Shown piece by piece: positions 1 through 48,328 of a DNA stretch of 48,328 nt. The stretch is taken from NCBI GenBank assembly GCA_024224665.1, contig JAAENG010000017.1, positions 1 to 48,328 on the forward strand, written 5' to 3'. The notes beneath the pieces are model-generated. The model did no database searches, was not told the origin of the DNA, and saw only the letters and a list, made by a program, of their open reading frames with translations. The DNA is from Chloroflexota bacterium. Lineage in GTDB: Bacteria > Chloroflexota > Anaerolineae > J102. How positions within the stretch are numbered: position 1 is the stretch's first letter; the number at the start of each line of letters is the position of its first letter. The translations under genes and the position numbers were made by a program.

Positions 1-58
1 CTACCCGACCACGCGACTACCCGACCACGCGACTACCCGACCACGCGACTACCCGACC
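1..58. repeat. Octamer tandem array (CTACCCGA/CCACGCGA alternating, 16-bp higher-order period), truncated by the window edge
   Basis: ctacccga-ccacgcga x3 + ctacccga. The reverse complement is RGTCGSGT, the same family as the arrays at 34296 and 40784. Confidence 0.95.
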
Positions 59-60
59 CC

Positions 61-3000
61 ATGAATCGTTCCACCCGCATCTACCTCGCCCGGCGCAAAC
101 GCCGCCGCTTCGATAAAGCCCGTGCGCCCGCCTGGAAAAAAGTGGTGATCGTTGTTGCCATGGCTTCCCTCATTACCTTTGGCGTCATCCTCGGCGGCGC
201 CGCCAGCGCCGCGGCCGTTGCCGGCGGCATTTACTACTACTTCACCCGCGACCTACCCGATACTAGCATCCTGGCAGTGGAACAAGAGAGCTTCGAGACG
301 GTCAAGATCTACGACCGTACGGGCGAGCACCTGCTGTTCGAGTCCATCGACCCCCGGCCCTTTCGCGGGGACCGAACCTACATGCCTATCGACCAGATCA
401 GCCCCTATCTGAAGGATGCCACCGTTGCCCTGGAAGACCGCTCCTTCTGGGACAATCCCGGTGTAAACTTACGCGGTCTCGCCCGCGCCTTTATCCAGTA
501 CAACCTGCAGGGGGGGCGCGTTCAGGGCGGGTCCAGCATCACCGTGCAGTTGGTCAAGCAGAAGTTCTTCACCTTAGAAGAACAGTACGAGCGCTCTTAC
601 ACTCGCAAGATCAAAGAGGCCATCCTCGCCGCCGATCTCACGCGGCAGTACGACAAAGACCAGATCTTGGAATGGTATCTCAATAATAATTTCTACGGTA
701 ACTTCAGCTACGGCATCGAATCCGCCGCACAGATCTATTTCGATAAGTCGGCCAGTGATCTCTCACTGCCCGAAGCGGCGATGCTGGCAGCACTGCCCCA
801 ATTCCCCGGCCTCAACCCCATCCAATCCCCCGAAGATGCCAAGCGTCGCCAGAGTAAGGTCTTGGAGTCGATGGTGGATGCAGGTTATATCAACCAGGAT
901 CAGGCCGACGCCGCCTTTGCCGAAGAACTGGATGTACGCGAATCTGCTCTGGAACGCTTTGATATCGAGACCGCCCCCCACTTTGCCCTCTATGCCCTGG
1001 ACGAAGTGAAGCAGCAATTCAACACGTCCGAGGATCCCTTCTTCATCTGGCGTAATGGCCTGACCGTGCTTACCACCCTGGACGTGGACTTGCAAGGCGA
1101 GGTGACCTGTATCGCCCGCCAGCGCGTCGCCCATCTCAACCAAGAAGATCCTGACATCCCCGGCTGCACCGATCTGGAACCGGCCCCCTTCCTGGCCAAC
1201 CGCAGGGATATCGAACACAATGTCTCCAATGCCTCGGTCGTAGTCATCAGTCCTGAAACAGGTGAGATCCTGGCGATGTTGGGGTCGCTGGACTACAACG
1301 ATCCTGAGATCGATGGTGAGGTCAACATCGCCCTGGCCGAGCGCCAGCCCGGTTCTTCCTTCAAGCCCATTACCTATCTCACCGGTTTTAGCCAGGGATT
1401 GACCACCGCCGACGTAGTCATGGATGTGCGCCAGGTCTTCCCCGATGCCGTAGAACCTTACACGCCCGAAAACTACGATCGCAGATATCACGGTCCCGTC
1501 AGTCTGCGTACTGCTCTCCAGCGCTCTTACAACATCCCCGCCGTGTGGGTGATGAACGAGGCCGGTGTCAAAAATGTGGTCAACATGGCTCACCGCCTGG
1601 GCATCACCAGCCTCACCAAAGATTATTACGGTCTCAGCCTCACCTTGGGGGGTGGCGAGGTCAAGCTGTTGGACATGGCCTATGTGTTTGCCACTTTAGC
1701 CAACGGCGGTGTCATGAAAGGCGAATCGGTGCCCTCCGAACAACTCCGTCCCGGTTACCGCACCCTCGATCCTGTCATCATTCTGGAAGTGCGGGACCGC
1801 GAGGGTAACATCATCCAGGACTCCTCAGGGCTGCAAGAGCAACGGGTTATCAGCCCCCAGTTGGGGTACCTGATCAACAATGTGCTCAGCGATAGATCGC
1901 CCCGACCCCCGGCCTTTGGCGATCTCGCCCGCTATCTGGGCCTTCCGGGGCGCCCTGTGATCGCCAAAACCGGCACCACCAACGACTTCCGCGACGGCTG
2001 GACCATCGGCGCCACCCCGCAGATAGCCGTGGGTGTTTGGGTGGGCAATGCCGACAATGTACCTATGGATAAAGTATCAGGATCTATCGGCGCTTCACCC
2101 ATCTTCAACGACGTCATGCGAGTTGCCCACGAAAACTTGCCTGTGGTGGAGTGGGAAGAGCCCGAGGGCATGGTGCGGGAAGTGGTCTGCGTAGACAGTG
2201 GCAAACTGCCCACTGATCTATGCCAAAACCGTACCAAGGAGTTGTTCATCGCCGGCACCGAACCCACCGACTATGATGATGTCTACCAAGTGTTCGAGAT
2301 CAATATTCAAAATGGTAAACTGGCCACGCCCTACACCCCGCCTGAGTTGATCGAGCGCCGGGTGTATCGCGTCTATCCCTCTGTTGCCGACGATTGGACC
2401 AAAGAACGGGGCGAGTCGGGTGTTCTCGATCTGCCCCCGCGCGAGTATGATGACACCTACGGCCCCGTATTCACCGACGAAGAACTGGCCATCGCCCAAC
2501 CCGCTCCTTTCAGCTTCGTGCGCGAGGATTTTGAGATCCTCGGCAATGCCCGTAGCGGTGATTTCCGTCTCTATCAACTCCATTTCGGCCAGGGCTTACA
2601 GCCCTCCGATTGGCAGCAGATCGGCCCCGACCACTACAATCAGGTGGACCGCAATGTCCTGGAATATTGGAACACCGAAGGTTTGGAGGGCACGTACAGT
2701 TTGCGCCTGAGCGTGATCGAAAACAACGGAAACGTACGCCAGAATGCCGTGCCCATCACCATCGACAACACCCCCCCCAGCATCAGCCTGACTACACCCC
2801 AAAATGGCCGGGTCTATGTCATGGAGGATGACGAGTGGGTCAATATCAATGGCCTGGCCACAGATGAATGGTCGATGGATGAAGTTGTTTTCTATCTCGA
2901 CGACACGCCCTTTATCACCACCACGGTCGCACCTTACAACGTCAAGTGGACCATCGAGATGCAGGATCGGAAACCAGATCCCGAATTCGAGCCGGTGCGC

Positions 3001-3321
3001 GCCAGCGAAGTGATCACCAACCCCGATGGTTCGCTGACGGTCGAGGAAAAGGTCGTCAGTGAGGTGACCATCGATCCCAACGACCCCACCCGTTTGATCT
3101 GGAATTTCGACAGCGGCTTTGGCATCATCCACGATACCAATGGCTACACCGAAACACATGTGATCAAAGCCGTCGCTTTCGACACCGCCGGCAACGAAAT
3201 GGAGAGCGAACCCATCCGTATTTTCGTCATCCACGAAGAGGATGAAGGCCCCAAACCCCGCAAAGAAGCCGCCGCCAACCTCCCTCGCTTCGCCCTCCGC
3301 CCCCGCTCCCCAGCACTCTGA
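61..3321 (+). CDS. Class A penicillin-binding protein (PBP1A family) with C-terminal Ig-like domains
   Basis: N-terminal TM. Transglycosylase motifs EDRSF, GGSSITVQLVK, RKIKE. Transpeptidase SSFK, SYN, KTGT. Beta-rich tail (IDNTPPSISLTTP, VAFDTAGN). Confidence 0.95.
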   Translation: MNRSTRIYLARRKRRRFDKARAPAWKKVVIVVAMASLITFGVILGGAASAAAVAGGIYYYFTRDLPDTSILAVEQESFETVKIYDRTGEHLLFESIDPRPFRGDRTYMPIDQISPYLKDATVALEDRSFWDNPGVNLRGLARAFIQYNLQGGRVQGGSSITVQLVKQKFFTLEEQYERSYTRKIKEAILAADLTRQYDKDQILEWYLNNNFYGNFSYGIESAAQIYFDKSASDLSLPEAAMLAALPQFPGLNPIQSPEDAKRRQSKVLESMVDAGYINQDQADAAFAEELDVRESALERFDIETAPHFALYALDEVKQQFNTSEDPFFIWRNGLTVLTTLDVDLQGEVTCIARQRVAHLNQEDPDIPGCTDLEPAPFLANRRDIEHNVSNASVVVISPETGEILAMLGSLDYNDPEIDGEVNIALAERQPGSSFKPITYLTGFSQGLTTADVVMDVRQVFPDAVEPYTPENYDRRYHGPVSLRTALQRSYNIPAVWVMNEAGVKNVVNMAHRLGITSLTKDYYGLSLTLGGGEVKLLDMAYVFATLANGGVMKGESVPSEQLRPGYRTLDPVIILEVRDREGNIIQDSSGLQEQRVISPQLGYLINNVLSDRSPRPPAFGDLARYLGLPGRPVIAKTGTTNDFRDGWTIGATPQIAVGVWVGNADNVPMDKVSGSIGASPIFNDVMRVAHENLPVVEWEEPEGMVREVVCVDSGKLPTDLCQNRTKELFIAGTEPTDYDDVYQVFEINIQNGKLATPYTPPELIERRVYRVYPSVADDWTKERGESGVLDLPPREYDDTYGPVFTDEELAIAQPAPFSFVREDFEILGNARSGDFRLYQLHFGQGLQPSDWQQIGPDHYNQVDRNVLEYWNTEGLEGTYSLRLSVIENNGNVRQNAVPITIDNTPPSISLTTPQNGRVYVMEDDEWVNINGLATDEWSMDEVVFYLDDTPFITTTVAPYNVKWTIEMQDRKPDPEFEPVRASEVITNPDGSLTVEEKVVSEVTIDPNDPTRLIWNFDSGFGIIHDTNGYTETHVIKAVAFDTAGNEMESEPIRIFVIHEEDEGPKPRKEAAANLPRFALRPRSPAL

Positions 3322-3356
3322 CCCCTGACCTCCGACCTCCGACCTCCGACCTCCGA
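3315..3356. repeat. Heptamer tandem array (CCTCCGA x4 plus two variants)
   Basis: actctga-cccctga-(cctccga)x4. The first variant contains the PBP stop codon; the array ends 3 bp before the surE ATG. Confidence 0.9.
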
Positions 3357-3359
3357 AAA

Positions 3360-4118
3360 ATGCCCCATATCCTCATAACTAACGATGATGGCGTCGAATC
3401 GCCCGGCCTCTTGGCTCTTGCCCAGGCCTTTCACGAACTCGGCGATGTGACCGTGTTCGCACCAAACCGAAACTGGTCTGCCGCCGGCCACAGCAAGACC
3501 ATGCACAAGCCCCTGCGGGTGTGGACTGTCACCCTGGCTGATGGCAGCGAAGCCACCACCACCGACGGTGCACCTTCCGACTGTGTGGCGTTGGCCGGCC
3601 TGGGCCTGGTCGAACATCCGGTTGATCTGGTTGTTTCTGGCATCAACACCCATCCCAACTTGGGCTACGACGTGACCTACTCGGGCACGGTGGCGGCGGC
3701 TATGGAGGCGGCTATCTGCGGTTGGCCCGGTATTGCCGTGTCCATCGATGATGGCGAGACCCACCATTGGCAGACAGCAGCCCAGGCCGCGGTCGTCGTA
3801 GCCCAACAAGTACTGGAACACGGCCTGCCCGCCTATACTCTACTCAACGTCAACGTCCCCAATGTGCCATTCAGAGACATCCAAGGGTTTCAGGCCACAC
3901 GCATGGGACATCGCTTCTACCGGGATGTCTTGGTCGAGCGCAGTGATCCGCGCGGCATACCCTACTATTGGATCGGGGGAGATCCACCTTCTGGTGTGGC
4001 CGAAGAGGGCACCGACCTGCAAGCGCTGGAACAAGGCTACGTTTCAGTCACGCCCCTACACATGGACATGACCCAACATCGCTATCTGGATACGATTCGC
4101 TCCTGGGCGCTGGGCTAA
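3360..4118 (+). CDS. surE: 5'/3'-nucleotidase SurE
   Basis: ILITNDDG, DGAPSDCV, VSGIN..NLG..V.YSGTVAAAMEA, GYVSVTPL motifs. Confidence 0.96.
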   Translation: MPHILITNDDGVESPGLLALAQAFHELGDVTVFAPNRNWSAAGHSKTMHKPLRVWTVTLADGSEATTTDGAPSDCVALAGLGLVEHPVDLVVSGINTHPNLGYDVTYSGTVAAAMEAAICGWPGIAVSIDDGETHHWQTAAQAAVVVAQQVLEHGLPAYTLLNVNVPNVPFRDIQGFQATRMGHRFYRDVLVERSDPRGIPYYWIGGDPPSGVAEEGTDLQALEQGYVSVTPLHMDMTQHRYLDTIRSWALG

Positions 4119-4159
4119 GGTTTTTCGAGAAGAATCATGATCCAGTTCTGATCCCAACC

Positions 4160-5053
4160 GTGGTTTTTCGACCTGTTATTCCTCGCGAGCACCTATATGC
4201 CTGGCTGATTGCTGCAGGATTGCTCCTGATCTCAGTGCCGCTGCTTTTTCAACTGTTTCGCACACCGCCCGGGACTGGATTTGTGCGACTGGGAGTGATT
4301 TCGTTGCTTGCAGCGGGGTTGCTTATAGTCTTGGTTTACCGGTTGATCAATCTAAGACAGCTTGAATATTGGGTTGAGCGTGATGCCTTACGCATCTTCT
4401 GGGCAGGAGACACGGTAGTGTTGCCGCTAGGAGATATCCGATCGGTCGAGAGACAAATAGATGGTGGGGTGCTGCAAGAGCAATGGCTGCGCTGGCCCGC
4501 CCGTTGGGTTCTACCCTGGCGTACCGAGCGGGATCTCTGCGCCTATGCCACGCTACCCCCGGACCAGTGCCTCTCTGTTGTCTCCCAGCACGGTGAGATG
4601 TTGATCAGCCCTGCCGATGCCGACGGCTTTATCGAAGCTGTCTACTCCCGAAAAGACCTGGGCCCGGCCCGCGAGCTAACTCAAACCATCGAACATGCCC
4701 CCTACCGGCTTCATTGGCTCTACCATGATCATCTGGCGCAGGTGTTGTTGGCAGCCGGTATCGTGATGGGAGCGATCTTACTGGCCTATGTTATCTGGTT
4801 CTTCCCGCGATTGCCCGAATCCATTCCTCTGCACTTCGACGCCAACGGCGTACCTGACCGCATCAGCCCTCGCCGTTCACTTTTTTATATTCCCGCCATC
4901 ACCCTGCTCATCTGGTTCTTTAACACCATCATTGGGGTGGTCCTATACGAACGAGAGCGCCTGGCAGCTTACATGTTATGGGCTGTAGCCATGCTCCTCC
5001 AGGTTGCGGGTTTCATGGTTGTGCGGAATCTTCTGGCGCTGGCAATTCCTTAA
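4160..5053 (+). CDS. Membrane protein, probably a bacterial PH-like domain plus a DUF1648-like segment
   Basis: Two N-terminal TM helices, a soluble region, then LPESIPLHFDANGVPDR (DUF1648-like) among TM helices. Start re-called at in-frame GTG 4160 to avoid a long surE overlap. Confidence 0.7.
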   Translation: MVFRPVIPREHLYAWLIAAGLLLISVPLLFQLFRTPPGTGFVRLGVISLLAAGLLIVLVYRLINLRQLEYWVERDALRIFWAGDTVVLPLGDIRSVERQIDGGVLQEQWLRWPARWVLPWRTERDLCAYATLPPDQCLSVVSQHGEMLISPADADGFIEAVYSRKDLGPARELTQTIEHAPYRLHWLYHDHLAQVLLAAGIVMGAILLAYVIWFFPRLPESIPLHFDANGVPDRISPRRSLFYIPAITLLIWFFNTIIGVVLYERERLAAYMLWAVAMLLQVAGFMVVRNLLALAIP

Positions 5054-5057
5054 TCAC

Positions 5058-5344
5058 TTGTGGACATACATTCCATGTCAGATCCATGCTCACATCGTAA
5101 ACCGGCGAACCCGAATATAGGAAAACCGAAAAACCTGGTGTATGACGCCTCTACATTCGCTATGAAGGTACATCCCAGCCTACAGGTCTACAGGTCTACC
5201 GGTCTACCGGTCTACCGGCCTACAGGTCTACCGGTCTACCGACCTACCGGTCTACCGACCTACCGGTCTACCGGCCTACCGGTCTACCGGCCTACCGGTA
5301 CCTGGTCCACAAACACTCCCACAATCCCCATGTTGGATCTTCTA
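5058..5344 (+). mobile_element. Family A MITE-like element, copy with expanded internal octamer array
   Basis: Collinear with 30432..30606. Degenerate ends; flanks ATCAC/ATCAT. Length 287 = 175 + 14 extra octamers. Confidence 0.75.
5177..5296. repeat. Octamer tandem array GGTCTACC (15 units with variants)
   Basis: ggtctaca/ggtctacc/ggcctacc/gacctacc units in strict 8-bp register. Confidence 0.95.
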
Positions 5345-5375
5345 ATCATGGGTCGTCGGATTCGGTAATGCGTTT

Positions 5376-6221
5376 ATGCTAGTACAGCTTCTTATCGGTT
5401 TCATCTTGGCCGCCATCGTTGGTCTGCTGGGCTGGCGGTTGGGGGCGCTAACCCGCGGCGGTGCAGCTGGCGCTTTCCTCATCGGGGGCGCTGTCTTTGG
5501 TTTTGGTGGACCCACATGGGGAGCGATATTGGCCGTCTTCTTTGCCAGCAGCAGTTTCTTTTCTTACTTTCGAAGGCAGGATAAAGTCGGCGTTGCCGGC
5601 GAGTTTGCCAAGTCCAGCCGGCGGGATCTGGGGCAAACTTTGGCGAACGGCGGCGTTGCAGCTCTGTTAGCAATAGGCGTAGGAATTGTCACACGTGAGA
5701 GTCCTTGGTATCCTACCCTGACGCTCGCCTATTTCGGCGCCCTGAGCGCAGCGACCGCCGATACCTGGGCCACCGAACTGGGCGTATTGTCATCCCGTCC
5801 ACCCCGCCTTATCACCACCGGCGAAGTGGTAACGACCGGCCGTTCCGGCGCCGTCAGCTTTCTGGGTACACTTGCCAGTCTGGCAGGTGGAGCCTTTATC
5901 GGCATCAGTGCCTTTATTCTTATTCAGATGGCATCGCTGCTGTCTACCGGTAGCTGGTTCTTGCAGGACTGGTTTCTGATTCCCTTATGCACCCTTGCCG
6001 GATTACTCGGCTCGTTGTTCGATTCGCTACTTGGAGCAACCTGGCAGCGTATGTATTATTGCAATACCTGCCAAACCATAACCGAACAAACCCAGCACGA
6101 ATGCGGCCACCCAACACGCTCCATCCGGGGCATTTCCTGGCTTGGCAACGATCAGGTGAACTTCCTGACAACTGTAGTCGGCGCCCTGTCTGCCGCACTT
6201 GTAGGCCTCTTGTTTCTCTAG
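5376..6221 (+). CDS. DUF92 (TMEM19/VTE6-like) membrane protein
   Basis: RRDLGQTLANGG, ATADTWATELG, GRSGAVS, DSLLGATWQ, NDQVN motifs; CxxC...HxC insert near the C-terminus. Confidence 0.92.
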   Translation: MLVQLLIGFILAAIVGLLGWRLGALTRGGAAGAFLIGGAVFGFGGPTWGAILAVFFASSSFFSYFRRQDKVGVAGEFAKSSRRDLGQTLANGGVAALLAIGVGIVTRESPWYPTLTLAYFGALSAATADTWATELGVLSSRPPRLITTGEVVTTGRSGAVSFLGTLASLAGGAFIGISAFILIQMASLLSTGSWFLQDWFLIPLCTLAGLLGSLFDSLLGATWQRMYYCNTCQTITEQTQHECGHPTRSIRGISWLGNDQVNFLTTVVGALSAALVGLLFL

Positions 6222-6224
6222 ATT

Positions 6225-7037
6225 ATGACTGCCGTATCGACTGCCGTAGCGTCAGCCGTTTCCTCTCAAAACGAACGGCCCTTACTCAGCATTATTATAC
6301 CTGCCTATAACGAAGAACAGCGCCTGCCCGGGTCGCTGGAGAATATCCTTGCCTGGAAGAAATCGGTGCCGTATGAGATTGAGGTACTGATCGTCGAGAA
6401 TGGCAGCCAGGATCGTACGACTGAGGTGGCTGAATCATTCGCCCGCTCGTATGAGTTCGTGCACGTGCTCCATAGCGACAAAGGAAAAGGGGCCGCCGTC
6501 CGCGAAGGAATGATTCATGGGAGCGGCGACTATCTTTTTATTTGTGACTCCGATCTCTCTATGCCGATATCAGAAGTGGAGAAATTCTTGCCTCCCCAAT
6601 TACAGCAGTATGATGTGGCTATTGGCAGTCGCGAAGCGCCAGGGGCAGTGCGCTACAATGAACCGGAATACAGGCACATCATGGGAAGGGCCTTTAATCT
6701 TATTGTCCGTCTACTGGCCGTCCCTGGTTTTCATGATACCCAGTGTGGTTTCAAGATGTTCAAACGCGACGTCGCCCAGAATGTCTTTGCCCGCCAGACG
6801 ATTACCGGTTGGACCTTCGATGTCGAGGCACTCTATCTGGCCATTAAGAGTGGAGCCCATGTGGTCGAGGTACCCATCCACTGGTATTTCGACGCCGATA
6901 GCCGCGTGGATCCCATCCGAGACACCTGGCAGATGTTTTGGGATGTGATTCGTATTCGTGTCAACGATCTGCGCGGTCGATATGACCAACCGCCCCCGTC
7001 TCCACCTGCGTCCGAACATACCGTGGCCAACCGCTAA
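6225..7037 (+). CDS. GT2 polyprenol-phosphate glycosyltransferase (Alg5/DPM1-like)
   Basis: SIIIPAYNE, GKGAAVREG, DSD motif, AIGSR, DTQCGFKMF, FDVE. Confidence 0.93.
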   Translation: MTAVSTAVASAVSSQNERPLLSIIIPAYNEEQRLPGSLENILAWKKSVPYEIEVLIVENGSQDRTTEVAESFARSYEFVHVLHSDKGKGAAVREGMIHGSGDYLFICDSDLSMPISEVEKFLPPQLQQYDVAIGSREAPGAVRYNEPEYRHIMGRAFNLIVRLLAVPGFHDTQCGFKMFKRDVAQNVFARQTITGWTFDVEALYLAIKSGAHVVEVPIHWYFDADSRVDPIRDTWQMFWDVIRIRVNDLRGRYDQPPPSPPASEHTVANR

Positions 7038-7087
7038 AATGACTCTGTAGGCGCTTATGAAAAATGATCGACAAAGAATTGTCTATC

Positions 7088-7146
7088 TTGGTCTCTCATC
7101 TGACAAGGTGACTTGGTGGCAAAGTGATCACTTCGTCACCAAGTCA
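7088..7146 (-). repeat. Family C element (TCACCTTG-type octamers + TGTCAGATRAGAGACCAA tail), inverted copy
   Basis: Reverse complement ccaccaagtcaccttgtcagatgagagaccaa matches 34529..34560. Confidence 0.7.
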
Positions 7147-7171
7147 TTTATACCAGCGAAGTCTGGAATAA

Positions 7172-7347
7172 TCGTTGACACTATTTCCTCGTCAGATTTT
7201 TCTCTAAACCGTAAACCAGGAAACCTGAAGAACTGAAAAACCATGTTGATTGGACCTCAATACTGGCTTTGATGACGTGTTCCAGTCTACTGTTGTACCG
7301 GTACCTGGTCTACGATCAAGTCGGCACTCGACGTTTTGGATAGACAA
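7172..7347 (+). mobile_element. Family A MITE-like element, diverged copy
   Basis: Collinear with 30432..30606 (ttcc..tcagat, ccgtaaacc, gtctactgtt, ggtacctggtctac, ttttggat); about 176 bp. Confidence 0.65.
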
Positions 7348-7379
7348 AACCAGAAACAGAAACATATCTCTATTAAATC

Positions 7380-8222
7380 ATGGCAACAACTTACATCACA
7401 CAATTAGACGAAATCATCAACCTATCAGAGACAGATCAGAAAGCAGCTCGCAAAGCCCTACGCAAAGCTGTACCCAGTCTGCCCGACACGGCTGCTATGC
7501 AAACGGCCTTGGGCTTGACTTACATTTCCCTGGAGCAACCGCGCGATGCCGTTCGTGCCTTCAAACACGCCATCGAATTGGACCCAGGAGACCCGACCCC
7601 TCACTATCAGCTGGGTTCCCTGCAATCAGACATGGGACTTCTGCCTCACGCCGAAGAGAATTTGCGCTTTGCGGTTGCAGCCGAGCCGGAAAATGCCGAA
7701 TACATAGCCGCGCTGGGATTTGCCTACTACCGTAGTGACAAATCTGAATTGGCCATACAGACACTCGAAACTGCCGATGAAGCAGGCAGCGAGGATGATG
7801 AGGTATTCGCCTCTTTGGGCTATCTCTATTATTTTGAAGACAGATTCGAGGATTCACGACAGGCGTTCTCGCGCGCATTGGAACTGAACCCTGACTACGC
7901 CGAAGTCTATAACAACCGTGGCTATCTCAATATACTTCTAGGCGATCTCGTTGGTGCTCAAACCGATCTGAACCTCTGCCTAGAAAAGGACGATATCTTC
8001 CTGCGGGCGCGATACAATCTGGCGGCAACCACCTGGCTACAGGGCGATCAGGAAGAGGCCATGTCACTTTATGAAGACGCCCGCAGGCGCGACCAAGCCG
8101 ATGCTGAACTCAAACAGCATCTCGAAGACCTCGACCAGGTTGCCGAGCAACGGCCGGATGACGAAAGCGTCAAGGCATTATCGATCAAACTGGCCGTTGC
8201 CCAAAAAGCGAGCAGGCGCTAG
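7380..8222 (+). CDS. Tetratricopeptide repeat protein
   Basis: Repeated TPR consensus (ALGLTY..A...F.HAIELDP; ALELNPDYAEVYNNRG). Confidence 0.92.
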   Translation: MATTYITQLDEIINLSETDQKAARKALRKAVPSLPDTAAMQTALGLTYISLEQPRDAVRAFKHAIELDPGDPTPHYQLGSLQSDMGLLPHAEENLRFAVAAEPENAEYIAALGFAYYRSDKSELAIQTLETADEAGSEDDEVFASLGYLYYFEDRFEDSRQAFSRALELNPDYAEVYNNRGYLNILLGDLVGAQTDLNLCLEKDDIFLRARYNLAATTWLQGDQEEAMSLYEDARRRDQADAELKQHLEDLDQVAEQRPDDESVKALSIKLAVAQKASRR

Positions 8223-8608
8223 TGATATTACAGTGGTCTCGCGTGATCCTGGGCATATTTGCCAGTATCCTCATCAGCCTATTGGGTCTGGCCGCTGTCA
8301 TGGGGCTGGTCATCGCCTTTAGTGCCGCGAATAGCATCCAAGATGTACAGTCACTCTCCCGATATGGCTTTTTGAACAGCGTACTGTTCGGATTGGGTTG
8401 CGTCTGGGGATCCTATATCACCCTACGCCGGCTCAGTGTTGGCCACGTGCTGCATGGATTCCTGATTGGCCTGGGAGTGGGTCTAGTCAATTTCACCTTG
8501 ACGGACACGACATTTATCGGAAATCTGATTACCTTGTTACTGACATTGCCCGCCGGCGTTTTGGGCGCGCGCATGGCCGAACTCAACCCCAGACCCCGAT
8601 CTCAGTAA
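8222..8608 (+). CDS. Small 4-TM membrane protein
   Basis: GTG start overlaps the TPR stop; four hydrophobic helices; HGFLIGLG motif. Confidence 0.75.
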   Translation: MILQWSRVILGIFASILISLLGLAAVMGLVIAFSAANSIQDVQSLSRYGFLNSVLFGLGCVWGSYITLRRLSVGHVLHGFLIGLGVGLVNFTLTDTTFIGNLITLLLTLPAGVLGARMAELNPRPRSQ

Positions 8609-8669
8609 TACGCTGCCGAGTCAACTCCTTTCAACCTACGCTCCCCTTTCCACAGACAGTGAAGTCCCC

Positions 8670-9170
8670 ATGGCACGTGAAGAACTATCCTGGCAAGATA
8701 TCGAAAGACTGATCGACCACATCCTACCTCAGGTGGCAGGGCATTTTGATGTAATTCTCATCATTACTCGCGGTGGGATCATTCCGGGCGGCATGCTTGC
8801 CGAAACCTTGGATATCCGCGATGTATTGATCGCCGCAGTTGAATTTCCCAGTGATTCCGAGTTCGATACCTTTGCCTGGCCCACCTTCTTGCAATTTCCC
8901 ATCGACACACTATTGCGCGGGCGGCGTGTTTTGGTGGTGGATGATGTATGGGACAGTGGCCGCACCATCAACACCGTGCGGGGACGGGTGGAAGCTGCTG
9001 GTGGAGAACCACGAACCTGTGTATTGCACTATAAACCCAAAAAGTCGCGCTTTCGAGACCGCAGGCCCGATTTTTATGGCGCCGTCACCGATAATTGGGT
9101 TGTGTATCCTTGGGAGATCAACAGGGGACCTGAGTATGCAGAACGTGCGCCCAACCTGATTCTATCCTGA
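8670..9170 (+). CDS. Type I phosphoribosyltransferase (purine/Gpt-like)
   Basis: LSWQDI, ITRGG, PRPP motif VLVVDDVWDSGRT, PDFY, WVVYPWE. Confidence 0.92.
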   Translation: MAREELSWQDIERLIDHILPQVAGHFDVILIITRGGIIPGGMLAETLDIRDVLIAAVEFPSDSEFDTFAWPTFLQFPIDTLLRGRRVLVVDDVWDSGRTINTVRGRVEAAGGEPRTCVLHYKPKKSRFRDRRPDFYGAVTDNWVVYPWEINRGPEYAERAPNLILS

Positions 9171-9226
9171 GTTAGACTGAAGTCACCACCCTCTCTGGTC
9201 AATCGTTCTGTGACGATATTGTTGGT

Positions 9227-9348
9227 GGCTCATTCGGAATCTGAATCGCTCCTACTACAAAGGCCTGTTTCGTTTGGCGCACAAGCACCACGCAATACGC
9301 AACACGCAACACCTGTTTATCTAGGACCACGCGAGCTCCTGTTGAGCC
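9227..9348 (+). mobile_element. Family D MITE-like element with internal CAACACG heptamers
   Basis: Imperfect TIRs GGCTCA...TGAGCC; collinear with 39877..39988. Confidence 0.65.
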
Positions 9349-9380
9349 TTATTGGTTTCAATATGACCTTGGATCAGGTG

Positions 9381-10016
9381 TCAAGGTTCAGAGGAATCCA
9401 ACAGGCTTTCGATACGGCCAATCACCATGTCGACCGCGACCTCGTTGTACCCTCCCTCTGGGATGAGGATATCGGCATAGCGTTTGGAGGGTTCGACAAA
9501 TCGGATGTGCATGGGGCGAACGGTGTTTTGGTACTGATCGACGACCGACTCTACGGTACGTCCACGTTGGCTGATGTCACGTTGCAGGCGCCTGATGAAG
9601 CGTATATCTGGATCTGTTTCCACAAAAATCTTGATATTCATCAGATCCCTAAGCGCTTTATCAACGAAGACCAGGATGCCTTCGACCAAAATGACAGACG
9701 AAGGCATTACATGCCGGACGTTGACACTGCGCGTGTGGGTCGTAAAATCGTAGATCGGTACGTCCACAGATTCGCCCTGAACAAGTTTCTGAATATGGGA
9801 GATCAGTAACTCGTTGTCCAGCGAATTGGGGTGGTCGAAATTTAGACGCGCGCGTTCGTAAGTTGGGAGATGTGAGGCATCTTTATAATAGGCGTCGTGG
9901 GGGAGATAGGCGATGCGATCCCATCCCACCGTCTCCAGAATCCGATGAATGACGGTCGTCTTGCCTGAACCACTTCCACCGGCAAGACCCACCACTACAG
10001 GTGTTTCAGAGGGCAT
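9381..10016 (-). CDS. udk: Uridine kinase
   Basis: GLAGGSGSGKTT, DAYYKD, NFDHP, PIYDF, VEGIL, RRLQRD..RGR, VRPMH..FVEPSK. Confidence 0.97.
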   Translation of the reverse strand: MPSETPVVVGLAGGSGSGKTTVIHRILETVGWDRIAYLPHDAYYKDASHLPTYERARLNFDHPNSLDNELLISHIQKLVQGESVDVPIYDFTTHTRSVNVRHVMPSSVILVEGILVFVDKALRDLMNIKIFVETDPDIRFIRRLQRDISQRGRTVESVVDQYQNTVRPMHIRFVEPSKRYADILIPEGGYNEVAVDMVIGRIESLLDSSEP

Positions 10017-10021
10017 AGTGG

Positions 10022-11365
10022 TTACAACCCCTCGGTTTGTGGTGTGGCGTCAATCATGTTACCAGCCTTCTCTTGCTCGATATCAGCGATGAGTTCCGCG
10101 GGCGCAGGCCTGGCGCCTTTCTGCCCTTGCCAGCGGATGGCGGTGCCCGTACTGTCGTGAAGGACGCCCAACCGTACGTAGGGAAAGCGCCAACGGAGGA
10201 TCAGGCCGACCAACAGTAAGAATAGTGCCGGAATTAGCAACCACAAGTAAGGTCTGGCACTGATGCTCAACGTAACGGATTGGGTAGGCCTGAAAATTAG
10301 TTCCAGATCGCCGATGGACAGACTGGAATCACCTAGGATGTCGTCTGAGAGCAGTATGGCGTTGGAGGCATCAATTACCTGTATACGGTAGGATTGTGGG
10401 CCGTCGTTGACGATTCTCAACAAAAGGTTGTGGTCTGGAATCGCTATGGCGCGCTCACTACGCTCTTGAGGGAATCGAACGATCAGTTCAGTTGTAAGAT
10501 CGCCACGCTGTTCTATGGCATGCAACGGTAGCTCCTCCCCATCCATCGTAGCTCTGGCAATGAGTGCAGGCCCTACCTGCTGTTCTAGCAAGCGAATCAA
10601 CCCGGTGTTGCCTCCACCCGAACCGGCAAGAATCGATATCTGATTCTCACAGCAGAGGCTGACCATTGTGGCAGAGTCGTCGAGGCTGAGTGTGTCGTCG
10701 CTGAAGGGACTCAATGAAACAGTTTGACCGGGGCTCAGATCGATATCGGCCATTTGCCAACCATATTGCAGATTGAGGAGCAAAGTCAGTCCTATCATTA
10801 AGATGCCTATCTCGATGAGCATAGCGGACCAGGTCAGACGTTGATTGCGATCACCTAGCCAGAGGCCATGATCTTCGTCTGAAGGAGAGGGCTGTGAGGA
10901 TGTGCGATGGAAAGATGCGGCATAGTTTTGCTGCCCATACAGTGGAGGATTTGTGGTGGACTGGCGTATCTCGTAAACGTCGGTTAGCGGCAAAGTCTGG
11001 CTGGGTGCCTGGAGGTGGCGTGTGCACCAGGCCAACCACAGACGGTTGGATAGTCGTATGACGAGAATTGCGGTCGATAATGCCAGCAAAAAGCGTAACG
11101 TGCTAGTTCCTGCCAGATCAAAAAGACTCGATGCATGCAATAGCTCCCCAAAAGGCATTCCTCCTGCGGTGACAGTACTCCAGCTGTCGACAGCCACAGA
11201 GTCACCGGCCATAGCGGTTGGAACTTGGGGTAATAAGAGGTGAGCTAGCAAGAAAAGCAGGATCAACACAGTCAGGACGACAGGCCAGATAGGGTGGCTC
11301 AACGCCTGCCATGCGCGGGTCAGTGCTGTTGAATTGATAGCTGAGGGAGATCGTTCGAATGGCAT
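10022..11365 (-). CDS. ResB/Ccs1-like membrane protein (divergent)
   Basis: TM-LPQ, TM2, TM3-YGW, a large extracytoplasmic domain and a C-terminal RP-TM: the ResB topology. Confidence 0.5.
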   Translation of the reverse strand: MPFERSPSAINSTALTRAWQALSHPIWPVVLTVLILLFLLAHLLLPQVPTAMAGDSVAVDSWSTVTAGGMPFGELLHASSLFDLAGTSTLRFLLALSTAILVIRLSNRLWLAWCTRHLQAPSQTLPLTDVYEIRQSTTNPPLYGQQNYAASFHRTSSQPSPSDEDHGLWLGDRNQRLTWSAMLIEIGILMIGLTLLLNLQYGWQMADIDLSPGQTVSLSPFSDDTLSLDDSATMVSLCCENQISILAGSGGGNTGLIRLLEQQVGPALIARATMDGEELPLHAIEQRGDLTTELIVRFPQERSERAIAIPDHNLLLRIVNDGPQSYRIQVIDASNAILLSDDILGDSSLSIGDLELIFRPTQSVTLSISARPYLWLLIPALFLLLVGLILRWRFPYVRLGVLHDSTGTAIRWQGQKGARPAPAELIADIEQEKAGNMIDATPQTEGL

Positions 11366-11389
11366 TGCGAGATCAAGGTACTGTTATTC

Positions 11390-11421
11390 AATAAAAAACC
11401 CCAACCCATAGGGGCCGGGGC
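11390..11421 (-). terminator. Intrinsic terminator after tRNA-Thr
   Basis: Minus strand gccccggccc-ctat-gggttggggt followed by a T run. Confidence 0.8.
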
Positions 11422-11431
11422 TGATCACCAG

Positions 11432-11504
11432 AGCCACCCATCGGATTTGAACCGATGACCGACGCATTACGAATGCGTTGCTCTACCGACTGAGCTAGGG
11501 TGGC
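11432..11504 (-). tRNA. tRNA-Thr(CGT), CCA not encoded
   Basis: GCCACCC/GGGTGGC acceptor stem, TAGCTCAGTCGGTAGAGC D arm, ACGCA-TTCGTAA-TGCGT anticodon arm, GGTTCAAATCC T arm. Confidence 0.97.
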
Positions 11505-11518
11505 ATGGGACTGCTGAA

Positions 11519-11547
11519 ATTATAGCAAGGATGGAGATCAGAAGCAA
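11519..11547 (-). promoter_or_regulatory. Sigma70-type promoter of tRNA-Thr
   Basis: TTGCTT-N17-TATAAT with extended TG. Confidence 0.75.
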
Positions 11548-11586
11548 AGTGAACGGGTGGCATTTGTCTCAGAAGTAGAGTGGCGA

Positions 11587-12165
11587 TTACTGTGACATCT
11601 GCACCAGTGCGAGACGTAGGCGTTCCTCGACGCCGCTGGCCTCTTTAGACAAGCTCTGAACGGCTCGTTGAGCTTCGATTACACTGTAGCCCAGGCTGAT
11701 GAGCGCTTCGATAACCTCTGCATCATCATCGCTCATAGGGCTGACCGCCAGGCTTTCGAGATCGCTAATATCGAGTTTATCTTTGAGATGAAAGAGTATC
11801 TTCCTCGCGCTTTTGGCGCCAATACCCGGTACACGGGTCAAAAGGCCAACCTCCTCATTGACTACAGCTGTGCGGATCGTGTCGGGCGGTAAGGTTGCCA
11901 GGATATTGAGAGCCAGGCGAGGGCCAACACCACTGACAGCTGTCAGCATCAAGAAAAGCTGTAGTTCCTCAGACGAGTCAAAGCCAAACAGTGTGATATC
12001 TTGTTCTCGCACGTGCAGGTGTGTGAACAGTGAAAGTGTTTGCCCAAGCGAATAACTGGACAACTGTGTCTGTGGAACGTACACCATGACACCCAAAGCA
12101 CCCACATCTACAATGACATGATCGGCCCCCAAGTATTCGACGCGTCCACGCAAACGACTGATCAT
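11587..12165 (-). CDS. ruvA: Holliday junction branch migration protein RuvA
   Basis: MISRLRG, LFTHLHVRE, VSGVGPRLA, VPGIGAKSA HhH motifs, EALISLGY. Confidence 0.97.
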   Translation of the reverse strand: MISRLRGRVEYLGADHVIVDVGALGVMVYVPQTQLSSYSLGQTLSLFTHLHVREQDITLFGFDSSEELQLFLMLTAVSGVGPRLALNILATLPPDTIRTAVVNEEVGLLTRVPGIGAKSARKILFHLKDKLDISDLESLAVSPMSDDDAEVIEALISLGYSVIEAQRAVQSLSKEASGVEERLRLALVQMSQ

Positions 12166-12890
12166 TGCGCGCCCGGAGCCCTTAATCGCTGGAATCGATA
12201 GCCCACGCCTCGGAGAGTGAGGATATATCGAGGATCGGATGGATCTTCTTCGATTTTCGAACGAAGACGCCGAATTCCCACTTCAACTAGATTGGTAGAT
12301 CCCTCGAATTCGTACCCCCATACCTCACGAAATAGCTCCTCTTTGCCTATCGGCTGATCAATATGCATCATCATATAGCGTAAGAGTTCGAATTCAATGG
12401 GTGTGACTTGGCACTTGTTGCCGCGCACGGTGACATAACGAAACTCGACATCCAGTTCGACATCTCCATTCCGCAGAAGTTTTTCAGCGGGATCAGGTTG
12501 AGTCATCCATTCTACCCGTCGCAATATGGCCTCAACTCGCGCTGCGACTTCACGGAATGTAAAAGGTTTGGTGATGTAATCGTCTGCTCCCAACTGGAAT
12601 CCTTTGACGATATCGTCTCCCGAACCTAAAGCAGTCAAAAAGACCACCGGGACAGCTGAAGATTTTCGGATTTCTTCGAGAACGGCGAAACCATTGACCC
12701 TCGGCATCATGATATCTAGAACGACCATGTCGAAGGGCGATTCGTTCCTGAATGCATCAAGAGCCGCTTCACCATCGGCCACTACGACGACGTCATAGTC
12801 GATTGCTCTCAGACTCAACTCCATCAGATTTCGTAGAGGTGCTTCATCCTCTGCAATAAGGATGCGTGCCTTTAATGGGGGCTCATACAT
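12162..12890 (-). CDS. OmpR/PhoB-family response regulator (no adjacent kinase)
   Basis: AEDE, VLDIMMP, GADDYITKPF, winged helix LRSKIE..P..ILTLRGVGYRF. Start re-called at ATG 12890 (GGAG upstream). Confidence 0.93.
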   Translation of the reverse strand: MYEPPLKARILIAEDEAPLRNLMELSLRAIDYDVVVVADGEAALDAFRNESPFDMVVLDIMMPRVNGFAVLEEIRKSSAVPVVFLTALGSGDDIVKGFQLGADDYITKPFTFREVAARVEAILRRVEWMTQPDPAEKLLRNGDVELDVEFRYVTVRGNKCQVTPIEFELLRYMMMHIDQPIGKEELFREVWGYEFEGSTNLVEVGIRRLRSKIEEDPSDPRYILTLRGVGYRFQRLRAPGAQ

Positions 12891-13017
12891 CGATCGGGTA
12901 TCTCCAACGTCGCTCTTTCTTGAATGGACTACCAACATCATCTCCAATGAATGTATCATTTGGCTCAATGCTTCTGCCTGCCATCTCTGCGACAGTTTCA
13001 AATATACCGTTGCTGGC

Positions 13018-13527
13018 TCAAGGGTGTTGAAAAAGTGTATTCAATCGGAAAGAATGAAGCAGACAAATGGCCACGGCCAAAGCATCGGCGGCATCATCAG
13101 GTTTTGGGATAGACTCCAGTCCTAATAGCAGCCGCACCATTTCCTGAATTTGTCGTTTATCAGCACTGCCGTAACCGGCTACAGCTTGTTTGACCTGTGC
13201 AGGTTTGTAATGATACAACGGCAATCCGCGCTGGGCTATCGTTAGCAACACAACACCTCGCGCATGACCAACACTGAGCGCCGTACGAGCATTCTTGGAG
13301 AAGAAAAGCTCCTCGACTCCGGCGGCTTGATAATGATATCGATTCAGTATATCGTTTAGCTGGTCATAAATGGTAACGAGTCGAGTCTCGAGGTTGGTGT
13401 TTGCGGATGTGCGAATTACACCATAATCCAGTGCAAACAGATTGCCTTCACGTTCGCTGACAATGCCGTAACCGGTGATGGCCGTACCAGGATCGATACC
13501 TAGGAATACCGGTGTTGCTGAACTCAC
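13018..13527 (-). CDS. ruvC: Crossover junction endodeoxyribonuclease RuvC
   Basis: LGIDPG, VEELFF, GHARG, GYGSADK, PDDAADALA. Confidence 0.97.
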   Translation of the reverse strand: MSSATPVFLGIDPGTAITGYGIVSEREGNLFALDYGVIRTSANTNLETRLVTIYDQLNDILNRYHYQAAGVEELFFSKNARTALSVGHARGVVLLTIAQRGLPLYHYKPAQVKQAVAGYGSADKRQIQEMVRLLLGLESIPKPDDAADALAVAICLLHSFRLNTLFQHP

Positions 13528-14279
13528 GCAATATCCAGTTCTATGAGGAGTTCGTCGCTTAAGGCCAAGTTGGAATAGACATCCTGTACATCGTCGAGTT
13601 CTTCGAGTCGTTCCAACAGGTTCATGACCTTGATGGCATCTTGTGTTGGCAACGCCACCTCGCTTTGAGGCACCATGGTCAGTTCGGCCGAAACTACTTC
13701 GATATCTGAGGCGCTAAGGTTGTCGCGCACGCTGGCAAGATCTGCGGCCTCAGTGATAATCCCGGCTGTGTGATCATCACTTAAATCAACATCTTCCGCT
13801 CCGGCATCGACTGCAATCAGAAAGACATCCTCTTCGTCCAGGTCCTCTGTCTTGACAATAATCTGTCCTTTTCGGTCGAATTGCCATGCGACCGCACCAG
13901 AGCCGGCCAGATTGCCACCGGCTTTTGTAAAAACATGGCGTAACTCGGCAACAGTGCGATTACGATTACCGGTCATAACATCGACCATGACGGCGATACC
14001 ATTGTTTGCATAGCCCTCGTAGGTAATCTCCTCGAGATCAACACCTTTTTCGGTGCCTGCACCACGCCCGATCGCTCTCTCGATATTGTCTTTGGGCATA
14101 TTTGCGGCTTTTGCTTTATCTAATACCAATCGCAAACGGATGTTCATGTCAGGGTCAGGGCCACCCGCCCTTGCCGCAACTTGTAACTCGCGCGCGATTT
14201 TTGTAAAAACCTTGCCGCGTTGAATGTCTACTGCGGATTTCCGCCGTTTTATGTTAGCCCATTTGCTATGTCCTGACAT
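13524..14279 (-). CDS. yebC: YebC/PmpR family protein
   Basis: MSGHSKWANIK, NMPKDNIERAI, YEGY, LEELDDVQDVYSN. Confidence 0.97.
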   Translation of the reverse strand: MSGHSKWANIKRRKSAVDIQRGKVFTKIARELQVAARAGGPDPDMNIRLRLVLDKAKAANMPKDNIERAIGRGAGTEKGVDLEEITYEGYANNGIAVMVDVMTGNRNRTVAELRHVFTKAGGNLAGSGAVAWQFDRKGQIIVKTEDLDEEDVFLIAVDAGAEDVDLSDDHTAGIITEAADLASVRDNLSASDIEVVSAELTMVPQSEVALPTQDAIKVMNLLERLEELDDVQDVYSNLALSDELLIELDIA

Positions 14280-14347
14280 TGACGACTCCAGAAGTAAGGT
14301 ATTTTTTCCGGGAACGAGTCAGTCGCTCGTTCCATCGGTTGAGTAGC

Positions 14348-14356
14348 ATTATATCA
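14348..14356 (-). promoter_or_regulatory. Extended -10 promoter of the yebC-ruv operon
   Basis: TGATATAAT on the minus strand; 8-bp hairpin ggaacgag/ctcgttcc (14311..14333) in the leader. Confidence 0.55.
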
Positions 14357-14389
14357 TATTCATGCTCTTAATTGCAGAACGACATCCAG

Positions 14390-16042
14390 CTAGCTATCCG
14401 TTTCAAGAAGGGAAGTATCTATGCCTTTGAGTTCAGGCCGGCTTTCTTTTCTTTCGATCACTGCCGTGATGTATGCTGCGAACAGAGGGTGAGCCGCAGC
14501 GGGTCGGGACTTGAATTCAGGATGGAATTGACTGCCCAACATAAAGGGATGATCGGCCAATTCTACGATTTCGACGAGATGGGCATCTGGGCTCAAACCA
14601 CTGTAGATTAAGCCCGCATTGCCGAGAATTTGACGGTAAGTGTTGTTGAATTCCCAGCGATGACGATGCCGCTCTTCGACCTGATCGGTCTGATAGGCTT
14701 GTTTTGCCCGTGTACCCGGCTGCAACTGGCAAGGATAAAGTCCCAAGCGCATGGTGCCACCCTTTTCTACGATGTCACGCTGGTCGGCCATAAGGTCGAT
14801 GACCGGGTAGCGCGTACGCTGGTCGAATTCAGTGCTGTTGGGTTCGTCAGAGCCATAAACCAGTCTGGCCAGTTCGATACACATGACCTGCATGCCCAAA
14901 CAGAGGCCCAGGTAGGGTAATTTGTGTTGCCGCGCATATCCTGCAGCGATGATCTTTCCCTCGATACCACGATACCCAAATCCACCCGGCACGATGATGC
15001 CATGCACCCTGTCCAGTCGTTCTTTATCGCGCCCACGCTCGAGGTCTTCAGAGTTAATCCACTCGATATCTATACTATGGTCTCTATCTAGACCGGCATG
15101 AAAGAGAGCCTCGCGCACGCTCATGTAGGCGTCCTGCAATGCCACATATTTGCCGACGAGCCCCACGCGTACGGTCGGTTTGGGTTTATGAATGCGTTCG
15201 ACCAGTTCTATCCACGGCTTAAGATCGGGAGGTGACGTCTCTAGATTCAATCGTTCGACCAGAAAATCGCCCAATCCTGCTTCTTCTAAGGTAAGGGGTA
15301 CATCATAGATGCTCTTGGCCGTGACCAGCGGAATCACCGCCCGTGGCTCGACATCGCAGAATAGCGCGATCTTGTCCCGTACTGCGTCGTCAACAGGGTG
15401 ATCTGAGCGGCAACAGATTACATCAGGCTGGATACCGATGCCGCGTAGTTCGCGCACACTATGCTGCGTCGGTTTGGTCTTAAGCTCATCGGTGGCCCCC
15501 AGATGAGACAAAAGCGTGAGATGGATGTAGACTGTGTTCTCTCTGCCGGCATCTTTCCGCATCTGTCGTAATGCTTCCAGGAAGGGCAATCCTTCGATAT
15601 CACCGACTGTGCCGCCTACTTCGATCAAGACAACCTCGGCATTGGTCTCACGCACGACCATACCTATGCGCCTTTTGATCTCGTTGGTGACATGTGGGAT
15701 CACCTGAATCGTGCCACCCAAGTAGTCACCACGTCGTTCACGGCCAATCACCTCGGCGTAGATCTGACCGCTGGTCACATTGCTGGACTGGGTGACATTG
15801 ACACTTGTGAATCGCTCGTAATGGCCGAGATCAAGGTCGGTTTCGGCGCCGTCGTCCGTAACAAAGACCTCGCCATGTTGGTACGGGCTCATGGTGCCTG
15901 GGTCCACGTTGAGGTAGGGGTCCAGTTTTTGACCCGCCACGGCGATGCCGCGGCTACGCAATAAACGTCCGATAGCGGCGGCTGTTACGCCCTTCCCCAA
16001 CCCACTGACGACACCGCCGGTTACGAAGATGTATTTGGTCAT
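14390..16042 (-). CDS. pyrG: CTP synthase
   Basis: MTKYIFVTGGVVSGLGKG, DPGTMSPYQHGE, KTKPTQ, GLCLGMQ, QFHPEF; start at ATG 16042. Confidence 0.98.
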   Translation of the reverse strand: MTKYIFVTGGVVSGLGKGVTAAAIGRLLRSRGIAVAGQKLDPYLNVDPGTMSPYQHGEVFVTDDGAETDLDLGHYERFTSVNVTQSSNVTSGQIYAEVIGRERRGDYLGGTIQVIPHVTNEIKRRIGMVVRETNAEVVLIEVGGTVGDIEGLPFLEALRQMRKDAGRENTVYIHLTLLSHLGATDELKTKPTQHSVRELRGIGIQPDVICCRSDHPVDDAVRDKIALFCDVEPRAVIPLVTAKSIYDVPLTLEEAGLGDFLVERLNLETSPPDLKPWIELVERIHKPKPTVRVGLVGKYVALQDAYMSVREALFHAGLDRDHSIDIEWINSEDLERGRDKERLDRVHGIIVPGGFGYRGIEGKIIAAGYARQHKLPYLGLCLGMQVMCIELARLVYGSDEPNSTEFDQRTRYPVIDLMADQRDIVEKGGTMRLGLYPCQLQPGTRAKQAYQTDQVEERHRHRWEFNNTYRQILGNAGLIYSGLSPDAHLVEIVELADHPFMLGSQFHPEFKSRPAAAHPLFAAYITAVIERKESRPELKGIDTSLLETDS

Positions 16043-16057
16043 GCTTGCTGCCTCTCT

Positions 16058-16092
16058 AAAAAGAAGAGACACGGAGATGGCTCTCCGTGTCT
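16058..16092 (-). terminator. Leader terminator/attenuator upstream of pyrG
   Basis: Perfect 11-bp stem agacacggaga/tctccgtgtct plus CTTCTTTTT, ending 15 nt before the pyrG start. Confidence 0.7.
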
Positions 16093-16190
16093 GGGATAGC
16101 TGGAGGATAAAACTGCCCGAGTTGAGCAGGATGTTGGGGGTTGCGATAAATGGCGATGCAACGAAGGTACCTGTTCGAAAAAGCTAGGGG

Positions 16191-16220
16191 ATGATAGCAT
16201 GTCCTGTAGTAGTGTGTCAA
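16191..16220 (-). promoter_or_regulatory. Sigma70-type promoter of pyrG
   Basis: TTGACA-N18-TATCAT with extended TG. Confidence 0.7.
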
Positions 16221-16291
16221 TCGAGTTAGCGAGTGCCGCAACCTCATACTCATGTTGCGGCGCTGCGCCAATCTGATTGGTGCGGTACGGA

Positions 16292-16328
16292 TAACAAAAT
16301 AGACCCCGCACCTGAGCGCAGGGTCTAT
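16292..16328 (-). terminator. Intrinsic terminator after the PspC gene
   Basis: Minus strand atagaccctgcgc-tcag-gtgcggggtctat-tttgttat. Confidence 0.75.
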
Positions 16329-16377
16329 ACGTTGGATCGTAAATCGAGAGGGACTAGTTTCTGGAAGGAGAAGCTTG

Positions 16378-17208
16378 TTAAGCCACTGGATCGAGAATTT
16401 CGCCCTCGACCGCTTCGATTTCCGTATGCTGATCTTCTGGCAAGACGATGGCCAGAAGAACGTAAAGGATGACGCCGGTACCCATGCTGCCGATGCTGAA
16501 CAGCGCCCACAAGATGCGAACGATGGCCGGGTCGATGTTGAGTGTTCGGGCCAGACCGCCGCAGACGCCAAGTAAGATTCGATCATCTGAAGTGCGTTTG
16601 AAGGGAATGCGTTGGCGTGTGTCCTTTATACTCTGTTTCACGGTTTCGCTGTCAGGAACACGATCTCGTACATCTTGAGACATTTTATCGTCACCCTTCA
16701 GGTTACGCAGGATCAAGACACCGCCACCGATCAATACCGCAGGCCAGAAAAGAACGCTCAATACGCCCCAAACGCCATTCCACAGACTGGGGAGGATGCC
16801 GGTGTTAGACAGCAGCCAGAGGGCGCCAAGACCGATCAGAACCCAGGCTACCCAGCCCATGTTCTCCGAGCCGATATTGATCGCTGCCGGTTCTTGTTGC
16901 CCTTCCTTCATGGTACCCACCGGGAGTACCAGCCATAGCAAGCCATAAGCGAGGATAGCTGCACCGCTGGTTGCCAGGGCCGCCAGAATCCAGAGAATAC
17001 GGATCAAGACGGGATCGATGTCGAAGTAGTCACCAATGCCGCCACAGACGCCGGCCAGACGTTTATCGGAAGGATGCCTGAAAAGCGTTCGCCGCTTGGT
17101 ATGTGTTTTTGTCCCTGAGTTGCTATTCGTCTGTTCTGGCGCAACGACTTGAATTTCAGACGCTGTATCTGAGGGATCAGTAGGGGTATGTAAAGTTTCA
17201 GTTGCCAT
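16378..17208 (-). CDS. Double PspC-domain membrane protein
   Basis: Two R...D+.L.GVCGG....IDP...R.LW repeats separated by a LiaF-like TM pair. Confidence 0.9.
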   Translation of the reverse strand: MATETLHTPTDPSDTASEIQVVAPEQTNSNSGTKTHTKRRTLFRHPSDKRLAGVCGGIGDYFDIDPVLIRILWILAALATSGAAILAYGLLWLVLPVGTMKEGQQEPAAINIGSENMGWVAWVLIGLGALWLLSNTGILPSLWNGVWGVLSVLFWPAVLIGGGVLILRNLKGDDKMSQDVRDRVPDSETVKQSIKDTRQRIPFKRTSDDRILLGVCGGLARTLNIDPAIVRILWALFSIGSMGTGVILYVLLAIVLPEDQHTEIEAVEGEILDPVA

Positions 17209-17468
17209 GTGACCTCCAAAAAAGTGGCCGTGACTATTGATCGGCCAGTATGATTTTTCCTATCTTTCATACAACTATACGCAAGATATCAGGTTAGGGT
17301 CGCGCGGCACTTTGGGCTTCGCGTGACGATTTGAGGCGAAGCTTCGCTACATGGTTACGCGAGTGCCATGATAGCACGCCGAGTGTTTTTGCCCTACGCT
17401 GCGGACGAACGTTACAATCTAACTCAACCCCATTCCTCCTTGCTGGTAGCGACCGCTCTTAATATAAA

Positions 17469-18275
17469 ATGACGCACCTTGTTGACGAACGCCGAACGGC
17501 ATCCCCCATCATTACCCTGACCACAGATTTTGGCCAAAGCGATGCCTATGTAGCGAGCATGAAAGGCGTCATATTAGGCGTGTTGCCCCGAGCCCAGATC
17601 GTCGATATCACGCATGAGATCGTCCCGCAGAATATCATGCAGGCCCTGTATGTCCTGAGCAGGGCGTCGCCCTTCTTTCCGAGTCATACCGTTCATGTCG
17701 CGGTCGTAGACCCAGACGTGGGAACTGATCGGCGTCCAATTGGCGTCTTTACTGATAGCGCTTGTTATATCGGGCCCGATAACGGTATTTTTACCCATGT
17801 CTATGATCACGAGAATGTCAAAGAAGTTCGGTTATTGTCAGACCCGGCATACCATCTGCCAGTTGTGAGCAACACGTTCCATGGTCGAGATATCTTCGCA
17901 GCGGTTGCTGCCCATGTTGCATCTGGCGTGTCCCCCCATCACCTGGGGCCAGAGGTGCCTGATCCAGTCCGCATGGACCTGCCAGAACCCAAACAACTTG
18001 CTGACGGCTCTATCTCAGGTCAGATCCTGTACGCCGATCATTTCGGAAACCTCGTCAGTAACATTCCTGACAGCTGGCTAATGAATAGAGAGGATTGGCG
18101 ATTTAAGATTGGAGGTGTTTCCATTTCAGAGTTTCATCATGCGTACGGTAATGTTATGCCTGGACAACTCGTCGTTCTGACAGGCAGCAGCGGTCTGATC
18201 GAAGTGGCCGTTCGCAACGGCAATGCCGCCGATCAACTCAATGTCTTGCCAGGTGACCCGCTGAAGATCGAGTAA
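17469..18275 (+). CDS. SAM hydroxide adenosyltransferase (DUF62, chlorinase/fluorinase superfamily)
   Basis: LTTDFG, VVDPDVGT.R, GPDNG, TFHGRDIF, DHFGN. Confidence 0.93.
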   Translation: MTHLVDERRTASPIITLTTDFGQSDAYVASMKGVILGVLPRAQIVDITHEIVPQNIMQALYVLSRASPFFPSHTVHVAVVDPDVGTDRRPIGVFTDSACYIGPDNGIFTHVYDHENVKEVRLLSDPAYHLPVVSNTFHGRDIFAAVAAHVASGVSPHHLGPEVPDPVRMDLPEPKQLADGSISGQILYADHFGNLVSNIPDSWLMNREDWRFKIGGVSISEFHHAYGNVMPGQLVVLTGSSGLIEVAVRNGNAADQLNVLPGDPLKIE

Positions 18276-18278
18276 TCT

Positions 18279-18314
18279 CAGTAGATCCAAATTCCACATC
18301 AGATGCTTCTCCAT
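18279..18314 (+). repeat. Solo left end of a family A element
   Basis: 35/36 identical to 30432..30467. Confidence 0.85.
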
Positions 18315-18374
18315 TTAATCCCGGCCGGTTTCATATGAACCGCTTAACCCCAATCATCCCAAAATAATCCTATC

Positions 18375-19688
18375 ATGAGTGATCATTATATTATCAATGG
18401 TGGCAAGCCACTTCAGGGCGCAGTGAAGGTTGCCGGTAACAAAAACGCAGCCCTGCCCATGTTGGCTGCATGTTTGCTGACCGACGAACCGGTAACACTG
18501 CACAATGTCCCGCGTATCGGCGATGTCGATACGCTCCTGCGCTTGCTCCAAGATGTTGGCGTGCGCGTTATCGCCAACGGCGGCAGCTCCATCACCCTCC
18601 ACGCCGAAAATATCGAAACCCGCAAGCTTTCGTCGGAACTCTGTCTCCGTATCCGCGCCTCGATTCTCCTGGCCGGACCCATGCTTGGCCGCCTGGAACA
18701 GGTCGAACTACCTCCACCAGGGGGTGATGTCATCGGACGCCGGCGTATCGACACCCACATTCTGGCTTTCGAGGCGTTGGGAGCCAAAATCAAACATGAT
18801 CCGGTCACACATAGTCTGCACATCCAGGCTGATGGTCTGCAAGGCACAGACATGATGCTGGATGAGGCCAGTGTTACCGCTACCGAGAACGCACTGATGG
18901 CCGCAGTGCTCACACCCGGACAGACCATAATCCGCAATGCCGCTTCTGAGCCACATGTGCAAAACCTTTGCCGTATGCTTTGTGGTATGGGAGCGATTAT
19001 CGACGGCATTAGTAGCAATACGCTAACTGTGCAAGGCGTCGATCGATTGCGTGGTGGTGAATTCGAAATTGGCCCCGATTTGCTCGAGGTAGGCTCATTC
19101 CTGGGCCTCGGGGCGGTCACTCCCGGTGAGCTTCGTATCAAAAACGTTATCTCCGATGAATTGCGCATGGTGCTCTATGTCTTTCGTGAACGGCTGGGTG
19201 TCAACTGTTGGCTGGATGGCGACGATCTGGTGGTGGGCAGTGAGCAAGATCTCCATGTTGCCATGGATCGAGGTGATGCTGTACCCAAGATCGACGACGG
19301 ACCATGGCCCCATTTCCCCGCCGATCTACTTTCTATCGCCTTGATTGTGGCCACGCAAGCGCAGGGTACTGTGCTCATCCACGAGAAAATGTTTGAGAGT
19401 CGTCTCTTCTTTGTAGACAAGTTAATCAATATGGGGGCGCGCATCATTTTGTGCGATCCGCACCGGGCCGTGGTGGTGGGGCCTTCGCAGCTCTATGGCC
19501 AGGCAGTCTCGAGTCCAGACATCCGTGCCGGTATGACAATGGTCATCGCAGCACTGGCCGCAGAGGGGACCAGCATCATCGCCAATATAGGCCAGATCGA
19601 TCGCGGTTATGAACGCCTGACCGAGAAGTTGCAGGCATTGGGGGCTGATATCGTCCGCAGTAGTGCGCCCACCCCGGTTGTGGCATAA
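18375..19688 (+). CDS. murA: UDP-N-acetylglucosamine 1-carboxyvinyltransferase (Asp-type)
   Basis: [55 protein letters not shown]. Confidence 0.97.
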
Positions 19689-19698
19689 GGCCTGATTT

Positions 19699-21201
19699 GT
19701 GAACACCCGTCGCCGTGATCAGGTGCAACGATACGGTCCTTTGGGGCTCATCCTCACGGTCTATTTGCTGCTGGGATGTTTGTATGTCTTGTTTACACCC
19801 ACCTGGCAAGCGCCCGACGAACCCGCTCACTACAATTACCTCCGCCAGGTTGCGACAAGCGCACGTTTACCGGTTTTACTGCAAGGGGATTATGATCAGG
19901 CCTATCTGGAAGCGATCAAGGCTCAGAAATTCCCAGACGATATGTCTATCGATCGTATCCGTTACGAGGGGCATCAACCGCCCTTGTACTATTGGCTTGC
20001 CTCACCTGTTTATCGGTTGACCTCTCATCTCGATATTTCTCGAAGCGTTCAGGCAATAAGGCTGTTAGGGGTCGTGCTGGGGGCGGGGGTCGTCATCCTG
20101 GTGTGGGCCAGCTCCCGGCGGCTATTTCCCTCCCATCCTCATATTGCCACGCTAGCTGCGGGATTTGCTGCCTTCCTGCCCATGCATCTGGCGATGATGG
20201 CATCGATTAACAATGATACACTGGCAGAGCTACTCATCGCCCTCGGTGTCTACAGATTGCTTGGACACCTCAAACATGGTGAATGGCGGGCCCGTGCATG
20301 GGTTGTCACCGGTATTGTGGTCGGTTTGGGTATGCTGACAAAATTTCAAGCCTACATATTGCTACCCATGACCGGCATCGTCTGGTTGTATGATGTGTGG
20401 CGTTGCCGCCAAGAAAGAGAGTGTAAGAGGAGCACCTGGCTGAATGGCGTGGGCTGGTTGCTCCCACCCTTGTTGTTACCCCTGGCCTGGTGGCGGCGCA
20501 ACACCATGGTCTATGGTCTGACCGATCCACTGGGCTTGTACTGGCACGACGCCGTTGTTGTCGGCCAACCCCGCACAGCAGAGTGGATTGCGGCCAATGG
20601 CTGGGGGGGCTATCTCGACCGCTATGTGAGTTTTACATTCAAGTCTTTCTGGGGAGTTTTTGGCTGGCTGGGTGCTTTTATGGATGGGCGGGTTTATTCA
20701 CTGCTGTTTATTCTCAGCGTTTTGGTCGTGGTGGGTATGCTCTGGCAGCTAGGGCGCTATCGACTTGGCACCATTAAACTGTCTGAATACCAAAAGCGTG
20801 GCCTGGTGCTGTTAGTGATTCAGCTCCTGATCGTCCTCCTCACCTATCTCTGGTACAACCTCGGTTTTGTCCAACACCAGGGTCGCTATCTCTTCCCCGC
20901 CCTTGTCCCGATTAGTATCGCCTTCGCGATCGGCCTCAACGGCCTGTTCTCGCCTCAAGGGAGCCGTTGGGGAGCTATTGTTGCCATTGGGCTCGTGGCT
21001 ATCATGGGCCTGCTAGGACTGGCAACAGGGGGTCCCGACAAATGGGCGTTGCTCATGGCATTACTGGCGGCAATCGTACTTGGCCTGCACAGTCGATTTG
21101 CGCTTTTGCCGCAGAGGTTACTCACCACGGCAACGCTGGTATTGCTCATTGTTATAGATCTGTATGCTCTATTCGGCGTTGTGGTTCCACAGTTGGGTTA
21201 A
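19699..21201 (+). CDS. GT-C fold membrane glycosyltransferase (PMT_2/DUF2142-like)
   Basis: PDEPAH, HQPPLYY, INND, LTK, QGRYLFP; multi-TM. Confidence 0.85.
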   Translation: MNTRRRDQVQRYGPLGLILTVYLLLGCLYVLFTPTWQAPDEPAHYNYLRQVATSARLPVLLQGDYDQAYLEAIKAQKFPDDMSIDRIRYEGHQPPLYYWLASPVYRLTSHLDISRSVQAIRLLGVVLGAGVVILVWASSRRLFPSHPHIATLAAGFAAFLPMHLAMMASINNDTLAELLIALGVYRLLGHLKHGEWRARAWVVTGIVVGLGMLTKFQAYILLPMTGIVWLYDVWRCRQERECKRSTWLNGVGWLLPPLLLPLAWWRRNTMVYGLTDPLGLYWHDAVVVGQPRTAEWIAANGWGGYLDRYVSFTFKSFWGVFGWLGAFMDGRVYSLLFILSVLVVVGMLWQLGRYRLGTIKLSEYQKRGLVLLVIQLLIVLLTYLWYNLGFVQHQGRYLFPALVPISIAFAIGLNGLFSPQGSRWGAIVAIGLVAIMGLLGLATGGPDKWALLMALLAAIVLGLHSRFALLPQRLLTTATLVLLIVIDLYALFGVVVPQLG

Positions 21202-21209
21202 AGACTAGA

Positions 21210-22151
21210 TCATCCTCTGCCCCCACCCAAAAAGAGCCGTTTCCAAAAACTGGGTGAATCTTCCGGCCGGTTTGGTTCGTCCCAATCACCGCGAGCTCGC
21301 ATTGCCAGCCATTGTGAGCGCCGATCTACAGCTTGTTCGAAGCGTTCATTTATGGCCTTGGTATCCTCGGCCTGCAAGTCAGCCTTCCACCCTTGTAGTT
21401 CGTCGATTAACAAGTCAAGCCACTGGGCGACGTTCACGTTATTTGTGGTGACTGCCGCGGTCAGATCCTCAGATTCGAAGTCGGGTAGGTAAGTTGCGGC
21501 GCCAAATTGATTGCCTGCCATATGGCGAATTTCTCGCCAGGCCGGGTTCTTGCTGGTGGCGCCCAAGACCGCTGCCGCCAGCACTGTGGGCATCCCATCG
21601 ACAGCGGCCATTAATCCGTCGTGTTCCACAGGATCGAGGAACACTGGCGAAGCACCGATAGCTGTGACGAAATCTGATGCCACACTTATAGCGGCCGCGT
21701 CTGTTTCGGGGGTAGGGCAAAGCGCCCAGGGGATATCCGTAAACAGATCCGGAGTGGCCTGGTCTACGGTCAGATGTGCGCCGGAGATCAGGATGGGATT
21801 GCTCCCCACAAAATGGACAGCATCGGGTAAAACTTTGGCTGCCTCAATGATAGGTACCTTGATGGTGGCGGTGTCCATCACCATACTGCCCGGCTTGAGA
21901 TCATCTTTCAGCGCCTCTAATGTCGGACCAATGCCACCTGCGGGAATGGCGAGGATGATCAGATCTGCATCTTCACAAGCATTGATAAGATTCCAATTCG
22001 TTTTATCGACGACGCCCCGCTTTTTTGCTTTTGCCGCGGCATCGGTGCTCTTGTCATGCCCCATAATGACATAGTTGCGCTCATTCTGTTTGAGTGCCAG
22101 GCCAATCGATGTGCCGATCAGGCCGAGGCCGATGATGGTGATTTGTGACAT
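21210..22151 (-). CDS. Prephenate/arogenate dehydrogenase-like protein (divergent active site)
   Basis: IIGLGLIGTSIG Rossmann motif, ADLIILAIP, DTATIK, EHD. Confidence 0.8.
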   Translation of the reverse strand: MSQITIIGLGLIGTSIGLALKQNERNYVIMGHDKSTDAAAKAKKRGVVDKTNWNLINACEDADLIILAIPAGGIGPTLEALKDDLKPGSMVMDTATIKVPIIEAAKVLPDAVHFVGSNPILISGAHLTVDQATPDLFTDIPWALCPTPETDAAAISVASDFVTAIGASPVFLDPVEHDGLMAAVDGMPTVLAAAVLGATSKNPAWREIRHMAGNQFGAATYLPDFESEDLTAAVTTNNVNVAQWLDLLIDELQGWKADLQAEDTKAINERFEQAVDRRSQWLAMRARGDWDEPNRPEDSPSFWKRLFLGGGRG

Positions 22152-22230
22152 AGGTGTTGGCTCCGCTTATGTGTGAGGTGTAGAGACCTCAGGTATGGTT
22201 CATTCGTGATTGTCATTGTTTTGTGGATTG

Positions 22231-22282
22231 ACGTGTTGCGTAGTAGTTGGCTACAAAACAACGCAACACGTATCACGTATCA
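22231..22282. repeat. Heptamer-based hairpin (ACGTGTTGCGT/ACGCAACACGT) with CACGTAT units
   Basis: Perfect 11-bp inverted repeat 22231..22241 / 22261..22271; the heptamer run starts at the TGA of the HD gene. Confidence 0.7.
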
Positions 22283-22849
22283 GCTCACCGCATCTGCATC
22301 CTGTAGCGCTTGCAGAAGCGCATGGTTTGCACAAGCAGGATCTGGATCGTTTTCGTGCTGGCAGATGAGCCACACGGTACGCTCGCTACATCCTACCTGT
22401 TCTGCAAAATGTGACCCGCGCAAGGGATGGGTTTGCAAGATATAAAATGGGTAGCGCCACGTGCCCGGTTCTGCTGACCGAGAGAGCACTTGCCAGCGCT
22501 GCGGCGACAGGCCTTTGAGCAACACCTTGAGCGAGCGCTGCCACACCCTCAAGTGCGTTGCAGATTTGCCATTATCATGGAGCAAGGCCGCGGTCAGCAA
22601 GTCTGTATCATCGTGCCCCTGCGCAAGCAAGCGCTGATAAACCCTCAAACTATGCGCGCGATCCGCTTTACTCATGTTGGCGTAGAGCGTATAGGTCTCG
22701 GGGTCCAAAAAAGCCTTTGCCGGTGAATCATCCACATGCTGGAACATCGCCAACATGCCTGTGACACCTTGTCTAAGGCGGTGTGACACGCTCGAAACCG
22801 GGCGGTGGGGAGAGGAGGATATGAGAGTCACAGGATTGAGGCTGGGCAT
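22280..22849 (-). CDS. HD-domain phosphohydrolase (start uncertain)
   Basis: RAHS, AALLHDNGK, HP..G, HE, LQDAD. Confidence 0.85.
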   Translation of the reverse strand: MPSLNPVTLISSSPHRPVSSVSHRLRQGVTGMLAMFQHVDDSPAKAFLDPETYTLYANMSKADRAHSLRVYQRLLAQGHDDTDLLTAALLHDNGKSATHLRVWQRSLKVLLKGLSPQRWQVLSRSAEPGTWRYPFYILQTHPLRGSHFAEQVGCSERTVWLICQHENDPDPACANHALLQALQDADAVS

Positions 22850-22870
22850 GTGCTCGGTTTGAAGGTGTTA

Positions 22871-22970
22871 GGCGAATTCCAAGAAATCATGATCCAAAGA
22901 TTTGCGCTATTGAGGAATTCGCTTGAGGCTTTTTCAGGTCGAGTTGGATCATTATTTTACTGAAAAAGCC
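22871..22970 (-). mobile_element. Family B 100-bp MITE, TSD TTA
   Basis: Ends GGCGAATTCCAAGAAATCATGATCC / GGATCATTATTTTACTGAAAAAGCC; TTA on both sides; 86/100 ungapped identity to 28839..28938 in inverted orientation. Confidence 0.85.
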
Positions 22971-23627
22971 TTAACCCAACAAGACACCCAAAATACTCTG
23001 CATGGGCACACCGAACACCCATTGGATAGGTGAAAGTGCAGGGAGTTGCCAATCGATGACCAAGAGCAGGATCAAGAACATGGGGCCGAACTGAACCTGC
23101 CGTTGCCACAGATCGGCCAGGCTGCGCGACCAGCTTTGTCCTATCGTGTCCAGCAGGGCGACAAAAACATTGTAGCCGTCGAGAGGAAAGACCGGGATCA
23201 AATTGAAGAGCATGAGCGCCACATTGATAACGACCCACGAAAGTAAAAATTGGGTGATCAACGGCTCTGTGGGTTGCAAGAGCTGGATGACGGCGGAACC
23301 AGCGATGGCCAACAGTAAGTTCGAGACAGGTCCGGCGATGGCGACGATCCCCATCCCTGCACGGGGAGAGGTACGGAAATTACGAGGTTGGACCTGAACC
23401 GGCTTGCCCCAGCCGATGCCGAATCCTGCCAGCGATGACATCACGATCATCAAGGTGCCAACCCGGTCCAGATGGGCGATGGGGTTGAGTGTAATGCGGC
23501 CCTGACGGCGTGGTGTCGAATCACCCAGGTATTCGGCCGTGATAGCATGACTGAACTCGTGGATAGAGATGCTGATCACAAGCACGATCATGGATAAGAT
23601 GAAAGAATAAAGGATCTCGAGATTCAT
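22971..23627 (-). CDS. Site-2 protease family (M50) peptidase
   Basis: HEFSH, ITLNPIAHLD, GWGKPV, AGPVSN, NLIPVFPLDG. Confidence 0.95.
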   Translation of the reverse strand: MNLEILYSFILSMIVLVISISIHEFSHAITAEYLGDSTPRRQGRITLNPIAHLDRVGTLMIVMSSLAGFGIGWGKPVQVQPRNFRTSPRAGMGIVAIAGPVSNLLLAIAGSAVIQLLQPTEPLITQFLLSWVVINVALMLFNLIPVFPLDGYNVFVALLDTIGQSWSRSLADLWQRQVQFGPMFLILLLVIDWQLPALSPIQWVFGVPMQSILGVLLG

Positions 23628-23706
23628 GGTACCTTCTGGTTGTCAAATATACTATGATTATAGCATAGTTGGGTCAAAGTCAGCGTCCGCCGCCGACACG
23701 CTAATT

Positions 23707-26013
23707 ATGTCCTATCTCGATCTGGGATCTTCATCTCAAGCCTGGTTCTTGGCTCCGACCCCTCGCATCGCCCTCGACGCCCCCATCGTTGGCGATGGCC
23801 CCGTCGTTGGCGATGGCCCCTTTTTAGACGACTTACAGGGGGTGTCCGGCTGGTTGCCGGCGCGGGTGCCAGGCTGTGTGCAACGGGATCTCATGCGAGT
23901 GGGCCAACTGCCCGATCTGTACAAGTCCCCTGATCCCTATGAAGCGTCTCACTGGATACACGACAATGATTGGTGGTACCGCACAGAGCTACCGGCGATC
24001 CCGGCTGACCAGCGCGCCTGGCTTCGTTTTGACGGCATCGATTACCAGGGCGCTGTGGTGCTGAATGGCGTTGAGCTGGGCCGTGGCGCCGGGATGTACG
24101 CTCGCCGCCAGTGGGAGGTGACAGAAGCGTTGCGGCAAGGAAAAGGTGATCTGGCCGTGCGTATTTGGGGCGCGGGTGCTCTACCCAAATGGCCTGATTC
24201 TGTTGCGCTCCGCCTCAAGCGCCAGGTGATGAGCCGATTGCAAGGTGGAATTCCCGCCTTCGACGACCGTCTGCTAACCCTGAAAGCGCCGCTGCATTTC
24301 GGCTGGGATTTCGCGCCGCGTCTCTTGCCAATAGGCATCTGGGATGATGTGGCACTGCATTGCGCCAGAGATGTTGGCATTGTCGATGTGTGGGCTCGAG
24401 CGGAGTGGGAGCCAGAGCATGGTGTGATTGTACAGCTGGCAGTGGACGCTAACTGTGAAAAGAGCATACATATAACTCTGAAAATGACCGGGGTCAAAAA
24501 TAATCTCGAATGTCTGCCTCTGCGCAAGACAATCGAGGTAAGATCGGGGCGGCAGATCATACACTTGCACTGGAAACAGGCGCTATTACAGCCGTGGACA
24601 ACGCACGATCGAGGTGTTCCACAGCGCTATCGGCTGAGCATCCAATTAGAAGATGAGCGGGGTATACTGGATGAACACGAGACCATGGTGGGGTGTCGGA
24701 CCATTGCCTGGGAACAGCCCTCGTCCAGTCGAGATAGCGCTCGGCAGCTTTTTCTGAACGGTGAACGATTGCGTTTGCGTGGTGTCAATTGGGTACCGTT
24801 GGACCTGCTTCCGGGCGCAGAAGAGGAAGTCGTGCGCTATCGCAGGTTGCTGCAGGCTGCCGTCGATGCCGGTGTGAACGCCTTGCGCGTGTGGGGTGGG
24901 GGCGGGCGTGAGCGCAAATGTTTTTATGATCTCTGCGACGAGCTAGGGTTGCTGGTCTGGCAGGAATTGCCCATCGCCTGTGTATTCCTCGACCGCATGT
25001 CACAAGAACGGGCCTTTCTCGATCTCGCTCGTCAGGAGGCGAGTGGTATCGTGCGCTCTTTGCGAGGACATCCATCCCTTATGTTGTGGGGAGGGGGCAA
25101 TGAGTGGGGCCCGGGCCGCCACAAAAAGCTAGCCGCTGTTTTGGGAGAAGTGGTCGCGCATGAAGACCCCTCACGGCGCTGGTTGCCTGCCTCGCCGGGG
25201 CCGCACGACAGCCATAACTGGCAGGTCTGGCATGACAAGGCGCCTCCCGATCACTACTCGAAGGATCCCTCGCCACTGCTTAGTGAGTTCGGCCTCGCCG
25301 CTCCGCCGCATGCGGAGACAATGGCGAAGCTGTTGCCACCTGAAACCCTGTGGCCCCCCACCGATACCTGGCTCGAACGCCATGCTGAACCCGACAAACT
25401 GTGCCATTACGCCCAAGCGCTTGGCTCACTCGATCTACATCAGACTTCATCGCCCTCCGAAGCGCGGGCGGCACTTGAGTCGTTTGTGCTTGCCAGCCAG
25501 AATGCGCAAGCTCGTGGTTTGCAAGCGGGCATCGAGGCTTATCGATTACGCGAAAATGCGATCGGCGCCTTTATCTGGCAGTGGAACGAGCCCTGGCCCG
25601 CCATCTGTTGGAGCATCATACCCTATTCCGGCCCCCCCAAGCGCGCTTACGAGCAGATCCGCCGCTCATACAGTCCCATCGCCCCCCTGGCCCGACTGAC
25701 AGCCGATGGCGTCGAACTTTGGATAGTCAACGATCTCCCAACATCGCCGGGCGCTTGCGAAATGATCGCGCGCGTCGATGGGGAGGTTGTCTGGGAGGGG
25801 AAGGTGACACCGCCGGCCAATGATCGCGAGCTGGTCTATGTGTTACCTTCTACGGATTCGTCGGCGCAATGCCTGGCGCTTGAACTCAAGGGGCCGGGCG
25901 TCGAACAGTTCAATGATTATGCCCTAAACCTGGTTTGGCCTGCCGTCCCTACCAGCAGGCGGCCATTGCTCTGGCTGCGATCTCTGGTGAAACGATGGGC
26001 TCTGCGTTGGTAA
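23707..26013 (+). CDS. Glycoside hydrolase family 2 (beta-mannosidase-like)
   Basis: FDGIDY, FGWDF.P, RGVNWVP, RVWGGG, CDELGLLVWQE, WGGGNE (acid/base), SEFG (nucleophile), WQWNEPWP; start re-called at ATG 23707. Confidence 0.9.
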   Translation: MSYLDLGSSSQAWFLAPTPRIALDAPIVGDGPVVGDGPFLDDLQGVSGWLPARVPGCVQRDLMRVGQLPDLYKSPDPYEASHWIHDNDWWYRTELPAIPADQRAWLRFDGIDYQGAVVLNGVELGRGAGMYARRQWEVTEALRQGKGDLAVRIWGAGALPKWPDSVALRLKRQVMSRLQGGIPAFDDRLLTLKAPLHFGWDFAPRLLPIGIWDDVALHCARDVGIVDVWARAEWEPEHGVIVQLAVDANCEKSIHITLKMTGVKNNLECLPLRKTIEVRSGRQIIHLHWKQALLQPWTTHDRGVPQRYRLSIQLEDERGILDEHETMVGCRTIAWEQPSSSRDSARQLFLNGERLRLRGVNWVPLDLLPGAEEEVVRYRRLLQAAVDAGVNALRVWGGGGRERKCFYDLCDELGLLVWQELPIACVFLDRMSQERAFLDLARQEASGIVRSLRGHPSLMLWGGGNEWGPGRHKKLAAVLGEVVAHEDPSRRWLPASPGPHDSHNWQVWHDKAPPDHYSKDPSPLLSEFGLAAPPHAETMAKLLPPETLWPPTDTWLERHAEPDKLCHYAQALGSLDLHQTSSPSEARAALESFVLASQNAQARGLQAGIEAYRLRENAIGAFIWQWNEPWPAICWSIIPYSGPPKRAYEQIRRSYSPIAPLARLTADGVELWIVNDLPTSPGACEMIARVDGEVVWEGKVTPPANDRELVYVLPSTDSSAQCLALELKGPGVEQFNDYALNLVWPAVPTSRRPLLWLRSLVKRWALRW

Positions 26014-26095
26014 CATCAACCAGGACTTGACGATGTATTCATGCCATTGGTAGATTGCATGAACCCGCTATGACAGAAAACTGTGTGCGGCTCAC

Positions 26096-27601
26096 CTACG
26101 GCTGCCAAGACAATCGCTCTTCAATCCAACCGCGGGTGATGAACTCCGGTTCTCTCGCAACCCGTCCATCGAGCGGTCCTGGCAATGCAAACATCCGACG
26201 CTGATTTCCACCATTGGCATTCATCACCCAAATGGACCACTGCCCATCTCTGTCAGAGGCAAAGGCGATATAGCGGCCGTCAGGTGACCAGGTCGGAAGA
26301 CCGTCGTTGGCGCTGTTTTCTGTTAGTCTTTTCAGACCGGAACCATCGACCTGGATTCGATAGATCTCCCAGCCATTATCCCGCTGAGACATGAAGAGGA
26401 TGACATTGCCGTTGGGTGATGGCGCAGGTGCAGTTGCTGATCCATCTTCTACAACCATGATCCTATTCGATCCATCACCATTCATGACGGCAATACCCGA
26501 TGCAGGGAATGTCGTACGATAAACAATGCGTCCATCCGGCATGGCTGATGGCATTTCACCATAGACTGCGGAACCACCCTCTGTGAGTGTTTGCTCGTCG
26601 CCTGCATGGGAATTCACCCGATAAACCCGCGACTGCCGATCGCTCTCTCTACGTGAGAAAAAGAGTAAGTGGCCACCGTCAGCCGTCCAGACTGGCGCGG
26701 CATCTTCGAGAAATGTACTCAACCGTTTGAGTCCGGCGCCATCAAGATTCAGTGTTTCGATCCCGCGCTCATCTGATTTCCACCTGCGGACCGCCAGATC
26801 GCGTCCATTGGGGCTGAGGCTTGGCTGGCTGGCGTTATCCATAACCAATTGCTGGGCTGAGCCATCGATGTTGGCGATAAAGACATCATACGTGGCTTTG
26901 GTTGTATTGAAAACAGGAAAGGCGATGCGCCCTTTGGGTGGTGGTGGCGGAGGTGGTTTGGGTGTGGCTTTCGGCCGTGCTTTTGTCGGGGCCGCTTCAG
27001 CGGTCGCTGTGGCTTGACTGGCTGCCCGGTTTTTGATGCGTGCCGTCGCCGTGAGTTGCACGATGGCCGTTTTGGTAGCTAGGGCGTCAGGTGTTTCTGT
27101 GGCGGTTTCGGTCGGTAAGGCAGTGGGTGTATGGATGGTGGTTTCCGTTGGCGTCGCAGTGGGTTCTTCCGTCGGCACGGGGCTTGGCGTATCGGTGGGG
27201 GGGATGATGATGGGTGTATTCGTAGCCGCGGGCGGTGTCCAGGTGGGGGTTGGCGCCGTTGGGGTTGCCGTCCGTATAGGGGTGGTCGTTGGGCTTGGTT
27301 TAGGTGTGTTCGTTACAGGGTAAGGTGTCGATACCTCTGCTACAGAAGCAAATGCAGGTGTGTACGTTGGCACCAGGGTGATGACTGGAACGGCGTCGCT
27401 CTGGGATCCATTGCCTGTGCCCATTGCCTGAGCCAGGAAATAAGAAATGGGTTTTGCCGACGTAACGGTTTCGACCACAGCTAAAGAGACGACACAAACG
27501 ATCAAAAACCCTAGCAGCATGACAACGGCCAATAGCGCCTGGGCACGTGGTGGTGCACTCTTTTGGGGATCTTGAGACATAGTAAATGGTAACTCCGACA
27601 T
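26096..27601 (-). CDS. Membrane-anchored TolB-like (PD40) beta-propeller with a Pro/Thr-rich linker
   Basis: N-terminal TM, long PT repeats, PSLSPNG / PTWSPDGRYIAFASDR repeats. Confidence 0.9.
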   Translation of the reverse strand: MSELPFTMSQDPQKSAPPRAQALLAVVMLLGFLIVCVVSLAVVETVTSAKPISYFLAQAMGTGNGSQSDAVPVITLVPTYTPAFASVAEVSTPYPVTNTPKPSPTTTPIRTATPTAPTPTWTPPAATNTPIIIPPTDTPSPVPTEEPTATPTETTIHTPTALPTETATETPDALATKTAIVQLTATARIKNRAASQATATAEAAPTKARPKATPKPPPPPPPKGRIAFPVFNTTKATYDVFIANIDGSAQQLVMDNASQPSLSPNGRDLAVRRWKSDERGIETLNLDGAGLKRLSTFLEDAAPVWTADGGHLLFFSRRESDRQSRVYRVNSHAGDEQTLTEGGSAVYGEMPSAMPDGRIVYRTTFPASGIAVMNGDGSNRIMVVEDGSATAPAPSPNGNVILFMSQRDNGWEIYRIQVDGSGLKRLTENSANDGLPTWSPDGRYIAFASDRDGQWSIWVMNANGGNQRRMFALPGPLDGRVAREPEFITRGWIEERLSWQP

Positions 27602-27683
27602 CTTTAGGACTGGTGGCCGAGCCTAATGCCGTATTGACTGCTGGCAATAAGAGCGGCTCTGGCACCGAATAACAGGCCCTATT

Positions 27684-28553
27684 CTATGCCACTAGCTCCG
27701 GCAACACCAGCCATACACCCTTCGCATCGGCCACTGTCACATCGTCGACCAGCATTTTTCTCTCGACCAGAGTCTGTAGAACCGAACTCATATCGTTGCG
27801 CGGCCACTGCAGGATCTTGCCAGCGTCTGCACTTGTTGCGGCGCCAACTGATCTAAAAAAGAGCGACGCCAGATGTATTCGAGCCTCATTGCGAGAGATA
27901 GACCGCGCCTTTGCGGGTAATTGTGGATACCAACGATGAACGCACTCATACTTGAAGCTGTATCGCCAAGCGCCTGTTCGAGCGACACCCACCGGCAGGA
28001 TCTTGAAATCACGTTGCAGATAAGTGAGTGCCCGCTCGAAAGGACTGTTACTGGCTTTGCCTGTCATACGGATTTTCCGGCGCAGTGTGACAGTATCAAG
28101 TGGACCCTCCAGCAATGCATCATAGATGATCTTAGCCTCGTGTGACAGCTTACCATCCAGGTACTGGTCAAGATAATCCTCCTCTGGATCACCATAGTTT
28201 TCACTAAGTGCATAGAAATAGGGTGCTGTATCCAGAGAGATCATCGTTGCTTTTCCCCTAACGACCTTGGCGTAATACCACCATCGTTGATCTAGAGCTT
28301 GATCTTTCCATCCCCAGGTGATGTGCCCCGGATCATCGTGATCATTTGCTACAGATCGCGCCCCTGCCACAGCTGCCCACAGGTTGGGAAGTGTCACTCC
28401 CGAAATCGGCCAAAAATGTATATATCCTCTTGTATTGACAAAGTCGACAGCATCGGCAGGGGTCTTAACGCTTAGCTCTGGCGCCAAGCAAAATGTATCT
28501 TGACGATAACCGGCCAATCTATCAGGATCGAGTACAATGGTTGTAGCCAACAA
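27684..28553 (-). CDS. AlkZ/YcaQ-related winged-helix protein (putative crosslink DNA glycosylase family)
   Basis: TTG start with GAGGTG SD; AVDFVN.RG, W.WKD, YYAK..RGK...IS, F.RAL..LQ motifs. Confidence 0.6.
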   Translation of the reverse strand: MLATTIVLDPDRLAGYRQDTFCLAPELSVKTPADAVDFVNTRGYIHFWPISGVTLPNLWAAVAGARSVANDHDDPGHITWGWKDQALDQRWWYYAKVVRGKATMISLDTAPYFYALSENYGDPEEDYLDQYLDGKLSHEAKIIYDALLEGPLDTVTLRRKIRMTGKASNSPFERALTYLQRDFKILPVGVARTGAWRYSFKYECVHRWYPQLPAKARSISRNEARIHLASLFFRSVGAATSADAGKILQWPRNDMSSVLQTLVERKMLVDDVTVADAKGVWLVLPELVA

Positions 28554-28788
28554 TTCACCTCTTTTGGGTCTGCATCCGAACTCGCACCTGCGGCCTACTA
28601 CTTGCTACCTGCCCTAACGGGGCCTGATTTTCTCAGCGCGGTCCGGGAATAATCGCTAGACGTGTCTTATCGTTTACTTATCCGTCTTCAAGAATAGCAC
28701 AGTCAGTACGCCGATGCTATTAGGGCTGGTTGACACGATTCGCATCTGACCTTTCAGCCCGACATAACTCAAAACACGAAAGTTTCTT

Positions 28789-28817
28789 TTTACAATTGCA
28801 TGGCGTTGGGCTAGAAT
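28789..28817 (+). promoter_or_regulatory. Sigma70-type promoter of folC
   Basis: TTTACA-N17-TAGAAT. Confidence 0.6.
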
Positions 28818-28838
28818 GATTTGATTCTTTTCACTCAA

Positions 28839-28938
28839 GGCTTTTTCAGCAAAATAATGATCCGGTTCAACCTGAGAAAGCTTCATGCGAATTCCTCGAT
28901 AACGCAAGACTCTGGATCATTATTTCTTGGAATTCGCC
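28839..28938 (+). mobile_element. Family B 100-bp MITE, TSD CAA
   Basis: CAA on both sides; inverted homolog of 22871..22970. Confidence 0.85.
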
Positions 28939-28957
28939 CAACCCATTCAGAGTAATC

Positions 28958-30412
28958 ATGACGGACTATCAAAGAGTCCTTTTAGAGATCTTCGAGCACG
29001 TCGATTACAGTCGCTCTCGACAGATACCTTACAACGCCAGCACCTATAATCTCGGCCGCATGCGGGAATTGTGCAAACGTCTGGGGAATCCTCAGGATCA
29101 ATATCCATCTTTGCACATTGCCGGCAGCAAAGGCAAAGGTTCGACAGCCGCTATGGCCACCGCTATCTTGCAAGCGGCTGGATATCGCACCGGTCTATAC
29201 ACATCACCCCATTTGCACAGCTTCCGCGAGCGCATGCGCATCGACGGCGAACTGATTACACAAGAACAGCTCATTGAATTGTGGGGTCATGTCCGGCCCA
29301 TTGTGCGATCGCTCGAACGTACAACGACATTCGAGATCATCACCGCCTTGGCGTTTATGCATTTCAGCCGATCTCATGTCGGTTGGGCTGTGATGGAAGT
29401 CGGATTGGGTGGACGTCTCGACGCTACCAACGTGATACAATCTCAAGCATGCGCCATCACTTCACTCAGCTTCGAACATACCGACCTATTAGGCCATACG
29501 CTCAGCCTCATCGCCTTTGAAAAAGCAGGCATCATTAAATATGGTAACCCTGTTGTCGTAGGGCCGCAAGCGCCGGAAGCTATTTCGGTGATAGAAGACG
29601 TGGCAGAACAGACTGGCGCCAAATTGTGGCATGTCGGAGATGCTCATGAGCATCAGAATGGTTCCAAAAAAGTGCCTGATTGGCGTTGGATTCTGCATAA
29701 AGCTGACTCATCCGGCTTATGGTTGGATATCGTCAGCCCAGATGTGAAGATAAATGATATCGTCGTTCCCTTGGTGGGGTACCACCAGGCCGCTAATGCA
29801 ACTGTTGCCGTTGCCCTTGTACACACGTTACGCCAATCGGGCATCGAGATACCGGTCGCAGCCATTCGCGATGGTCTTGCACAGACCTACTGGCCTGGCC
29901 GCCTGGAGCGCCTTAATGAGGAGCCGCTCATCATTGTAGACAGCGCGCACAATGGCCAGAGTGCGGAGCGGCTAGAGCATTCTTTGCAATTGTTCCAATA
30001 TAAACGTCTGATATTGATTTTCGGTGCGTCGGCTGACAAGGATATCCAAGGTATGCTTGCGGTTCTGGCGCCACAAGCAGCCGCCATCTTGGTGACCCGC
30101 AGTTTTCACCCGCGTGCCGCAGAGCCGAAGACATTGGCCGAACTGGCGCGAGAGATCGCCCCAGATGTACCTGTCCATGTATTCGACGATGCCATTCCGG
30201 CATTGGAACTGGCGACCTCTTGGGCAGACAAAGAGGACCTCATTCTGGTTACCGGCTCTATATTTGTGGTCGCAGCGGCGCGCGAGGCATGGCGCGACAT
30301 CAGCCCCGGTTCATTGCCGCCAGAGGACTGGGCCTATCAAGCCGAGCCTATCGATGGTGAATTTGCACCCATGTTGAAAGACAGCTCACAGCACATACCT
30401 GAAAGCTTCTGA
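28958..30412 (+). CDS. folC: Folylpolyglutamate synthase/dihydrofolate synthase
   Basis: HIAGSKGKGST, YTSPHL...ER, EVGLGGRLDATN, EKAGIIK, WPGRLE, DSAHN, VTGS. Confidence 0.96.
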   Translation: MTDYQRVLLEIFEHVDYSRSRQIPYNASTYNLGRMRELCKRLGNPQDQYPSLHIAGSKGKGSTAAMATAILQAAGYRTGLYTSPHLHSFRERMRIDGELITQEQLIELWGHVRPIVRSLERTTTFEIITALAFMHFSRSHVGWAVMEVGLGGRLDATNVIQSQACAITSLSFEHTDLLGHTLSLIAFEKAGIIKYGNPVVVGPQAPEAISVIEDVAEQTGAKLWHVGDAHEHQNGSKKVPDWRWILHKADSSGLWLDIVSPDVKINDIVVPLVGYHQAANATVAVALVHTLRQSGIEIPVAAIRDGLAQTYWPGRLERLNEEPLIIVDSAHNGQSAERLEHSLQLFQYKRLILIFGASADKDIQGMLAVLAPQAAAILVTRSFHPRAAEPKTLAELAREIAPDVPVHVFDDAIPALELATSWADKEDLILVTGSIFVVAAAREAWRDISPGSLPPEDWAYQAEPIDGEFAPMLKDSSQHIPESF

Positions 30413-30431
30413 TCACATATAATTTTATTCT

Positions 30432-30606
30432 CAGTAGATCCATATTCCACATCAGATGCTTCTCCATACCGTAAACCGGTAAACCTGAATACCGGAAAAC
30501 CGGGTGAATTACGCCTTGATATGCGTTTGGGCGGTGTATCCCGGTCTACTGTTCTACTGGTACCCGGTCTACAAACGCATCAACACGCCACTTTTTGGAT
30601 CTACTG
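30432..30606 (+). mobile_element. Family A MITE, best-preserved copy (175 bp, 11-bp TIR, 5-bp TSD)
   Basis: CAGTAGATCCA...TGGATCTACTG flanked by ATTCT on both sides. Confidence 0.88.
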
Positions 30607-30707
30607 ATTCTGAGTCCTTAACGTACCTTCTTATACATATGTCATTTATTATTAGGAGATGAGTTGATGAGGGATTAGAGGTTTTCGCCATTGCCATTCA
30701 TGAACCC

Positions 30708-30728
30708 TCTCTGATCTCTGATCTCTAA
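30708..30728. repeat. Short heptamer run TCTCTGA x2 + TCTCTAA before the lon start
   Basis: Direct reading; a partly complementary ATTAGAG lies upstream at about 30674. Confidence 0.55.
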
Positions 30729-30739
30729 TTACCCACCCT

Positions 30740-33208
30740 ATGGATCAACACGACTTTGACCGCTTTGCCTGGAACCTGAGTGAGGAATTCACTTTTCTCA
30801 ACGCTACCCTGCAAGGAGCAGAACGAGACGACATCGATATACCGCACCAAATTGCGGAAGATCGTATCGATGAATATCCGGTTGTCGCTTCTATCGACAC
30901 CGTTGTTTTCCCCAAATTGGCCGCCCCGTTATTTATCGGCAGAGATTTTTCGCGTCGCGCCGTTGAAGCGGCTCAAGATGAAGATCTACCCCTGCTGGTT
31001 GTGGCACAACGGGATCCAAACATTGAATTTCCTACAGTAACTGATCTTTACGCGATGGGGACTGAGGTGACCATTGGCCGCGTCTTGCGCATGCCAGACG
31101 GTACACAAAGTGTCTTTTGTCACGGCGAATTTCGTGTTGAGATCCTCGAAGTCGTACATGAGCGCCCTTACTTACGTGTCAAGGGCCGCCGTTTCACCGA
31201 GCCGGTCGAAATCGAGGAAGATATCGAGATCTTGATGCGGGCTGTGCTCGCTTTATACGAGAAGATCGTGTTTCTCAGCCAGAGTATTCCCGAAGAAGCC
31301 CTTGTAGCCGCCATGAATCTTGAGGATCCCGGCTGGTTATCTGACCTTATAACTTCAACGCTTAGCATATCTATCTCTAAACGGCAGGCTGTTCTGGAGA
31401 TGCTGGATCCGATCACCCGGCTCAGTCAAACCAGTATTACATTGGCAGAAGAACTCGACGTGCTTGAACTGGAAAACCAGATCCACGAACAGGTCCAACA
31501 GCAGATGGACCATTCTCAACGCGAATATTTTTTGCGCGAGCAACTGCGGGCTATTCAAGAGGAATTGGGTGAGGGAGATGAATTCAATCGTGATGTACTT
31601 GAGTTACGCCAACGCATTACCGAATCCGAAGTGCCGGAGGAAGTCAGGGCTAAGGCCGAGAAAGAACTGACCCGGCTGGCAGCCATGCCCTCGATGGCGC
31701 CTGAAAGTGGTGTAGTGCGCACTTATCTGGAATGGATACTCGACTTGCCCTGGGGCGAAGCAGGTCCAGACAACATGAATGTGCTCGACGCAGAAAAGGT
31801 GTTGGAGTCACATCATTATGGCCTCGAAAAAGCCAAAGAGCGGATCATCGAACACATTGCCGTGCGGAAATTGGCGGGCGATAACATGCGAACCCCGATT
31901 CTGTGCTTTGTGGGGCCTCCTGGCACTGGAAAGACCTCTATCGGCCGTTCTGTTGCTCAGGCTCTGGGGCGGAAATTCGTGCGGATCTCTTTAGGGGGCA
32001 TCCGAGATGAAGCAGAGATTCGGGGTCATCGGCGCACGTACATTGGCGCTATGCCCGGACGAGTGATTCAGACCATGCGCAATGTGGGGACAGTCAATCC
32101 TGTCTTTATGCTCGACGAAGTCGACAAAATGGGTTTTGACTTCAGAGGTGATCCTGCGTCTGCACTGTTAGAAGTGCTGGACCCTGAACAAAATCATGCC
32201 TTCAGCGACCATTATCTGGAAGTGCCCTACGATCTGAGTAATGTCTTTTTCATTGCTACAGCCAACAATCCGTACACCATCCCCCCGGCCCTACTCGACC
32301 GAATGGAAGTGATCGAATTTCCTGGGTATGCCAGCTTCGAGAAGAATTTGATAGCGCGCAAGTATATTATACCCCGCCTTTTGTGCGAGCATGGCCTCGA
32401 AGATACCGGGCTTCGTTTCACCGAAGCTGCTATCGATGCTGTAATTCAGAACTATACGTATGAGGCCGGTGTTCGTAATCTCGAACGTGAGCTGGCTTCG
32501 ATCTGTCGGAAGGTGGCGAGACGAACGGCCGAGGGTAGAAAAACGCACAGGCGTATCACGCCCTCGACGGTTGAGAGCCATCTGGGACCACCTCGTTACG
32601 AGCAAACCAGGATCGAGGAAGAGGATCAGGTCGGGGTTGCTACCAGCCTGGCCTGGACTGAAGGCGGCGGCGATCTGATGCAGATCGAAGTCATCATTAT
32701 GCCTGGCAAAGGGGGGTTGCTCTTGACCGGGCAACTGGGCGAAGTTATGCAAGAATCGGCCCAGGCGGCGCTGTCCTACGCACGCGCTCGCTCCGATGAT
32801 TATGGTTTCGGAGATATCGATTTGGATAAAGTCGATATTCACATTCATGTCCCTGAAGGTGCTATCCCCAAAGATGGCCCTTCGGCTGGCATCACATTGG
32901 CAGCAGCCCTGGTATCGGCCATCACCGAACGCCCGATTCGCCGGGATGTAGGCATGACGGGAGAGATCACACTTCGTGGCCGGGTGTTGCCCATTGGTGG
33001 ACTCAAGGAGAAGCTTTTAACGGCGCGTCGAGGTGGCTTGAAAACCGTCATCATCCCCCAACGAAATGAAAAGGATCTGGTAGATCTACCCCGGCATATC
33101 CGCCGCAATATCGATATCAAACTGGTTAACCATTTCGACCAGGTGTTGGCTATTGCCCTGTTAGGACAGCCCGAATCGGCCAAGGCAGTGCCACAACCTT
33201 CGAACTAG
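30740..33208 (+). CDS. lon: ATP-dependent endopeptidase La
   Basis: LON N-domain, GPPGTGKTS, GHRRTYIGAMPG, LDEVDK, PKDGPSAG (Ser), GGLKEK (Lys). Confidence 0.98.
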   Translation: MDQHDFDRFAWNLSEEFTFLNATLQGAERDDIDIPHQIAEDRIDEYPVVASIDTVVFPKLAAPLFIGRDFSRRAVEAAQDEDLPLLVVAQRDPNIEFPTVTDLYAMGTEVTIGRVLRMPDGTQSVFCHGEFRVEILEVVHERPYLRVKGRRFTEPVEIEEDIEILMRAVLALYEKIVFLSQSIPEEALVAAMNLEDPGWLSDLITSTLSISISKRQAVLEMLDPITRLSQTSITLAEELDVLELENQIHEQVQQQMDHSQREYFLREQLRAIQEELGEGDEFNRDVLELRQRITESEVPEEVRAKAEKELTRLAAMPSMAPESGVVRTYLEWILDLPWGEAGPDNMNVLDAEKVLESHHYGLEKAKERIIEHIAVRKLAGDNMRTPILCFVGPPGTGKTSIGRSVAQALGRKFVRISLGGIRDEAEIRGHRRTYIGAMPGRVIQTMRNVGTVNPVFMLDEVDKMGFDFRGDPASALLEVLDPEQNHAFSDHYLEVPYDLSNVFFIATANNPYTIPPALLDRMEVIEFPGYASFEKNLIARKYIIPRLLCEHGLEDTGLRFTEAAIDAVIQNYTYEAGVRNLERELASICRKVARRTAEGRKTHRRITPSTVESHLGPPRYEQTRIEEEDQVGVATSLAWTEGGGDLMQIEVIIMPGKGGLLLTGQLGEVMQESAQAALSYARARSDDYGFGDIDLDKVDIHIHVPEGAIPKDGPSAGITLAAALVSAITERPIRRDVGMTGEITLRGRVLPIGGLKEKLLTARRGGLKTVIIPQRNEKDLVDLPRHIRRNIDIKLVNHFDQVLAIALLGQPESAKAVPQPSN

Positions 33209-33212
33209 ACTC

Positions 33213-34286
33213 ATGAGTAGGATACTTGCCATTCTCCTGGGTGTACTGCTCGTCGTGCTGGTCATTTACGTTGGTGTGCGTCTCCGGGGTGGGCAGATAG
33301 GATCATCTACGCCTCAACTCAATGTTGATCTTCAGGAAATCATCCCTGAGGTGTGGCAAGCGCATGAAGATGGTCTTGTTCGTATCAATATCGATGGTGA
33401 TACTCAGCAAGAGTGGATGCTCTTCTACAGATACGACGATGCTCAGTTAGGTGGTGTCATCTACGACGCGCAGAACAGGCCGCGCGGCAATGACAGCATT
33501 CCCATTCCCGAACAGACATCGGCCTATCTCGTTCCCTATCGCTTATTGCCCGATTATACTGTGCCGAAAACCAGCGGTTACCTGGGCAACGAGGATATCG
33601 ACTATAGGTTAGCTGCCGCAGATGGAGACGCAGAGAATCCAAATAAGGAGTATCTGCAAGTGCGGGGTATTTCCAGGTCGATAGTGAACCGATTCTCACT
33701 GTTTTGGTGGATTGACAAGCAGTTGGGTTATGGTGGCGCCCATGCCAGCACACCGGGTTGGTTTAGCATGTCTTACGACCATCCCTACGACTGGAATAAA
33801 TGGGATACGGGAACACCGGTCATAAAGAGCTTATGGGCATGGGAGTCGCAAACGGATCGATCCAATTTTTGCAGACGCGCACAGTGGCGCCTGGACGAAG
33901 GGGAGGACCCAAAACTCGAGAGCCATTTTGTGGCATTTTATGATGGAGACATCACTTTTTGTAGTGGCAAGTCTCCCGTAGATCCTGCCTTCCCCGAAGC
34001 ACAGGTCATGGCTTACTTGAAAGATGGGAAGAGTAATCGCTGGCAAAATCCAAGTGATCCAAATATCCCTCAGTACCGTGGTGCAACTATCAAACGCATT
34101 ACCGCCCCTGTGGTTCTGGATGATCACGACAAAACATCAGCAAATGAGGGGATGACGGTTTTGGTTGATGTGGATTTCACTTACAATGATGTCAGTTATA
34201 GCGAGACATGGTCTGTCAACATGATTCGCCCGAAAACCACCAAGGATGCTGTGCGATGGCGCATTGTAGACGCTGTCGCACGATAG
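33213..34286 (+). CDS. Hypothetical membrane-anchored/exported protein
   Basis: 357-aa ORF starting 4 bp after the lon stop; N-terminal hydrophobic anchor; NIDGD motif. Confidence 0.8.
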   Translation: MSRILAILLGVLLVVLVIYVGVRLRGGQIGSSTPQLNVDLQEIIPEVWQAHEDGLVRINIDGDTQQEWMLFYRYDDAQLGGVIYDAQNRPRGNDSIPIPEQTSAYLVPYRLLPDYTVPKTSGYLGNEDIDYRLAAADGDAENPNKEYLQVRGISRSIVNRFSLFWWIDKQLGYGGAHASTPGWFSMSYDHPYDWNKWDTGTPVIKSLWAWESQTDRSNFCRRAQWRLDEGEDPKLESHFVAFYDGDITFCSGKSPVDPAFPEAQVMAYLKDGKSNRWQNPSDPNIPQYRGATIKRITAPVVLDDHDKTSANEGMTVLVDVDFTYNDVSYSETWSVNMIRPKTTKDAVRWRIVDAVAR

Positions 34287-34295
34287 CAGATCGCT

Positions 34296-34445
34296 GGTCG
34301 CGTGGTCTTTTGGTCGTTTAGTCGGGTGGTCTTTTGGTCGTTTAGTCGGGTGGTCTTTTGGTCGTTTAGTCGGGTGGTCTTTTGGTCGGGTGGTCGGGTG
34401 GTCTTTTGGTCGTTTAGTCGGGTGGTCTTTTGGTCGGGTGGTCGC
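34296..34445. repeat. Octamer tandem array RGTCNNNT (18 units, 24-bp higher-order period)
   Basis: (ggtctttt ggtcgttt agtcgggt)n with variants. Confidence 0.95.
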
Positions 34446-34479
34446 AGATTCACTCGGTATAATTCTTGGGAAGCTTATC

Positions 34480-34560
34480 GTCACCTTGTCACCTTGTCTT
34501 CCCCTCACCTTGCCACCCCCTCACCCTCTCACCTTGCCACCCTGTCAGATAAGAGACCAA
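34480..34560 (+). repeat. Family C element with TCACCTTG-type octamer array
   Basis: tcaccttg tcaccttg tcttcccc tcaccttg ccaccccc tcaccctc tcaccttg ccaccctg tcagataagagaccaa. Confidence 0.85.
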
Positions 34561-34729
34561 ACAAGCAAACTTTGGGATATGCGTTATAATAGAGCGTAAT
34601 GCACTCTGGGCGACTTTGCAGATATCATTACTTGGTACGATGTTCATCGCCTTGTGAGCAGATAGTATGAAAGTTATGGTACGAGTTTGAGCCATTCTCA
34701 ATCTACACTCCCCCACCGGTGGTTATATT

Positions 34730-36127
34730 ATGCCTCCCCCCATTTCTTACCCTCCCAGCGCAGGGGATATCCTTGCGGCGCTCGCGCGAGGTGCAGATGG
34801 CCGCACCGCCCTGCTCAAGGCCAAGATCAGCACCCGTAAGATCAACGAGTCACTGGTGGCCCTGGCAAATGCGCAGGGTGGCCTCGCCATTATCGGTGCT
34901 GATAGCAAGGCTATCGGTCTGGCCCAGCCGGAGCAAACACAATCTCAGGCAGCGACGGCCGCATTACTATCCGATCCTCCACTGATTTTGCCAGAGCCAT
35001 CTCTTATCGATGCCGATGGCCAAACCTTCTGTGTCATGCAAGTTCCCGCAGGGCTTCCCCGTGTCTACAGCCTGAAGGGACAGTATTTTGTAAGGGATGG
35101 CCAGCATAATCGCCCGATGTTGCCCGAGGAACTACGACGGCTTCTTATCGACCGCAATGAAGTAGGTTTCGAAACGCAATTAGTTGAAGGGGCGACCGTT
35201 GATCACCTCGACCGTGGGCGTATCCAGGCATTTGTCGACCAGTTGGATGGCGTCTTGGATGAATCTGAGGACGATTTGTTGTCTGGGCGCGGTTGTCTGG
35301 CTCAAGATAGAAATGGGCTGGCGCCCACTGTGGCAGGTGTACTCTTGTTTGCATCCGAACCGCAACGCTGGCTGCGTTCAGCCGAGATAACTTGTGTGCG
35401 TTATGCCGGCACCACCATGAGTGATGATTTTGTGCGCGAAGATGTACGGGGTGTTTTAGCGGATCAGATCAAGAGATCTGAGGCCTTTGTATCCACTAAT
35501 ATGCGTCGCGGAATGCGCATCCGTGGCCTTGCGCGCGAGGACACGCCCGAATACCCCATCTCGATTGTGCGCGAGGCGATTGTCAATGCGGTTGCTCATC
35601 GCGACTACAGCATTCGTGGCGATAATATCCGTGTGCTTATGTTCGGAGACAGGCTAGAAGTGTATTCGCCGGGGCGCTTGCCGGGGCATGTGACGGTAGA
35701 GAACATCGTTGACGAACGGTTTAGCCGCAACGAAGCCATCGTGCAGGTCTTATCGGAGATTGGATTCATCGAGCGCTTGGGATACGGCATCGACCGCATG
35801 ATTAGTGTCTGTGAGAGTGAAGAACTGCCCAAACCACGATTTGCAGAAACCGCCGCCGGGTTCAAGGTGACGATCTATGGGCATGGTCCCGAACTGATCG
35901 GCGCTCCGCCACCAAGGGGGCTCTATTCCCACCTTCGCCTTAACGCCCGCCAAGAATTGGCACTGGCGTTCTTACAGACCAATCGTCGCATTACTAACAG
36001 AGATTACCAAGGGCTATGCGCTGATACGAGCCCTGAAACATTGCGCAGAGATTTTGCAGATATGGTCGACCGCGGTATTCTCTTGAAAATCGGCGAAAAA
36101 CGTGCCACCTATTATGTACTCAAATAA
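34730..36127 (+). CDS. AlbA_2(Schlafen)-like + RecG-C/HATPase_c_4 + HTH protein
   Basis: SLVALANAQGG..IIG, REAIVNAVAHRDYS, EVYSPG, SRN, ERLGYGI, C-terminal HTH (ITNRDY..L...T.RRD). Confidence 0.85.
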   Translation: MPPPISYPPSAGDILAALARGADGRTALLKAKISTRKINESLVALANAQGGLAIIGADSKAIGLAQPEQTQSQAATAALLSDPPLILPEPSLIDADGQTFCVMQVPAGLPRVYSLKGQYFVRDGQHNRPMLPEELRRLLIDRNEVGFETQLVEGATVDHLDRGRIQAFVDQLDGVLDESEDDLLSGRGCLAQDRNGLAPTVAGVLLFASEPQRWLRSAEITCVRYAGTTMSDDFVREDVRGVLADQIKRSEAFVSTNMRRGMRIRGLAREDTPEYPISIVREAIVNAVAHRDYSIRGDNIRVLMFGDRLEVYSPGRLPGHVTVENIVDERFSRNEAIVQVLSEIGFIERLGYGIDRMISVCESEELPKPRFAETAAGFKVTIYGHGPELIGAPPPRGLYSHLRLNARQELALAFLQTNRRITNRDYQGLCADTSPETLRRDFADMVDRGILLKIGEKRATYYVLK

Positions 36128-36136
36128 CGAGCGCCT

Positions 36137-36601
36137 ATGACAGTTCAAGAGCAGATAGACAATGACCTGAAGCTGGCGATGAAATCGGGCGACGATGCCG
36201 CCAAACGCGCGTTGCGAGACGTGAAAACGGCCGTAACCCGAGCGCAAAAAAACAAGGACAACCAGCCGCTCAACGATGAAGAAACCCTCACAGTGATTCG
36301 CAAACAAGCGAAGCAGCGCCAGGACAGCATCGATGCTTATGCGCTGGCTGGGCGCCAGGACCTTGTCGCCGCAGAAAGGGCCGAATTGAACGTACTCGAG
36401 CGATACCTCCCCGCCCAGATGGATGAGGCCATGATTCGCGAGCAAGCGCAGGCGCTGATCGAGAGGACAGGTGCTGTCGACATACGAGATATGGGCAAGG
36501 TTATGGGGCCCCTCATGGCTGACTTAAAAGGGCAGGCCGACGGCCGACTTGTGAATCGAGTTGTGCGGGAGTTGCTTTCTGCCCCTCGGACCAACAGTTG
36601 A
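36137..36601 (+). CDS. yqeY: GatB/YqeY domain protein
   Basis: DLKLAMKSGD, KQRQDSI..Y..AGR.DL, YLPAQM, DMGKVMG, GQADG. Confidence 0.95.
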   Translation: MTVQEQIDNDLKLAMKSGDDAAKRALRDVKTAVTRAQKNKDNQPLNDEETLTVIRKQAKQRQDSIDAYALAGRQDLVAAERAELNVLERYLPAQMDEAMIREQAQALIERTGAVDIRDMGKVMGPLMADLKGQADGRLVNRVVRELLSAPRTNS

Positions 36602-36607
36602 GGCGCC

Positions 36608-38806
36608 GTGACTGAAGCGCCACTTTCTACGCTGGAACGAACGACGGCCAATGCGGGTGGTAACGGCGGTTTTCTCTCGCGTTGGAGCCGTGATCCCGCG
36701 CGCTGGCGAAGACGCCTGAATCTGGGTCTCTTTTCACTGGCAATGGTCGTCTCACTGTCCGCGGCTTTACTCCTGGTTTGGCCGCAGGACAGCAACCTGC
36801 AATTGCAAGAAGGCCAGATCAACCCTGTCGATGTCAGAGCACCGCGACCCACAACGTATCAGAGCGAGGTGTTGACGATACGAGAGCAAGACCGGGCCGC
36901 TGCGGGTGTTCAACCTATTTACGATCCACCTCAGACGCGTGTAGCTCGCCAGCAACTCGATAGAGCTCAAGCAGCCATCGATTTCGTCGAGCTGGTGCGT
37001 AATGACCTTTATGCCAGCGAAATACAGCAGCTCGAACAACTGACCAGTATTACACATGTTTTTCTGAGCGAGGAAATGGCCGCGACGATTTCGCAGCTGA
37101 GCGACGCTCGCTGGGAGATCGTTGCCAATGAGATCGTGCGAGTGCTTGACCGTGTGATGAGGCAGGAAGTACGAGAGGACAATGTTCAGGCAGCGCGCCG
37201 CTCGATATCAGGGTTGATTTCGTTTGGCCTGAGCGATGATGAGGCTGCCATTGCCAATGCTGTTGTGCGCGATCATGTTGTCCCCAACACCTTACTCAAT
37301 AGCGAACGTACCGATGCCGCACGGGCTGAAGCAAGCGCCAGCGTTGCGCCGGTCGAGCGTAACATCGCTGCCGGAGAGACGATTATCCGTGGGGGTGATC
37401 GGGTCGACGCACTCGACATGGAAGCTATGGAGGAGTTGGGGCTATTACGCTCGGAGACCACCTGGCGTGAGTTTCTTTCGGCATCGATTTTGTCGATCTT
37501 GCTCACGGTGTTGCTAATCATCTACGTGACATACAGGCGGGCCCATTTTTGGGAAGAGAATTTGCAGGTCTTTTTGCTAGGCGGTATTTTCATTGCTTTT
37601 ATCATCCTTGCCAAACTTACAACACCTATTCCTTCTGTTCTTCCCTACCTTTATCCTTTGGCGGCCATGGCCATGCTGCTGGGCGCCCTGATCGAGCTGC
37701 CTATCGCTACCGTGGCCACCATGATCATGGGAGTGCTAGTCGCTGTACTGACTTCAGGAGATGTAGAAGTCGTCTCGTATGTAGTTTTAGGGGCGCTGGG
37801 GGGCGCCCTGGCCCTTGGCCGGGCAGAACGTCTAAACAGTTTTGTGAAGGCGGGTTTGTGGGTCATCGTAACCAATTTGGTGGTTCTCGCCGCCTTCCAA
37901 CTACCTTTACTCACAGAAAGCGACGGCAGCAGTTTGCTGGCTTTGACGTCGAGTGCGGTCGTGAATGGAATTTTTGCCAGCAGTTTTACACTGGTTGTCT
38001 TTTATCTGCTTGGCCAGGTTTTTGGGCTGACTACCAGTCTTCAGCTTCTGGAATTATCGCGACCGACACAACCCCTTTTACGGCAGCTACTTCTAAAGGC
38101 ACCGGGCACCTACCATCATACCTTGATCGTCAGTAACATGGCCGAGGAAGCCGCCAGTGCCATAGGGGCTGACATCCTGCTTACCCGAGTTGGGGGCTAT
38201 TATCATGATATCGGCAAAACGGTACGCCCCTATTTCTTCATCGAAAACAACAGTGATGGTGTTAACCCTCACGACCGTTTAGACCCCTACACCAGTGGCC
38301 GTATCATCATTAGCCATGTGACCGATGGTGTAGATCTTGCGCAAAAACATCGTTTACCCTCTGCCATCATCGATTTTATTCGAGAGCATCATGGCACCAC
38401 CCGTGTCGAGTATTTCTACTATCAGGCTTGTCAGGAGCACGAGAGTGAAGATGCCGTCGATGAAAGCAAATTCCGCTATCCAGGCCCGCGCCCGCGTAGC
38501 CGCGAGACCGCACTGCTGATGTTGGCAGATGGATGTGAGGCCACTGTGCGCTCGATGAGCCCTGCGACCCAAGAAGAGACGCTAGAATTGATCCGCAGTG
38601 TCATTGACCGGCGTCTAATCTCTGGGCAATTAGACGATTGCCAACTTACGCTGCGTGATCTGAGTTTGGTCAGCGAATCCTTTGCCAGGGTATTGCAGGG
38701 CATACACCACCCTCGTGTGAAATACCCCGGCGATATCGCTGTTAATACAAAAACCTCATCTCGTCCGGCAAACTCAAAATCCGCGCAAGCAGTGCCTACT
38801 AGTTAA
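36608..38806 (+). CDS. 7TM-HD phosphohydrolase (PgpH-like c-di-AMP phosphodiesterase family)
   Basis: Extracellular 7TMR-HDED-like region, 7 TM, APGTYHH, YYHDIGK, FFIEN, EHHGT, MLAD. Confidence 0.92.
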   Translation: MTEAPLSTLERTTANAGGNGGFLSRWSRDPARWRRRLNLGLFSLAMVVSLSAALLLVWPQDSNLQLQEGQINPVDVRAPRPTTYQSEVLTIREQDRAAAGVQPIYDPPQTRVARQQLDRAQAAIDFVELVRNDLYASEIQQLEQLTSITHVFLSEEMAATISQLSDARWEIVANEIVRVLDRVMRQEVREDNVQAARRSISGLISFGLSDDEAAIANAVVRDHVVPNTLLNSERTDAARAEASASVAPVERNIAAGETIIRGGDRVDALDMEAMEELGLLRSETTWREFLSASILSILLTVLLIIYVTYRRAHFWEENLQVFLLGGIFIAFIILAKLTTPIPSVLPYLYPLAAMAMLLGALIELPIATVATMIMGVLVAVLTSGDVEVVSYVVLGALGGALALGRAERLNSFVKAGLWVIVTNLVVLAAFQLPLLTESDGSSLLALTSSAVVNGIFASSFTLVVFYLLGQVFGLTTSLQLLELSRPTQPLLRQLLLKAPGTYHHTLIVSNMAEEAASAIGADILLTRVGGYYHDIGKTVRPYFFIENNSDGVNPHDRLDPYTSGRIIISHVTDGVDLAQKHRLPSAIIDFIREHHGTTRVEYFYYQACQEHESEDAVDESKFRYPGPRPRSRETALLMLADGCEATVRSMSPATQEETLELIRSVIDRRLISGQLDDCQLTLRDLSLVSESFARVLQGIHHPRVKYPGDIAVNTKTSSRPANSKSAQAVPTS

Positions 38807-38851
38807 GGCTGGTGGGGCCAGATGAGTGGTTGAGTTAAACAGTTTCGCCCC

Positions 38852-39313
38852 ATGGCCCAGCTCATGTCCATTGAGATCAACGTCGTATCCCCGTTCGAAG
38901 ATCGTGTTTCGTGCGCGCGCCTGCACAGGGCGGTTGCCGCGACATTAGAAGAAGAAGGGATGGTAGGGAACATTACCCTTATCATTTCTGACGACCCAAT
39001 GGTTACGGACCTGAATCGTCGCTTTTTGGGGAACGACGGGCCGACTGATGTTCTCAGTTTTCCGACGCAATCCGAGGCGGACCTGTTTACCAACGCCCCA
39101 GAGGAGGAACTCTATCTGGGTGATATAATAATAGCTTATCCTTTCAGTGCCGCTCAAGCGGTACGACATAACCAACCTATTGACGACGAACTTGACCTTC
39201 TGGCAGTGCACGGTACACTGCACCTGCTGGGGTATGACCACGCTGAACTTGCCGAGAAAGGAGTGATGTGGGCACGGCAAGAGGCCATTATTGGCGTACT
39301 ACGCAGCGGATAA
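38852..39313 (+). CDS. ybeY: rRNA maturation RNase YbeY
   Basis: LN..F....PTDVLSF, LGDI, HGTLHLLGYDH. Confidence 0.96.
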   Translation: MAQLMSIEINVVSPFEDRVSCARLHRAVAATLEEEGMVGNITLIISDDPMVTDLNRRFLGNDGPTDVLSFPTQSEADLFTNAPEEELYLGDIIIAYPFSAAQAVRHNQPIDDELDLLAVHGTLHLLGYDHAELAEKGVMWARQEAIIGVLRSG

Positions 39314-39705
39314 TGCGAGAGACCTCAGACACTCCACAAAAACTGACAGATCTCCCCAAGGCGTTTTTTCACGCGGGTGAGGGGTTGCTGCACGTGGTTA
39401 AGAGCCAGCGTAATGCCCGCATACATGGGGTGCTCACAGGGGTGGCGTTAACACTCGCTCTATGGTTAGGCTTGAGCGCAATCCAATGGGCGATCTTGAT
39501 GCTGACCATTGGCTTTGTCTTCGCCACAGAAGCGATCAACACAGCCATCGAGGCAACGATCGATCTGGTTTCCCCCGATACCCACCCCTTGGCCAAAATA
39601 GCTAAAGATGCCGCGGCCGGCGCTGTTTTGGTAGCGGCGTTCAGTGCTGTGGCAGTTGCAGTTGTCCTAGTCATCCACAGACTGGCCAACTTGTTGGGTA
39701 TGTGA
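39313..39705 (+). CDS. dgkA: Diacylglycerol/undecaprenol kinase (DgkA family)
   Basis: NARIH, EAINTAIE..ID, KIAKDAAAGAVL; ATG overlaps the ybeY TAA. Confidence 0.93.
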   Translation: MRETSDTPQKLTDLPKAFFHAGEGLLHVVKSQRNARIHGVLTGVALTLALWLGLSAIQWAILMLTIGFVFATEAINTAIEATIDLVSPDTHPLAKIAKDAAAGAVLVAAFSAVAVAVVLVIHRLANLLGM

Positions 39706-39876
39706 TCTAACGAACCAACGCCTTGGACTGATACGACACAGAATGCAATCTACGCCTATCAAAAAAGGTGATTTCGGGGCCCTTCCACCTTAATCCGTGT
39801 AGTGCATCGTCAAGCCTTAAATTTCGGATCATTTCCCTTCCGAGAAACCCGTATTTTTAATGTAGTTGATGCAGTA

Positions 39877-39988
39877 GGTTCTTTCGGAATTTGCGTGGTT
39901 CCTACTAGAAAGATGTGGTTCGTCTGCACAACCAACACGCAACACACAACACGTGCTATTCTAGGGCCACACAAAATCCCATTGAACC
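39877..39988 (+). mobile_element. Family D MITE-like element
   Basis: About 27-bp imperfect TIR: left ggttctttcggaatttgcgtggttccta vs reverse-complemented right ggttcaatgggattttgtgtggcccta; internal caacacg units. Confidence 0.7.
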
Positions 39989-40017
39989 TCCGTGTACCAG
40001 TACTTGACTCATTTGAT

Positions 40018-40782
40018 ATGACCATGGATCTCAATCCGACCACCTTCGAAACCTCGAACCTCGAGCATAGCGATCCCATCGGTTATGAGACACTGCGCCG
40101 CATGGCCACCGTCGCCCGCTATAATGATTGGATCTATGAGGAATTGGCGCCCTATGCAGGGGAGCGCCTGCTGGAGGTCGGTTGCGGCATCGGCAACATG
40201 ACCGAGTATTTTGTACACAAAGAATTATTGGTGGGGTTGGATTTATTGCAAACCAGTGTTGAGCTGACACAGCAACGTCATAGGGCCAGCGTGAATGTCA
40301 AAGCCTGTCTGGGCGATATCACTGATCGTTTGCTGGTCGACCACTTACGTGAACACGATTTTGACACGATACTTTGCCTGAATGTGCTCGAGCATATCGA
40401 GGATGATCAGCAAGCGTTGGTGAATATGTATGATCTACTGACACGTGGCGGCAACTTGCTGCTGTTTGTCCCTGCCGGCCGCTACATGTATGGTACACTG
40501 GATACGGCGTTGGGGCATTACCGCCGCTACGACTGGATTGAATTGCAGGAGCGGGTGCTTGCGGCCGGGTTTCAGATCGAGAGGTTGAGCTATCTCAATC
40601 TGGCTGGAATCCCCGGCTGGTGGTTGAATAGCCGTGTGTTGAAGCGCGATATCTTACCACAACGACAACTGACCTGGTTCAACCATCTGGCGCCATTTTT
40701 CATCCGTAGCGAGCGCGCCTTACGCAGTATCTGGGATGTCCCGGCCGGACAATCGCTTCTATGCGTGGGGAATAAGGTTTAG
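40018..40782 (+). CDS. Class I SAM-dependent methyltransferase
   Basis: LLEVGCGIG, NVLEHIEDD, VPA, D...GHYRRY; start re-called at ATG 40018. Confidence 0.9.
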   Translation: MTMDLNPTTFETSNLEHSDPIGYETLRRMATVARYNDWIYEELAPYAGERLLEVGCGIGNMTEYFVHKELLVGLDLLQTSVELTQQRHRASVNVKACLGDITDRLLVDHLREHDFDTILCLNVLEHIEDDQQALVNMYDLLTRGGNLLLFVPAGRYMYGTLDTALGHYRRYDWIELQERVLAAGFQIERLSYLNLAGIPGWWLNSRVLKRDILPQRQLTWFNHLAPFFIRSERALRSIWDVPAGQSLLCVGNKV

Positions 40783-40783
40783 T

Positions 40784-40879
40784 GGTCGCGTGGTCGCGTG
40801 GTCGCGTGGTCGCGTGGTCGTTTGGTCGCGTGGTCGCGTGGTCGCGTGGTCGTTTGGTCGCGTGGTCGCGTGGTCAAGT
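40784..40879. repeat. Octamer tandem array GGTCGCGT/GGTCGTTT (12 units, 32-bp higher-order period)
   Basis: Starts 1 bp after the methyltransferase stop. Confidence 0.95.
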
Positions 40880-40933
40880 TGTGCTTTTGTCATGTAGTCG
40901 GATGGGCGATGAGCACGTCACCTTGCCACCAAG

Positions 40934-42734
40934 TGATACTGATGGCGAATTTATGTTAAGTGTCTCAGGTTCACTTTCGGCGAAAAATGATTACAATGGA
41001 GTCCAATAATAGATGGTCCCCCGTAGAGTGTTGCTGTCCCTCCAATAATAAGTGGCCGTTTAAGAAAGGGAGTTGAGTTCATGTTGTATCATTTGCAAAA
41101 TCAGTTTTCTGTTTCTCAAGAAACGGCGGAGATAGCCCATGCTTCCTTTCCCAAAGGAAATGTTTACATGACCATCCGTGATGAGCTGGGAGCTATGTAT
41201 GCGGATACGGAGTTTGCATCGTTGTTTTCTCATCGAGGACAGCGTGGTATATCACCGAGAAGTCTGGCTTTTATATCGGTTGTGCAATTTGCAGAGGGAA
41301 TGAGCGACAGACAGACGGCAGAGGCGGTGCGAAGCCGGATCGATCTGAAATATGCGTTGGGGGAAAAGTTGACCTATGCTGGATTTGACTCTTCTGTGCT
41401 GTCTGAATTTCGGGGACGTATCTTGACTGGGGAAATTGTTGAATGATCTGTTGACTCGTTTTCAGGAACGAGAGTGGGTTAAAAGTGGCGGTGTACAGCG
41501 CACTGACTCAACAGGCGTCCTGGCTGCTGTGCGCGAGATCAACCGGTTGGAACTGGTTGGTGAAACCATGCGATATGCTTTGGAAACGTTGGCAATAGCC
41601 GTGCCAGGTTGGATTCGAGCGCAAGTAACTGCTGATTGGTTTGACCGCTACGGTTCCCGTTTTGAGCAATATCGTTTGCCCGCTACGAAAAAGGAACAGG
41701 CTGGGTTGGCCAATACGATTGGCACGGACGGTTTTCATCTGCTGGCTGCCATTTATAGCCCACAAGCTCCAGACTGATTGCGGGAAATAGAACCTGTGCA
41801 GATTTTGCGACAGGTTTGGGTGCAACAATATTATGTAGACCAGGGTCTGGTCAAATGGCGGCCGGCCGGCAATTTGCCAGCAGCCGCATTGATGTTCCAG
41901 TCCCCCTATGATGTGGAAGCGCGTTACGCACAAAAGCGCGCGGAGACCTGGACGGGGTATAAAGTGCATTTGACAGAAACCTGCACACTCGACCGACCCA
42001 ATCTCATTACTCATGTCGTTACTACACCAGCCACAACGCCAGATGTGAAGGTAACGGAAGAAATTCAGCAAGCGCTGATTGGGAAAGGCTTGCCTCCTGA
42101 CGTACATGTAGTGGATGAAGGGTATACCGCTGCTGAACACCTGGTTGCTAGCGAAGAGCAACGCATCGAACTGTTGGGGCCGGTATCCCGCGACACCAGT
42201 TGGCAGGCGCGAAGCGGAGAAGGTTTTGCCGCTGACGACTTTACTATTGCTTGGGAACAACAAGAAGTTTCCCTGTCCCGGTGGTAAGGAAAGCCGGGTT
42301 TGGTCGGTCGGCCATGACACCTCCGCCAACGAATCTATTCATGTCCGCTTCGCCAAACGAGATTGCGACGTATGTGCATGCCGCATACATTGCACGACCG
42401 CCAAGCAAGGCCGTGGCCTTCGTCTCCAACCACAACAACGACTCGTTGCTTTGCAAACAGCGCGTCAATATCAACAGACACCTGAATTCAAGGAACGTTA
42501 CGACATCCGTGCCGGCGTGGAAGGGGCTATTTCTCAATGTACACGGTCGTTTGACTTGCGTCGCTCTCGCTATACTGGCTTGGCGAAAACGCACTTGCAA
42601 CATATTCTGACAGCGGCCGCTTTGAATCTGACGAGAGTGGCTTGTTGGCTGCACGGAAACCCTCGATCTCAAACTCGCACCTCGCATTTTGCTGCTCTCG
42701 CATTTACTTAACAATAAATTAACCAGCAGTATCA
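40934..42734 (+). mobile_element. IS1182-family insertion sequence (about 1.8 kb, defective)
   Basis: TIRs tgatactgatggcgaatttatgttaagt / reverse complement tgatactgctggttaatttattgttaagt. Confidence 0.88.
41081..42711 (+). pseudogene. IS1182-family transposase pseudogene
   Basis: Fragments with SDRQ..EAVR.RIDLKYAL, FDSSVLSEFR, QRTDST, SPYDVEARY, GYKVHLTETC, VDEGY, RAGVEG. Frameshifts near 41440 and 42270; in-frame TGA at 41775. Confidence 0.9.
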
Positions 42735-42822
42735 CCCCTTCACCTTGTCACGAGAAAGGCCAATTCGGGCGAGTTCAGGTATAATGTAAGGGATTCCACA
42801 CTTAGGTAGGATACCCCCTCGG

Positions 42823-44919
42823 ATGAATACACAGTTTACTTCTTCCGAAATCTATATCATAGTTGTTTACTTTGTATACGGGCTGGCGTTTTTCTCACTG
42901 GGACTGGCGCTGGTGACCACCTGTAGGAGGAGGTCAATCCCGTTCCGTTTTCTATCGGCTATCGTTCCCTTGGCGGCTTTTGGCCTGCTGCATGCCACTC
43001 ACGAGTGGATAGAGATGCTGCAGGCGATAGCGGTTGCCGGTGATGAGACGTACACTCCCACCCTGACGCTGGAAATCATCCGGGTGTCCTTGTTGGCTGC
43101 CTCCTTTCTCTGTCTGCTTGCCTTTGGTATGTACTTGGTGAGCCCCGAGCCCACGAGATGGCGCCGGCTGCTCCTGTCATTGGCTGGCATGACGTTACTG
43201 TGGCTGGCCGCAACATTTGTTACCACACTCATTCTCGATACGGAACCGCTGGAGACGATTGCAATGGCGGACGTGCTTTCCCGCTATATTCTGGCGATCC
43301 CAGCGGCAGGGGTAGGTGCATGGGCTTTGATGTGGCAGCAGCGGATATTTCGCGAACATGATATGCCGCAGTTTGGACGGTATCTGGTCTGGGCAGCGAC
43401 GGCTCTATTGCTCTATGGGGTTATTGGCCAGCTTTTTGTCAGAGAGACGGGGCTTTTTCCTTCTACGCTGCTGAATTCCGGGCAATTTATGCAGTGGTTT
43501 GGCTTTCCTGTACAATTATTTCGGGGGATTATCGCTCTCATCCTGGCCTATTTCCTGATTCGCGCTCTCGACGCATTTGAATTCGAATCCAGGCGACGTC
43601 TCGGCGAAGCGAACAAGACTATCGTCGAGACACAACAGGCCCAAATTGAATTGGAACGACGTAATCGTGTGGAGATGGAACGCCTGAACGATGAATTACG
43701 GGAAACGGCTCACGAACTGGCATTGCTCCTGGATCTAACAAACCTTTTAGTTTCACCGATATCGCTCGACGATCGTCTGCACCAATTACTTGACAAGCTG
43801 GTTCGTGAGCTGAAGTTCTGTGACAGTGCGATGATCACGCTGGCCGAGCCCACTTGGGAGAAACTAACGGTGGCGGCGTCGATGGGTTTCCGGTTTGCAG
43901 AAGACGAACAACCTTGTGCGATGTACGAGGAGGCCATCGAACTTAGCAACCAATGCGTACAAACTGCCATCGCCCTCTGCCGCCATACCGATGACCTAAT
44001 CATCGAGTTCAATCCTGAAACAGCCCTGGACGAACGAGAATGCCAGTCGCACGACAACCCCATGACAATCCTCGCTCTGCCTCTTATGGTTGAGGATCGG
44101 GTTATCGGCAGTCTTGTTTTCGGCCGGCAAAATCTAATCTTTCTGGCTGAAATGTCTTTAGCAGAGTTCAAGCTCATCCTGGGTGTTGCGCAGGGATTGG
44201 GCTTATCATTGGAGTATGCGCGCCTGGTCGATGAAGCAGAGGATCGCAAAAATGTGCTGGCCGAGTTATTGCATCAGGCTGTGGGAACACAGGAGGCAGA
44301 GCGTCAACGCATCGCCCGGGAACTGCACGATGCCACAGGCCAATCATTGACGGCTATCTCCCTGGGCTTGCGTGGCGTCGAAACTGTCCTGACGCAGGAA
44401 TCCAACGCCATAGTGAAAGAGGTTCATGATCTCGGCGGTATGAGCACACAGGCCTTAGGAGAACTCAGGCAGATTATCGCCGATCTCCGCCCCACGCATC
44501 TCGATGATCTCGGGCTCGCTCCCGCTGTGCGCTGGTATCTCAAGGACTATGAGAGTCGCCGCTCGATTCAGACGGTTTTGAGCATACACGGGGAGCAAAT
44601 GCGTTTGCCACCAGAATACGAGACGGTGTTGTTTCGTATCATGCAAGAGGCAATGACTAATGTCACCAAGCATGCCGAGGCCACAGAGGTGCTGGTCACA
44701 CTGGAGATGGCGCCATCCCAGGTAACGCTCTCTGTTAAGGACAATGGTAAAGGATTCGATATAGGTTCAGTACTAGAGCGCAAACAGACTTATGAGGGCT
44801 GGGGATTACTGGGCATGCATGAACGAGCAACGCTGTTGGGTGGGCAGGTAGCCATTCAAGCGGCAGCAGAAACCGGTACATGCGTCGAGGTAACCGTGCC
44901 TTTGCAGATGGAGAGTTGA
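42823..44919 (+). CDS. Multi-TM sensor histidine kinase (GAF-like + HisKA_3 + HATPase_c)
   Basis: About 7 TM; ERQRIARELHD H-box; QEAMTNV.KHA, DNGKGF, GLLGMHER. Confidence 0.95.
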   Translation: MNTQFTSSEIYIIVVYFVYGLAFFSLGLALVTTCRRRSIPFRFLSAIVPLAAFGLLHATHEWIEMLQAIAVAGDETYTPTLTLEIIRVSLLAASFLCLLAFGMYLVSPEPTRWRRLLLSLAGMTLLWLAATFVTTLILDTEPLETIAMADVLSRYILAIPAAGVGAWALMWQQRIFREHDMPQFGRYLVWAATALLLYGVIGQLFVRETGLFPSTLLNSGQFMQWFGFPVQLFRGIIALILAYFLIRALDAFEFESRRRLGEANKTIVETQQAQIELERRNRVEMERLNDELRETAHELALLLDLTNLLVSPISLDDRLHQLLDKLVRELKFCDSAMITLAEPTWEKLTVAASMGFRFAEDEQPCAMYEEAIELSNQCVQTAIALCRHTDDLIIEFNPETALDERECQSHDNPMTILALPLMVEDRVIGSLVFGRQNLIFLAEMSLAEFKLILGVAQGLGLSLEYARLVDEAEDRKNVLAELLHQAVGTQEAERQRIARELHDATGQSLTAISLGLRGVETVLTQESNAIVKEVHDLGGMSTQALGELRQIIADLRPTHLDDLGLAPAVRWYLKDYESRRSIQTVLSIHGEQMRLPPEYETVLFRIMQEAMTNVTKHAEATEVLVTLEMAPSQVTLSVKDNGKGFDIGSVLERKQTYEGWGLLGMHERATLLGGQVAIQAAAETGTCVEVTVPLQMES

Positions 44920-45582
44920 ATGCCGCAGAAGATAAGATTGTTACTGGTCGATGACCATGAAATCGTACGAACCGGGTTACGGATGCTCTTTCAGGCTGAA
45001 TCTGATATGGAGATCGCCGGCGAGGTTGGCAGCGGCGACGAGGCTACCGCCGCTGTAGAGAGTCTATCACCCGATGTTGTGATCATGGATGTAGCCATGC
45101 CCGGAATGAGTGGCATCGAAGCGACGCGTCGTATCAAAAAGGCCAGCCCCCAAACTGTGGTGCTGGCCCTAACGATGTACGAAGACGAACAGTATTTCTT
45201 TGAGATGTTACGGGCAGGCGCCTCTGGTTATGTCCCTAAACGTGCGGCTGCAGACGATCTTGTCTCGGCCATTCGTGTGGTTAGCCAGGGCAATGTTTTT
45301 CTATACCCACCCTTGGCCAGGCTCTTGGTAGCCGACTATCTGCAGCGAGATGACACAGGTCGCTCACGTGGCGAACAGATACTGACGCCGCGCGAGCAGG
45401 AAGTGTTAGCCTACATCGCCGAAGGGCATACCAGCCGCGAAATCGCCGAGATCCTGGTGATAAGTATCAAGACAGTGGACAGGCATCGAGAAAACATCAT
45501 GAACAAGCTCGATTTACACAATCGCGCCGCACTTGTGAAATACGCTATTGAGAAAGGGTTTATATCAATAGAACAGAGCTGA
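44920..45582 (+). CDS. NarL/LuxR-family response regulator
   Basis: VDDH, IMDVAMP, GYVPK, LTPREQEVL..IAEG...EIA, KTVDRHR. Confidence 0.96.
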   Translation: MPQKIRLLLVDDHEIVRTGLRMLFQAESDMEIAGEVGSGDEATAAVESLSPDVVIMDVAMPGMSGIEATRRIKKASPQTVVLALTMYEDEQYFFEMLRAGASGYVPKRAAADDLVSAIRVVSQGNVFLYPPLARLLVADYLQRDDTGRSRGEQILTPREQEVLAYIAEGHTSREIAEILVISIKTVDRHRENIMNKLDLHNRAALVKYAIEKGFISIEQS

Positions 45583-45712
45583 TGTCTATGTGCAATAACT
45601 CACCAAGTAGAGTTAGCTGCACCTACTCATAATTCCTCATTTGAGGAGTTTGAAAAATTTTGCAGCAAAGAGAAATAAGATTTTGTCAAAGTACTCAGAA
45701 CCAAAACAGTGC

Positions 45713-45840
45713 AGCAAACATAGCTTTCACGCAGACCGGCGAGACTGGAGCTCATTCGGTTGACGAGGATAAGGTTAGTGAAGTAGTCTTGGACGTGGAA
45801 GTACTGGTTTTTTCGCCGGCTGATGAAGCCAGCGTCAAGT
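45713..45840 (+). other. Degenerate integron attC-like site
   Basis: AGCAAAC...ctttcacgcagaccggcga-spacer-tcgccggctgatgaagc...GTCAAGT. The arms pair with two unpaired bases; the R boxes deviate from consensus. Confidence 0.5.
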
Positions 45841-45915
45841 TCTACAAAATGTTGGATGTGTTGTGGTAAACTATTCTACAAATGGCCGAAACAAAGCAAC
45901 CTTGAGGGAGTACTC

Positions 45916-46869
45916 ATGAAAGCGATTGTATGCACAAAATACGGGCCACCGGAAGTTCTTCAGCTCAAAGAGGTTGAAAAACCTACTCCCCGAAAAAATG
46001 AAGTATGTATAAAAAACTTTGCTACAGCGGTAACAGGAAGTGATGTTTTAATTCGGGGTGCTGATATGCCTATTATTATGGGGCTCATGTTTCGACTGAT
46101 GATAGGTTTTACAAAGCCGAGAAAGCCTATACTGGGACTTGTGTTTGCCGGGGAAATTGAATCAGTAGGCAAAGATGTAAAACGATTCAAGAAAGGTGAC
46201 CAGGTTTATGGATTTACGGGCTTTAGCTTTGGGACTTATGCCGAATACATATGTATACCAGAAGAAGAGTCGAAGCGAGGGTGTTTGGCAATGAAGCCAT
46301 CCAACATGAGCTATGAAGAATCTGCTGCGGCTGCTTATGGGGGTGTTTTAGCTCCGTATTTTCTAGAAAAAGGCAATATCCAAAAAGGACAAAAGGTTCT
46401 TATTTATGGTGCTTCGGGAGCAATCGGAACTACTTCAGTGCAGCTAGTTAAGAACCTTGGTGCGGAAGTTACAGGTATATGTAGTACGAAGAATATAGAA
46501 TTGGTGAAATCACTGGGAGCTGATGAAATCATAGATTATACAAAAGAGGATTTTGCAAGTAGAGGAGAACAGTATGATTTTATCTTAGATGCAGTTCCTA
46601 ATGGCAAGATCGATAGGAAAAAACTAAAAGCACAGTGCAAGAAAGCTCTCTCTCCGAATGGAATTTATACATCTATTGATGATGGCAGTCCAAAGTTAAA
46701 GGCTGAATATCTTGTTCATCTCAATGAATTAATTGAAGCGGAACGTTTTAAGGCTGTCATAGATAAGACCTATCCGTTGGAAGAAATTGTAGAGGCTCAT
46801 CGGTATGTTGATAGCGGTCATAAAAAGGGAAATGTGGTGATAACTTTGGAACAAAAAAAAGAAACCTAA
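45916..46869 (+). CDS. NAD(P)-dependent MDR-superfamily oxidoreductase (alcohol dehydrogenase/quinone reductase-like)
   Basis: MKAIVCTKYGPPEVL, FAGEIE.VG, GTYAEY, VLIYGASGAIG, IDYT, AHRYV..GHKKGNVV; SD GAGGGAG; AT-rich. Confidence 0.92.
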   Translation: MKAIVCTKYGPPEVLQLKEVEKPTPRKNEVCIKNFATAVTGSDVLIRGADMPIIMGLMFRLMIGFTKPRKPILGLVFAGEIESVGKDVKRFKKGDQVYGFTGFSFGTYAEYICIPEEESKRGCLAMKPSNMSYEESAAAAYGGVLAPYFLEKGNIQKGQKVLIYGASGAIGTTSVQLVKNLGAEVTGICSTKNIELVKSLGADEIIDYTKEDFASRGEQYDFILDAVPNGKIDRKKLKAQCKKALSPNGIYTSIDDGSPKLKAEYLVHLNELIEAERFKAVIDKTYPLEEIVEAHRYVDSGHKKGNVVITLEQKKET

Positions 46870-47072
46870 CAATGCCAATTCAGGCGAATTGGAAAGCAAG
46901 ATTTTATTGTATCTGCTTGGTCCTGTGAAGGTATCAGGGCTACAACATTCCCACTATTGCCGATAATATTCTCATGAGCCACTCCTTCTTTGGTGGAGTA
47001 TAGAGTTATTATCTCATAAGAACCCCTTTTATCAAGTCATATAGCAACTTCTACGGTACTGCGAAATCAGAG

Positions 47073-48068
47073 ATGAGAAAAAAACGTAAAAAACGAAAAG
47101 GCAAAAAGAAGATAACGAAAAGTACAATCCGTTCAGTAAGAAGTATGTTCAATTCCCCTTTAGGAGCGATTCCAGCATTCACCCCTCCTGAACTTTCTGG
47201 AAGTGCTCCAGATGGATTTCGTTCCATTTCGATCTCTCAAGCCCTGATGGAGTATGCCAAACCCATTATGGAACGATTAGAGTCAGAGGAAATATCTGAT
47301 TTGAATGAGGTTTTGCAACTGGCGACGCCATTATGGAATTATTCTCTAGGGATAGCGCCTGAGGAGAAAAAAGAGGAACAGAGGACTGTATTGATTGACT
47401 CCTTTCAAGAAGTTCTAAAGATGGATCAACAACAAGCAGAAGACTTTCTATCTGAGATGTTAAAGAGAAAAGAGTACTTATTTCCTCCTGAAATTCAACC
47501 AGCTTTTCCTCCCACGACTTTATTTATCAGAAAGGAAGTATCTCACCGGATTGTTCCATTCAATTTTGACGAGCTTCAACTTTCGGAGCAACCTATTCCT
47601 CCTGACACGGAAGACCAAAAGATGATTCAAACGGTTCGACAGATGGATCGTTACCTTTTAGAAAGTGCAGACTATGATGAATGGGAAGACCACTATTTTC
47701 AAATGGAAGAGGAATGTGCTTCCAGGTTTCGGACTTGGTTGTTTGCCAAAGGATTAACTGAGGAACATCCTGATTTTGCTTATTGTGTCGAGAGATTTTT
47801 AAACTTTGTCTATCTTTATGGTCATGGCGGTGCTGTTATTTTGGCCAATGTATCACCTCTTGAAATCGAAGAATTTTTTAGATATCACCTATTAAGAAAG
47901 GTCATGGTAGAACAACCTCACGAATATACATGGTGGATACCAGCGTTGAAACTTTTCTATACCTTTCTTTATGAAAAAGACTATCTTTCAGAAGAGTCCC
48001 CTTTAATCGAGCATCTTGATGAAGTCGAGCCTCACTTTATAGAACAGCTAAGAGAGAACTTTAGCTGA
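47073..48068 (+). CDS. Hypothetical protein (basic N-terminus, acidic helical body)
   Basis: 331-aa AT-rich ORF with no competing frame in the track. Confidence 0.8.
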   Translation: MRKKRKKRKGKKKITKSTIRSVRSMFNSPLGAIPAFTPPELSGSAPDGFRSISISQALMEYAKPIMERLESEEISDLNEVLQLATPLWNYSLGIAPEEKKEEQRTVLIDSFQEVLKMDQQQAEDFLSEMLKRKEYLFPPEIQPAFPPTTLFIRKEVSHRIVPFNFDELQLSEQPIPPDTEDQKMIQTVRQMDRYLLESADYDEWEDHYFQMEEECASRFRTWLFAKGLTEEHPDFAYCVERFLNFVYLYGHGGAVILANVSPLEIEEFFRYHLLRKVMVEQPHEYTWWIPALKLFYTFLYEKDYLSEESPLIEHLDEVEPHFIEQLRENFS

Positions 48069-48109
48069 TGCATAACCCCCTTTTATGAAAATTGATATCT
48101 TCTCAATAA

Positions 48110-48172
48110 GTAGGGGCGCACCCTTGCGGTCGCCCGGCCGCCTGGCGGGCAGACGCAAGGCCGCGCCCCTAC
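48110..48172. repeat. GTAG-family REP doublet inside TCTCAATAA/TTATTGAGA inverted flanks
   Basis: GTAGGGGCGCACCCTTGCGGTCGCCC ... GGGCAGACGCAAGGCCGCGCCCCTAC; flanks at 48101..48109 and 48179..48187. Confidence 0.8.
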
Positions 48173-48328
48173 CTCAGGTTATTGAGATGGGTGTGTCCTA
48201 GATGAGTTATTGGCGTGTCCTTGTGCTCCGTTCTTTAGCCAGATTATGAGTAAGGTCTTCCCAGAAAGCCTTGGGGTCGGCAGGGAAGGAGGAAGTGGGG
48301 GAAATAATTAATAGTGAACGGTTATTGA

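What the first reader, a model, noticed from the sequence alone, without database searches (positions are those of the whole stretch)
5058..30606. 175-bp MITE family A acts as a seed for microsatellite expansion
Seen: 30432-30606 has a perfect 11-bp TIR (CAGTAGATCCA) and a 5-bp TSD (ATTCT). Collinear copies lie at 5058-5344 (flanks ATCAC/ATCAT) and 7172-7347, plus a solo left end at 18279-18314 (35/36 identical). The element has an 8-bp-periodic left arm (TAAACCGG-like) and a quasi-complementary right arm (GGTCTACY). In the 5058 copy the right arm has 15 units instead of 2 and the left arm has one extra unit, which exactly explains the length (175+14x8=287). Inference: a non-autonomous transposon distributes proto-repeats that then amplify in place, a concrete origin for the arrays.
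Basis: partly seen in the sequence, partly recalled or inferred. Interest (0 to 1): 0.7.

Follow-up and report, generated by a model that had tools for sequence, protein, structure and literature searches.

The report
ISH3-type MITE carrying borrowed octamer repeats
A 175-base non-coding element with transposon ends carries a hairpin of 8-base repeats that likely came from a different selfish gene cassette and likely lengthens after the element lands, so the element appears to spread repeat seeds without being their original source.

Summary
Family A has 74 core copies in this genome, none in a predicted gene; 10 keep both ends, and their 5-bp flanks co-vary as target duplications (p=0.0002). 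The likely mobiliser is a 1.29-kb ISH3-like insertion sequence with the same 16-bp ends and A-N-N-C-T target; it was found in related genomes and metagenomes, not in this assembly. Right-arm unit number runs from 1 to 34, with copy-private variants repeated inside single arrays, which supports growth in place. The claim that the MITE is the origin of the arrays is only partly right: 7 of 50 placeable long arrays lie in copies with MITE ends, and the same octamer arms occur without ends in relatives, once around a four-helix-bundle (PF05635) gene whose orthologous site here carries long arrays and no MITE end. Elsewhere the same ends enclose 21 unrelated interiors, two matching four-helix-bundle arms or REP-like repeats of the same genome. 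No empty site was shown. Minisatellite-bearing MITEs are published (BrickBuilt). This scan earlier noted, on other DNA, the four-helix-bundle cassettes and CAGTAGAT-ended MITEs (parent not found).

The parts
30432..30606 (+). Family A MITE, best-kept copy (175 bp), between folC-like and lon genes
30427..30431 (+). Left target duplication ATTCT (right copy 30607-30611)
30432..30447 (+). Left terminal inverted repeat, 14 of 16 identical to ISH3-like IS ends (L048, L051)
30471..30502 (+). Left arm, four imperfect 8-bp units (GTAAACCG type)
30503..30542 (+). Family-A spacer (inner stem-loop)
30543..30572 (+). Right arm: two GGTCTACY units plus the conserved closing motif
30591..30606 (+). Right terminal inverted repeat
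5058..5344 (+). Family A copy with expanded array, decayed ends, flanks ATCAC/ATCAT; left flank overlaps the stop codon of the upstream gene
5177..5296 (+). 15-unit right array; variant GACCTACC occurs twice here and in no other of the 17 long right arrays
7172..7347 (+). Older family A copy, flanks 3 of 5 identical
18279..18314 (+). Solo left end, preceded by AATCT, ending where the left arm would start

Best explanation
Family A is a non-autonomous transposon (MITE) with the 16-bp ends and 5-bp A-N-N-C-T target duplication of a 1.29-kb ISH3-like insertion sequence, whose DDE transposase likely moved it in trans; its interior is a hairpin of inverted 8-bp repeats likely borrowed from the arms of a four-helix-bundle gene cassette, and these repeats likely lengthen by local slippage after insertion. 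Shown: the family, its ends, the duplications, the matching autonomous element in other genomes, the same arms around a four-helix-bundle gene in a relative, and copy-private repeat variants. Inferred: mobilisation by that transposase, the order of assembly (hairpin first, ends added), and slippage as the growth mechanism. The MITE is one of at least two routes that spread these octamer seeds in this genome.
For: Ends and target: 10 of 74 copies keep both ends; flank identity 36 of 50 against 26.9 on permuted pairs, p=0.0002, and no excess as inverted repeats. Autonomous partner: L048, L050, L051 and L125 are 1.29-kb elements with these ends; 52 of 80 metagenome loci of this transposase have both ends, 1275-1300 bp, with 23 perfect and 17 four-of-five duplications among 51 measurable. 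The transposase has D, D, E and Y-2-R-3-E-3-R invariant in 6 of 6 aligned proteins; PMC2266710 (passages) gives CRGT ends, 5-bp A...T duplications and this motif for ISH3. Only the first 16 bp are shared: the next 20 bp match at best 10 of 20 among 123 IS ends. Borrowed hairpin: L234 (same family as the host) has a PF05635/TIGR02436 gene between arms of the same octamers at a carbamoyltransferase-carbamate kinase junction; the orthologous junction in G000 has at least 14 left and 29 right units with no MITE end on the assembled sides. 39 of 40 octamer stretches from 7 relatives lack an end match. Parallel cases: the same ends enclose 51 interiors in 21 unrelated clusters, 18 of 21 strongly folded; one matches the arms of a four-helix-bundle gene in its own genome (45 bp, 96%, E 1e-15), another the palindromes around a Y1 transposase gene in its own genome (16-22 bp matches). 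Growth in place: units of one array are identical more often than permuted (0.37 against 0.20, maximum 0.24 in 2000), and 9 variants are repeated within one array only (6 of 17 long arrays); the three copies with perfect duplications have 1, 2 and 4 units, while a near relative (C596) has 22.
Against: No such transposase was found in G000 (assembly 91.7% complete, 628 contigs). The partner proteins score 169-188 bits on NF033541, below its cut-off of 225. No empty site was found. Only 1 of 30 four-helix-bundle loci had these arms by my count, and what lies between the arms at the G000 junction is not assembled. On a 56-column tree, cores with and without ends are interleaved and mostly unresolved, so end-less cores could be eroded MITEs; then family A would hold up to 23 of 50 placeable long arrays. 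The family-A spacer matches relatives only weakly (best E 2e-5). In three other genomes the interiors occur nearly always inside the ends (30 of 30; 26 of 27 and 13 of 14 with at least one end), so free-standing donors are not shown there. Unit number does not rise with divergence from consensus (rho -0.13, p=0.30) and nearest neighbours share length a little (rho 0.33, p=0.008), so some length may be inherited or lost by contraction.
Confidence: 0.72

Rival explanations
1. Reverse order of assembly: a short, empty ISH3-type MITE existed first, and the gene-less octamer hairpin was inserted into it by whatever moves the four-helix-bundle cassettes.
For: A bare 26-bp double end with a 4-of-5 duplication exists in another genome (L073). 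The solo left end at 18279 stops where the arm begins, and other ends without arms occur.
Against: No left end joined to a right end without the core was seen in G000 (33 left and 29 right ends). Twenty-one different interiors would each need to hit a very small shell.
Confidence: 0.2
2. One reading: the MITE is the source of the genome's octamer arrays; end-less copies are eroded MITEs.
For: Cores with and without ends mix in starred tree clades; end-less cores are further from consensus (0.69 against 0.75); 29 of 74 copies keep only one end, so ends are lost often.
Against: 27 of 50 placeable long arrays are not family A at all; other spacer families carry the same octamer; end scores of the 35 end-less copies equal the intergenic null; in 12 of 26 sense copies without a left end the arm starts within 15 bp of, or inside, the upstream stop codon, as in the gene cassettes; relatives have the arms without ends.
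Confidence: 0.12
3. The arrays grow by an enzyme tied to the cassettes (for example templated repeat addition involving the Avd-like four-helix-bundle protein), not by plain slippage.
For: Arrays sit mainly in cassette-type arms of periods 7 and 8 (635 intergenic arrays); PF05635 being Avd-like is recalled, not tested.
Against: Private point variants are copied within arrays, often in higher-order patterns, as expected from duplication of the local DNA and not from a fixed template.
Confidence: 0.07
4. A conserved structured RNA or operon control element kept by selection.
For: Stable fold (z=-4.3); 74 of 74 intergenic; 33 of 45 in sense between co-directional genes (p=0.0025).
Against: No Rfam match; target duplications; left-end 28-mer in 0 of 400 other genomes of the class; the 5058 and 7172 copies no longer fold as the long stem; unrelated neighbour genes.
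Confidence: 0.04

Closest known systems
BrickBuilt and 464/PgRS MITEs of Porphyromonas gingivalis (PMC4596501; abstract and section 7 read)
   Same: Intergenic MITE, about 20 copies, internal tandem repeat, ends matching a resident IS, few copies with both ends (4 of 19), different interiors sharing one type of end.
   Different: IS5-type ends and 23- or 41-bp direct repeats there; here ISH3-type ends, an inverted pair of 8-bp arrays, and a traceable donor for the repeats.
ISH3 family insertion sequences (PMC2266710, passages; NF033541)
   Same: CAGT ends, 5-bp A...T duplication, 1.2-1.5 kb, DDE with Y-2-R-3-E-3-R in the partner element.
   Different: Described there as restricted to archaea; this clade is in Chloroflexota-class genomes and scores below the NCBIfam cut-off; family A has no gene.
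Four-helix-bundle (PF05635/TIGR02436) genes between inverted 7-8-bp arrays
   Same: Same octamer arms (L234), position just after a stop codon inside operons, gene-less hairpin forms.
   Different: The cassettes seen here have no 16-bp ends; family A has them and has no gene.
TIMEs, Tn3-derived miniature elements (PMC4133298, abstract only)
   Same: Transposon ends that mobilise unrelated DNA between them.
   Different: 38-bp Tn3 ends, composite transposons with plasmid genes; here 16-bp ends directly around 30-270-bp hairpins.
Intergenic heptamer repeats of Beggiatoaceae, Xanthomonas and Nostoc (PMC4679880, PMC4692102; passages)
   Same: Abundant intergenic short tandem repeats inside operons, length-variable, origin left open.
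   Different: Those passages tie the repeats to no MITE or cassette; PMC4692102 says they were generally not found with mobile elements.

Membership tests
MITE | Short, non-coding, multicopy | tested here: met
   144-321 bp for the 10 two-ended copies, 74 cores, none in a predicted gene
MITE | Terminal inverted repeats | tested here: met
   11 bp perfect at 30432; 16 bp shared with IS ends
MITE | Target-site duplication | tested here: met
   36 of 50 against 26.9 permuted, p=0.0002; 3 of 10 perfect
MITE | Autonomous element with the same ends | tested here: met
   In other genomes; not in G000
MITE | Empty site or demonstrated transposition | tested here: inconclusive
   0 of 10 junctions found elsewhere in the genome; no skipping joint over the copies in window 1-20000 in 4 runs of contigs
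ISH3 family (partner element) | Ends CRGT, 4-5-bp duplication with A and T at its ends, 1225-1500 bp | tested here: met
ISH3 family (partner element) | DDE triad and Y-2-R-3-E-3-R motif | tested here: met
   D133, D214, E321, Y314, R317, R325 invariant in 6 of 6
ISH3 family (partner element) | NF033541 curated cut-off (225 bits) | tested here: not met
   169, 188 and 178 bits, full-length and best hit for 3 of 4 proteins; the fourth frame given was not the transposase. Filed as ISH3-like.
Four-helix-bundle cassette | PF05635 gene between the arms | tested here: not met
   No gene in family A; none of the 6 PF05635 loci of G000 has these arms. Met for L234 in a relative.
Four-helix-bundle cassette | Inverted arms of tandem 7-8-bp units | tested here: met
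REP/REPIN with RAYT | Repeat flanks a Y1 transposase gene in the genome | tested here: not met
   0 of 5 Y1 loci in G000 show family-A sequence
Known structured RNA | Rfam match | tested here: not met
   only a tRNA in the window

The most novel reading that the evidence does not exclude
One widespread ISH3-like transposase clade with near-invariant 16-bp ends repeatedly turns the hairpins of other selfish elements (four-helix-bundle cassette arms, REP-like palindromes of Y1 transposases) into new MITE families. This gives a relay, cassette arm to gene-less hairpin to MITE to in-place expansion, that could account for much of the unexplained excess of 7-8-bp intergenic tandem repeats in bacteria.
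Probability: 0.4. Interest if true: 0.7.

Novelty: new variant of a known kind. Interest (0 to 1): 0.5.

Why it matters
Long 7-8-bp tandem repeats are over-represented in many bacteria and their origin is open (PMC4692102, PMC4679880; passages). Here a donor (cassette arms), a carrier (a MITE with an identified transposase clade) and in-place growth can be read in one genome, and each step can be tested. The 16-bp ends also look like a minimal cargo system: they enclose 21 unrelated interiors and, once, nothing at all.

Tried and rejected
I first suspected that the 5-bp 'duplication' was part of the conserved end; the co-variation test reversed that. REP/RAYT origin: none of 5 Y1 loci in G000 carries family A. 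A gene-carrying family A in G000: none among inverted array pairs up to 1.6 kb or end pairs up to 4 kb. Autonomous partner in G000: none; among 5 other MITE-bearing genomes only one fragment. Family-A left end elsewhere: 0 of 400 class genomes, 0 metagenome hits. Reads: two holders from one sample, no RNA holder listed; contigs only, no informative joint; the 30432 copy was not examined with reads. Tree of cores: too short to order the events. Literature: searches gave no paper on ISH3-type MITEs in Chloroflexota or on arms of four-helix-bundle cassettes inside MITEs; the library lacks most subscription journals, and no supplements were read (the ISH3 end alignment of PMC2266710 is in one). 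Dropped rows: 9 of 74 copies without a full core; 69 of 123 end matches without a partner (28 lacked enough flank). Gene positions come from my own simple gene caller.
Full report
Observation. The 30432 copy has an 11-bp perfect inverted repeat; the solo end is 35/36 identical; the 5058 copy has 15 right units against 2 and one more left unit, which gives 287 bp exactly. A profile of the core finds 74 copies in the 5.77-Mb assembly and none in the reversed genome. All 74 lie outside predicted genes; of 45 between co-directional genes 33 are in sense. Rfam has no match.

Is the duplication real? The five bases on both sides are conserved across copies as A-N-N-C-T, so the ATTCT pair alone could be part of the end. 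With those five columns masked, 10 copies have both ends, 15 the left only, 14 the right only and 35 neither (false rate 0 of 149 left and 2 of 149 right on other intergenic DNA; the end profiles were built from these copies). In the 10, left and right flanks agree at 36 of 50 positions against 26.9 for permuted pairs (p=0.0002), with no excess as inverted repeats. They are target duplications at a preferred target.

The mobiliser. CRGT ends with a 5-bp A...T duplication define ISH3 in PMC2266710 (passages). G000 has no such gene, but 26 of 301 genomes of its class match NF033541, and three of the 30 loci fetched are complete 1.29-kb elements ending in the family-A repeat (L048, L050, L051), as is L125. 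In metagenomes 52 of 80 loci of this transposase have both ends. The proteins carry the DDE triad and the ISH3 motif but stay below the NCBIfam cut-off, so I call them ISH3-like. Family A shares only the first 16 bp with them: it is not a simple internal deletion of any element seen.

The interior. In G000 each of the 6 four-helix-bundle (PF05635) loci is flanked by inverted 7- or 8-bp arrays of its own type, and gene-less hairpins of several of these types occur. The family-A octamer also sits in at least three other spacer families. In seven relatives the octamer hairpin has no MITE end (39 of 40 stretches; the one match is on the wrong side). One of 30 related four-helix-bundle loci, L234 in the same family, has an intact gene between exactly these arms, at a carbamoyltransferase-carbamate kinase junction. 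The orthologous genes in G000 end contig C141 and start contig C292 with at least 14 left and 29 right units and no MITE end; the middle is unassembled. So long arrays of this octamer arise here without the MITE.

A general pattern. 54 pair into elements, 38 with perfect duplications (7.2 expected). Their 51 short interiors form 21 unrelated clusters, 18 of which fold at z of -2 or lower. In one Acidobacteriota genome an interior matches the arms of a four-helix-bundle gene of that genome over 45 bp at 96%; in another genome the interior palindrome matches the repeats beside a Y1 transposase gene. Against a simple picture of free donors, these interiors occur nearly always inside the ends in the three genomes checked. 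One locus is a bare 26-bp pair of ends.

Growth in place. In 65 copies with a full core the right arm has 1-34 units; 17 have 8 or more. Units within an array are more alike than permuted (0.37 against 0.20), and 9 variants recur in one array only, including one in the 5058 copy. The copies with perfect duplications are short (1, 2, 4 units). The expansion lies between the spacer and a conserved closing motif. Against a steady clock, length does not track divergence, neighbours share length weakly, and copies with and without ends do not differ (p=0.20). Slippage is inferred from these patterns and from general knowledge of tandem repeats; contraction in single copies is not excluded, and reads could not confirm unit counts.

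How much does the MITE explain? Of 66 arrays with 8 or more units, 7 are in family-A copies with an end, 16 in end-less family-A cores, 27 elsewhere and 16 cut by contig ends. The end-less cores may be eroded MITEs (tree interleaved and unresolved) or hairpins placed by the cassette route (12 of 26 sense copies without a left end start at the upstream stop codon; end scores at null level). The MITE share is therefore 7 to 23 of 50 placeable long arrays of this octamer, in a genome with 635 intergenic 7-8-bp arrays.

Comparison and novelty. MITEs with an internal tandem repeat and IS-matching ends are published for Porphyromonas gingivalis (PMC4596501, abstract and section 7). Ends that mobilise foreign DNA are known from TIMEs (PMC4133298, abstract). 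ISH3 was described as archaeal (PMC13343696 passages). PMC3733652 (passages) gave background only. The scan had noted the four-helix-bundle cassettes many times and CAGTAGAT-ended MITEs in another Anaerolineae genome without a parent. What this work adds is the parent clade and the link between the two systems, which my seven searches did not find in print. Verdict: a real MITE, a new variant of a known kind; the seed idea is right for a minority of arrays and the deeper source is probably the cassette arm. Interest 0.5.

Noticed in passing
window 40782-42735: An IS1182-type transposase (DUF772 and DDE_Tnp_1_6 in separate frames) sits after a GTGGTCGC array and appears to interrupt a hairpin of another repeat family.
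   Followed up: no
window 34295-34547, 1-58, 7080-7150: Other 8-bp arrays and hairpins (TGGTCGTT, GTCACCCT, GTGACAAG types), some with 16- or 24-bp higher-order periods; one abuts the 7172 copy.
   Followed up: partly
G000 C7, C461, C69, C368, C301, C24: Six four-helix-bundle loci, each between inverted 7-8-bp arrays of its own type; C69 and C368 are broken.
   Followed up: partly
G000 C225, C160, C311, C448, C137, C57, C451 and others: At least three further spacer families use the family-A octamer, some chimeric with other array types or in tandem.
   Followed up: partly
G000 C141:1-113 and C292:6976-7212: Two contigs end in the left and right arms at one gene junction and are probably adjacent. 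33 of 157 arrays of this octamer lie within 60 bp of a contig end.
   Followed up: yes
L073:2206-2231: A bare 26-bp palindrome of two ends with a 4-of-5 duplication, the smallest form of this MITE.
   Followed up: no
L279-L308 (G410): A 101-bp MITE with these ends and at least 41 near-identical copies, a recent burst in a genome where no NF033541 match was found.
   Followed up: partly
L234-L252: The carbamoyltransferase-carbamate kinase junction holds a four-helix-bundle cassette in many genomes of the class, with different arm units.
   Followed up: no
L445, L446, L448: GxxExxY genes are flanked by inverted 9-bp repeats, like the four-helix-bundle cassettes.
   Followed up: no
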